In this document: positions 1 through 64,000 of the stretch, piece after piece
Numbering within the stretch: position 1 is the stretch's first letter
How the letters are laid out: every line of letters begins with the position of its first letter
Assembly (NCBI GenBank): GCA_905178155.1
Contig: CAJINV010000016.1
Span: 1,455,386-1,519,385 of the forward strand
Direction of reading: 5' to 3'
DNA from: Amoebophrya sp. A120
Lineage: Eukaryota > Protista > Dinoflagellata
Length of the DNA: 64,000 bases
Notes under the pieces: generated by a model
Databases searched by the model: none
What the model saw: the letters and a program-made list of their open reading frames with translations, nothing else
Told to the model about the DNA's origin: nothing
Program-made: the position numbers and the translations under genes

Positions 1-1843
1 CTGGCTGCGAGCAGGCGTTAGGTGGACGTGGACCTCGACATTTTCATCATTTGATTTTTATTTCGTGGTGGAAGATGAAAAAGGGCAGATCGATGAAATT
101 TCTACGGTGCCGCGACTAGGGCTACTTTGAAATTGAACTATAGCTTTACTAGATGAAGATGTCTTGTGACGAGTAGTTGATCGGCCTTCATTGCACCTTG
201 CGATTTCGATCTTTCCTTCCTTTCATCATTTGCAGATTTATGGAACAGGAGGTGAGCTGACGCTCTTTCTGCATCTCCGGGCGCGCCCGCATGTGCGCAC
301 CTTGGCCCAAGAAATGGCCTTTCGACCGAGCGACGCGCTTCGTAGAGGTGCTGCAGTCAAGAACTTACGGAGAAGAATTATCATCGCGCACGACACGCGC
401 CTCCGCCTGCGCCCTCCTTTGGTTAGACAGATGAACGGCCAAAGCTGCAAAGGCTGCTGCGCGACAAAGTAGCGCGCACGCACTCAGGCACCCAGGGAGC
501 GAGATTGACATGGCTGGCAACAGGCGCCAGACCAGTCGCACCCAAAGCAAACGAAGCTCCCGGGCCCGGCCGCGCGACGCGAGGGAGCTGCGCGCAGTTC
601 GATGCACCGCGATACACCACCCAGGCGGCGATAGAAGAAAACTAATACACCAAGGGGGGCCGGGGCGCGGCGGGCCTCCTTTGCGGAGTAGCAAACGGAA
701 CCACCAACGCGCCGGGGGGCGCGGGCGGGCCTGCGGCCGCGCGCGCCAATCCGGCCGCGGCCGAAACAAAAAATAAAAGCCGGGGGCGCGCGGGCCCAAG
801 GGGCCCGGGCCCGTATCAAGACAAAGGAACACAAAGAAAGCGGCCGCGCGCCTCCCGCCCTGGGCTTCCGCGCACGTTCCGCCGTCGCCTTTGTGTGCAA
901 GATCTGCGCCAATATTGTAGTGGGGGCATTCTTGCGCGCCGCGGCGTCGTCTGCGGTCTGCCACCCGATTCTTTCAACGCCGCCCAATGGTTATCGCGCG
1001 CGGGCGCTGGGCCCCCACATATGGGGCGGGCCGCGCAGGGGGAGCGGGGCCGGCGGCCCCGGGGCCCGCCGTGCGCCGGCCCCGAAGGCAGGGGCGAACA
1101 TTCCGGGCAGACGCCGAGAAAATACACCGGGCGGCCCCCCGCGGGCTGGCGACTCCGAAAGCCGGCGCGGCTTCTCGGTTCGCAGCCCATCGGGGCCCGC
1201 TCGCGGAATGCGGCCGACGCGCTGAAACCCGGCGCGCGCCCCGACCTACGTCGCTCCTTTCTTAGATAGGCCGGGCCGGCGGGGCGCTGCGCCCCGGCGT
1301 GCCTTTACGACACGACGCGCGGGCCTCTCTACAACTGCCGGCCGGCTCGTTGCCTGCAAACTCATAGCGGCCGCCAAGCCCTTGCCCTTTCTCTATTTGG
1401 CGCGTCGGCGTGGGGCAATACTAGGCGGCGGTTGGGGCTGCGTCGCCGCCGAGCTGTATCTGCGTCAATCGGAATCGCGAAAGACTTCGCCGAGGCACGG
1501 CGGGCGCTTTTCTTCAACAAGAAAAAACGCGCCCGCCTGGCCCATCACTCGCAGGCGCCTACGCTCTGGGTTTTGCAACTACGTGTAGACCCTGCGGCAG
1601 GTGAAAAAGCTTCAGAAGTGCTCTTATCAGAAGAACAACACACGCATACCGTAATAAATCTATCAAAACGAGGAGAACACCATACACGGACACAGATGTC
1701 GTCGTGCAGCTTCCGCTGCTATTTTTCTTTTTACATTCACGCTCAGGCTATCTCACAATCAGCAGCGGAGAGGAGCCCGTGATTGAAGTGCATCATACAG
1801 TCGGCATTTTGTTTTTTTCCATTGATCTTGCGAAACGAAAGAG

Positions 1844-2596
1844 CTAAACTTCAATAGTTTCCTCTGCGTCTTCAACTTCATCTTTCGCAGTTTTTGTTGC
1901 GTTTGCGTCTTCCGTGCCTGGCTCTGCGCCGTCTACCACCGTACTATCAGCCTCTGCTTCCCCAGCCTTTTTATCTTCCGCTTCTCCACCCCCCGCAGCA
2001 TTGACATTGTCTTCCGTTTCCCCACCAGCATTTTCCTCTTCCAACTTCGCTTCCGCCTCGGGATCCTCCTTGTGAATATCCGGCATGTGCACCGGGTGCG
2101 CGTCCGCGCACTTCATGCCTAATTTCGACAGCAAGTTCGCAACCAAACCTTGGAATCTCGTGTAGGTCTCCGCCAGAACAGAGTACTGGAGGTCGGCTTG
2201 GTCGAGTTTCCGTTTTATTAAAGTCTTGTCGTCCGCGGGGTCGAACCTGGTTAGTGCCTGCAACGTTTTCTCCATCTGATCTTGCTGGTCGGTCCACTCC
2301 CGGTGGTAGTAATACACCGGCTCGGCGAGCTTTCTCAAATCGTTGAGTTGGTTCGTCTCGTCGTGTTGTTGCTTCTGCTCTGCGTGAGGATTGTTGCTGT
2401 CCGCTTTTGATGAACGACCAGCAGCGGCTTGCGTTTTCTTGTGGCTTTGACTTTGTGTTGCAGTTTGCACTGCGGCGTCGCCAATGTCTCCGCCGGAATC
2501 GCCGAGGTTGTTGTGAAGGATTTTTGGGCAGTAGTAGGCGTTGAGAGCCAGGTCGGAAAGACGCTGCGTGGGCATTTTTATCGTTTCGATGAGCAT
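1844..2596 (-). CDS. Hypothetical protein, coiled-coil core with acidic tail (250 aa)
   Basis: Uninterrupted ATG-started ORF with natural amino-acid composition, on the same strand as all other genes; no recognised domain. Confidence 0.65.
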   Translation of the reverse strand: MLIETIKMPTQRLSDLALNAYYCPKILHNNLGDSGGDIGDAAVQTATQSQSHKKTQAAAGRSSKADSNNPHAEQKQQHDETNQLNDLRKLAEPVYYYHREWTDQQDQMEKTLQALTRFDPADDKTLIKRKLDQADLQYSVLAETYTRFQGLVANLLSKLGMKCADAHPVHMPDIHKEDPEAEAKLEEENAGGETEDNVNAAGGGEAEDKKAGEAEADSTVVDGAEPGTEDANATKTAKDEVEDAEETIEV

Positions 2597-4538
2597 ATAC
2601 TTTTTTGTTCTATGCTATTCTACAATCACGTTGCCTGAGCGGCTCCATGATGATACTCACAATGACGATGCTCACAATGATGATGCTACTCTCCGGCGCT
2701 CATGATGATCATGCTGCTTTGCGCCTATCTCTGCGAAGCTTGTTCAAACGGGATCGCGATTGGCCTCGAAGACCTGCCTCACTGAACTACGAGTACCACA
2801 AACAACTATCTCTCAATGACACACTGCCGCGACTAGGTCTATTACTCGACATTTCGGGGCTCTCTGCTCAACGACAACGGAACGCCACATACTCATAGAT
2901 CAGAGTGGTGCGCCAGCCGGCTCTCAAACACAAGTCGGTCGTCACCAGCCACACGGAGGGGCTCCCACGGGGCGAGGAAACATTCTCCGGCCCCGACTCG
3001 ACACCAAAGCCAAAGCGATCAACAAGACCAACCAAGCAAAAGCGGGCGCGCCGGCGCGCGCTCCTCCGCGAAGTCGCAAGGGCAGCACCGGCGAACATAC
3101 AGGGGCGGCGCGCACGGCCGGGGGGCGCGGGGGCCGGAGCGGCTACCGCGGAAGCAATGACGTGGGTGCCGGAACATATGGCGGGCCGCGCAAAGGCAGA
3201 TGAATCGGCCCGCCCGGGCGGCAAAGGATGGCGGAAGACTGACAGACCGCCACGCCGGCCGGCGAGAGGGCGCCCGGCAGACGCCGCGGGGCAGCAAAAC
3301 GCGAAAGAATGGGCGCCGCGGAAAGCCAACCACAGACAAGCCCGCCACGCATCCGGGAGCGGGCAGCCTGCTGCTGCAGGCCAGACACGGAGCGAAGAGC
3401 AGCACACTCGAGCGATCGCGTCGCACCGCCTCCCTGGATCCTGTGGCGGGCCGCCGTGGTGTGCATCTCCGACAAGATTTCATTCGTCATCGGGTTCTCC
3501 TTGCACCGAAGGAAGGGCGTCGAAAAACGACGCCCCTTCATCTTTCACGAGCCCCGCGCTGCGAGTTTTCTGTTTCCCCCACCATACCCCGAAGAACGGG
3601 GCGAGTTGCCACATGATCGGGGGCCCGGGCTTCGGCGTCGAGTTGTGCATATCATCAACGTCGCGCTTGTCTTGCACCGTTTTCCCCGGGCTTCCGTCCT
3701 TCCTTCGCACAGCCATACGCCACGACGGGCGCCCGCGACGCGCCTTGTCTTTGTCTTCGTCCATCCGTTCCGGCGACGATGGCGTCGGCCGGTTGGGTGG
3801 TCCCATGGGCCAAGAAACGGCGGAGGGGGCTTTCTGCTCCCCTGGTTGGAGGTTTCCACAAAAACGCGCGCGCCGGGTCTGCCAAGCCAAAAGGGCGCGC
3901 CCGCCCATCACTCCCCGCTTGCTCTCCTCATAATGGTATCCCTTGCCGTGACAAGTGTCCGACGCTACTCCTGCTACTTCTTTACTTGCTTTCGTATATA
4001 AAAGCGAGGTGCTAGTACGCACGCCAACCTCATCTCTTCGGAATGCGTCAACGTCATGCTCTCTACCTCTACAAACGACTCTCTGGCGCCGGAGCTCTCA
4101 AGTCTATATCCTCTCGTTGCGCATCAACGTGAGTTTTCTTCAGCGGCAATGTTGCGCGACTCACATTCTATGTCAGTCCGCACATGAACATGGCTGGTTG
4201 CGGGTCAACTTGCGGCTTCAACTTGTTGGAACGTCTGTACTAGCAGATAGGTCCTTCTTTACGGGACACGGACAAGAGATGTCGAAAATGGTGGAAAAGA
4301 AAACACTTAGCGCGCGAGGAGATCGCCTCGGCATTGAAATCCCACATCAACAAAGTTGCTTCGCATTCCGTAATATCGTCTTCGTCAGCTTCTGTAGTGC
4401 TAGAAGTTGCGCTTCTCTTGTACCATGACCATCAAAGTATGTTGTAAGTAATTACTTAATCAATGGTGTGCGATGTTGAGTGTAACCTGAAAAGAGAGAT
4501 GAGTTGCAATTCGCTGCGCGTCCTCTGCTTCAAAAACC

Positions 4539-7500
4539 TCACGTCGCAATCTTTCTCTGCAGTTCCGCAAACCCGGCCAAATACACCGTCAAGAATCCAT
4601 CCCCCAAAGTCGCACTTTCCCCCTCGCCACTCTCCTTCCCACCCCCGCCGCCCTCCGCAGCAGATGCTTTTTTGTTCAAATCGGTTAACACCGTCACGGG
4701 GACTTTCAATTTCGTGATCATCGCGGTGGTTTTCGGTGCGTTCAAAATCACCACGATCTCCAACTCCGCGATGCTGTTGAACGAGAACGTGAACTATCCA
4801 CAGTAAATTTCCCGCACGCGAGCAATGCAAATCCATGCGGTCTCTGCATGACAAAATCAAAACTTGGCTCCGACCCTAGTTTAGCATGACAAGTGTTACA
4901 CTCCAAATGCAAATTTACGAAATTTGTGATGCATCTTGCACATGTGCGGGAAATTTGTATTGCATATGAACTGCAACTCCTTCTTTTTCCGCTTCTCTGG
5001 CAAAGGGTCCAAATCCGGATGGGTGATCGACTTCACCACCTTCTGCGTGTACAACTGCCCTAGAGTTAACGTCTTCTGCGGGTTGAAGCTCGCGCCCTCT
5101 GGGATGTCGTCCGGCTCCACAGTCCGCAGCGTCGCGATTTTCTGTGCCACCGTGTTCATGTTCCACCGGGCGCCCGCGACCTCGTAGGCTGTATCCGTCA
5201 AGACCTTCGGAAGTTTCGGGTCCGTGCAGAACTTCTTCATCAACGCCAGTTCAACCAAAACCCGCTCTGATTTCTCGTAGTAGGTTGCGCGCGCTTCCCG
5301 GATTTCTCTCCGGCCGGAGTCAACGTTTTCTAGGTAAATCCGGTGTCGGTCCCGCATCAGGAGCTGCTCAACTATGTAGGCGAAGACGTCCACCGTTTGC
5401 GTGTCCGCTAGGATTAATTCGTCTAATTTTCCAATCCCGGTATCGATTTTCTTCGTCAAAACGTAGTATGAACTGCAAAAATATCGCACTCGTAGTAATT
5501 GCTGTCATGCATGACAAATCTCCCTCCTAAGGCAAAACAGCATTACAGATTTGATTTGTACTTGTAGTGCTGAGCTAATTTGTAATGCGATTACTTATAC
5601 ATTATATTAATGCGAAAAAAGAGGTAGACAGAGGGTCCCAGAGAGGTGGCCGAGAGGTAAAAAAGAGGCCGACAGAGGTAGAAAAGAGGTCGACAGAGGT
5701 GGAGAGGTGGCGCGGGACCCCGTTCGAGAGGGTCCGCGAGAGGGCGCGCGAATAAGGCCCGCAGTAAGGGCCCACCCTTAGGCGCCGCCTAAGTGGCACA
5801 GAGGGTGCAGAGAGGTCAAAAAGAGGGAGCGCGAGAGGTCGACAGAGGTGGCGAGAGGTGGCGCGAATAAGGGGCGACCTCTCGCGGACCCTCTTGGCCA
5901 CCTCTCGGCCACCTCTGTCGACCTCTACCCGCGAGTATAGCCGGACTATTAGCGGGGACCCCCAAAAGAGGTCAAAAAGAGGGTCTGCGAGAGGTCTGCG
6001 AGAGGGTAAAACACAAAGAAGCGGGCGCGAATCCGCATGGCACTGCCCATATTTGGCACTGCAGGCCATTCCTTCGCGGAGCTGTTTTGTTCGGCGCCTT
6101 TCCGCGCCATCCTCTCGCGCACCCTCTCGCGCCACCCTCTTGCGCCACCCTCTCGCGCACCCTCTCGCGCCACCCTCTCGCGCTACCCTCTCCCGCCGGG
6201 CGGCTTCTGTTCGCCCCCGGTGTTCTTTGCAGCTGCTCCCTGCGCAGAGCGCCCACAGGCGCGGGAAGCGCGCAAGTGGTCCTGCGGGTTGGCGAGGCGC
6301 AATATGTTTCGTTGTGCATAGGCCCGCGGGGTTGTGGTCCGATCGGCAAACAGTCTTGCCCCGGCCCAACAGCCTTGCGCTCCGGCGGCAGCCGGAGCAT
6401 GGCTGGTTTATACTAGTGCGATACTTTTGCAGTGCATATGTAATCCGGCGGTGTCATGTTCGCGTATTGCTTTTTCAGCATCTCAAACTCCAATTTCATG
6501 TCCTTAAAATTCGTCGACTCCAACGCGGGCAAAGCGTTCCACAAATCCTGCAACACCGCCCTCGGGTCGTTCGGATCCTCGGGCATAGAATATGAATTGC
6601 AAAAGGATCGTATTAGTAGTAATTGCAATACAAATTCGGTCAGCATGACATCAAATGGAATTTGTCATTTGTCATGCTGATTTGCTTTGGCAACGAGATT
6701 TGTAATGCATAAATGCAATCACTGCGAGTGCGATACTTTTGCACGGGATATAGAATACGCTTTGACCACCTCGATCGAATCCTCCTCCCCACCAGAACTC
6801 GTTTCCGCGGACAATCTCCTCGGCACAGGGGCTTTACTCGTTTTGCAGAAAACCATAGAAGGACTCGTCAATAGGAATCTTGCGTTCATTTTGAAGTTGT
6901 AAATGACATCTGTGTCCGGTTTCGCAGTGATGGATTTTATCACCTCTTCCGTCACTACGTCCGCGAAGGGGGGGATCAATTCCATCACCAAATAATCTTC
7001 TTCCGTCAAACCAATCTTCGACTCGTGCTCTAGGAGTAATGAGGTGACATTCAACAAATCCGACGTTCGGAGTTGCACCAAGTGCTCCTGGCAGTCGTAG
7101 TGACTCGTGAAATATGCATTGCAAAAGTAACGTACTAGTTTAAATTGCATTACAAATAATTTTGGCAAGAAGAAAAGTGGGATTTGTAGTGCTGTTTTAC
7201 CTTGGGAGGAAGATTTGTCATGCATATCTGCGATTACTACGAGTACGATACTTTTGCACAGCATATGAAAACGTCAATCGTCACCTGCGTGTCCGTGTCG
7301 TCGGTCAATTTCGTCGACTGCTCTTTACAGAACTGGAGCAGCGTATGGATGTGTCAGGATTGATCTCGACAAAGTTGAATTTGAAATACTTAATCTGCGA
7401 TGCATAAAATGCAAGGCACGAAGTGACTGTCTTGCAGGGATTGCAAGCGAGGCCGGTTGTCGGCTTGTTTGGGGTTTGGGATAGAGCTGCTAAAGTAGCA

Positions 7501-10500
7501 TGACAAAAGCGGTCTTCTGTCCCCAAACAGCATGACAAATTGGATTCCAGTTCTCGGAAAATTTGTCATGCGCTGCTTAGAATAAATTGGGCTCGAAACT
7601 GGTATCGATTTTATGCATTACAAGTCATTTCAACTTTGTCGATTTCAACTCTGACACATCCATAGAACGCCGGTTTCACCTGCCGCGAAATTATCGACAG
7701 CTGCTTCTCCGTCGCTTCCACAAAGGTCTTCATCACGAGTTTTTTCAAAAATATTGAGATTTTCTTCACATTGTTCTTGATCGAGCCATCTGCCGCAACT
7801 GCTAACTGTGCCGGATTCCCCAAACCCTGGATCTTCCCAGAGTAAAACGCGAAGTTTTCAAACTGCGGGAGGAGTATCCCGAGAACGAACAACCTAGCTA
7901 AAGGCTCACAAAGTTGCAAATCCAGCCCGATTATCCACAGGAAATTTCCCGCACACGTACAAAATGCATGACAAATTTCCCCAACTTAGAGCATGCCACT
8001 TGTCATGCTAACTAGAATCAAAGGCAAGCTTTGTCATGCAGAAACCGCATTTGTACGTGTACAGGAAATTTACTGTGAATACCGATCGTGATATCATCTT
8101 GCGTCACCGTGAACCTTCTCGCTTTGATCGTCTGTAAAGCGTGGAACATGATTTTCTGGATATCCATAGGTAAATCCAAGTTGCTCAGCCAGTTCAGAAA
8201 TTCCCCCTGGACGTACTCCCGGAACCGTTCCAAATTCGCGTTGCTATCCTGTGCAAAAGTATCGCCCTCGTACTAATTGCAATCTTGCATGACAAACCTA
8301 CCTTTTTACCTGAATTAGCATTACAAATACCATTTTTCTTTCTGATAAAATTTGTAATGCAATTCATACTAGTACGATGCTTTTGGTTTTGCAATGCATA
8401 GTTGAATTCCACGGTCAATTCCTGCGCGTCCTTCTCCCCGCCTGTGTTCGCGTTCGCCTGCATGAACTCGTCTTTGGTCAAATAGAAGTGGTGGGACAAT
8501 TCCTTAACCCCCCGATCCAAAGTGCACATCAAACCGGATTTCCGCGACAAATCCATGATGCTATGGACCACTTCTTCTCGAAAATACGGCTGCAGAGCCC
8601 ATTGGCTGAACAAGTGAAACACCCGCGATCTATCTGGCTGAAACACTTGCGACGGTTCTTTACATTCCTCCACTTCGTGCTTGATCATCACCTTTATGCA
8701 ATATAAATTTCCCGTACATATACAAGACGCATCACAAATTTCACCAATTTGGAGCGTAAAACTTGTTATGCTAAACTAGGATCGAAGCCAAGTTTTGTCA
8801 TGCAAAGACCGCATTTGTACGTGTACGGGAAATTTACTGTGGATAACCTTCAATGTTGCCATGAACAGGTGCTTCGTTCTCTCGTCGTCCAACTCCTTGT
8901 ACAGAGCGCCGACAAATCGGTAAAAGATTTTCTCCTTCTCCAAATCCCCGATGTGCATCGACAACTCGGCTAAATACGCGGGTTGCTGCTGTAAACTCCA
9001 AACCAGTTCCTCAAACCGAGGTAACAGTGCGGTTATTTTCTTCATGTTTGGATTGGTTTTCTTTTTCCCGGTTGATTTGTTCGACGTGTCTGGTGGCTTC
9101 ACGTTGGAGAGAAATTTCGTCGTGGTTTTGAACGAGCCGTCGACATCCGTGAACTTCTCCATCTTCCGCCTCTCAAACCCAGCGACGTTGACGAGAATGT
9201 CCTTCAAAAAAATCTCGTAATCCTTCTTCAACGACGCTTCGGTCTGCCCAAGTGCGATTTCCTTTGCGGACGGCGGTTCTTGCTTGATCAGCGATTGGAT
9301 CGTGGACATTTCCTTGATCCCCGCGCCCTCCCGCATCGCGTTGAACAATTGATCCTTCTCACTCGGGCCTTGGTCCTTCGCGTCCCCCTCGCCTTCCTTG
9401 CACTATCCACAGAAAAAGATCCATGCCCATCCAATTTGTGTTGCACAACATGCGTCAGACCCTGTGTCTGTAATGCAGAAATAGAAAATGGATCGTGGCT
9501 ATGGGTCTTTTTCTGTGGATATCCCCGCTTCGTCCGCAGCGTTGTCCTTGTCATCGTCCTCTGCCGCGGGCGAGTCATCCTCCTCTTCCCCCTGGGATTT
9601 CCTGCCCTGGCTCCCCGCTGTCATCGCCTCTATGCTGGACCACACCGGTTCGACTTTGGTCGGGACGTCGACAAACCGAGGCTCTTGGATCGCGGATAAT
9701 CCCAACCGCCCGCACGACTGGTCCCCCCAAGCGTACACTTCTCCGTTCGACATGATTCCCAAAGAGTGACTCGGACCGGTTGCTAATTGCACCACCGTAT
9801 GCATTGCAAATACGTCTGGGTCTGGGATGAAATTGTGATGCAAGGAACGGAATGCGGAGCGCCCTGTAATGCGCTGTTAAGCATGACAAGTTTTTCCATG
9901 GTTCTGAGTTGCGGAGTCCGCATGAGAAACTAACTGCGTTTTTGCATTGCAGGCAAGAGGAGGTCTCTGCGGCCACGCAATACAGATTTCAGAGTCATGC
10001 CAGGCTAGCATGACAAATCTCGCATCCGTCCAGACCCAGGCATTTTTGCAGTTGATACACCGTCCCGGGTAGACTGTTCAACTGCTCCGGCATCTGGAAT
10101 TTAAAAACGTCCCCACCCCACAATTGTAATGCAGATCTGCATGCTGAGAATGTTTCTCATGCGGAGCCCCATGAGAAGCGTTATCTACTCGCGTTTTGGA
10201 ATTTGTCATGCTCCAATCAGCATGGTATACTAGATCTGTTATGCTGCTGAACTATCTCAAACAGCCCTACACTACGAGTCCAAATTTGTCATGCGAAACA
10301 GCCGAAAACTTGTGGGTTTGTCTAGCCGATTTCCCATCTTGACTATGCGGTGGGGACGCTTTTACATAGGATACGGCATCTGGATCTGCAGCCGCATCAT
10401 GGATTTCGGCAGCCCGAGCTGGTGGGAATTGTTCTCGCCCCAAACGTACACCTCCCCTTCCTGCGTCACGGCTAAGCTGTGTGCCTCCCTGCACGCGACC

Positions 10501-13500
10501 GTTTTGATTTTCACCGACTCGCCGAGCTGCGTGAATTTTTTCGGCATCGTGCAGTCCATCGGCTCGCACACACACCGGTCTCGTCCCCACACGTAAAGAT
10601 CGTTCTTTTCATCCACAACTAGCGTGTGGTAAGCCGCTAATGCTAGTTGTGACACTTTCCGAGGTAAAGGCACCAAAGTCGGGGCATACACATTGTTCAT
10701 CGTGTTCAATCCGAGTCGTCCAAACCACCCGGCTCCGAACATGAACAGCTGCCCATCTTCCGAAACAATCCCCGTGTGCTGCAACCCGCACGTAATTTTG
10801 CTAGCCCTTATCTTGTTAAACCCATTCTCCTCCAATTTTCTCGGTCCGGGTTGTTGCCCCGAGATCACCCCCTTCCCCAAACCGAGACAGCCGTTTTGCG
10901 CGTCGCCCCACGTGAACGCCTGCCCGTCTAGGGAAACCGCGCCGGAATGGGTTTCCCCCGCGGAGCACTCCTTTGCGAGAACGCCCGTTGGGAGATGGAC
11001 CAAAACGGGGTTGTCCGTGGACTTCGCCTGGTTTATTCCTAACTGCCCCTGTCCACCCCGTCCCCAAGCGTACAACTCCATATTGGAAGTTATGCACAGA
11101 CAGTGCTCGTACCCAAACGCGATTTTCGTCACGGGAGAAGAAAATTCCAGCCTCTTCGGCAACCAAAGATCCGCGGTGGATCCCCGCTGCCCGGTCTGCC
11201 CGCTTTCCCCCGCACCCCACACGTACAAAGCCCCGCCTTCCGTCAAGGCGCCAGAATGCATCGCGCCACACTGCTATCAAATGCAAAAGTGTCTGGGTCT
11301 GGAAGATTCCGAGACTTGTCATGCAGATTTTCGATGATCCACGTCGTCTGGAATGCAGGACCTAGCATGACAGATTCTGTGAGATCCCTGCCATGCCTAT
11401 CCTGCATGAGAAACGTCCCCTCAACTTGGTCAAAAGTGGATAACTTTTGGCATTCATGCAACACAGATTTTTGCATGATCCAGCATTAGCATTACAAGTT
11501 GGATCCTTCCAGACCCAGACATTTTTGCAATGCATAACTGCACGGTTTTCACCTTGTAGGCGGATTTCTTGTCCTTGGGCCCGTCGTCCTCGTCATCCGC
11601 ACCACTTGGGCCGGATTTCCCCCCGGCAATCGCCCGCAGTTTTTTCTCCCCGTTGTCGAAGAATTCATTTGCCCGTAACGCGTCTGAGAAGAAGTTTTCG
11701 TCCGAGCTTATCGCCGATTGGTCAAATTCCGACAAAAACTTCGGCTTCGGGACATTTTTCGTGCTTTGTCCCTGACCAACCCTACCGTGTGATCCGTTTC
11801 CCCAGCAAGCTACCCGCCCGTTACTGCATAACGCAACCGTGTGGAACGGGCCGGCGGCGATTTGGAGAACCGGGCCGAGGAACTCGAAGTTTATCCGCCT
11901 TGGGATCGCAACGATCGCGTTGTCGCCGTCGTTCATGTAACCCAAAGGCGACCCGGTTCCCCACGCCCACAATCTCCCTTTCGTGGTCAAAACCACCGTG
12001 TGAAAAGCTCCGAGTGCTACCTGCTTCGCCGATTCGTCAAACGCGCGGACTACGGAGGGGAGAGGGCCGTCGAGACAATCACCGTGACCAAGCCGGCCGA
12101 AGCTCGCCGCGCCCCAGGTGTACAGCGTACCCCGTTCTGCGTCTATCCCCGCAGAGTGCGCTTCGCCACACGCTATTTGGAAGCTATGCATTGCAAAAGT
12201 ATCTTACTAGTATAAATTGCATTCGAAATTTTGGCAAGAAGGCAAGTGGAATTTCTGATGCTGTTTTTCCTTAGGAAAAACATTTGTCATGCATATTTGC
12301 AATTAGTACGAGTGCGATACTTTTGCACACCATAGGAGCAAACCGTGTTCAACGTGGCGCAAAGGTATCACAGAGAAACGTGTTAACGATAGCGGAATTT
12401 GTGATGCAGTAATGCATGACAAAAGGTGCCCAGATCTGTCATGCATAACATGCATATTAGGCAAGAATTGTCATGCGTGGCTGCATTCTGCGAAAACCGT
12501 TAACGTTAACACTTTTTTGCTTGATAAAAGGCTCCAGCTGGTCACGTTCGTTTGTGCCTGCATCACGCGGGAGCCGGTGCCTAATCTTCCGTTCGCGGTC
12601 GCGCCGGCGACGTACAACATCCTTTCAGCCGAGAGGATCATGCCGTGCCTAGCGCCGGCGGCAAAATCGATAGCCGGATTGTCGAGACCGAATTCATATC
12701 AAATGCAAAAATGTCTGGGTCTGGAAGATTCTGAGACTTGTCACGCATATTTTGCATGACCCAGGATGTCTGTAATGCACGACCTAGCATCACAGATTTT
12801 GAGAGGGCTTCCTGATGCCTACTCCGCATGACAAACGCCCTCCCCGCGTAACACAAACTAGACTCCTCTTGCTGGACACGCAATACAAAATTTTCTAGAG
12901 TCCAAAGTTAGCATCACAAGTCCCAATCTTCTAGACCCAGACATTTTTGCATTTGATAATTCCGGGATTTTTCGGGCCGTCTTCACGTCGTCTCTGGGGG
13001 TGTGAAGGTTGTGATGCGGAACTTGACATAGACATGATAGATAGGAACATAATTTTGTTATGCACAAAGCAAGGAAATAATAAAACGCAAAACACAAAGT
13101 ACTGATGCCCGAAGCCCAGCTGCCCATCGGAATTGCATCCCCACGCGTAGACCTCGTTATTGATCGTCAAAGCGAAAGAGAAATCTGCTCCGGCCGTTAT
13201 TCTCAATACCAATCGCGGTATCGAGACATGTAGCGGGTACGGCGCGTTCCAGGGGTCCTCAATCTCCGCGCCCTCTCCTCCCAGCGCCGGGTCTGGCTGC
13301 GCCAACCTCCCTCGAATTCCAAATCCCCAGCCAATCACGTACCCGCCGTAGGCCTCGGGGGAGTTTTTCACTAGAGCCAGCGCGTGGTTCCCCGAAGACG
13401 CGATCTGGTAGATTTTGCACCGGTATCCTATGCAAAAGTAATATCGCACTCGTTCGTAGTAATCGCAGTCATGCATTACAAATCTTTTTTTATGGTAAAC

Positions 13501-13863
13501 CCGCATGAGAAATTCCCTCTGTCATGCTAAGCTAAAATGGATCTTTATTGCAATTCCAATTACGTACTAGAACTAGAAGTACGATACTTTTGCAGTTCAT
13601 AATCGGTTGGGCAAAACCCCAGAAGAAGATGAGCTATCCTCCTGTTTCGCCTGCAGGATTTCCTTCACTTTTGTGTTGATGCCGAATTTCAGATTTTGGA
13701 GTTCGGTGATGCGGTTGAAGAGCTGCTTGTCGTCTTGAAACATGTTGTTTTGGTTTTTTCCAAACGCGTAAATCTTCTCCGATTTACCGCCAATCACGAA
13801 GCTGTGCGCGGCGCCGACGGCCAGCTTCAGTGGGGGAGGGGGGAGCTGGTTCACGGTCGTCAT
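4539..13863 (-). CDS. RCC1-repeat protein with C-terminal IQGAP-like RasGAP-related and RasGAP_C domains (~1742 aa, 18 exons)
   Basis: Many RCC1 blades (e.g. VQCGAMHSGALTEGGALYVWGAGESGQTG, IACGEAHS...YTWGAASFGRLGHG), then IQGAP-like motifs (FEELVWSLQQQPAYLAEL, TLGQLYTQKVVKSI, ELQFTFS). Removing 16 introners (element + 5 nt) and one GT-AG intron (12994-13102) leaves 5229 nt in frame. Confidence 0.85.
4795..4966. mobile_element. Introner (non-canonical intron), family B, opposite orientation to other B copies
   Basis: Ends TATCCACAGTAAATTTCCCG...CGGGAAATTTGTATTGCATA; direct repeat (DR) TGAAC/TGAAC; excision gives ELQFTFSFNS. Confidence 0.9.
5467..6438. mobile_element. Introner family C carrying a nested ~0.8-kb GC-rich insertion
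   Basis: Ends TATGAACTGCAAAAATATCGCACT...AGTGCGATACTTTTGCAGTGCATA; DR CGTAG/TGTAA; excision gives PPDYVLTKK. Confidence 0.85.
5601..6407. repeat. Nested GC-rich foldback-like insertion inside an introner
   Basis: Flanked by TTATAC at 5595-5600 and 6408-6413; internal GAGAGG/CCTCTC inverted blocks and tandem CCCTCTCGCGC(C)A units at ~6110-6190. Confidence 0.6.
6591..6750. mobile_element. Introner family C
   Basis: TAT..ATA terminal inverted repeats (TIRs); DR TAGAA/TAGAA; excision gives KAYSMPEDP. Confidence 0.9.
7113..7265. mobile_element. Introner family C
   Basis: DR TGAAA/TGAAA; excision gives TIDVFTSHY. Confidence 0.9.
7344..7664. mobile_element. Introner family D (long ~40-bp TIR)
   Basis: TATGGATGTGTCAG..TCGACAAAGTTGAA / TTCAACTTTGTCGA..CTGACACATCCATA; degenerate DR CAGCG/GAACG; frame restored (VKPA(L/F)LQFCK). 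Confidence 0.85.
7932..8081. mobile_element. Introner family B
   Basis: DR CCGAT/CCGAT; excision gives ITIGLDLQL. Confidence 0.9.
8245..8400. mobile_element. Introner family C
   Basis: DR GTTGC/GTTGA; excision gives VEFNANLER. Confidence 0.88.
8695..8845. mobile_element. Introner family B
   Basis: DR ACCTT/ACCTT; excision gives TLKVMIKHE. Confidence 0.9.
9404..9521. mobile_element. Introner family E
   Basis: TIR TATCCACAGAAAAAGA(T/C)CCAT; degenerate DR TGCAC/TCCCC; frame restored (DEAGKEGEG). Confidence 0.82.
9798..10057. mobile_element. Introner family A
   Basis: TIR contains GTCTGGGTCTGG; DR CACCG/CACCG; excision gives LPGTVVQLATGPSH. Confidence 0.9.
10093..10373. mobile_element. Introner with altered left terminus and 11-bp direct repeat
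   Basis: Subterminal inverted repeat AAAACGTCCCCACC / GGTGGGGACGCTTTT; CGGCATCTGGA at 10088-10098 and 10374-10384; excision gives QIQMPEQLN. Confidence 0.82.
11275..11536. mobile_element. Introner family A
   Basis: DR ACTGC/ACTGC; excision rebuilds the RCC1 motif VKTVQCGAMHS. Confidence 0.92.
12185..12334. mobile_element. Introner family C
   Basis: DR GAAGC/GGAGC; excision gives TVC(S/F)QIACGEAHS. Confidence 0.88.
12366..12526. mobile_element. Introner family F
   Basis: TIR TATCA..GTGTTAAC; DR AAAGG/AAAGG; excision gives SWSLCATLN. Confidence 0.88.
12697..12958. mobile_element. Introner family A
   Basis: DR ATTCA/ATTCC; excision gives KIPEFGLDN. Confidence 0.9.
13424..13601. mobile_element. 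Introner family C
   Basis: DR ACCGG/ATCGG; excision gives LPNRCKIYQIA. Confidence 0.88.
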
Positions 13864-14769
13864 TTTGACGATCGATGGTTGGGTTTACAACTTGCAGGAA
13901 AGAGCCTTCGAGTTCGTTTATAGAAGACTTCAAATCTGCAAGATACGGCAGCGCTTCAATCGTGTCTCTTTGGTGTGTTTTACCCAATCCCGGCACCGGC
14001 CCGCTTTTTCGTTCTGCGCAGCTGCAGGTGCAGTGATGCGGTTTCCACAGCCGCACTTCGCGCAGGTAAAAACGCTGGAGGCATGTTTTGTATCTATCTT
14101 CAAGTTGAAGATGTAGAAGCTCTGAAATAAACTATCAGTGTTTGATCTCGTGGTGAACAGTTGATCATGGTGCTAGTAGCCTGATCTTCTTCATTTCCTG
14201 TAGCATCCTGCACTACCACATAGATACGTAGCCCTCGTCATTCTACTCCAGCACCCGATCTCCTCACTCAGCTAGGATCTGCGACCGACGTGAAGACTAG
14301 ATGTTCAATCAGTAGTCGCTGCGCCGGTCATCTGCTGCAGTAGGAACGTCGGCGACTCGGTCCAGCTAGTAAGCTGCACGCTTTCATCAGGTTTGTTTCC
14401 TGTCCATTTTTACTTCGGGAAAAGAGCGCCTCGTCGAAACACCACACAAGTGCAAGTTAGTCTTTTTCTCTGAAATTATTTGCTGTTCCCTCCGGAAGTC
14501 CTCGTGTATCAATCTTCCAAAGCAAAAATTTAACAGTAATTATCACGGCTAGAAGTTAGAAACATTGCTATCGGCATCGAACCACTGCACAAAATCAAAA
14601 CCTTGCCTAGAAATAAAATTATCGAAACTAGAAGCTATCATCAAAACAGAACCGTTTGAAATTATCCAAAAATTTTTCTGTGTAAAATCAGTTTTCGAAA
14701 AAAACACAGTCGGATTACATCAGTATCATTCATCTTCGTCGCCATTCCGCCAGCTTCCCAGCAAAATCT

Positions 14770-16560
14770 TCAAAATCCCGCAATTCTCATCTCCTGCTGC
14801 ACTAATGGCTCCTTCTCCGCAGATGGTTTTTTTTCGTTTTCCTCTACTGCCTTGCGCATCAAATCTTCCAACGTGACAATCTCAATTTTCTTCTCGACCG
14901 CACTTTTGTACTTGGACGTCAATTTCACGTCTTTGCCCATGCTATCCGTCTTCTCGTTCAGCAAGACACAGTAGCTCGTTTTCCGTGAAACCCCCGTTGC
15001 AACCTTGGCTCCGTAGGTCTCGAACAGTTTGGTGACATCCTGGATAGTTGCTTTTTCACCAATGTTGTTGTTGACCTTCACATTGCAGGCTGCATGTATG
15101 TTCATGTAGGTGAACAAGATATCACTGTCCAGCACACAACTGTAGTTGAAAAAACGATGAAAAACTACTGTACATCCTTTCCCCACGGAGTGGCCCCCGT
15201 GTAGACGATATTTTTCCCCTGGAGAAAGTTCTTTGGTGCTTCGAAAACTGTGGGCTCGGTGTCCAGCATGGCCGGGTTTTGTCTTGCGTAGAGTGCGTAG
15301 GCCTGATTTATTCAACATGAGGGAAGTGTAGAGCTTTGAATGCAACTGCTCATCAATGTCTTCCCAACAAGTGCACACTGTTCATTGAAGTTTTACTTTC
15401 AAAAAATGTAAGTTGTAGTACCACAAATCGCAGCTGCCCACTCGACAGTGGTCTTTCCGCCTTCTCGAAAGCTTGCCTGACCATCCAGTCCACGTATTGC
15501 CCTTCACTCGTGCACACTTCTTGGAACGTTTTCTCTGCGTGGCGGCCGAAATCTAGTTTTTCTGAGCCCTGCACCGGCCCGGAGATCTTCTGGGGAAAAG
15601 GCTTCTTCTGGAAGGAAGATTTCCTGTTGGTTTTGATAGCAATAACATGTTGCGAAGCTTTCATCTGCAATGATCCTCAAAGATTGTAGAGCTTCATCGA
15701 TGTATCAAATTTGAAAGAGCATATGATCATAAACATGAAAGGTCGTGACGATCGTGTTCATGAGCAAAAAGACGATACGCGCCATAGCTTCCTTTCCCGC
15801 CACTGTATCCACCTCCATAGCCGCCTTTTGATTTGTAGCTGTTGTTCCAGCCACCTCCTCCACCGCCGCCGCCGCCCCACGAGGATTTCCCCCAGGAGTT
15901 CCCGCCTTTCCCGTAGCCCTTGCCACCCCCACGCCACCCGCCCTTGTCGTTGTCGGATGAGGACCAATATCCTGTGCAAAAGCATCGCATTCGTAGCAAT
16001 CGCAGTCACGCATTACAAATCTCCATCCCAAGGCAAATCAGCATGACAAATTCCGTTTCTCGTGCTCAGCTAATTTGTCATGCGGTTTATACTACTACGA
16101 TACTTTTGCAACGCATAACCAACTGTTGCGTTTCCAAGCGGATTGGTTTCTTATGCCGTCGGGGCTGTCGTGGTTTTATGTTGTTGTATCATCATGTGGT
16201 CATGTTTTGTTTGTTAATCATTGTTCAGCACAACTTCGCAGTAGTAGACTTGAATTGCGTCGCAACAAGAACAGGATGAAACAGGTCTCAACTAGAATAC
16301 GGAATCTCATCCCCTTGCGCATACGGACTCACGGACGGGTCTGCGCCGGGTAGAACGGATTTCAAACCTCCCGCACCATGATCACCCCCTGCATTCACAT
16401 CAGAAGACGCTGAAGTGTCCACTTTTGCGGCGTTGCCAGCAGCGAAGCCAAAATTTCGTCGAGTAGAGCCGGATATCAACGGGTTGATTCGCTGCAGCGC
16501 TGAAAATCGGCTGCTGGCAGCTCGCGAAGAGCTGAGCAGCTGCACCGCTGCGGTTGACAT
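14770..16560 (-). CDS. BRCT-domain protein with mitochondrial-type presequence, Gly/aromatic-rich segment and ExoX-C-like FGxH motif (~363 aa)
   Basis: GT-AG introns at 16165-16300, 15624-15778, 15303-15421 and 15040-15173 plus introner 15968-16117 leave 1092 nt in frame. BRCT rebuilt: FLQGKNIVYTG...DVTKLFETYGAKVATGVSRKTSY...SKYKSAVEKKIEIV. Also LDFGRHAEKTFQEV...YVDW. Confidence 0.72.
15968..16117. mobile_element. Introner family C
   Basis: DR ACCAA/ACCAA; excision gives RNSWSSSDN. Confidence 0.9.
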
Positions 16561-17220
16561 GGTGTTGGAGCGTGGTGATGTGTGGTCACAACATTTCTTG
16601 GATTATTTTGTCTTATCTTTGCTTGCTCTAAGTGTCCGACTCCTAGCCGTAAAAGCGCTGGAAAATAGAGCGCTTTTACTTAACAATCATGATCATCCAC
16701 TACTCTCTTCGCAGAAGTATTCCTCTCAGTATCATTTGGCTCACTCTACAACTTCCTGCACCGTTGTGATCATCGTCCCCGTCGTCCCCTAAGATTTGCG
16801 AAGAAAGGCCAATAAACCATCTGCATCTGCATTGCTATCGTAAGAAGTACTGTTCCCTAATTGCAGTGCATCGCTTTCGACGCACCGCTGCGTTTGCGAA
16901 CAAGCTGGTGCAGCACGGTGTGCTACAGGAGCATCCCATCGCGCGTGACTACAACCAGTAATCTTTAATCTCAAGTATTCTTGGTATAGCGCTGGTGCAA
17001 AGCATCTTTTTATTACGGCGGAGGCCAAGGATCTTGCAGATGATCGACTCTGCGAAGTTTCAGCAACAATCAGTTTTCTGGGTTTTTGTAACATCAGTAC
17101 CATGATATTATGCAGCATCTTTTTATGCGTTCTGTTGCAGCTTCGACGTGCATCATCACTCCTGCTGCACACACACACGCACCAAAACTGCAGATGATCG
17201 AGACGACAGGCCCAAACCGC

Positions 17221-18575
17221 TCACTGCCCCCTAAATCGCCCCTTGCGTGTGCGCCGCGGATCAGCGGTTGCAGTGCTGCCTTTCGACTTCTTGCCGTAGC
17301 CAGAACCCGACTCTGACTCCTCTACTGCAACTGATTCTCCCTCACTTTCCCTGCTACTTTTCTTCCCCCTCCCACCGGAACTACTTTCAAAGTTCACAGA
17401 GCCATGGTCCTTTCTATCGGAAGAAGAGGAGGAGGAGGAGGAACTGTGGCTGCTACCACCGGAGGTTTCATTGTCTTCATGATCGTGCCCGCGCTTCGTA
17501 GTGCTACCGCTTTCGCCCTCGGAAGTTGAAGAGGATTTGGATCGCGACGAAGATGCGCCACTAGATGAAGAAGCGGATTCCTGTTCAGGAGAACTTCTAC
17601 TTGTCCTTGAACTCGACGGGACTTTGTGCAGGTATTTCGACTGGTTATGATCCTCGTCGTGGTCTTCCACGTCGGAGTGATGACCTCGACTAGTACCATG
17701 CCTCTCCTCATCATCGTGATCCACCTTCGCGGCCTTCGGCGCTCTGGTCGCGTATTTCGAAGGCACCCTCGGTATTGTATGCGGCTGACTTGCGTCCATG
17801 CCGGGTGGGAAAGGATTTCCATCCTGGGGCACGTATTGCATCATGTGGTGGACCGCCCAAACGAGGAAGAGAATGGAGGAGGAAGCGACGGCTAGCGTGA
17901 AGTTCTTCTGCCCGGCCTCGCGGGTCAGCACTTTTGAATGAGGAGTCTGGAAGTGCCTGTGAAGGTGGTTGCCTTGATATTGCGCGATAAGACCGTAGAA
18001 CTAGAAGGTTATTACATTTGCGATAAAAGCAAGACAGAAACAGTTCCTCATGTGTAAATTGCAACAGCAGTAAAGGCAAGAACCACGCATAAGTAAATTC
18101 TACATGAGCGCGCCTATCCACCAGATAAAGGGTGGGCAAAAAATCCCGAGACAGCAGATCCATTTTTGCACCGCTGGGTCGTCCTCCTCGTAGAGCGCAA
18201 GTCGGTCCTTGAGCTTCATGCGGGAGCTCGGTAATTGCCCGGAACTGGATTCAGAGGAGGCGAACTGGTATTTTTGGTGGGATGAATTTCAATTTTCTGT
18301 ATTGCAAAACGGCAGGAGACACTGGCATCTTAAAGTGAAGGGCTTCTAGTTGTTCTGCATGACAAGTAAGCAAAACTCACCTTTGGCAGCTCCATCTCAA
18401 CACCAGAGCCGAAAACCTGTGGTATCCAGGAAAAAACAGCCATCCCCATCCAATTTGTCATGCAAAACATACATAAAATCCACTATTTGTCATGCAAAAA
18501 ATGGATGGGGATGGGTGTTTTTTCCTGGATATGTGGCACAGGTGGCTCGTAGCTTATGCGATCGTAGGAGACCAT
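17221..18575 (-). CDS. Small membrane protein with Cys-rich TM segment and Ser/His-rich tail (~325 aa)
   Basis: Removing introner 18423-18531 and GT-AG introns 18265-18380 and 17957-18103 leaves 978 nt in frame; TM segments WICCLGIFCPPFIWWIGALM and FTLAVASSSILFLVWAV. Confidence 0.62.
18423..18531. mobile_element. Introner family E (near-palindromic, 109 bp)
   Basis: TATCCAGGAAAAAACA.CCATCCCCATCC / GGATGGGGATGG.TGTTTTTTCCTGGATA; DR TGTGG/TGTGG; excision gives PPVPQVFGS. Confidence 0.88.
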
Positions 18576-19216
18576 AGTTTCTTGTGCAGCCTCTTTGATG
18601 TCCTACGATGCTTTTGATCCATGACCTAAAGTGGTAAAGTATTGCGCAGATGACAAAGATGGGATGTCACATCAAAGACGGGTCTCTTCAAGAAGGTAGA
18701 TCATCTGCGCTTGCGCAAGCGTTTTCGTGTCAAGCATTATTCATCAAGGTTGCCTCTTTACAAGGGGAGAACCCACAAAAGAAACCGGATCGAAAAGGAA
18801 ACAGATCGACAACAACACACAGAAAATCACACCAGTTCTTCTGAGGAAACATCTTCCATCTACAAATGCGAGCCGCCTGTTGATTTCCAGGCGTGGAGAA
18901 GAACCTGCCGAAGAAGAACACCGAAACGCATTTCCATGAAGCAGGGTTTGCAATCGCAAGATCAAGAACCTCGCTTGAAATCCATGTTCCATCTTAAAAA
19001 TCTTTCGGAGTGAAAATTTGTGTTTGGATTTTCATACACAGAGGCGGGTCGTGGTCAATGAAAGCTGGTCGTCGTGTATTTCTATTTTGGTGGGAGGGGT
19101 AGCTACTCCCAAGTCATGTGTTCGGCTTCGACCGCTGGGACAACAGAACATCAAAACTAGGATGTAATCACAGGGTCCGCGTTCTGAATATTGAAGCAAA
19201 ATTTGGAAAACAAATT

Positions 19217-22200
19217 TCAGAAACTTAACTGTGGGGCAAAGCTGAGCCTCTTTGGGTCAAAAAGGAAACACGGTACTCTGCGACGTAAATTTCTAACTGC
19301 GACCCGGGTCGCAACTTGCTGTAACTCTGTCCGGAATTCTTCTGGTAATGAAGCGCGAGTGTTGGTGGAATCATCTACCAACGAGTTGCTGCTGCTAGTA
19401 TCTTCATCCTGCTCCGGTATCAGCAAAGCGTTGAGAGCTAGGTTCAACGCGTAATGCTCTTTGTCCGCCATCAGTGTGTTCGTTGCGTCGCGTTGATTCC
19501 CTAAAGGGGAAGAAATTTGACTCGGGGACAATTCTGGTTGTACAAAAGCCGCACTCATTGCCCTCGTCGCGCTGAAAGGCGACAGGCTAGAGATCGACTC
19601 AAGCATAGCGGTTGCGTGAACGGTTAATGGGTTGTTCGTCATGGTCATTGGACCTCCTGCGCTGAAAGATGAATCGGTCGTCGGGAAAGTGAAGTTGGTG
19701 GCTGTGCTTCCACTTCCCCTTCCCCCACTCCCAATGCTGGAAAAGCGCAAGCTGCCCTCCTTCCGAACCGCGGAGGCACGGATAACGCGTCCAGAAGAGC
19801 CGCAAGCGTCGTAGGTCAAGTAGGTTAAGTCTTGGAACATCACACAGTGGCGCCACAAGATCTCGGTGAGAAGCGTTTCAATCTCGTCGATCGGCTTTAA
19901 TTTGATTGGTTTTATAGTGGCGGTTTGAGGTTGAGTTCTTGATGGCGGGTTTTTGCTCATCATCAACTTCGAGGAACTAGTGCCCCCTTGTGCTGCTACA
20001 GGGCCTCGCTGTTCGACGTTTCCGTAGGTTTCGTACAAATTCAAAAACTCGGTGCAATTTTTCAAAACTTCCCTGTTCCCGGTCTTTTCCCGAAAAGCAG
20101 TCAGGACACTTTTCACGTAATTTTTGAAACATTGGTACAGCTCCATTCCGTCGGTGACTAGTGGTAAACTTGCCATCTCCACGTCAAATTGCACGATCTC
20201 TGGGTGAAGTAAGGAAACAGCCGGCAAACTTCTCGGTGTTTTGAAGTCTTCTGATGGGAATCTGATTCTTTCATCGTCACTGTCCTCATCCTCTGGCGGA
20301 GTAACAAAAACCGCTTCTTCCACCCGAATTTCCCCGTTTTCATCAGCCAGGTTGACGCTGGAAGGACGGATGGAACCACCTGTCAACATCTCGGGGGAAA
20401 ACATGAACATTCCACCCCTGGAAGTTCCCTCCTCGTCCTGATGTGCCGGCTCTTCCTCATTCTGCTCTGGTTCTTCTTTGCTGAGGACGTGGTTGCTTAC
20501 AAGCCAGGAAAAGACATAGGATTGGATCGACTGGTCCTTGGCGCTGATTCGACGGGGAGGCGGGTTTGTTCTTTTGTTCTGCTGGTTCGACATCAGGGGA
20601 GGTGATCCTGGAAGTAAAAAATTCGGTGAAGGTGCCCGTTCCTGTCGTGCTGTGACAAAATTGTAAATTTCCGGGCCGTTGCTCATTTTCTCGTCTTCAG
20701 TGTCCTCGACGTCGAGAAGAAGGTCGTGATCTTGCTCTTCCAGTTGCACCTGCTCTTCCGTGCTTTCATCCTCAGGAACAGCAGCCTCAATGGGCGGCGG
20801 CCCAAGGTCAAGGCCACCATCCAGAACTATTTCGCGAGGAGCTGCTGGTGCAACAGGAACACCAGCAGGCTTCTGATTCAGATTCTGTTTCTTGTCCGCC
20901 GCGGAGGGCATAATTTGCTTACTCGTCCTACTTGTAATCCGGTTCCCATTCATCTGAATCTGCGCCAGCAACTCCGCAAACTTTTTCGAAATGTCGTCAT
21001 ACCCAACTTCTTTCGCCTTGGCGAACAAATCCGTCACAACCTCTGCGAAACTCGAGTCGGAAAAACCGAGGAGTTTCTGCAGAATCCCAGTGGAAAACAA
21101 AGACACAATCGATCGGTTATTGGCCGCAGCGGTTTCCCCGCGGCCGTAAAAGGGCTCGAATAGCGCTGCAAGAAGCTGCTGCTTGTTCTTCCGTGCAGTA
21201 GAACTGGCGTCTTGATCATCTGCAGCTTGCTCACCAGCTGCTGTATTTGACGATGATGTCGTTGTCGACAAACAAAAGCACATCCGGCTGTTTTGCACTA
21301 ACGCCGCCACCAACTTCCGCAATAATAACGTCACATACAGCGACGATCGGAAATGAAACTTCGTCCGGTCCCACACGGCAACTTTCCGCACATCTTCCTC
21401 CTTCTGCTGGAAAGAAGTCACCGGGATTTCAATTTGATGTTCCAATCCCTTTCTCTTCGCAACCTGCATCTGCTCTAGCACGGTTAAGGGTTTCAGCAAC
21501 AACCGCTGCGCCTCGCAGTTCCAGAAGCCCAATAATTGCCTCCTCTCGTCGAAGAATGCAACGGAGCCGTATCTTTCAACGTTCACCTCCACCGGGAATT
21601 GCGACAGGTAGCTGCAGTCGCAGATGTAGGCAGTTTGTTTCGGGTAAGAGGAGAACGTGCGGGGGATGGAAACAGATAGCTCGCCATAATTGGAGGCACT
21701 CTCATGAAAGGCTTTTGCGCTGAAGGACTCGAGAAACCATTGGCCGTGCAGGGAGAAACAGAGATCTGCGATGGCGGAATCGGAAACGATCTCGTAGTCG
21801 GGAAGAGAGAAGCTTTCTTCTAGCTTTTCATCTCCTCCTGGTGCACCAGCCGCAGATGTGTTACGAATCATACCACTATCCCGCTTCTTCGCCACCGGCG
21901 GTGGGATCTCCTCGGAAGAGAACAACTGCTGGCGAAAAGAGCTCGCGTCTTCTACGTTGGCAAACCACGAGAGGCGCTTTGGGTCGATGGTCGACAGAGA
22001 AGTTGTCGTATTTTTGTGTGCGCCGTTGCTGGCTTCAGGAGTGTCAATGTCATCGAGCTGCCCGCCGTCGTCCTCAGGCTTGCTTTCCTCTGACGCACTA
22101 TTATCCTTCAGTTTCTTCTCCAACTCGGACCGGAACAGCTTGCGAAAGTCCGCCGCGTCGACCTCGTTCGAAACGATAGCGTCTGACTGTGAAGCCGATG

Positions 22201-22966
22201 GAGATGATCCTGCTCCTGCCTTTGGAAGCGCGATCTTCAAATGTTCCAATAACTCCGGGTAACTGTTTTCTGCGATAGCGGACCGGGGCAGATCCAACGC
22301 AGTCTGGATGGAAGAAAACTCAATAGTGTTTGGGTTCTTTTTGCCAGGTTCAAAATTTTTGGAACTGCTATCTTCCCCTAATGCTTTTGCTGTCTGCTTC
22401 TCCTCGTCATCTCCCTGCAGTACTAGTTCTGTCGCTGCACTTTCTGCTCTCGATCGCAAAACTCGTCTTCTGTACGCTTTTGCGAGAGAAATAAATCTCA
22501 ACGCCAAGTCGTCTTCCCCGTCCTCCGCGAACAGCTCCGCCAGGCTGCTGGCGGTTTCCACGTAGTGAAATCGAGATTTTTTCAACGCGGCAAGCTTGCT
22601 CCCTTTTGACGGCTTTCTGCTTTGTGACGCGTTTTTGGTCGAGGCACGGTCGTGGAGAGAGGAGTCGTGGTTCTGCTTGTTTCCGTTATCGGTTTTCACA
22701 ATATTACCAGCTTCGAGTTGGACAAGTTGATCTTCTGAACTAGAAGTCCCTTGCTCCTCCCCCGGATTGAGCTTTTGCGCATTCCTGTTCTGACTTGCTT
22801 CCTCACCTTCTGGGCCTTGCTTGGAGCGTTGCTGGCTCTTCGAAGAACCCCTGCTCCTGTATAGGTCGGAAGGCGCATCCTCGTCGGGTCTGTTTGTGGA
22901 GTTATTTTCCAAGCTACCTCCGCCGCAGATGCTGCATACGGGAAGGCAGCGAAGAAAACCGCTCAT
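19217..22966 (-). CDS. Large intronless protein (1249 aa), possibly a degenerate lipoxygenase-like fold with low-complexity inserts
   Basis: Single long ORF. Segments ERYGSVAFFD, WDRTKFHFRSSLYVT and IETLLTEILW resemble lipoxygenase-like proteins by eye; Fe-ligand histidines are not apparent. The product call is tentative. Confidence 0.7.
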   Translation of the reverse strand: MSGFLRCLPVCSICGGGSLENNSTNRPDEDAPSDLYRSRGSSKSQQRSKQGPEGEEASQNRNAQKLNPGEEQGTSSSEDQLVQLEAGNIVKTDNGNKQNHDSSLHDRASTKNASQSRKPSKGSKLAALKKSRFHYVETASSLAELFAEDGEDDLALRFISLAKAYRRRVLRSRAESAATELVLQGDDEEKQTAKALGEDSSSKNFEPGKKNPNTIEFSSIQTALDLPRSAIAENSYPELLEHLKIALPKAGAGSSPSASQSDAIVSNEVDAADFRKLFRSELEKKLKDNSASEESKPEDDGGQLDDIDTPEASNGAHKNTTTSLSTIDPKRLSWFANVEDASSFRQQLFSSEEIPPPVAKKRDSGMIRNTSAAGAPGGDEKLEESFSLPDYEIVSDSAIADLCFSLHGQWFLESFSAKAFHESASNYGELSVSIPRTFSSYPKQTAYICDCSYLSQFPVEVNVERYGSVAFFDERRQLLGFWNCEAQRLLLKPLTVLEQMQVAKRKGLEHQIEIPVTSFQQKEEDVRKVAVWDRTKFHFRSSLYVTLLLRKLVAALVQNSRMCFCLSTTTSSSNTAAGEQAADDQDASSTARKNKQQLLAALFEPFYGRGETAAANNRSIVSLFSTGILQKLLGFSDSSFAEVVTDLFAKAKEVGYDDISKKFAELLAQIQMNGNRITSRTSKQIMPSAADKKQNLNQKPAGVPVAPAAPREIVLDGGLDLGPPPIEAAVPEDESTEEQVQLEEQDHDLLLDVEDTEDEKMSNGPEIYNFVTARQERAPSPNFLLPGSPPLMSNQQNKRTNPPPRRISAKDQSIQSYVFSWLVSNHVLSKEEPEQNEEEPAHQDEEGTSRGGMFMFSPEMLTGGSIRPSSVNLADENGEIRVEEAVFVTPPEDEDSDDERIRFPSEDFKTPRSLPAVSLLHPEIVQFDVEMASLPLVTDGMELYQCFKNYVKSVLTAFREKTGNREVLKNCTEFLNLYETYGNVEQRGPVAAQGGTSSSKLMMSKNPPSRTQPQTATIKPIKLKPIDEIETLLTEILWRHCVMFQDLTYLTYDACGSSGRVIRASAVRKEGSLRFSSIGSGGRGSGSTATNFTFPTTDSSFSAGGPMTMTNNPLTVHATAMLESISSLSPFSATRAMSAAFVQPELSPSQISSPLGNQRDATNTLMADKEHYALNLALNALLIPEQDEDTSSSNSLVDDSTNTRASLPEEFRTELQQVATRVAVRNLRRRVPCFLFDPKRLSFAPQLSF

Positions 22967-23520
22967 AGTCTATACCTGGGGCTTCTACTTAAGAAAAAGT
23001 GACTTTAAGTTTACAAGAGGGTTTGGAGCTGTGAAGATGAAACAAAAGTTTGTAGCTAGGTGGGACTTGCAAACTGAAAGAGAGGGGGGGTATGGGCAGG
23101 CCGTGTTAACGAGGTTGAAACTGACACTGAAAAACAGGAACTTGAATCATATCTGTGCGATAGAAAATTTGGATATCTATGCGAAGAGTCGTGTGTTGAA
23201 TGAGCATGAACATAAAGTCGTGGACAGTGGGAATATGAGGGACTGAGAGTGCGACGAAGCTGTAAAGTGTACGCACCAGCGACAAGGTGGACGACAGAGT
23301 AACACAACGAGTGTACGATCATGAACGAAAAAAATGTACGTTGAGTATGACGATGGAAGAACAACTACGCAGAAGAGCAACAGGAAGAACTACGACAAAC
23401 ACGAATTATGAGTGAAATAAAAATCAGAAGAATGATTTAACCACGAAGACTAGGCTAGCAACAAAGACGAGGAGATAATTTTTTTCATCTCCGTCCTCGT
23501 AGGCGGCACAGCGCATGTGT

Positions 23521-24612
23521 CGTGAAAGTTGCGGCTTGGCGGCAACTTGAAGTTCTTCCAAATCATTCGAAATTCAAAACTGAATCCGCGAATTCAAACT
23601 GAATCCGTGGGCGCCTCTTCAATTTCAAACCAAATCCGTTGCTTCCTGGAGCGGCCACACCAATTTCGAACGGAATCCGAATTCCATCCGAATCCCATCC
23701 GATTTCCATCCGAATCCCATTTCCCTAATAAGGAATTGGACTCGGATGAAAAAAGGATGGAATTCGGATTCCGTTTGAAATTGGTCGGACCAATTTGGGG
23801 TCCAATCCGTGACCTTCTTCTGCATCAGACCAGAACGTCTGGGCTATGTTGTAGATTTTTGGCGCGCGCTGCCGCGCGCACCGCTATCCGGGTGTTCTTC
23901 AATACCTTTTTCTTTCATTCCGCGTTGCCTTGTCGTTGGTGTGGCGAGTTGTGTTTCTTGGCGCTGCATCGCAGCCTCTGAGGAGCAGGGTGGGCCGTCA
24001 CAGGCGCGCAGCCCATTGCGCGCAGCCCATTGCGCGCCTTGGGGCCCCTGCTGTACCCCTCCAGTTGTGGATCTCCCCCTACTCAAAGGTGAGACAGGAT
24101 CGACACGCACAACCCCGGAGGAGCAGGATACTGCCCCCCCCTGTGTTCTTTGTTTTTTCATAGTGCCTACTTCGGCTGCCAAAATTCTACATACTAAATT
24201 CATCATTTTCTCTTCTTCAGCATTTCAATTCAGTAGTGTCAGTCAGAATGGGGCGCAGGTTGGTGCAGTGGTAGTGGTCAGTGTTTAGTCAGTCCACTGC
24301 ACGCCTGAACTGTTTCCCTTGTCACGCCTCTCAGCTTCTCAGTTCGTTCTCGGCCCCGGTTCGTCGCCGGTTTGGCTTCTTTCACGCCGTGTACCCCCTC
24401 AAACTGCGTGTCGTTCCTTTTCTCCGATTTCTTGGTCCCGACCACCCCCGCACCGCGGAGAGACTCCTTCGTCACCACGTTCAGCTGATTTCCCCGACCG
24501 CCCCCGCTCCGCGGACGGCCTCCTTCTCCACCACTTTCGCCTGCTGCCTGGAGGAGGAGACGTGAAAGTTGCGTCTTGGCGGCAACTTGAAGTTCTTCCA
24601 AATCATTCGAAA
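23521..24612. repeat. 52-bp direct repeat pair (23521-23572, 24561-24612) enclosing a palindromic element
   Basis: The two copies are 51/52 identical; 30-bp inverted arms at 23660-23689 and 23755-23784 match 29/30. Confidence 0.8.
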
Positions 24613-25076
24613 GGAGCTCTGGGTCTGATCATACATGGTTTGTGTCCGCAGTTCTTGCTTGACAGGTTCATTCCCCGCTTGAAAAAAGTTTATGCGTTTT
24701 TTTTTGGTGCAGGTGCGTTGTGGAAACCGGTACAACTTCGAAATCGAATAGAATACATCGGGTGCTACTAACATGATAGTACAGGTTGTAGTTCATTGAA
24801 ACATTGAAAAAAGCTTAGTACAGCTACAGGAGGTGACAAAGCGTTGACAAAACTCAGAAAACCAAAGGTCAAATCGTCCATGACAGCGGACAAGGGTCAA
24901 ACTCTAACTCAACAAAGAGAGTAGAGACACAAGAGTTGTTGTAGAGTGCATTTGCTCTACTTGTCCTGCGTCTGCAGGCTAACGCTAATGCTCGTAGAAC
25001 TAGATGCGCACTTGCATAACAAGTTCAAAGATCAAATTTGGGAAGCGAACAACGCTGCAACCCAACACCCTCACCC

Positions 25077-28000
25077 CTACTGATCTGCCACGTCGACGTT
25101 AACATCATCCACTTTTGCGGCCATCTCGATCTCCTGTCCCGCTTCTAGCCTGAGGACTGGTGCTTGCTCATCTCCTGCTACTTGTTGGGCTGCATCCTCT
25201 ACTTGCTGCGTATCCCTACCGCTACCCTCTCCGCTTGGAGGAGTCTCAACATCCTTCTCGTCCCCAGCGCTCTTCTTCGCTCCTCTCGCCGGCTTTTCCG
25301 GCAAGGGTGCAACCGTCACCTGCAGCGGCCGTTCGTAGTGCAGCATTGCTCTTTTCGCCACCACCTCCTTCGACATCTCCAGCGGCACGTTGTCCATGAA
25401 AGTTTTCGTCCTGCCCCCGGCCTCGATTTTCCGAATCGAGTCCCCGACCTTCAGTCCATTTTTTGCCGCCCAGCCGTCTGGTTGGATCGCGGTGATTTCT
25501 CCCGTGAAATCTTGCACAACCACCCCGATAGAAACTTTCGGCGGAATCGTGAGATTAAGTGGCTTCGGCGGCTCATCATTTTCCTTTGATTTCCTTCGAC
25601 CTCCTTTCGCGGATTTCTTTCCGCCACCGCAGAGTGGCACTTTTGCGAAGAACACGAAGACAAACATCAAGCACAACACCGTGAAAGCGCCGTAGGGGAT
25701 CGGGATGGTTCGGTGGAAGAATTCGTGGAACACGTACGCGAAGAGGGCCCAGTTACCGAGTACGGGTAGTAGTCTGTACGGATCCGCCGTGTTCATGGCG
25801 CCGGAGGAGAACCAAAGGACGATCAGCAATTCCGATGTGTACCACCGCGCCCGCTCGAACGCCGAATACCGTGGGTAGAGGTCGCACCGGCCGTAGTAGT
25901 CCGGCATTTATGCAATACAAATTTTCCGTACATGTACAAAGTGCATCACAAATTCCACCAATTTGGTGCGTGACACTTGTCATGCTAATCTAGGATCGAG
26001 GCCCACTTTTGTCATGCAGACACCGCATTTGTACGTGTACGGGAAATTTACTGTGGATAGCATTTGGAGGAAGACGATGAACATGAAGGTGAATGGCCAG
26101 TAGGTGCGGAAAAGGATGTTTTTCATGAAGTCGTTGTGGTAGGGCAGGAACTTACACATCACCATGCCGTACACGTAGATCTTCACCAAGTGAACGAATC
26201 CGATCAAATCCATCGGCAAAAACCAGCGGATCACCCACGTGAAGATGATCAGAATGTAAGCGAGATGTCTCGTCGTTCCCAAACACATGGCGAGCGCGAC
26301 CAGGAACAGAATCCCGAAGAACTCTGCCATGCCAATCGCGTGGGTGGTCAGCGTTTTCACCGTGTCTGCGCCCCCGACGTCCGCGTCTTCAAGAATCCCG
26401 CTGCTGTAAATCACGGTGGTCGCCAACGCAATAGCCCCGTAGACCGCGGTCAAACCGATCATCTTTCCGTTCGTGACGCCGAAGGGGTGCGCGTAGCGCC
26501 ACAGGATCATGCGTCGGACCGGGTAGGTCAGGATGGCGTTCTATGAAGTGTAAAAATGTCTGGGTCTGGAAGAATGCACGTTTGTCATGCTTGTCTGGCA
26601 TGACTCTTGAATCTGTCACGCACGTTACCCAAGAGCTCCATTTTTCTGTCATGCAGAAACGCAGTTTGTCATGCAGAATAGGCAACACCTAGAAGCTCAG
26701 AAACTTGTCATGCTGAGCCAGCACTTGTGGCCTCATCATGATACGCCACCCAGCATCACAAGTTTCCAGACCCAGACATTTTTGCACTTGATACGTTCAT
26801 GATCAACATGAGCACGAACGTCATCTGGTAGATGGTTTGGCCCTGGCTGAATTTCACATCCGAGCCGTCGTTGATCCAGTCCGCGACGAAATTGGCTCCC
26901 ACCCCAATCGCGAACACTGCGGAGAGCCGGAGGATGTAGAAAAGCAACGGTGCGTGGGAAAGAACGTAGCACCAGCCGGAGATGAGGTAGAGAAAGGGCA
27001 GCACCCAATTCAAAGCCCCGAATACGTTCCACTCCGCGTACCCCCTTGACCCCCCGTGCTCGGTCACAACACACATGATCGCGAGAGTTCTTCCGAAATC
27101 CAGAAAGTACAGCCGCTCCTTCTGCGGCCGGTTCACAAACTCCCAGTAGAGATCCGTGAAAATCGGCAGGGGAAGCGGGTTTTTCGCGAGCGTGTCACCG
27201 TCATCATCTTGTTCTGCAGCGGCTGTTGTTGTTGACCCTTTTCCACCTTCTCGCAAGTCGGATTTTGTACGCACCACAGAAGAAGTCGACTGTCTTGTAC
27301 TACCATTCCCCCGAGCGGACAAATCCGTATTCAAAAACTCCTTCGCGTCTCCCTTGGATTCAAAATTTGTCGCGCCGATTTCCCGCATGTTTTCCTTCGT
27401 GGACACCAATTGCGCACCAAGCCCGAAGCTGAAGGAGTTGTTCTGGAGCGCGGTGGCGTCGGCGATTAGTGGTGCAGATGAATCAGTAGTAGAATTCTCG
27501 TCCGAGCCGGTTTCGGCCGCATCCGTGGACTGGGACTCCCCTTCCGCCTTGTCCTATGGGATTCTCAAGCGTTACACATACACTCTGAACTGTTGCATGG
27601 ATTTGCCATGCAAAACTACCTTAAGCCGCCAGATGATCAAGCGCCTTCGCATGACAAATCTCCGAAGTAGGGCTAGACAGGATGCAAATCTGTCTCTGTG
27701 CCAAATCTGTGATGCCAACGCAGCAAGCTTACTCCTTGGACTGTTGCTGTTCTTGCATTGCAAATTCATGTAACAATTGAGAATGTAACATTTGAGAACT
27801 CCATATGTCCAACCAAGTCTTCTTGTTTTCCTCCACCGCGGAGTGGTAGGTGGCGCGCTTGCGTGTGCTGGTGATGCGCGCGGTGGCGTCGCCGGCAGAA
27901 GGCTGGACCTCGGTGGCGCTGTTTTTGATTGTATTTTTGGATGCAGCTGGCGGATCGGTATTGTACTATTTGAACAACCACGTTGTCAGACGATAATTCA

Positions 28001-28575
28001 AATGTCGCAAGTCAAATACAAATTCAAATTGTACTATCGGTGCAAGAAAAGCCACGGCGTCGACCTTGACCGTGTGAAAGTTCCTCGATTTAAAACGACA
28101 AGTAGATCATGCAATGCAAAATTTAATCCAAATCACAGTACTGCAACTTTTCGTCCGCCAGAATGTCCTTTCGACTCAAAACCCGCCCATCGCTGGTCTC
28201 CCGCTTGTCAATGAACGAAATCGCGACAACTAACCCGATGCAGAACGCGAAAAAAATTGGGAAAAAAATTTTCGCCCCGGTTCCGCTCCAATCGATGTCG
28301 TATGTTTGTCCCTTCTGGCACTGCTTTTTCACGATAATATGCGAGTCGTAGTCCAAAATGAGACCCTTGTCGTAATGGTCATACCACCAGTCCTCGACTT
28401 TTTCGTCCGTCTCGACGAATTGCGTCGCAGAGGCTTGTTGCACCAGCGCTTCGAGGTTGTGCAAAAGAGAGAGGAGGAGGCACAGGAAGGTGGTTTTCGA
28501 GGCCTTTGATGATGAGAGTATCGTCGTCAACATGCTGCCGGGCCGCAGCTCGTCGTTCTTCCGAGGTTTCCTCAT
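25077..28575 (-). CDS. Acyltransferase-3 (OafA/OpgC-like) multi-pass membrane protein with C-terminal PDZ domain (~868 aa)
   Basis: RLYFLDFGRTLAIMCVVTEH is the AT3 N-terminal signature; many TM helices; PDZ-like ITAIQPDGWAAKNGLKVGDSIRKIE. Removing three introners and GT-AG intron 27919-28141 leaves 2607 nt in frame. Confidence 0.8.
25909..26059. mobile_element. Introner family B
   Basis: DR GCATT/GCATT; excision gives FLQMPDYYG. Confidence 0.9.
26542..26793. mobile_element. Introner family A
   Basis: DR CGTTC/CGTTC; excision gives LIMNAILTYP. Confidence 0.9.
27555..27805. mobile_element. Introner family G
   Basis: TATGGGATTCTCAA / TTGAGAACTCCATA; DR TGTCC/TGTCC; excision gives TWLDKAEGE. 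Confidence 0.88.
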
Positions 28576-30324
28576 TCTCGGTGGTGTTTGATGATGACAG
28601 TAAGGGTTTCGCTTTGCTTTTATCTTTTGGCACGTAAGAGTAAAAATGCTTTACGAATTTACAAGACGAGAAACAGAGAAGAAGTCGGGAGATCGAGGTG
28701 TAGTTTCTCCTCCTGCAGTTTGTATCTCGCGTACTCGAGTGGTCGTGACTTGGCTTTACATACAGTTTCAACGACCACGTCTTTTCGTCTTTATTTGAAT
28801 ACACTCAATTCTCAATACTTTTACCTTTGCGCAGCTGTCGGTCCAAGAACTCTATCGCGCCACAACGCAACTTTCTACTTCTTGGCTGTTTTCACGCGAC
28901 CGAAAACGATGCAGCATCAACAAGCAACCGAGAAGAAGAAACCATGTGCAGCTAGTTACCGAAGAATGCAGCCTGTTGTATCTTCATACCGAGAAGCAAA
29001 ATGATTATAGCTTGTCTTCAAAACAATAAATCCTTCTTTGGCCCGACATCAAGAAACTCTGCCTACGAAAACCTCAGTCGAGACCAGATGCATCGAGTCG
29101 TACGGCTTTCGGTTTGTTCGTCTCGTCTCCAGGCAACAATTGTTCTGCTTGCGCGATAGGCACCAGACCGAACTCAATTTGATGCGCAACAAGGGACGAC
29201 ATCAGGCCAACTCAGCCTACTTCTCTCTGACTATGTATGAGCAGCAGAACAATGTGATTTCGTACTAGTGGTTCGTGTGCGCAGTTCCTGTTCCTAAAAG
29301 TTAAGTCCGTCTAATATCTTTCGGCAGCTCTTTTCGTATTCTTACCGGGATACGGCTGAGAATCGTATTTTGGTTCTTCTGCCTTTACAACGTGAAGAAA
29401 TGGGGGTGCTTTCTCATTTCTGGGAAATAGTTTCACTTTCATGCTTTAGTTGTCCTTCATACGACATTCCGGGGTCCGGTTCTTTCAGATTTTGCGTGTT
29501 TGTTGTTTGTTCTTCTGAGGGGTGTGTGTTGTTTGTTCCTACAACATGTAAGTGAAACGGCGTAGCAGGGGAGTCATCTAATTGTCAGGGTTCGTGCTTC
29601 TCGCACGCAAGGCATTTCTACTGTGCTACCTCCATCTTGTTTTAGGAAAAATGTGAAACAATACTATACAAATCATGTTCATGATACGTGTTAAGATAAA
29701 CGTGTTAATCTACAGCGATGTGATGTGTCAAATCAAAGAATACTCATGTCAAATTGAAAAAAGCTATAACGTCGGGTGCAGTTCAAGCAATAAGTAAATT
29801 GTGTTATATTCTGATTAAAAACGGAAAACTGAGTGCAAAAGTAGTATTTGTATTTGAAATGGAGACGCTAAGCGACGAGCTGTTCCTGTGACTTCCGACA
29901 GAAGATGTTGTTGAAGATCTTGTGGCTGTGCAAATCTGAAAATAGAAAACCGAAACATTAAAGCGATGAAAGATCATGGAAAATAATTAAACAAGACAAG
30001 TTTTTGATAGTCGTATCGCGTAAAAATGCTGAGTGGAAAAGAAAGACTTTTTTACTAGTGTTGTCAAAGAAACCGAGTAAATTAATAAGTAAGCTGGAAA
30101 GATTTCTTCTTGCATTCGCGCTGTTTATTTTGTCCGTTCAGTTCGTCTTTCTCCACGACGGCAAAATAAAAAAGAAAATGTTTTTCGTGCCTAAAAAGTG
30201 CGTAAAAGTAAATCTAAATAATACATGGTCAAACAAAATAATGTACTGAATACTGAAGTAAAAAAATAAAGTACTTGAGCAAAAAAACATCGCTACTGTC
30301 AACATATGCCCAGCACCACTACTC

Positions 30325-33300
30325 TTAGCGCCCGATGTCGAACTCCTCCCCATCACTCTCGTCTTCGGCGCCGGCCTGTCGCCCCCGCCCCCGTACCGGA
30401 GGAGCATCATCATCCTGCGTTTCGTATGTTTGCTGCGCGTGTCGCGCCCCCCCCGACGGCAGGCGAAACGCATCCTGCCCGGCCAGTTCCAGCTCCCCCG
30501 CGAAGTCGCCACCGTTCGCGGCCATTTGTTCAACATTCTCCGGTTTGAAGTGGCCGTCCATCCCCTCGACCGACCCGTGTTCCTTCGTCGTCCAAACTTC
30601 GGTTTCGACGGACGCGAAGCAACTGGAGACTTCCCCGTGGAACACTAGGTTTTCCGCGTTGACCCAGAAAGTCTCCGTTTCCGCGTAGACGTCGAGATCG
30701 ACTTTCACGGTATAAGGTGTTTCCGTGTCGAACTGCTCAATCATTTTTGCGTCGTCGACAATCGATTGTTTCGCCAGCATGTTCCCCTCGTCAGCTCCAA
30801 CTTCGTCGTCTTCTTGCAGCGCTGCAGCAACGTCTTCTGCGGTGAGCTGCGACTCATCATCTTGCGAAGCCGATTCTGCTGTTGGCGCACCCATCAAAAT
30901 AGCCGCGCCTTCCGCCTTTTCGGCCTCTTCCTGACCTGGGTACATCGCGGCTTTCATTTTCTTTTGCTCGAGAGCCAATTGGGCCGGATCCTGCTCCTCC
31001 AAAAACGGATTCCGAATTCCTCGGCCCCCGTACTGTGCCTGCCAGGCCGCGGCGGTTTTGAACATGTGCGATTCCCGGTACGTTTTTGGCTGCAAAATGC
31101 ACCGCATGAACGGGATATGCATTGCAAAAGTATCGTACTAGTATGAATTGCATCACAAATTTTTTCAAAAGGAAAAATGGAATTTGTAATGCTGATTCAT
31201 CTAAAAAGGGATATTTGTGACGCATGATAGCAATTAGTACGAGTACGATACTTTTGCACAGGATACGGTATGGACAGGGACAATTTCGAAAAAACGTCGT
31301 CCACGCGCCGCTTTTTGTTTTCTAACTCCCGGGCCGCGGCCTTCGCTTGCTTTTCCGCGTTGATTTTGGCCCGCTTTTCCTGGTATTTTTTCTGCCGAAC
31401 GTCACTCTGCTCCTGCGGCACAGTACTAGAACCCTCCTCCTCCTCCTCATCATCTTCAAACTGCACCAGTTCGTCGCTGGTCGCGATAGAGGACAACAGA
31501 ATGTCGGAAAAGTCCTCGCCAACCTCGTCAACGCTCATGCAGTCTTTCATGTGTTCGTAGGCGGTGTCCAGCAGATCTTCAGGCGAGTAGATGTGTTGCA
31601 CGTCTGAATCCGCCGGCTCTTTGATCGGTTGCGCATGTACTAGCCACTGCCCCAGCGAACGGTTGTCCCCCTTTGTGCTGTTGAATTGCAGCAAGACCCC
31701 GGAGTACACCTTGGTCGCAAAGTCTCTCCCACTTTGGTCCACAACTTCCTTCGACTCGCCTTGGGCCGACGCCGGGCAAATGGTAACGTAGTCGCCCGGC
31801 CGGATGACCGCGTCGCGGCTCGCGACCGCCTTGATCTTACTGAAGGATAAAGCCGCTTCGTAGGTTTTGCGCAAACCGACAATCTCTTTATTGCTCAAAC
31901 CCGCGTTTTTCTTCTCATCTTCGTTCTTACCGGCACTGGTGTCCACAACATCTTTGGGGCCGAGCCCGCCGAGAAGGGATCCATCGTCATTTTCCGCTTG
32001 GTTAGTACCAACATCGGGCGAAGACGCTCCTGTCATCGCCAGCTCGTCCGTACCCCACCAGAGAAACAGACTGATCGCGTTGGGGAAGAGGCTCTGCAAA
32101 ATCATCGTGTCTTCTGACAACAGGCGGCTGTTGTAGCTGATGGTTGACAACGGTCCAGAAGATGCACCACCGTTTTTACCCTGCACGGCGACAAGGTCAT
32201 CCGCCTGCTCCTGCAACATTTTGTACACCGGTCGCCAGTCATTGTTGTCCTCCGAGTCCTGGTTCACGACCCGTTTGATGAGTTCGTTCCGTGCATTCGG
32301 CGGCAGGTTGGCAACGACTTTTTGAATCGCAAACAGCTGTCGCCGCACGGCACCATAGTTGTTCAAATCAAACTTGTTCGCAAGAAGCCCGCCTGCTTTC
32401 ACGGTTTCGTCGGAAGGCCAGCTGTGGGAGTATGTAAGGAGGTGATTTGGATGCTTTTGTCATGATGGGCGTGAGGCGGTTATTCATGCAACACATGGAC
32501 AACGAGCAACAGAAGTTTTTCTTTAGAATCAATCTGCATCAAGAAAGCGATGTTTGCTACTACAGCTAGCTGCGCACTACTCATTTTATTCATATTGCAA
32601 CTGCAACATCTTCATTGTCGAAATAAGACGAACACGAACCACAAACCCTTACCCGTTCGTGTGTTCTTTCCAATCATCCACCTGATTCGCAAACAACGGC
32701 AATCTCAAGCCCTGCCCAGCGGAAACCTCGTTGCACTGCAAATAGGCGTATCAAAAGTGAAAGTGTCTGGGTCTGGAAGAATGCAACTTGTCATGCTGAT
32801 TTTGGATTCTAAAAAAATCTGTATTGCATGAGCAGCAAAGAGAGCCCAACAAGGTTTGCTACACGGACAGAGCATTTGTCATGCGGTATATTGATCAGGA
32901 AGCCCTCACAAAATCTGTGATGCTAGGGCATGCATCACAGACATCAGGAGTCATGCAAAATGTGCATGACAAGCCTGGCAATCTTTCAGACCCAGACATT
33001 TTTACATTTGATAAGGCGTAGATCAGTTTCGCGTACGCCTGTTCCGTTTGGTGCTGCCGCTGGTCCCGGGTGACATGGCTGGTGGAGAGCGAGAGCTTCT
33101 TCATTTCTTGCTGTTTTTGTTGATGTTGCTCCACCTTCTTCTTTTCTTTTTCCAGCATCGACGCGGCACCTTGCTCCGTCTCGTCCCCGTCCCCATTCTC
33201 GACGTCGCCCCCCTCTTGATCCTTTTCGACTTCCTTGATGGTTTCTGCGATTCCGGCGAAATACTTCCAGTCTAAGTCACTCCCGTCCACAATGACGATG

Positions 33301-36300
33301 CAGTTGAAATTTTCCTTCAGCAATTCTTCCCCACCGCACGCTTCTACCATGAAGTTGAAAACCACCGTGCAGGTGTTGCCGTCCGCCCGGCCCAGGAGGT
33401 TCATGCAGGTGTCAAAGGGCTTGTCAGGCGGGAGTGCCAGCACCTCCTTGTCCCCAGCGTCACCCTTGACTAAGTTGTCGTAAAGGGCTTTGTCGCAAAC
33501 GGAGGTGTCAAAATCGTCTTGGTCCTCTTCTTCTTCCTCTTCCTCGAGCTCTTCTTTCACGGACTTGCTCTCCGCTTCAGATGCAGCTGCTAGCTCATCT
33601 TCAGATTTCTTCTGAACGAAGGAAGCATCATCGTCCTTAGAAGCACCCGGCCCTGTAGCGGACATCCCTGCAGCCACAGATGTAGTCGTGGCTGTATCAG
33701 TTGTGGAAGTGTTCTTGGCTTTTTCAGAGTCTGTCGACGGTGCCGGTGTCGTCTGAGGCGGAGAGCTGGTTGTCGCAGAACTAGAATCCTGTTGGCTTTT
33801 TTCGTTCGCCGAGGCTGCACCGGGAGCAGGTCCTTTTTCTGCGTCTTCGAGGAATGACGGTGGAGTGGACGTTGGAGCGACAGTCGATGTAGGTGTAGCA
33901 CTGGGCGTCATGACTGGAGGCGCGGCAGAAGTCGTAGACATTCTTGCAGTTGTCTTTTCGCCATTGGGAGTTTCAGAAGTTGCTGGACTTTCATCAATTT
34001 TGTTCTTATCCTCGTCCTTCTTCTCCACGAACGAAGCAGCCGATGTCGTTGCCGTTGCCGAGCCTTCGCTCACCACGGGCGGCGACGTGGAGGTTTCTGC
34101 AGGAGCAGGTGAAGAGTCCTCCTTCGTCAGCTTAGCGTCCGAACTGCTGCTGGCATTGCCATTGGCTCGTCCTTCGACAGTGTTTTCCGCGGGGGCGGGT
34201 TTCTGAGAGTCCGAGTTTCCGTTAGCTTCACCCGTCTCTCCAGAGTTGCTGTGCTGTTCCTTCCCATCTTCTTTCTCGACGAACGAAGCTACCGTCGTCC
34301 CTCCGGTTCCCGTGGTAGATGCCATAGGCACCTCCGAGAGGGGAGGGCCAGCCGTTGTGCTCGCGCTTACAGCCGGAGAAGATGTAGTTACAGGTAAAGG
34401 AGTAGAAGACGCAGAGTTCGGGGCACTAGCCTGCGGCTCGTCATCCAGAATAGGCAGTCGCGGTCCGTCGGCTTCATTCTCACCCTCGACCTTCCGCTCC
34501 GAAAAAGACGACGAGGAGGCTGAAGCAGGGACTCCTTGCGTGGGAGAAGTAGCAGCCCCGGTGCTTGTTCCACCAGCTGTACTACCCTCCGCAGCCGCCT
34601 TTTCCTCCTCCGCCGCCTTCCGGTGGTTTTTCGACTCCCCCTGGTCTCCCGCGCAACAATTTTGTGAGGAAAAATCCCCCCTCCCCATACCAGAACTGGA
34701 TACTTCTCAAAATTTGTGATGCTGATTTGAGGTCACAAATCGTCTCTGTATTGCAAGAAGACAAATAAAAGAACCCCGCCGCGTTCTGCAGGCAATTTGT
34801 AATGCTGTCTGGCCTACAGAGAACGTCCCTACCTTGCTAGGTGCCTACACCAAAACATCCCTAGTCCCGCTTTGTATCTGTCTGCAGTCCTCCACTGCAA
34901 GACAAAGCCGATTTGTGTACACAAATCCCGCATCACAGATTGAGATTTCCATTTCGATATGGGGTGGGGGGATTTTTCCTTTTGATAAACAGCCCTGAAA
35001 CCCCGCGGAAGACGAGGAGGAGCTGTCGAGGCCGATGCTGCCACGGTACCGTGCCTGGACTGGCTCCTCAACGATGGTCTCTTCCGAGTCTTCGTCTGCC
35101 GGATCGTGGTCGTCCTCACGGATTCTCACGTGCATCGTGCTGCACTTGGGCCGCCGATTGTTGCGGTTCCTGCGCCGGCGCTTGCTTTCCTTTCTGGATC
35201 TGGCCTGCCTGTCTGTCATGGTCGAATTCGTTGTTTTCGCGTCCTCTTCGTCCCCGCCACAGCACCACGACGTGCTCTCGTCATCCTTGCCGTATTTAAT
35301 CTTACTCCCTGCCAGTTTTCTCGCGGCCACAGCGTTCGGATCGGTGGTGGGAGCGGACCCTTCCGTGACCGCCGCCAGTTCCTGGTCGGAGAGGGAAGTG
35401 GTGGCGGAGTCGCTTTTTTTCTTCTTCTCTTCCATGAAAGAGGACGCAGTACTCGCGGCCGTTGCAGACGCGTCAGCAGCGGGAGCTTCAGTAATAGCGG
35501 TTGTTTGTTCCGCGGCTGGAGGTGGTTGTGTAGTTTGCTCCTCCGCCGCCGCCGCTTGTTCCGCTTCTTCCAGCTTTTTCTTTTCCTCCTCAAGCTCCGC
35601 CGCCTCTGCCGCTTCATATGCGTGCTGGTCATCGACGAGAGCCTGATCGCACAGGTCCGCGATGCTTTGGGAACCCGGAAAAGCAGAAGCAGAGATGGAC
35701 ATTTGCAAGGGCGGCGCGGGCGACGTTCCTTCTCCTCCTCCCCCTTCCGATTGAGGAGTCGTTGTCGCACGGAGATGATCCTTGTCGTATCCTGTGCAAA
35801 AGTGTCGCACTCGTATTGCAATCATGCATTACAAATCCTTTTGTTAAGGTAAATCTGCATTACAAATTTCATCCCTCACGCTGAGGAAATTTGTAACGCA
35901 TTTATACGAATACGATACTTTTGCAGTTCATATGTCGGTCACGGGAGCAACTCCGCACTTTTCCTGCACCGTGCCCTCGGGCAAGTCAAGTTCTTATGAA
36001 AGCCTCAGGTTGGAAATCCTCAAAGTAGTGGAAATAATTTGTAATGCAAAAAAACGACTCCAGTTGAAGCGCCATTTGTAGTCGGCGCATGACAAATTTC
36101 CCGCACACGCAAAACGTGTCTGTCATGCTAGTTAGGCAAAGGGGTGCCCTTCTGTCGTGCTAATCAGCAGCCCAATTCTTCACCCCTAGCAGGACAACAG
36201 TCGGCCTCCATTGTGTCCTCTGCAATACAGTCTTTTTTGCCTTGCATTTCATGCATCACAAATTATTTCCACTTTGAGGATTTCCATTCTGAGGCTCTCA

Positions 36301-47703: not shown

Positions 47704-50448
47704 TCACGACAAAACATTTGCCCAATCTTCCAAATCATAGCGCACCCGTGACTATCCTGTGCAAAAGTATCGCACTCGTAGTAATCGCAGTCATGCATCA
47801 CAAATCTGGCTCCCAAGGCACATCAGCATGACAAATTCAGCATGACAAATTCCATTTGTCACGCTGAGCGAATTTGTAAGTATTGCAATTAGAATTACTA
47901 CTGCTACGATACTTTTGCAATTCATAGTGCCTGAATCGACCCTGTTTCCGGATCGAATTCGTGCACCAATCTGCCCTGATGCACCGGGTCGATCAGTTGC
48001 AGGCGATTCAAGTCCTCGTTTTCTATCGGCGGCGCGGACGGGCGGATGCTGTTCTCATCGTCGTGACCATCGTCTGGTATTAGAGCAGAGCCGGATGGCA
48101 GAATGGCTGGATGGCGTGGGTGGTGTTGGTGTGAAGATGTCGAGCTGAAAGTAGAACTTGCAAGGTTTTGATGATTCGAAACCAACGCCGTTGTGGTATA
48201 ATCATTTCCACCAATTCTTCCCATCCCAATCGCCTCCGCGAGGTTGTTCGGGAAGTTTTCCTCATCCTCGTGAAACCTGCTTAAGTCTTCCACGATGTAC
48301 TTCTGGCTGAGCACCTGGATCTGGCCGATCCGCAAGTAATCCAGATAGACCTGGTACACCGCGGTAAGAAGTAGAAACAACCCGGTGACAAACCCCATGA
48401 AAGTGAACGAAACCGCTAATCCGATTGCGAGGATGAGGAGGAGAAATTTGTTTTCTTGGAAATACTGCTGAAACAGCACCCGCGTGTTGTGCGCGCAGTT
48501 GTGAACGATGCCCCGGTGGGAGGCTGCCGCACGTCCTCCTCTGGTGCCGCAGCAGCAGCAGGAAAACAAGTTGCAGCAGCAGACCCACATCCTCGGTACG
48601 AAACAGCAAAACAGACTCCGGATTGCGAATAGCAAGCGGAATCTCGGCCCAAACCAGAAAAAGGGCCGGGGCGGGCCCCAGAAGAACCTGCCTCGTCGCC
48701 AGCGGTAGTTGTTCCAGCGGTATCGGTTTTGGAACCGTTGGTACTGCGGACGCAAGACGAACGCGCGCGAACCAAGCCAGGTCGTGTCTTGTTGGGGAAG
48801 CGGGTGCTGGTCATTGTTCTGCTGTTCATCCGCGGCCCGTCGAGTTTCCTGCGCTCGGCTCGATTCTGGTGTTGGCCCCACGACTACATTTTGGCCGCCG
48901 CTGGGAACCTGCCCGTGCGGCAATCTTTGCGCGATACAAGTAGGAGTTGCAGGTGACAGTTGATTGGACGCCGCAAGTATCCCATTCCCACCACCAATTA
49001 CAGGCCGCATAACGCTCGCCGAATCTTGTTGTGGTTGTCCATCTCCGCGCACCGACGGTACTCCGAAAATCAGCCGCTTCAACAACCGATACCAGCCGTA
49101 GACGCTGTAAACCAGTAGAACGACGCACAAAATCTCCACCAAACCATAGACGTAGTACACTCCCTTCCGCCCGTATCGCAAGAAAAAAGTGTTACAGTTA
49201 CACATTGTGTTGCAGGAGCCGCAAGACAGACAACCTTTGTCATGCAGGAAATGCTTGCGAGCTTCGTTTCCTTCCTGTTTTCCCTTGTGATCTTCGCAAG
49301 TTTTCCCTGCCACACAGAGGAAATTTGTGATGCAGAAACTCGAACAAATGTGTAACTGTAACACTTTTTTCTCGTGATAGCCCGAAGAAAAACTCTTCCT
49401 CGAAATTGTTCCTCCGAATCCAAGCGGGAAACGCTTTCCGGAGCTCATCGTGGAGAAAATAGATGTCAATACCCGCGGTAACGACGGCAGATAATATCAC
49501 CACCAGTTGAAACAGCCAGAAGTAGAAGCAGGATTTTTTCAGAATCTTCTTTCGAAACTCCGCCTGCTCCCGTTCTCCGTTGCTCGTCACGTTTGTAACT
49601 AACCTCAGCTGGTACTCGAAACTGCACTCGCAACAATGCGTGAACGCAGCGGCGTTGTAGCTCGTTCCGTTTACGCGCCAGGCATCCAGGCATCTGCGGT
49701 GCACGAAGCGGCTGTTGAAGTTGTGGCAGAGACAGGGGGAGATCAGCGCGTTTTCATCATTGAAACTATCTGTAGAAGTCGTGTTGTTGGTGTTAACGAG
49801 CTGCGTATCTTCCGTTTCTCCCTCTTCCAGCAAGCAGATCCGACACCGTTTTCTCGACTGGCGCGGCTGCTGTTGCTGCAATAACTCATCGCTGTAAACG
49901 CGAACTTGCAGGGGGTCGTCGTTTAAAGCGGCTTGTTGTGCATCTTCTTGTAGTTGTCCCACGACGAAACTGCTTGTTTGTTCGTGTGCCTGCGGGAACC
50001 CATCGTGAAAGGAGGTTGGTACAGCAGCGGGCTGACTTCTGCCGCGAGGTGACGACAAGGTGCCTCCGACTTGTTGGTCATTTTCCAGTAACGGCTGATG
50101 CTGTGGGTTTTGACTTAATATCTGTTGCTGCAAAACGCGCTGGAGTGGAAGCTGGGAGCTACGAGCTGGGTAGGAAAGGCTGTTGTTGATCCCACTAGCA
50201 TAGCCGTAATTCGGACTAGAAGTAGCGCTCGAGGACGTCCCAGCATTCGTCGGCAAAACAATTGCGCCGGAAGCAAAAATGTTTCGATTTTCCACTTCCG
50301 TCAACACTCGGTGGGGCTGCGCTTGCAGAAACTGGGGACGGCTATATTGCAAAGGTTGGATTTGGAAGTTGAGGCCGGGGGTGGACCGGGGAGGCTGGGG
50401 ATAATTCCCGTTGCCCGTTGGCGGTGAAGGTTGGTGGCTGTTGTTCAT
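47704..50448 (-). CDS. Membrane-associated RING-CH (RINGv/MARCH-like) E3 ubiquitin ligase (~784 aa)
   Basis: CRIC...LISPCLC....FVHRRCLDAW...HCCECSFEY (C4HC3) followed by TM helices; removing two introners leaves 2355 nt in frame. Confidence 0.85.
47753..47926. mobile_element. Introner family C
   Basis: DR GTGAC/GTGCC; excision gives IQARVRYDLEDWANVLS*. Confidence 0.88.
49174..49379. mobile_element. Introner family F
   Basis: ~30-bp TIR TATCGCAAGAAAAAAGTGTTACAGTTACACA; DR GCCCG/GCCCG; excision gives FFFGRKGVYY. Confidence 0.9.
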
Positions 50449-50971
50449 CTTCGTAAATGATGTGTTGGTCTTCCTAAATCGCCTCGAGCTTCCTATTAAT
50501 ACTGGCAAATGATGTCAATACCAGATGAAACGGACATTGTGGGATGGCAGGGGTAAACGTAAATTTTCCTTAGGGATGCTGTGCTGCAATTCTTGACAAT
50601 CAAAAAAAATCCAGCGGACTAGAAAACATGAAGGAACAATCGGACACCTCGAGAACGAAAAAGCAGGCCTTTTTGCAGAAGTTTTTCTCTCTCAGCACAG
50701 CCACAGCATTGTTGTTCCCTCGTCGTCACTCTCTCGTGTCAACACTCCTTTGAACAATAAAATGTAAACTATTCATTTTCATTTCGTATTAATTTACTAC
50801 GCCCTAGGCCTAGCCTTGACTGTACGTCACTCTGACATTGCCAGTTCTTCGACGTGATTCTTTGTATGCAAGGGCTTAATACTAGAGCACAAATCGCAGT
50901 AAAAAAACGTTCCATGTCGAGGTAACAGGGCGCCACAGAGTTGTCACATGGTTTCGTCTCTCACAACTATC

Positions 50972-52084
50972 CTATGCCAAGACATCTTTTTGTTTGTTGA
51001 AGTAGGGCCGCAAGACCCACTCCACCTTGCAGTCTTTCATATCCAACGTGCCCAATTCTACTCTGTACAACTGCAGGCTGAATCTTGGACCCACTTCCCG
51101 CAATTCCACATCTTCCGCCTTCTTGTTCACTTCCGCATCGTTATTCGTGGTCAGTCTTCGCTTCTTCATACCAGATTCTTTCCCATCCCCGTAGTTGTAA
51201 TGCCGAAAATGGATGGTATCCTTGTTGTTCGCAAACGTCATCACCCGGTTTCCCAACGGCGCGGCTGGGGGGAAGAGTGCTTTAAGTATCGTTGAAACCC
51301 GTTTTCCGAACTGAGATTCAAAGTTGTGAAACACCAAATGTGGTGCCGCCTCTGACATGTTGTCTGGCTTTTCCGCCAGGTCGTGCCTGAGGATCACGTT
51401 TTTCATTCCGAAATACGCTGTTGGTCCGTAGGGAAGATGGGAAACAATCAACCCGTCTGGCTCACCACGATGCTCGTGAACGATCACGATATCCGTCACG
51501 TCGTTTTTCCTAGCCATATCGACCAGGTCTTTCATCACGTAGCTACCTGTAGTTTTAGTGATGGGTTGGGGAAGGTTGACCAACATTAACATTTTCTATG
51601 CATCAAGCACATCCACATCATAGAAGCCTCGAGTCGCTTTCTTGTGATAGAGCACGACTAGGACTACGTACTGCCACGCACTAGGTCGGAGATGAAGAGA
51701 ACAAATCTACTAGTTGTCAAAAACAATCTTACCTCGGTTTATCCTCTGCGCGTTGGGCAACAATAATCGGAATTCCTTCACGAAGCTCATCAACCTCGAT
51801 GACGGTTCCCGGGCTGTCGTTATGACGATTTTGGGGTCTTTTACCCCCAGATACGCGTATTCGTCATCCAGGACTTGGTGTTGTTCCTTCGTCTTGTCAT
51901 CGTCCAAATCCAGTTTCTGTCTCAGTTGATCGGCGGATTTGTTTCTCAAATCGGTCGGGAGAGCTTTGTTTTCCTCGAGGGCTTCGCGTAATCTCTGTTT
52001 CTTGTCAAAAGTCGTCCGCTCCTTCTCCTCCAGCGCCTTCTGGTAAAGGTACTCCTTCCGCTGACGGGTGGATTTGCGGAGCAT
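50972..52084 (-). CDS. IMP4: U3 snoRNP protein IMP4 (Brix domain), ~308 aa
   Basis: MLRKSTRQRKEYLY, DPKIVITTAREPSSRL, HEHRGEPDGLIVSHLPYGPTAYF, ELREVGPRF, EWVLRPY; one GT-AG intron at 51547-51732. Confidence 0.95.
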
Positions 52085-53063
52085 TTTGATTTTCTTCGCG
52101 GTTACTGTTGCAAACAAAGTGCAGAAATTTCTTCAGTGGAAAGAGCAGCTAGTGCTGTGATGTGAAAACAGAGTCGCGAAAACAGACGAGTCTTGGATGG
52201 GAGCAGATGATGTTAACCTATCTAGAGTCGTGCGTGTTCGCTGGTTGTGTCGATGCAGCTGAAAAAGTAAAAGAGAACGATTCGTCCGTGCATTTTTGCT
52301 TTGTGTCCAAAGATCATCATCGAGATCAACTAGAACTACATTTTCTTCAATTTCTTCACAGTGCAGACGCAGAGCCCTTCTCATAAGCGTTAGGACCTGG
52401 ATCGCCGATCGCGTTCTTTGATGAAATCATTGTTTGATCTCCTTCTACTCCGCGAATATCACAAGTTCTCTGTGAGCAGCTCCATCGCCGGGATCATTTT
52501 TTTTTTCGCTTTATTCATCTGAGAAGATCTTTATTAGGTGTATTCACTTAGAGTTGGAACGATGTTGATCTGGATCTGTATCTCCTCTTTTATTTGCTCA
52601 AGACCGGGGTACGACAGACCTTCTTTGCGCAAGCGCGCTAGAAGGCCCCGCAGCTCCCCTTCGCCTCGCAATCGCAAAGCACTGAGACGCTGACGCGACC
52701 TCTGTCGTCGATCGACAGTTAGATTCCTGATTTTGGTAGTTTATGTGTAGGACAGCTATTATACAACAGCAGCACTCTTCAGTAAAGTAGTCACTGTGTG
52801 CTGTTTCAATGAGGCAAGCGCAAGCTTATCAGAACTTTTCCTGTACATTTACTCGGTGGCTCGTACTACTACTAGCTACTGATTAAGATTGTGATTCAAA
52901 AAACGTTTTTTTGAGAATGAAAGAATTCGTACCATACATACGCTTCAAGTTGGTTTTTGCGGTGCTCATGAACATGACCTCCACCTCCAACCAACCCAGC
53001 ATAATATATTGTCTCTAGCATATAAATTGAGTACAGATACAGTCTAGTCGTGTAACAAGTCTG

Positions 53064-53162
53064 TGTAACGCAAGCCGGAAGGAAAAGCATACTTACTACC
53101 AAAAGGTTTTGTAACGCAAGCCGGAAGGAAAAGCATACTTACTACCAAAATAAAGGTTTTGT
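53064..53162. repeat. Tandem duplication of a ~46-bp unit in the 3' flank
   Basis: TGTAACGCAAGCCGGAAGGAAAAGCATACTTACTACCAAAA occurs twice, identically. Confidence 0.85.
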
Positions 53163-53304
53163 TGAAAATGAATCCTATTTTTGTTTGCAGTTCTTCGTCT
53201 TTGGAAAAAAAAAACTACTGCGTTCTTCGATTTTTGATTTTGAAAAAATTTGCGCGGCGTCGGCTAAACCTTGATCTTCATTTAGACGACCGCAACTTTT
53301 ATCA

Positions 53305-56300
53305 CTACTTCGCGATCTTGTTGTAACTAGTCTCCGCCCAGGTTCTCCTCTGCATCACCTGCGTCCGCAGCTGCTCTCGTTCCTTGACCATTATCTTCAT
53401 CATTTGCTTTGCCCCGACAACTAACTGCTCCAGGACACCGTTGAGCAACAGCAGCTCCCCGTCGGACATCTGATTGCAAACGCCCTCTGTGACAATCGAC
53501 GCTCCAGCGGGGTAAAGGCGGAGTAAGTCGCCGAGATTTTCCAAAGGAACAGCGGCGTATTCTTCGAGGAGCCTTTTCGGGATATTAGACGGGATTTTCC
53601 AGGGTTCTTGTTGCGGCACGGAAGGAGCCAAACCTGGAAACGCCGCTGCAGTTGCTCCTGCGCCAGGATGTGCAGCTCCAGGCATGGGAGCTGGGTAAGC
53701 ACCACCGTAGGCAGCAGCTCCTGCTGCACCAGGCATCTGATGTTGGGGCGCAACGCCTGGGTACTGCATAGTGCCCCCATGTGGCTGCTGCTGCGCTGCG
53801 TAGGGATTGTGGTGCTGGCCACCTCCGTAGGGATGTTGACCTGCATGCTGCTTTGCCGCAGGATGGCCTTTTCCTCTGCTCATCCTGTCCTTTTCTTTAC
53901 CAGCAGCTGCGCCCGTGGTCTCCTCATCTTCCTCCGCAGAATTCGTGTTCGATCCAATTACACCGCCGAACATCGCCCCGATCCCGGAAACCAATCTGGA
54001 TCCGAAGTTCGGCAAACCAGAGTCGTCTTCGTTTTCGTTATCTGCTGTACTTTTCAAAAAATCTTCCGTTTGATTCTTCGAGGCCGAAGAAGTTGACTTC
54101 TTCTCTTCCTTACTCGATCCCTTTATCAGCGCTCGATCCGATTCCTTCGCGATCTTTTTCAGCTGCTCCAGTTGCGACGACCCCTGATCAACATTTGCTG
54201 TAGTTTGCAGCACATCCTCCGGTTTTTTCACCTGAAAGGATCTCTTCGGCGGTTTCGATTTCGTACTACTGTCCTTCGAACTCGCCCCAATCGGCGGCGG
54301 TTCTTCGGCAGAAGAGGTTGCTGGCGTGGAGGAAGAGAAGGAGGGAAGAGCAGCTCCTTTACTGCCAGAATTTTCATCTCGTCCGCCAGATCCACCGGCA
54401 AATTTCGGCGTTTGTTTCGGGGCGGGTAGGTTTTTAGCGACGTTTTTGTCACCACTCGATAAACCTGCTGCGGCAGAACTACCGAGAGCAAGCGCTGGAA
54501 CAGCAGCAGCAGAAGTACCACTACCATCTTTCTTCTCCCCGATGGAAGGACTGCGGCTCTTACTCACAGAAGCGCTTCTACTCCTTTCCTTCCGTCTCTC
54601 CAACATGGCTCTTTGCTTCGGGGAGTTATCGGTTGCAAAAGCGGCGCCTAATTCCGTGATCACCGATGGGGAGTTTTTCTGGCAGCTTGTCAACGCGTTT
54701 CCCAACTTCGCCAAGATTTTCGGTAGTAACTTCATCGTCCATTCTGTTGACTCTTCTGTCCAAAGCGCCATGATTTCGTTGTAGTGGTCGGAGGCGACGA
54801 CTTTGTGCCATTTCGGCCGCTCGAAGACCAAATTGATCAATTCCAGCGTGATTTCCTTAATGTCGTCGTCCTTGTTCGTTTGGAAACAGTTTGTCACCGC
54901 TTTCCGGAACTGCACAATGTCCAGCTCATCTCTTGTCTCTTCCGCAATTTCCGGCACCCGGGAAAGTAAGATCTCGTACAGCGATTCCCGCTGCTCCAGA
55001 AACAGCCGGCACAACCACTGCACCGCCTGCGCTTGCGCTTTTTTGTCTGCAGAAGGGGTGGAGGCTTTGGGGATGGTGCGCCCGGAGGAGATGGTGGAGG
55101 AGTTGTGCGGATCGGTAGAAGTGTTTTCCATGCTGTGAACGCCTTCGAAGTTGACATTGAGATTTGACTCCATGATCATCTCCGGCGAGTCGTAGCTGCA
55201 GCCTCGTACAGAATCTCCTATTTGGTCGTCGTTGAATGTGTTGAGTGTCGACATGCTGGAGTTCGAACTTCTAGTCGAGGACGTAGGTGATAGCGAGAGA
55301 CCCAACGAAGAGTGCCTGCGTCGTGGAGATCGCGAAAGAGATGGGCCAGAAGATGATGATGATGATGATGTCGAGAGCCGTGGTGTCGTTCCCGCGGGAG
55401 CTGCTGACAATTCAGGAGACGAAAAAGGACTCGATGAGGATGAGGATCCGCCGCCACCCGAACGAGAGTGCAAACTGCTTCTGCGGCCTCCTTCCACTAC
55501 TTCCTGAAGCCATCGTCCAACAGGAAGGTTATTGTGATCACAAAGCACTGGCAGCTCCGCTTTATGCTGCCCCTCCACACGGAAGCTCCCTCTCGAGGGC
55601 TGTGGTGCGTCGACCAAATCTTCCAATTCTTGCACCTCTTCTCGTCCACTGCCCATCTCTACCAAATCTAAACCCAGAGAAGGGACCAGTTCTGTCGGCG
55701 TGAATTTCTTCCTGGAAAAATTATTGTGCCTTATCGGCTCATCGGAATAAAGTCCGTCTTGACTGGCTGGCGACACGGACAGTTTCGAAGTGGTCCCAGA
55801 ACTCCTGGACTGGCCCAAAGAATCGATCTCATTTCCCGAAGATGACAAAGGACTACTGTTTCGCGCCGAATTCTTTCCGTTTTGTCCTCTCGCCGACGCT
55901 AGCGCGGATGAATCGCGGAAGGCTTCGCGAATTCGTCGGTGATGGGAAGAGGAAGTACGGTTCTTCGTATTACCAGAACCAGCCTGTCCCTCCGCCTCTT
56001 GGTCCTTACCCCGAGAGGCGGCGTGATGAAAGTGTCTCTCCTTACTCGAAACGGACTGTGATCTGTCTGAGCCCGACACCACTTCCCTTCTTCTCCTCTC
56101 CTTGTTCCGCGGTTGCAGTTTGAAAGCGACGGAAGTAGAACTAGCACCCGCGTTCGACGAGCAACTCCCCGTTTTCGCCTTCACCCTAGCGGATTCCAAT
56201 TTTTCCTTCAAATTCCGATCGTTCGAGCCACGTAGATCGTCTAAATTCAACGATCCAGTGGAACTCCGTAAGTTCAACAAATCTCCCGTTTCCGCCAACG

Positions 56301-59300
56301 GGCTGGCCTGCGCGTTCTGGTGACTGCCCTCCTTGTTTTTCGCCATGACCTGAATCAAATCCTTCCACTGCTGCCGGAGGTCACGGACCGTGGATTGAAC
56401 CCGCTCGTCTTTGTGCGATTTGTATTTCTGGGTGAAAACCCCGATTTTCGTTTTCCTCAGAATGTCCACCGTCATGTTGACATCGCGGAGGGCGTTGAGG
56501 AGGGGGAGAACTTCTTCGGGCGATTGACCTGAGTCCTCAATGTCGCGGATTACCTGATGTGAGTTGTGACTTTCACATTACAGATCACGAGAAGAATTGC
56601 ACTTCTGCATGACAAAGAGTTTTCTCTCGCGTTTGTCATGGGCAGCAAGATTCCATGTCGTAGCCAGTTGTATGTACCTGCAAAACTTTATTCAGCTCCG
56701 GATCCCTTCCGGCCGGCGGTGGCCCCACACTGGATGTTCTCGACGGCGGTCGTGGCAAGTTTGACCTCACCGGCGGCAGAGACGACTCCCGAGCCGAAAC
56801 CCGCTGCGGCGGTGGTCTCGGAACCTTTGGAATTGCCAGCGGTATCCCGGATCTGCCTCGTTGTTGGCCGTCGTTGCTTTCCTGGGGCGGCGGTGGAGGC
56901 GGGGGCGGAATGATTTGGTTGTTGACAACTTCTGGCGGCGTCGCAGTTCCGGAAGATTTGATTCCTGAAGCCGCTTTGTTCCGGAAAGACGCCATATTCA
57001 CTACGTTGTTGTTATTGTCTTTCTCCCCAAGCACTTTCGTATTGCCGTTGTTATTGCTGTTCTCCTCTTCTCCCCCACCAAACATGCCCATCACGGCGCT
57101 CCCGACGCCAGAAACTAAGTTTTCCACCACATTCGCAGCCGAACCAGATCCGCCGACCAACGCCCGATCCCGGTCGGATCTCTTGCTGCCAGTTTTCTTC
57201 TTGAAAGCGCCCTGGACGTCACCTCTAGCTGTGTCGTTGTTGTCGTCCTCAGACGCGGTGTCTGAACCGGAGTCCGCGTTATTTTCCGACGGTGAACTGG
57301 AACTGATGTCCTGTCTCGCCGGTCGTCTCTTATTTCTGTCGCCTTTCGAACTCTTCCTCCCTGTCTTCCCGTTTTGATTCCCAGTTTTCGTACTTCCATT
57401 CGGCCCAATATCCGGGCTGGCTTTCGATGTGCTTCTGTATTGTTTCCGTTTCAGCTGCGATTGTTTCGACTGTTCGTACGGAGTGGTGTCGTGATTCCGC
57501 GCTTCGGCCGCCGCGTAAGCAGCGAGAGCCGCGCCGTGGTCGTACTGCGCATGAGGGTTGGTTTGCTGGGTCGCGTACTGATTGTACATCGCTTCGGCGC
57601 CGGCGGTTGCCGGATGGTTGTACCCTGCAGCCCCGGCTGCCGCCATCAACCCACCCGGACCTGGGAAAGCGGGCTGGTGCGCACCAAACTGCGGACTCCC
57701 AACCGGGCCGCTGGCTCCGGGCGCGACCATTGGCATGCCCGTGTGACCCGGGCCAGCGCCACCGTAGAGCTGATTCGCCGCGGCCATTTGCATGGCCAGG
57801 GGGTTGAGGCCCATCGGGTTGGCGGCCGCCATCATCGGGTTAAGCGCCATCATCAGCTGTTGTAGTGGGGTTTTTGCAATACAGATTTTTGTTTTTTGTT
57901 TTTCTTTTTCATCTCGCAATCGCTCAGCTATAGTGGGTTTTTTGCAATACAGATCGCATCCATTCATCGCAACAAATAAATGTAAATCACCTGTTGCTGC
58001 TGCTGCAACAATAACTGCTGCTGCTGTTGAAACGCCTGCTCGTACTCCGTCAACCCGCCACCCACGCTCGGTAAGTTCAGTTGCGGTTTGTACAGAGGGT
58101 TCATCTCCGCCTGCGCAGTCACCATCTGATACACGGCGCTATCCTCGTCCAATGGTACTAGTCTGTCCCCTGTGTGCGGGAAAGAGGGTAAAGGCTCCAG
58201 CGGGATTTTCGTCGCCTTTGCGTAACCAGAATCGTCGATCAAGAAGGTGTTCACGAACCCGGCTACCACTCCATCCCGGACGAACGGGTCCATTTCCTGC
58301 ACCCATCTAACATGCCGTCTCCTCAACCGCTTCAATAGTTCGAAGAAAAACGCGTCCAAAGGATGTCGTCGGGAGAACCTCGTTTGATGTTCCGAGGTAT
58401 TATTTCCCGCCCCTCTTGTCTCCACATAAACAGCGTCTTGCTGCACGTCGTCGAACCGGAAGGTCCACTGGCCGGGGATGGGGCAGAGCGCTGCGATCTT
58501 CAAAAACGGCATGCCCCAGACCATGGAATATGGCGTTCTCAAACGTTTGATGCAAGAGCCGCAACAATCAAAGGCGCAAGCTTGCTGCTTTCGCATCACA
58601 GATTTGGCACGGATTTACTTAGAAGATGCTGCGTAGCCTTTCGGAGATTTGTCATACGAAGCGGCTTGATCATCCACCGCCCGGCTCAAAGTAGTTTTGC
58701 ATGACAAATTCATGTAACAGTTCAGAATGTAACGCTTGAGAACGCCATATGGAATCCGGGTAGTCTTTGACTTGGAAGTACTTGGCGAAAAGAACTAAGA
58801 CTGCTGCGTGGAGGAGAGGGAATTGGTCCCGGATGACGCAGTCGAGCATCTGGGTTTGCGGGTCGAAATGCGGCTTTTCGCCTGCGCGGACAAGGGGGCG
58901 CTTGTCGGAGAGCTCCTTTGTGTACCTGATGATAGAGAAACAGAAAGTGGTTTGTTGTATGTACAACATAAGTACGCAAAATTTGCTCATCATGCGTGGT
59001 TGTACTTCGTAGCTCAACATTTTGAACTGCAGCAGGAGAAGAAGATCTAGATCTTCCCCAGTAGTTTATTGTACCATGCAAACCGTTTCCGTTGCTTATC
59101 CCTCTCCTCATTCACTTTCTTCGCGAACCAGATCCTGCTGCCCGGTATGACTTTCTGCACTTTCTCCGCCAGAATCGCAATGTGTTCCTCCTCCCTCGGG
59201 TGTTGCCATCTGGACCCCAGTTCCTGGTTCGAGTAATACGTGAATCCCGAGCCAAAATCACACTCCTCACTGGTCTTGTGTGCTGTCCACCCACTTGGTA

Positions 59301-60406
59301 ACGGCGCGTAGTAGAGATCTCGGATCACGTGCACCAATTGCGGTTGCTGCTCCAAATCCACGCCGAGATAGATCGCGTACTGCACCAATTCCTCCACCCT
59401 TTCATCCGTGAAAAACGACGCAAATCTCGGGTCGGAGATCTCCTGCTGCGAAACTTGGGAGCCGGTTGGGGAGCCCTGCAAACCGGCAGAACTTTCCTTC
59501 TGCATCCCCATCGCGGCTTGCGCTCTGTGTAGTTGCTGGACCGCTTCCCGGTCGGAAACCCGTTCCCGTTGTTTTTTCTCGTGAATGGCTTGTTGCACGA
59601 GTCTTTGCTGCTCCCTTCGGGCTCGTTCGAACTCCTCTCTTAGTTCGTCCGAAATTTCGTATTTCATCTGCGCCGGCATCTTGTTCTTATTCCGGAGGAA
59701 AGAGGGGAGAAAGGAGGATACTTTCAACGGTTTGCTGTTCGACGTGGTAGATCCAGAACCACCAGCAGCTTTACTCGTAGATTGGCCCGCAGCGCCGCCT
59801 GCTTGCCCGCCGGCGGAAACTCGTTCCGAAACGGTTTCCTCTTTGATGCTGGATAAACCGCCTCTCGGTGGGGCGGTAAAGGAGAGGGAGGATTTAGCCG
59901 AGGCGGCTGCACCAGTTCCGGTTGTCGAAGAGTCATTTTGGGCGGTGGTCGTCGCCCCGGAAGTCGAGGATGAGGAGCTCGTCGCGTCAGTTGTCCCATT
60001 GCTCGCCGCCGTTTTGCTCTTGGCGGTTGAAGCCGCCGAGCCAGGAAACTTCGGGACGGACGGTGTCGACTTTTTCGCATCTGCGTCTGAGGGTGCGGGG
60101 TCTGTGATGAGTTTTTTCCATCGCTGCAAGCTCTCGCTTTTAGTGGACATAGAATCTTGCGACTGCTAGTCATCATGAATCTGAATCAATAGTAAAGTCG
60201 CAAATGCATCATAACATGCAAAATGTACCAGGCGGTGGCGGTGGCCGAAACGCATTGCTGGCTCGCTTCGGCACCGGTGCGGCAGCACCGAAGCCCGGGG
60301 TGTCGCTATCGCTGTCACTGTCGTCGATTTTTGGAACGGTTTTGTCCATCTTTGAAGGTTTTTTGCCGCCTGCTTGTGATGAAGAGGATGAACTTAGAGA
60401 TGGCAT
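53305..60406 (-). CDS. Large low-complexity protein with CEP164-like WW domain and TFIIS-N (LW) domain (~2130 aa)
   Basis: YAIYLGVD...APLPSGWTAH...YYSN...SRWQHP; LLNALRDVNMTVDILRKTKIG...LRQQWKDLI. Joined by GT-AG introns 56554-56677, 57857-57990, 58926-59074 and (less certain) 60156-60228, plus introner 58529-58749. Confidence 0.75.
58529..58749. mobile_element. Introner family G
   Basis: TATGGCGTTCTCAAACGTT / AACGCTTGAGAACGCCATA; DR TGGAA/TGGAA; excision gives YPDSMVWGMP. Confidence 0.9.
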
Positions 60407-60824
60407 GACTTACGCCGACAGGGTAAGTGGTGGCTGGAAAGACACCTGTTAGCCCCTACAACCTAGAGGAGCTACCCTGGATCCATTCTTCAGAAAAAAC
60501 AAACCGATTTCTTGGTACACCAGGAGAGGGTGAAGCACCTGGAGGTAAGAAGCATGATCTTTGGCTTCTTGACACTCCAGCAACAAGTAAGAAGTAGTGC
60601 TTCTAGTACCAGCACCAGGGCTGCTCTGCTATTATTGGCGTCCGTTGTGTTTTGGCACCGGAAAAAAGGCCGTCACACCCTTGTGCCGATTGCTATGCAC
60701 GAATCGGGCGAGAAGACACTGACGCGATAGCATTGCTCGCCGCGTCTATGAGCGTCGACGCGGACCCGCAAGTTACCTAGATAATAGTACAACTTAAAGC
60801 GATAGCGAAAAGCACATACTCATA

Positions 60825-63000
60825 ATCCCTCACTGATGCTGAGGGCTCGCTGCTGGGATCGGCAGGCGGCCCGTCGCGGCGCCCGGCTAGCCACATCTGA
60901 AATCATCCACAAGGGCGTGATCGGTGGGCGGAAAAGACACACCAAACAAGTCACGCCCTGGCAATCGTAATCGAGGGCAAAAGTCGTGGCGGCGGGGCAC
61001 TCCGCAACCCCAAATCGCCGGACCGATCACCAACGGGGCTGCACAGGCCAGAACTGGCCCACTGCGCCAAGCAAAGCGCGGCGCGCGAGGCTTTCGCGCC
61101 CGGGGCAGGGGGGAGCGTAAGGCCTGCCAGCCGGCAGGCCCAAGCAGCGCCCGCCCTGCTGGAAGAATGGCGCGCCGGCGCTCCCCCGGAGGAGACCAGA
61201 CGGACCCGCGACGCCAGCGGCGCAAACGGCGCCCGGGACCTCCTCCAGCAAAAGGGCGGCCCGGCTTTTTGCGATCGGCATGGGCGGGGCGCGCGGGCGC
61301 GTGCCTCATCGGTCTGCAACGTCGTCGGCTGGGGACGGAGCCGCCGACCTTCCGCAAACTCGGACAGGCTTCCTTGCTTTTGGTTCTCGATTTCCAAAAG
61401 CCGGGTCGTTTTGATTTTCCCGCGGAATCCTGGCGGCCACTTACTAACACACCGGCAGGCGAAGGACAGAGCCGGCAGACCAAGAGCACCAGGGCGCCCC
61501 TGCAATTCTCCTCCCCCAGAGGCAGCATCGTCCGGACATCTTTCAGCACGTGAAGCGAGAAGTCGCGGGAAGACTATGATCCAAGAGACAGACTTCTAAT
61601 TGTTGCAAACTTCGTGTAAATCTGTGATGTAGTATCTGCCTCTGCCACACCTCCCACGAAGAAATCTCTCTGAGTACGTGCCCGCTCCAGCTGCTTTTTT
61701 GCTCTCCTCTCGTCGTTCTTGCCTTGTGCACTCCTTCTTGCTGTCGCACTTCATTGCCCCCCACCAACACATACGGTGCCTGTGCCGATACACAGATCCT
61801 ACCACGTCTTCTGAAGACGCTGTCCTGTGGGGATGCGCGCCGCGTCTGTGAGTATGAAATCCAAACACTTAACAAAGAAAAGACGCACTCGTCTCTTACT
61901 GATACTGAGGGGTGCTAACGTCGCCTCAACGTCATGCGGCGTGCCGCACGCCCGTGGCGACGCGGCGGCGCCCGGCTAGTTGCATCTGAAGCCACAAGGG
62001 CATCGGGCGAGCGGGGAAGGCACACAAACATCACGCCCCGGTAGTGATAATCGAGGGCCAAAGCACTTGCACCGGGGCCCCCCGCCAGCCTTGCCAAATC
62101 ACCGGCAAGGCCCCATCAGTCACCTTCAGAACTGGGCCAATTTTCCACGCGAGGCGCCCGCCACGCGCGAGCATCTCGCGGCCCAAAAGGGGTCGCGCGA
62201 AGGGCCGCCCAATGGCCTCAGCAGCGCCCCAAAAGAATAGCGGGCCGGCGCGCGGAGGATGGACGGGGACCCGCGGCGCCAGCATGGTCAACAACATCAA
62301 ACAAGGGGCCCCGCCGTTGACGGACCGCGTTCGCGCTTTGTAGAGACATGGCGCGACCGTGGCGCTGGGCCCTTTCCCCTATTGGCTGCAGCCGTCATCC
62401 ACAGAAACACAATCGCGGCCCCCGTGGCTTTCTGCTGCCTCAACAGCTGGGCGGCCCGGTTACCGGTCGGCGGGGAAACGGACGCGAGTCGGGACACCCC
62501 GCATTCGTTGCCCGCTAGGGGGCCGAAATTGGCCGCGAGCTCGGACACGCCCGGCGCCTGGCGGCCACCACAACGCTGGCGAATCCTGGAAGGAGGCTGT
62601 AGGCCAGCACTAGGCCGCTCCTGGGGTGCTCCGTCCTCGCAGGCGTCATCATCCGGGCACTGTTTAGCACGTCGCCACTGAGCAGCGTATTCCTGCCACA
62701 AAAAGTCCTCGTGATCCAACAATAAACAAGAAGACTATGATCCAAGAAAAGAACTCTCCACACTTGTAAACTTCGTGTTCGTGTATCTCTGACAGTCTGT
62801 GACGTAATAAATATCTGCCACACATCCCACGAAGAAATCTCTCTAAGTACTTACGTGCCCACTCCAATCCTGCTCTCCTCTCGTTCTTGCCTTGCGCGTT
62901 TCTTCTTGCTGTGGCACTTCATTGCCTTCCCACTACCCGCTCTGCCGTGGCACACGCAACACACTTCGTTTTCGCGAACACGCCGGCGAAATAACATTCA
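60825..63000 (-). pseudogene. Two diverged tandem copies (~1.1 kb each) of a decayed gene or element, possibly with C2H2 zinc-finger remnants
   Basis: Colinear shared anchors: ACTGAT(G/A)CTGAGGG, TAATCGAGGGC, CCTGGCGGCCAC, AAGACTATGATCCAAGA, CCCACGAAGAAATCTCTCT, TGCTCTCCTCTCGT; frameshifted Cys/His fragments (RFLRGMCGRY, HEVYKCGEFF). Confidence 0.55.
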
Positions 63001-63380
63001 CACTGGTCCATCTGCAGCGCAGACACTGGTCCATCTGCAGCGCAATGCGGACACAGAGCATACTGAAACGGACACTAGGTCTCGGTCTCGATCTGCTACG
63101 AGAACCATAATATGCTGCTAGTTTAATCCAACAGCAGTACGCAGAGTTTGTCCTCCGGAAGTTTTAATTTTTTTTATTTGTGATCTCCATTTACACACGT
63201 TGTCAATTGACCATCTCGGTCGTGGTCAAAATCTCAAATCATATTCGGCGCGTTGTAGTGTCAACGAATTCGTCGCAAAATTGGAATGATACGTGGATTA
63301 TTTTTCTTGAAAAAAACCCTCTGAAACTGAAGGCGCAGGCAATTGCAAAAAACGGTGGATGAAACGTACAAAACAACAAC

Positions 63381-64000
63381 TCACTGCCACGATCCCGTTC
63401 TGCCTGACCCAGAAGATCCTTTGCCACCTTTTGACGACGAGGAAGGTCCTCCAGTACTGTAGCTTGTGTCACCTTGTTTTCCAGCATACCCGCCTTTACC
63501 ACTGTTGTAGCCCCCGCCGCCTCTATCCGGCGTGTGCCTTGGATCCTCCTGCTGGCCCGCTCGCCACGAACCTGCTCCGGAATCTCGACCACTTCCGTAT
63601 TGACTTTGCTGGCTGTATTGCTGGTTTTGATGCGACTGGTTGTAGCCACCGCTGCTTGTGTTGTTATACCCAGGAGACCCGTACGGCTGCGGGGACACAG
63701 CTGACGTTTGAGGCGAGGAAGACGCGCCGGCACCGCTTTGCCGCTGCTGGTTGTAGCCTGGTGTACCTGAAGACCAGGAACCTTGCTGATCCTGATACGC
63801 AGTGGACGATCCGTAGCTGCCCCCAGCACGATTGTAGCCCTGCTCAGAACCAGGAGGTCTGCTGGGATGTCCCTTACTCCCGCTGCTCCTGCCGCCGCCT
63901 TTCTGGTTTGAATCGCTAGATGTACCCCCGTACTGGCCACTTGATGCTCCGTAGCTGAATGACTGCTGTTCCTGGCCGCGGTTGTTCATCCGGTCAACAT
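63381..64000 (-). CDS. 3' end of a gene with a G/S/Y/Q-rich prion-like low-complexity tail (probably extends beyond the window)
   Basis: ORF rich in SYG, QQ and RGG-like repeats typical of RNA-binding protein tails; open to the window edge. Confidence 0.6.
   Translation of the reverse strand, partial: VDRMNNRGQEQQSFSYGASSGQYGGTSSDSNQKGGGRSSGSKGHPSRPPGSEQGYNRAGGSYGSSTAYQDQQGSWSSGTPGYNQQRQSGAGASSSPQTSAVSPQPYGSPGYNNTSSGGYNQSHQNQQYSQQSQYGSGRDSGAGSWRAGQQEDPRHTPDRGGGGYNSGKGGYAGKQGDTSYSTGGPSSSSKGGKGSSGSGRTGSWQ

Follow-up and report, generated by a model that had tools for sequence, protein, structure and literature searches.

End conservation that follows transcript direction: a probable hidden splice signal and branch point in transposon-like introns of Amoebophrya sp. 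A120

Introners of the marine parasite Amoebophrya sp. A120 interrupt exons without the usual intron ends, and the 64,000-nucleotide stretch of DNA analyzed here (the window) raises the question of which signals direct their removal. The class, the TAT start and an example of a 5-bp repeat are already in Farhat et al. 2021 (PMC7789003; section 11 and the legend of Fig. S19), and the system is therefore known. The preliminary description of the window had assigned the elements to this class correctly, but the repeat and the TAT start are less new than it implied. Published borders of the elements are variable; with one fixed cut and three bases that do not vary, the question of their removal narrows to a 2′-5′ branch joining intron +1 to A(-7). 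Statements below on published systems refer to the cited passages of those papers.

Elements and host genes

An independently built catalogue contains the 32 elements described previously, spanning 4795–58749 and all interrupting exons. Thirty have TAT..ATA ends, the exceptions in forward-strand letters being 10093–10373 (TCT..ATA) and 34660–34987 (TTT..ATA), and the flanking 5-bp direct repeat is perfect in 20 and has 1–2 mismatches in 12. Lengths range from 109 to 328 bp, plus a single 972-bp element with a nested insert. The elements form 16 clusters at 75% identity, so the earlier count of at least eight families holds. In the list, the inferred intron of every introner runs from start-4 to end+1, "perfect" and "mismatched" describe the repeat, gene limits are those of stop-free frames, and cut positions come from annotated proteins unless marked RNA.

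4542..13884, minus: host gene P0001, RCC1-repeat protein, 1721 aa, 16 introners
4795..4966, minus: introner, 172 bp, perfect; annotated-protein support
5467..6438, minus: introner, 972 bp, nested insert, mismatched at positions 1 and 5; RNA cut 1-4
5601..6407, no strand: nested insert, 807 bp, within the 5467 element
6591..6750, minus: introner, 160 bp, perfect
7113..7265, minus: introner, 153 bp, perfect
7344..7664, minus: introner, 321 bp, mismatched; cut at most 4
7932..8081, minus: introner, 150 bp, perfect
8245..8400, minus: introner, 156 bp, mismatched; cut at least 1
8695..8845, minus: introner, 151 bp, perfect; only element able to slide to GT-AG
9404..9521, minus: introner, 118 bp, mismatched; RNA cut 4-5
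9798..10057, minus: introner, 260 bp, perfect
10093..10373, minus: introner, 281 bp, perfect; transcript 3′ end AGA, not ATA
11275..11536, minus: introner, 262 bp, perfect
12185..12334, minus: introner, 150 bp, mismatched; cut 4-5
12366..12526, minus: introner, 161 bp, perfect
12697..12958, minus: introner, 262 bp, mismatched
12994..13102, minus: canonical GT-AG intron in the RCC1-repeat gene with introners
13424..13601, minus: introner, 178 bp, mismatched; RNA cut 4-5
15040-15173, 15303-15421, 15624-15778, 16165-16300, minus: four canonical GT-AG introns, in one transcript with the 15968 introner
15968..16117, minus: introner, 150 bp, perfect
18423..18531, minus: introner, 109 bp, perfect; least supported junction
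25909..26059, minus: introner, 151 bp, perfect; open frames only
26542..26793, minus: introner, 252 bp, perfect; open frames only
27555..27805, minus: introner, 251 bp, perfect; open frames only
30328..46004, minus: host gene P0121, PAN/WSC-domain protein, 4508 aa, 8 introners
31116..31265, minus: introner, 150 bp, mismatched
32422..32652, minus: canonical GT-AG intron in the 4508-aa gene
32749..33013, minus: introner, 265 bp, perfect
34660..34987, minus: introner, 328 bp, mismatched; transcript 3′ end AAA, not ATA
35788..35932, minus: introner, 145 bp, perfect
35995..36302, minus: introner, 308 bp, perfect
40040..40247, minus: introner, 208 bp, mismatched; cut at most 4
43401..43658, minus: introner, 258 bp, mismatched; cut at least 2
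43828..43978, minus: introner, 151 bp, perfect
47753..47926, minus: introner, 174 bp, mismatched; RNA joint, cut 2-5
49174..49379, minus: introner, 206 bp, perfect; RNA joint
58529..58749, minus: introner, 221 bp, perfect; open frames only

The terminal inverted repeats have 12–20 of 20 bases complementary, with A at position 13 at both ends of all 32. The elements thus show the features of A120 introners: TAT, 7 nt and an A run within an inverted repeat of 8–20 nt, a direct repeat of 3–5 nt at the exon border (here 5 nt in 32/32), and repeated sequence absent from mRNA (see below). They are equally MITE-like, as proposed previously, with terminal inverted repeats, a constant target duplication, short length and many copies. 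At an inverted match of at least 9/12 and a repeat match of at least 4/5, the window holds 16 TAT..ATA pairs, versus 0–2 in each of 20 Markov-simulated windows. At related loci, none of which overlaps the window exons, a repeat register of 5 nt is exact in 246 of 322 elements detected without using the repeat, and registers 3, 4 and 6–10 in only 0–7; the target repeat there is near-random in sequence. For the elements tested, folding predicts strong hairpins that pair one end with the other (z -5.1 and -4.8).

The nested insert is flanked by a 6-bp duplication, and no terminal inverted repeat was seen in it. No autonomous partner with the same ends was found among the long candidates of the window and 128 loci; a 2459-bp candidate at one related locus (L032), within which lies part of a longer open frame without a Pfam match, probably reflects two elements paired by chance. 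Transposase-type Pfam families were absent from the 18 and 12 proteins scanned, Rfam gave no match within the window, and the element pattern had no match in viral contigs. A first brute-force repeat scan was too permissive for use. One A120 family carries integrase-like open frames and is a candidate mobilizer (PMC12130899).

Removal from RNA and presence in DNA

Retention of any of the 32 elements breaks the frame or adds stops. Removal of element+5 nt gives stop-free frames spanning 15, 7, 3 and 2 elements, which bears out the earlier claim of restored frames for these runs. An automatic two-sided frame test favored the +5 class (mod 3) for no more than 24 of the 32 elements, and several of its eight misses have a canonical intron or the end of an ORF close by. 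Of the 32 junctions, 27 are supported by RNA-type contigs, annotated proteins or both: 13 by the contigs and all 24 tested by the proteins, whose annotation may share data with these contigs; the basis for 25909, 26542, 27555 and 58529 is open frames. P0001 and P0121 match the exon queries at 100%, and at the protein level orthologues align without gaps across the 11 junctions listed.

The RNA-type contigs come from four runs (X3–X6) of one sample in one study, classed as RNA by an automatic guess, no run being on record as RNA. They lack exactly element+5 nt at all 13 elements that they span, as predicted by the preliminary description. In a 3569-nt contig, gaps of 1285 and 301 nt fit only +5 per element, over 7 and 3 elements. 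The 563-nt gap of a second contig equals four GT-AG introns plus the 15968 element+5, confirming that both intron types are removed from the same transcript. Joints 47747>47927 and 49168>49380, skipping 179 and 211 nt, occur in 4/4 RNA-type runs. A minus-strand poly(A) tail terminates one of the contigs. Since these contigs are without exons of the 4508-aa gene, 8 of the 10 elements in 30200–50100 are uninformative. Exon coverage comes from assembled contigs, the two raw-read runs (X9, X10) having yielded 14 reads and 4, each of which overlaps the stretch only in part.

DNA-type contigs (X1), which represent the life stage sampled, retain the elements: they cross the junctions at even depth (about 19–32) with no differences, and one covers the whole 9404 element. 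Among the joints listed (15 of 1311), none of those from X1 is an element+5 skip, in contigs that, as assemblies, drop rare variants. The elements are non-coding inverted-repeat mini-transposons that lie between 5-bp duplications in exons and stay in the DNA, where a ciliate-type IES would be absent from the working DNA.

Position of the cut

Sliding within the repeat gives GT-AG in one of the 32 elements (8695), which corrects the earlier statement that, in the cases tested, it does not. It also gives GC-AG at 47753, at a position ruled out by RNA, GA-AG at 27555 and AT-AC in four elements. Nine imperfect repeats are informative about the cut, four through RNA (three of these ranges being read from contig-piece ends by a leftmost-joint convention) and five through annotated proteins. 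Cut 4 alone fits all nine, with a likelihood ratio of 158 over independent uniform cuts; the chance of a shared cut under random cutting is 0.22 for the four RNA elements and 0.038 with the annotated proteins. At 9404, removal is exact despite two mismatches beside the cut. These data strongly suggest that the cut is always the same, leaving 1 nt ahead of TAT and 4 nt behind ATA in an intron N-TAT…ATA-NNNN; of the two repeat copies, the mRNA would then retain four bases from the first and a single base from the second. A fixed cut at imperfect repeats was not found in the portions of the literature searched.

At the inferred cut, GT..AG occurs in none of the window elements and in 6 of 224 related-locus elements, as expected by chance. 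Intron positions +1, -2 and -1 are unconstrained in both sets, and no selection toward GT or AG was seen inside the repeat. Pairing of A..C as first and last intron bases, present in 8 of 10 A-starting window introns, was found in 20 of 200 oriented elements elsewhere and was rejected as chance. Codon scores for choosing the exonic repeat copy gave no signal at positions 4-5 (4/10, 7/15). A homologue search with one related-locus gene, made to polarize its mismatches, returned no match.

Conservation of the ends follows transcript direction

Polarity was analyzed in 339 related elements of another assembly, distinct from A120 and at most 94% identical to those of the window, with neither end triplet fixed in advance. 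Every one of the 19 end variants falls on the side set by transcript direction, as did 17 of 17 in an earlier set of 308 elements (Fisher p 5e-5). The 5′ end varies only to TAC, TAA or TAG, keeping T-A at +2 and +3 while +4 varies; the 3′ end varies only to ATG, ACA, ATT or AGA, keeping solely the A at -7. The window variants AGA and AAA both fit this pattern. In the inferred register, U+2 and the donor-like +3 are invariant in 32/32 window and 339/339 related elements. A(-7) is invariant too; these three positions show no variation, compared with about 4–5 variations per position per end elsewhere in the inverted repeat. The context of A(-7) is variable (TTG, AGG and TGC precede it) and often unfit for the U2 pairing motif. 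To assign strand, we used the codon usage of the exons after masking the repeat, a method that is correct for 31 of 32 window elements. Under a cruder call based on the length of open frames, 4 of 18 variants are misplaced; the two calls agree in only 221 of 339 cases, and neighboring elements side with the codon call. Elements occur in both orientations (53:44, 31:22, 23:22, 15:15).

End conservation therefore follows transcript direction, as shown statistically. Neither a symmetric hairpin nor a DNA-level cut predicts direction-sorted variants, and the pattern points to recognition of sequence on RNA, beyond the hairpin. Removal guided only by structure, as suggested previously, is not supported in that form, since in the three outermost base pairs conservation is confined to one strand. 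We did not find direction-sorted end variants in the portions of the literature searched. The one-sided conservation likely marks a hidden splice signal and a branch point for a modified spliceosome.

Proposed mechanism and alternatives

With moderate confidence, we propose that the elements are removed by lariat splicing on a relaxed spliceosome, with a lariat as the predicted product. The spliceosome would read N-U-A at the 5′ end, with U+2 and A+3 recognized in the same way as those of the genome's canonical GUA(C/U) donors, making it a donor without its G; the confirmed canonical introns start with GTA in 6/6 cases and with GTA-C/T in 5/6. The invariant A(-7), seven bases before the 3′ cut, would be the branch nucleophile, and distance from it, rather than AG, would set that cut; A is at -7 in only 2/6 canonical introns here. 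The terminal hairpin may only join the ends spatially or mark the intron. Since an end that reads TAT on one strand reads ATA on its complement, an element would bring both signals with it whatever its orientation and target sequence, and this would account for the spread of the elements. A120 retains U2, U4, U5, U6 and 83 of 89 spliceosomal proteins, with U1 undetected (PMC7789003), and a fixed, short distance from branch to 3′ end is known from other spliceosomes (PMC2483917). Against a spliceosome, free +1, -2 and -1 are a large departure, and against a branch at A(-7), the predicted hairpin pairing of this base with +4 would have to open. A link to SNRNP27K loss, the protein being undetected in A120 (PMC7789003), and to U at +4 (PMC10581693) is possible and was dropped as support because +4 is the variable position.

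A stronger form of this proposal, held tentatively and at a little short of even, is that the A120 spliceosome, apparently without U1, disregards both the G of GT and the entire AG, needs only U-A at +2/+3 plus one A and cuts by a ruler six bases beyond it, the palindromic TAT/ATA end serving as donor and branch point and allowing perfect removal at every site and in both orientations. If true, no smaller splicing code would be known, and the code would account for tens of thousands of "no consensus" introns. Relaxed lariat splicing itself would show how far a spliceosome can shed conserved end signals, and how an exon transposon turns harmless without target preference. A simple rule is also gained for placing non-canonical intron borders in the A120 genome.

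A separate, non-spliceosomal RNA pathway, a nuclease with a ligase or a novel RNP of the kind suspected for euglenid nonconventional introns, might instead read the same U-A and A on the hairpin and cut at fixed offsets. The free +1, -2 and -1, the strong hairpins and the undetected U1 (PMC7789003) would suit it, and euglenid introns with terminal inverted repeats and target duplications leave as circles by an unknown route (PMC11282704). We nevertheless regard it as rather unlikely, given that the conserved bases match +2/+3 of the genome's own donors and that a single invariant A near the 3′ end is a requirement of lariat chemistry. Guidance by the hairpin alone, with the cut anywhere within the repeat, would agree with the hairpin strength, the near-random target repeats and the splice sites termed variable in the Fig. 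3 legend of Farhat et al. (PMC7789003), and perfect repeats cannot place the cut. It is improbable, as breaks in terminal pairs are tolerated on one side only, by transcript direction, and one cut fits nine of nine informative repeats.

Elimination from DNA in some life stage, similar to that of ciliate IESs, with RNA copying a clean template, would fit an alveolate host, transposon-like ends and precise removal leaving one repeat copy, contigs drop rare variants, and the joints listed are 15 of 1311; we regard it as very improbable in view of the even DNA coverage, the intact 9404 element, the lack of skips among the joints listed, and a constraint that tracks transcript direction though elements occupy both orientations. 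Hairpins between short direct repeats are a classic template-switching substrate, present here, so that a reverse transcriptase (as an artefact) or RNA polymerase might skip the elements. This too has very little probability: retention would destroy the protein in 32/32 cases, orthologues are gapless at the junctions listed, removal is exact at 9404, and skipping does not predict one-sided base conservation.

Comparison with known introns

The A120 introners of Farhat et al. 2021 (PMC7789003) share with the window elements the organism, TAT + 7 nt + AAA inverted repeats, a large number of families, support from RNA and host genes that also contain canonical introns. Their repeats are 3–5 nt, with a 5-bp example, whereas those of the window are strictly 5 nt, and their splice sites are described as variable or unknown against a hairpin, where we find one fitting cut and direction-dependent ends. 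The A120 families of Gozashti et al. 2025 (PMC12130899) are likewise mostly classed as DNA elements with terminal inverted repeats, with splice sites taken from the target duplication; in contrast to our data, the A120 rows covered (22 of 58) give scattered annotated ends, duplications of 2–5 and no fixed cut or branch A.

Euglenid nonconventional introns (PMC11282704) resemble those of A120 in end-pairing inverted repeats, repeats like target duplications, coexistence with GT-AG introns and an open mechanism, but have CAG/CTG pairing, pyrimidine|purine junctions and circular products, where the window elements have TAT/ATA and unconstrained junctions. Group III introns (PMC3534033) share U at +2 and a free +1, and their consensus branch A, at -8 as counted from the motif, resembles that predicted in the A120 model; they are plastid, U-rich group II derivatives rather than transposons. 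The window elements, with G at +5 in 15/32 (75/224 at related loci) and A at -7, do not conform to the group III pattern of 5′ NUNNG and a domain VI stem with its A bulged at -8.

The introns of Fritillaria borealis (PMC11282704, PMC13326754) are also MITE-derived, with terminal inverted repeats, target duplications and non-GT-AG ends, and are handled by an adapted U2 spliceosome; they prefer AG-AC/AG-AT with U1 conserved, whereas in A120 +1, -2 and -1 are free and U1 is undetected. Relative to U2-type introns, the window elements lack GT..AG and keep U at +2 with a donor-like +3. The fixed-distance introns of Yarrowia, Trichomonas and Giardia (PMC2483917) differ from the window elements in having GT, AG and a TACTAAC-like motif. 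As in the A120 model, their branch A lies a constant few bases from the 3′ end: counted from the motifs given, at -6 in Yarrowia and -8 in Trichomonas.

Element catalogue and relation to known introners

The catalogue comprises 32 elements, from 4795 to 58749 of the window, collected by a scan for TAT..ATA pairs (inverted ends plus flanking repeats) and completed by reading the sequence. This independent scan returned exactly the counts of the preliminary description: 30 elements with TAT..ATA ends, and 5-bp flanking repeats that are perfect in 20 cases and imperfect in 12. Sixteen pairs match strictly, whereas any one of 20 simulated windows holds 0–2 such matches. The 32 elements fall into 16 clusters. 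Two elements were folded, and both form hairpins that pair end to end (z = -5.1 and -4.8). All 32 lie in minus-strand genes, and in every case the protein would be broken if the element were kept. The earlier proposal that excision of the element plus one repeat copy (element+5) restores the frame holds over long stretches, with one stop-free frame of 1607 aa running through 15 elements and another of 3885 aa through 7, although a two-sided frame test chose the +5 class in only 24 of 32 cases, and reading frame alone sets the removed length only modulo 3. Sliding within the repeat fails to give GT-AG ends for 31 of 32 elements, as had been stated for the cases tested in the preliminary description, but element 8695 is able to slide to GT-AG.

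An internal motif, GCAT(G/T/C)ACA(A/G)A, is common to 30 of the 32 elements; 68 of its 69 strict matches fall inside elements, which occupy 11% of the window. Its orientations are balanced (34:34 in the window, 212:232 in the related loci described below), as expected of a DNA-binding (transposase) site or of stem arms. The same motif, without TAT/ATA ends, is present in two apparently canonical GT-AG introns, which may be old introners turned canonical:

about 56554-56677, GT-AG intron with the motif (3' border uncertain)
about 57857-57990, GT-AG intron with the motif

Short duplicated stretches were also noticed by eye in non-coding DNA (about 23520-23575 and 24563-24612; about 53060-53150).

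Two exon queries hit annotated proteins of Amoebophrya sp. A120, both at 100%. Both proteins agree with the +5 rule (16/16 and 8/8 junctions), and two orthologues are gap-free at the 11 junctions displayed. One long gene product had no other match among the longer candidates scored, and its exons lack coverage in the RNA-type contig runs X3-X6:

30328-46004, minus strand, 4508-aa PAN/WSC-domain protein

The same elements are described by Farhat et al. 2021 (PMC7789003), so the system is already known, and the preliminary description, here confirmed, had not presented the class as new. According to that paper, the inverted repeats of the A120 elements start with TAT, followed by seven freer bases and then at least three A; direct repeats measure 3-5 nt (with a 5-bp example in Fig. 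S19); A120 holds 29,850 repeated introns; splice sites are variable relative to the hairpin; and U1 was undetected. Among 22 of 58 A120 rows seen in a supplement of PMC12130899, ends are scattered and duplications span 2-5 nt, and such elements are limited to part of the genus according to PMC12005148. Neither a fixed cut nor polarised conservation of the ends turned up in the literature searched on Amoebophrya introns and splicing, which covered the text of open papers and part of their supplements; figures 3 and S19-S25 of Farhat et al. may already hint at the register. The results below provide new, directly testable evidence on the splicing route of these known elements.

Removal from transcripts

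The expectation that transcripts lack exactly element + 5 nt was borne out for all 13 elements spanned by RNA-type contigs. In X3, the mapped pieces of a 3569-nt contig are separated by 1285 nt and 301 nt, and only +5 per element, over 7 and 3 elements, reproduces both distances. Two joints, skipping 179 and 211 nt (174+5 and 206+5), recur in all four runs X3-X6. In a second contig, a 563-nt gap matches the summed length of four GT-AG introns and element 15968+5, which supports the proposed coexistence of element removal and GT-AG splicing in one gene. One contig ends in a minus-strand poly(A) tail. X3-X6 come from a single sample, and their RNA status is a guess, but their contigs skip canonical introns and leave one long gene uncovered.

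In the DNA-type run X1, coverage is even over introns and spacers, and the contigs are continuous through element junctions, one spanning the whole 9404 element. Elimination at the DNA level is unlikely, judged from X1 contigs and the 15 of 1311 joints listed, with other life stages outside the sample. Raw RNA reads of run X9 matched almost solely the family of 12697-12958, at 90-99% identity and with different flanks.

Position of the cut

We define the cut as the number of first-copy repeat bases, in transcript direction, that stay in the mRNA. RNA contigs place it at 1-4 (5467), 4-5 (9404), 4-5 (13424) and 2-5 (47753), the first three taken from contig piece ends under a leftmost-joint convention. 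Annotated proteins, which may derive from the same RNA data, give ≤4 (7344 and 40040), ≥1 (8245), 4-5 (12185) and ≥2 (43401). Cut 4 is the sole value compatible with all nine informative repeats; chance would produce a shared cut with probability 0.22 on the RNA evidence and 0.038 once the annotation is included. The evidence for a single fixed cut, at 4, is moderate; such a cut gives an intron of the form N-TAT…ATA-NNNN.

Polarity of end conservation

A pattern scan of metagenome contigs yielded 128 loci (531 kb) of a related assembly, with elements at most 94% identical to those of the window. The 5-bp register, unused in detection, is exact in 246 of 322 related elements. Orientation was called from the codon usage of the exons, masking the repeat, and this caller orients 31 of the 32 window elements correctly; the polarity counts are restricted to elements with at least 75 nt of flank and a match of 4/5 or better between repeat copies.

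When one end was left free, variant end triplets occur in 17 of 308 elements, and these are sorted by transcript end: the 10 5' variants each change the third base, and the 7 3' variants each spare the first A (Fisher p = 5e-5, or 1e-5 with two window variants added). When both triplets were left free, variants occur in 19 of 339 elements, all 19 sorted the same way. A strand call by open-frame length misplaced 4 of 18 variants and agrees with the codon call in 221 of 339 elements; it is unreliable here, and neighbouring elements back the codon call. Since U+2, A+3 and A(-7) are invariant while their pairing partners vary, base identity rather than pairing is conserved. Insertions of the four largest families are about equally common in the two orientations, and the polarity is therefore a property of the transcript.

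In the same loci, inverted-repeat positions 9-13 depart from family consensus 10 times in the 5' arm and 27 times in the 3' arm, a pattern noticed post hoc that may mark an additional signal at intron +10 to +14. Four loci (L027, L042, L045 and L068) carry 12-15 elements per 10 kb, with exons down to a few tens of bases.

Proposed splicing mechanism

Each of the six canonical introns that were confirmed starts with GTA, and in five the start reads GTA-C/T; N-U-A-U is thus this genome's donor minus the G. The repeats of A25 start TTA. We lean towards lariat splicing by a relaxed spliceosome, with a predicted lariat, in which U+2 and A+3 would serve as the donor without its G and the invariant A near the 3' end would supply what lariat chemistry needs. 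The invariant A(-7) has a likeness in the short, fixed branch distances of Yarrowia and Trichomonas (PMC2483917), and, together with the N-U start, in group III introns, which begin N-U and carry an A at -8 (PMC3534033). Fritillaria is a precedent for a U2 spliceosome adapting to non-canonical introns derived from MITEs (PMC11282704). Against a spliceosome, intron positions +1, -2 and -1 are unconstrained, the sequence context of A(-7) is variable, and only two of the six canonical introns have an A at -7. A dedicated non-spliceosomal RNA pathway, by analogy with that suspected in euglenids, would be an alternative, and we consider it less probable than a relaxed spliceosome.

Mobility and a nested insert

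The ends and the 5-bp duplication suggest that the elements are, or were, mobile. The available sequence yielded no transposase; an integrase-like A120 family, reported in PMC12130899, is a candidate mobiliser. One introner hosts another insertion:

5601-6407, 807-bp insert inside the 5467 introner, with a 6-bp duplication and internal GA-rich repeats

This insert has no terminal inverted repeat, and a GC-rich hairpin was seen by eye near one end. Its high X1 depth points to a second kind of repeat, and it is removed along with its host introner.

Follow-up and report, generated by a model that had tools for sequence, protein, structure and literature searches.

How introner families with different sequences come to share one short internal motif, and whether it serves their movement or their removal from transcripts, is the question raised by this locus, a window of 64,000 nucleotides from Amoebophrya sp. 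A120. The window elements are the published introners of this organism, with TAT...ATA ends and a 5-bp target-site duplication (TSD). Organism, inverted repeat, direct repeats, non-canonical ends and family lengths match the accessible parts of Farhat et al. 2021 (PMC7789003), which describe an inverted repeat starting with TAT, seven variable bases and at least three A, 3-5-nt direct repeats and non-canonical ends, and of Gozashti et al. 2025 (PMC12130899), with family lengths of 106-319 bp in the supplement. Moreover, a 300-aa exon is 100% identical to an A120 protein and 62% to its A25 counterpart. Two questions are posed for A120 in the available text of Farhat et al.: which agent moves ~30,000 introners, given that no transposase was detected, and what allows their splicing in the absence of GT-AG.

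The original prediction held that a 10-mer, GCAT[GCT]ACAAA, is shared by otherwise unrelated introner families. The motif is real. In the window, the strict form occurs in 29 forward and 26 reverse copies, and 54 of these 55 lie inside 32 TAT...ATA elements that total 6,429 nt, against 0.29-1.58 predicted there by Markov models of order 1-3. At least one strict copy is present in 28 of the 32 elements (Table 1), and the sole copy outside them (56607) lies within a predicted GT-AG intron. All five places cited originally carry copies (6668/6699, 18454/18486, 26581/26665, 36038/36087/36253 and 47795/47826/47840), and the suspected rarity in exons holds in the sense that motif weight-matrix matches there stand at chance level (26 versus 29.5 expected; 212.7 kb, threshold 11). 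The fuller form is slightly wider and looser, (W)GCA[T/A]nACA[A/G][A/G]T, and a variant occupies positions 4-13 of many element termini. Families have 2-7 sites in either orientation; the two orientations do not occur together in every element, as F8 and F14 carry the motif in one only. A scan of viral contigs for tandem motifs gave 29 matches that resemble unrelated repeats, none of which reads as an introner.

Table 1. Introners and other features of the window, with positions of motif copies.
Feature	Position	Strand	Details
Introner F2	4795..4966	.	TSD TGAAC; strict copies 4846 (fwd), 4923 (rev); element + one TSD skipped in contigs X3/X4
Introner F1-type	5467..6438	.	split by ~0.8-kb nested insertion; copies 5509, 5579; mismatched TSD; 977-nt skip
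Introner F1	6591..6750	.	copies 6668, 6699 (31 apart)
Introner F1	7113..7265	.	terminal variant +4; copies 7147, 7214
Introner F11-type	7344..7664	.	copies 7498, 7530, 7562 (32, 32 apart); mismatched TSD
Introner F2	7932..8081	.	copies 7966, 8030
Introner F1-type	8245..8400	.	copies 8287, 8318, 8351
Introner F2	8695..8845	.	copies 8729, 8794
Introner F14-like	9404..9521	.	two degenerate copies 32 apart, single orientation; mismatched TSD; uninterrupted in DNA-like run X1
Introner F4	9798..10057	.	strict copy 10008 + degenerate copies
Introner F8-type	10093..10373	.	copies all one orientation (strict: 10202, 10285); RNA-3' end mutated, TCT for TAT on +
Host exon, RCC1-repeat protein	10374..11273	-	100% identical to Amoebophrya sp. 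A120 protein
Introner F3	11275..11536	.	1-mismatch copies only
Introner F1	12185..12334	.	copy 12283; mismatched TSD, informative for cut register
Introner F15	12366..12526	.	copies 12398, 12414
Introner F3	12697..12958	.	copy 12826
Canonical GT-AG intron	12994..13102	-	two weak copies: 13017, 13063
Introner F1-type	13424..13601	.	copy 13473; mismatched TSD
Introner F1	15968..16117	.	copies 16010, 16041, 16074
Canonical GT-AG intron	18265..18380	-	copies 18357, 18305
Introner F14	18423..18531	.	copies 18454, 18486 (32 apart), single orientation
Introner F2	25909..26059	.	copies 25943, 26008
Introner F4	26542..26793	.	copies 26581, 26665
Introner F13	27555..27805	.	copy 27649
Introner F1	31116..31265	.	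copies 31150, 31183
Introner F3	32749..33013	.	copy 32875
Introner F12-type	34660..34987	.	copies 34713, 34796; RNA-3' end mutated, TTT for TAT on +
Introner F1	35788..35932	.	copies 35826, 35857
Introner F11	35995..36302	.	copies 36038, 36087, 36253
Old F1-type introner	40040..40247	.	TSD 3/5; one degenerate internal site left; flanked by two long minus-strand ORFs
Introner F3/F4-type	43401..43658	.	TSD 3/5; 1-mismatch copies only
Introner F2	43828..43978	.	perfect motif inside terminus (43831 = position 4) + copy 43862
Introner F1	47753..47926	.	copies 47795, 47826, 47840
Introner F6	49174..49379	.	copies 49236, 49324
Predicted canonical GT-AG intron	56554..56677	-	strict copy 56607, only one outside elements
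Introner F13	58529..58749	.	copy 58699

After masking of the motif, the consensuses of 19 families align within groups only; the nine groups were sorted from masked and unmasked matches and end sequences, and their terminal inverted repeats (TIRs) differ at positions 15-28. The families are thus unrelated in internal sequence only, as TAT-N7-AAA-type ends and the 5-bp TSD are common to all, which makes them one system. In a logo of 1,068 ends, where the element caller imposed TAT and left positions 4-16 free, TAT is followed by seven variable bases and at least three A. The TSD, for which the caller demanded a match of at least 4/5, matches at 5/5 in 404 of 534 elements and at 4/5 in 130, with no sequence preference. 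Target sites show a strong T-13 plus G-11 bias in groups A, B and C, mainly T in groups D, G, H, J and E, and no bias in group I; these differences suggest more than one enzyme. An identity of target bias and motif is unsupported: the two have only TnG in common, and target sites show no enrichment of the GCA half. TAT...ATA elements that lack the motif have also moved (L095:8137-8657, L032:2652-2762 and a ~720-bp family).

Introners are removed from transcript-like sequence without GT-AG. Eight listed joints omit the element plus one TSD in runs that were treated as RNA by guess, CT..AC introns also being skipped in them, and four more joints come from contig pieces. A second mapping drew on contig pieces only, its joint table being dominated by repeat copies from DNA-like runs; in the raw RNA runs X9 and X10, only 14 and 4 partial reads were placed, respectively, and these yielded no evidence. 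Removal of the introner at 10093..10373 is deduced from contig coordinates. Neither G at +1 nor AG at the 3' end is in excess (GT 107/388, AG 36/388). At informative junctions, the cut falls 1 nt upstream of TAT and 4 nt downstream of ATA; the 10094 junction, whose boundary was one base off, is excluded.

The arrangement of the motif follows the DNA helix. Sites are spaced with a joint period of 10.4 bp (bootstrap 10.2-10.6), and 0 of 300 resamples reach 10.9 or more; the helical period of A-form RNA is ~11. Phasing is still significant with one family per group. A pair of sites 30-33 bp apart occurs in 16 of 18 families (null mean 3.1, maximum 8). Outward-pointing sites are phased to the element ends, in clusters 39-42, 48-51, 60-63, 68-72 and 79-84 bp from the end; for inward-pointing sites the phase to the ends is not significant (p=0.33). 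Site layouts vary between groups and the helical phase is kept.

Conservation was measured in 586 copies from the window and 631 kb of related contigs. The core, GCA(T/A)nACA, is about three times more conserved than background: terminal-branch substitutions number 728/17,699 (4.1%) in the core, 5,033/40,725 (12.4%) in internal background and 303/2,268 (13.4%) at the motif's free middle base. Core conservation and helical phasing support a shared cis-element, as originally proposed, and one under selection. With falling TIR identity, under motif-masked models, the core drops from 0.892 to 0.80 and the background from 0.76 to 0.68, an equal proportion; a comparison by TSD age gives an excess ratio of 0.64 with a wide confidence interval (0.20-1.92). 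The most invariant core positions change at 2.4-2.6%, below the neutral ~3.3-7% (a range read from TSD mismatch), so weak selection may act on the core after insertion. Phase-breaking length changes of at least 3 bp occur at 0.39 per 100 bp in 31-bp spacers versus 0.57 elsewhere. Neutral-like decay in old copies, which the original prediction had set against its own proposal, is broadly what was found, and it counts against a splicing function as branch point or landing pad.

Other observations point the same way. Families with the motif in one orientation sit both ways in ORFs (F8 and F9, 11 sense and 12 antisense; F14, 5 and 3), and one RNA sense of the motif is missing from 64 of the 432 coding-context elements (44 one sense, 20 the other). 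The distance to the 3' junction is variable (44-232 nt among elements shown or deduced to be removed). Conservation is equal in the two RNA senses (paired test over 62 sites, p=0.86), and a pooled strand difference of 8.0% versus 6.8% (p=0.014) is not reproduced in pairing by site. With no required RNA sense, no fixed distance and no strand asymmetry, the branch-point or landing-pad function fails these tests. No snRNA was found in the window. The strand-dependent part of the introner, unlike the motif, is the terminal TA: in 360 copies, T1 and A2 show 0 and 0 changes at the RNA 5' end and 11 and 8 (19 in total) at the 3' end. Hence the motif, once put forward as the best handle on the mechanism, is a handle on mobilisation; for splicing, better handles are offered by the terminal hairpin and the 5' N-U-A.

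Collectively, the sequence data suggest that the phased 10-mer is likely a double-stranded-DNA binding site of the protein that mobilises introners, most likely a transposase, and is likely not a splicing signal (probability about 0.57). B-DNA phasing, orientation independence, the variant within the terminus and decay after insertion all fit the transposase site that was originally offered as one function. Several DNA-binding domains of an oligomer would sit on sites along one helix face, the typical docking unit being a pair 31-33 bp apart (three turns), and the occupied array would position the short element with both TAT ends at the catalytic centre. Elements whose array is intact would be the ones copied again, keeping the core conserved along active lineages, and after insertion the array would decay. 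Removal from RNA would be a separate job, in which a spliceosome relaxed at +1 would treat N-U-A as it does the canonical GUA of this genome, with the 3' cut set by the terminal hairpin. No transposase or autonomous element was found in the window or the 631 kb of related contigs by searching long TAT elements, large TIR pairs and element-free stretches and by Pfam scans, which gave no transposase match in 25 window and 32 locus ORFs; this sample is ~0.5% of the ~115-Mb genome.

Among known systems, the available parts of the literature on hAT transposases (Hermes, Ac, Tol2, Herves) describe cooperative binding of oriented subterminal repeats (PMC10368747) and element-specific binding sites (PMC3143072). 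As there, the ends of introners enclose several short oriented sites, of which one falls in the TIR, and the layout is asymmetric between left and right. Sites conserved above background, independence of the transcript strand and helical geometry agree with hAT. The introner site is longer, with 7-10 informative bases versus 4 for Hermes, and, unlike in hAT, follows a regular 31-33-bp and 10.4-bp grammar common to families of different TIRs. A family-specific site, as in hAT, was not found: the motif is common to nine groups, which is atypical for transposase sites. The 5-bp TSD is shared with the hAT5 lineage (PMC12730594) and fits hAT5 or Ginger-like DDE transposons; several superfamilies share this length, so it is not diagnostic. 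In the accessible supplement of PMC12130899, A120 introner family 38 is filed as Ginger-like (5-bp TSD, TA/TA termini, ~810 bp), and an 815-bp element with F13 ends and four motif sites (L098:2482-3296) matches it by length only.

The sharing of one motif is also accommodated if one shared accessory or host architectural protein, needed by several related transposases, binds the sites on DNA and the transposases read the termini only. This would account for one motif over nine groups with differing TIR positions 15-28 and target biases, and phasing, orientation independence and post-insertion decay fit equally well; the available text of PMC7481187 offers a precedent of a host factor acting on transposon TIRs (ProtoRAG and YY1). 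We nevertheless regard it as unlikely: the motif variant lies inside the terminus at 4-13 (perfect in the introner at 43828), an expected transposase contact, and exon matches outside elements and relics are near chance, with no promoter-like use seen.

More doubtful is the proposal that the array, through a DNA-binding protein, labels the intron on chromatin and brings in the splicing machinery co-transcriptionally, the motif being kept or converged on for removability. Orientation independence and DNA phasing are compatible with it, and the decay ratio may be as low as 0.2. Moreover, predicted GT-AG introns hold 48 matches versus 3.3 expected (113 introns, a filtered subset from a predictor that calls too many introns in non-coding DNA and reproduced exactly 5 of the 7 canonical introns with RNA support), with same-orientation pairs spaced by 31-34 bp in 7 of 9. 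Against this, 87 of the 113 have no site, and those with the motif look like relics, with residual element similarity beyond the motif (10.8 versus 4.2 bits, p=2e-5) and no phase of the motif to splice sites; a general intron mark is thus not what they most likely represent. Both of the cleanest elements lacking the motif are located outside exons, a pattern (2/2) weakened by the ~720-bp family and by six coding-context copies without a site. A strong internal site is absent from 6 of 432 coding-context elements, and 17 have a single one. The core of old copies decays like background, and at L103 a ~720-bp element that lacks the motif is bordered by coding sequence, whose frame its predicted removal reopens; a search for a homologue of the L103 exon found nothing. 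Slightly less probable again is a dual role, in which one sequence-specific protein, either a transposase or a domesticated derivative of one, would read a single helically phased code on DNA, mobilise introners and mark them on chromatin for co-transcriptional removal by a spliceosome needing N-U-A and the hairpin only.

That the motif is a functionless remnant of a common ancestral element is very improbable. Spacers within the 31-33-bp pairs resemble each other slightly between groups (6.8 versus 5.6 +/- 0.15 matches), and the module may be ancestral; the three-fold constraint is, however, position-specific with a free middle base, and layouts differ between groups, yet helical phase is kept. 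Hardly credible is an RNA element (branch-point equivalent, snRNA landing pad or structural stem): the motif does lie inside introns, and 84 of 166 sites pair with another site in predicted consensus folds because sites are complementary to each other, but the middle base of potential partners shows no covariation (54% versus 49% expected), the period is 10.4 rather than 11, and the variable RNA sense and 3' distance and the lack of a strand asymmetry, which the same test detects at the terminal TA, argue against it.

A120 introner descriptions in the accessible parts of PMC7789003 and PMC12130899 cover end repeats only, and no shared internal motif, phasing, fixed cut register or 5'-specific TA constraint was found there; in the portions of the literature available to us, we found the shared motif, its helical spacing and the cut register nowhere in print. 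Euglenid nonconventional and Fritillaria non-canonical introns (PMC11282704, in its available part) are likewise MITE-like, with TIR stems, TSD-like junction repeats and non-GT-AG removal. Their end rules differ, and no comparable internal phased motif was found in that text.

These results separate the question of mobilisation from that of splicing. For the mobilising protein, the phased motif offers a ready bait, and one binding code over different TIR families would be an unusual organisation of a transposon community. If the dual role were true, tens of thousands of unrelated mobile introns would have their intron definition encoded in the DNA itself. A testable rule for splicing comes from the 5'-specific TA constraint and the fixed cut register, which also explain the conversion of an introner to an ordinary GT-AG intron.

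The window carries 29 forward and 26 reverse strict copies of the motif, i.e., of the 10-mer GCAT[G/C/T]ACAAA or its reverse complement, and its most frequent 10-mer is GCATGACAAA. Thirty-two introners with ends of the TAT...ATA type and a target duplication of 5 bp were recognized in the window (25 by automatic calls and seven by inspection). Together these elements span 6,429 nt, nested insertion left out, and hold 54 of the 55 strict copies, while Markov models of orders 1 to 3 expect 0.29-1.58; at least one strict copy is present in 28 of the 32. The enrichment over background expected in the original prediction is thereby confirmed, and the five coordinate ranges it gave for motif copies are all correct. 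A 300-aa exon in the window matches a protein of Amoebophrya sp. A120 at 100% identity and A25 at 62%, and all genes examined in the window are on the minus strand. According to the passages of Farhat et al. 2021 (PMC7789003) cited here, the inverted repeats of A120 introners start with TAT, followed by seven variable bases and at least three A; the introners carry short direct repeats, lack a splice signature, and no transposase is reported in A120.

For comparison, a pattern scan of metagenome contigs gave 137 stretches at 134 loci; 12 loci from other records were left out, and the 122 loci of assembly JACKZZ01 were merged into 115 sequences (630,720 nt). These loci hold the families of the window, and the assembly is related to A120 but may differ from it; a homologue search with one JACKZZ01 exon found none. 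Since the scan pattern required a TAT end and a site at about +35, copies resembling families F1 and F2 are over-sampled, and the other families come from the flanks. A total of 534 elements was called, with target-site duplications (TSDs) that show no sequence preference. Clustering of the 518 elements no longer than 400 nt gave 19 families, with 31 copies unclustered, and consensus searches yielded 586 full copies. Motif-masked family consensuses align only within groups, of which nine were used; for internal sequence, this agrees with the earlier claim that the motif is common to otherwise unrelated families. Its full consensus is (W)GCA[T/A]nACA[A/G][A/G]T, and the termini read TAT-S-M-A-N-T-G-C-A-A-A-A, with a motif variant at positions 4-13. 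Element lengths bunch at about 150, 210, 260 and 310 bp, with a minor class close to 110 bp; the steps of ~50 bp correspond to about five turns of the helix.

Substitutions were counted along terminal branches in the trees of 14 families (570 copies). The motif core, GCA(T/A)nACA, changed at 4.1% (728/17,699) and the internal background at 12.4% (5,033/40,725); the rates were 13.4% for the middle base of the motif and 1.6% (55/3,371) for the terminal TAT. Moreover, in 18 consensuses (F9, which is equal to F8, left out), four classes of distance, outward site-end, same orientation, convergent and divergent, peak at 10.0-10.5 bp (p≤0.0015 vs uniform), and no phasing was found from inward site to end (p=0.33). 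The joint period is 10.4 bp (bootstrap 10.2-10.6; 0/300 resamples at 10.9 or more). When each group is represented by a single family, the power lies at 15-28 (5th-95th percentile, 90 combinations), compared with 14.9 for the 99th percentile of the null. A same-orientation pair 30-33 bp apart occurs in 16 of the 18 families (null mean 3.1, maximum 8). A-form RNA has a period of ~11, while 10.4 matches B-DNA; the observed value thus points to a protein that would read one face of the DNA duplex at phased sites.

Judged from sequence, the motif array is probably a phased docking array on double-stranded DNA for a mobilising protein, most likely a transposase, a reading to which we assign a probability of roughly 0.57. 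Cooperative binding of BED domains to several oriented subterminal repeats is described for Hermes, Ac and Tol2 in the cited part of PMC10368747; excerpts of PMC3143072 and PMC12730594 describe Herves sites as element-specific and hAT5 TSDs as 5 bp. Among the rows listed (1-41 of 58) in Gozashti et al. 2025 (PMC12130899), most A120 families are entered as TIR elements with the superfamily unknown; family 38, with a 5-bp TSD and TA/TA termini, is classed as Ginger-like. No transposase was found among the ORFs scanned in the window and in the fetched loci. Counted from the TSD, target flanks favor T at -13 and G at -11, with TnG on at least one side in 203/394 sites (background 5.8% per position); in the window, the bias is seen in 21/64 flanks. 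This bias is independent of element orientation and differs among TIR groups, which suggests that several enzymes may share one motif. This difference, the negative search for a transposase and the motif-free elements described below speak against a simple transposase reading. That the array instead docks an accessory factor common to the families is unlikely, albeit a reading to keep in mind.

Motif-free TAT...ATA elements are of three kinds, two of which carry the variant word CGA[T/C]AACA (see table) and could possibly depend on a protein whose specificity has shifted. The longer of these two and window element 12366-12526 have ~29 terminal bases in common. The third kind, a ~720-bp family, starts with TAT and lacks a clear 5-bp TSD; its inverted repeats are weak or offset, and in length it resembles A120 family 26 (730 bp) in the portion cited of PMC12130899, file 8. 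Other elements were also noted. A 1.86-kb element with long inverted repeats (L104:2810-4668) has inserted into a TIR of an introner of F3/F4 type, probably duplicating 3 bp, and the one ORF scanned in it gave no Pfam match. Long-TIR elements at L036:11405-12270 (TAC...GTA) and L059:15250-15876 (GAG...CTC) are in non-coding context and lack the motif array. At window positions 23620-23785, nested inverted repeats are made up of ATCCGA-like units and do not belong to the TAT type. Two very GC-rich stretches of low complexity, at window positions 600-1600 and 2900-4000, contain numerous short inverted repeats and have no relatives among the fetched loci.

Motif-free elements in related metagenome loci (L numbers) and cut registers of window introners (bases retained from the left (+) TSD copy)
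Feature	Position	Observation	Source or context
Motif-free element	L095:8137-8657	ten CGA[T/C]AACA copies, 5-bp TSD	directly after stop codon
Motif-free element	L032:2652-2762	one CGA[T/C]AACA copy, 5-bp TSD	nested in another introner
Motif-free ~720-bp family	L077:9007-9739, L091:12870-13601, L103:9117-9836	three copies	one between coding flanks
Cut register	5467	1-4 bases	X3/X4 joints
Cut register	7344	1-2 bases	X3/X4 joints
Cut register	9404	0-1 bases	contig pieces
Cut register	13424	0-1 bases	contig pieces
Cut register	12185	0-1 bases	annotated A120 protein

Removal of introners was followed in contigs of sequencing runs X3 and X4, which are taken as RNA by guess and also omit CT..AC introns. 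Among the 15 joints listed, eight omit an element and exactly one TSD, and the rest are six canonical introns and one opposite-strand joint. Contig pieces span the removal of four further elements; run X1, which is DNA-like, has a contig in which element 9404-9521 is unbroken. A GC-rich insertion of AGAGG-type repeats (~5600-6405), which may have a 6-bp duplication, is nested in introner 5467-6438 and has no relatives among the fetched loci; the contigs leave out the interrupted introner all the same, as a unit of 977 nt. TSDs whose two copies differ set limits to the position of the cut (see table). If there is one register, it would be 1, and the RNA-sense intron would run from 1 nt before TAT to 4 nt after ATA; no preference for G or AG was found at the cut. 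Predicted canonical introns start with GTA in 92/113 and GTAT in 44/113 cases, by a predictor whose donor score favored A or G at +3 and not T at +4. These starts are in the same register as N-TAT, from which we infer that the spliceosome may be relaxed at +1. The motif also occurs in canonical introns, with five matches in seven RNA-supported window introns (0.36 expected) and 48 in the 113 predicted ones (3.3 expected); in a wider set, it is absent from 130/164. The 34 positive introns resemble elements beyond the motif (10.8 vs 4.2 bits, p=2e-5), and their sites show no phase to the splice sites. Together with intermediates that have a G-TAT start and an ATA-G end (e.g., L032:7187 and L045:2611), they are read as introners that would have turned canonical. 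A chromatin-level mark of introns is a doubtful explanation of the motif.

A role as an RNA branch point is highly improbable: nearly all families occur in ORFs in both orientations, GCAU-sense sites lie 44-232 nt from the 3′ junction, not at the fixed distance checked for, and core mismatch paired by site is 6.7% vs 6.4% by RNA sense (62 sites, p=0.86). Pooled counts, which mix families of unequal orientation, give 8.0% vs 6.8% (p=0.014). Families with one-way sites are found sense/antisense 11/12 (F8+F9) and 5/3 (F14) times in ORFs; for F1 and F3, the figures are 84/54 and 13/32, a bias in orientation with respect to transcription. At threshold 10, the 432 coding-context elements lack the GCAU sense in 44 cases, the UUUG sense in 20 and both in one; six are without a strong internal site, and 17 carry a single one. 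Covariation at the middle base was not found in potential stem partners. The strand test does show asymmetry at the termini, but not at the core when paired by site. In 360 in-ORF copies (TSD at least 4/5), T1/A2 have 0/0 changes at the RNA 5′ end and 11/8 at the 3′ end, and position 3 has six vs two; in a looser set of 388, T1/A2 have 5/2 vs 12/8. At TIR positions 15-28, G-U exceeds A-C (180 vs 136, p=0.015), a weak sign that the TIR stem may act as RNA. The shared cis-element of the original prediction hence stands as a selected site that probably acts at the DNA level, given its constraint and phasing, and is unlikely to be a branch point or landing pad for splicing.

TSD mismatch of 6.5-7.4% per site implies neutral change after insertion of roughly 3-7%; the rate of the core falls within this range and that of TAT below it. 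Neutral-like decay in old copies, raised earlier as a point against function, is broadly seen by TIR identity. With motif-masked HMMs, core identity goes from 0.892 to 0.799 and background from 0.760 to 0.675, the same proportion, as TIR identity drops from >0.9 to 0.7-0.8; core and background are 0.687 and 0.678 in 30 relics in predicted introns, and 0.882 and 0.749 in 615 full copies. In these comparisons, masked-column alignment is noisy and relic detection is biased to matches in the background. In copies with mismatched TSDs, the excess core/background ratio is 0.64, with a wide CI (0.20-1.92). Indels that break the spacers show only a mild depletion. Private length changes in the 586 copies, in non-coding DNA, are mostly insertions (225 of 3 nt and 99 of 6 nt vs 95 of 2 nt and 69 of 4 nt; 14 3-nt deletions), mostly not exact tandem duplications, and commoner in older copies. 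The literature searched does not describe the internal motif, and the text matches to motif strings, among those listed, are all on unrelated subjects; published figures and subscription literature, outside this scope, could bear on novelty. Collectively, the motif is a real, selected feature inside an already published class of elements.
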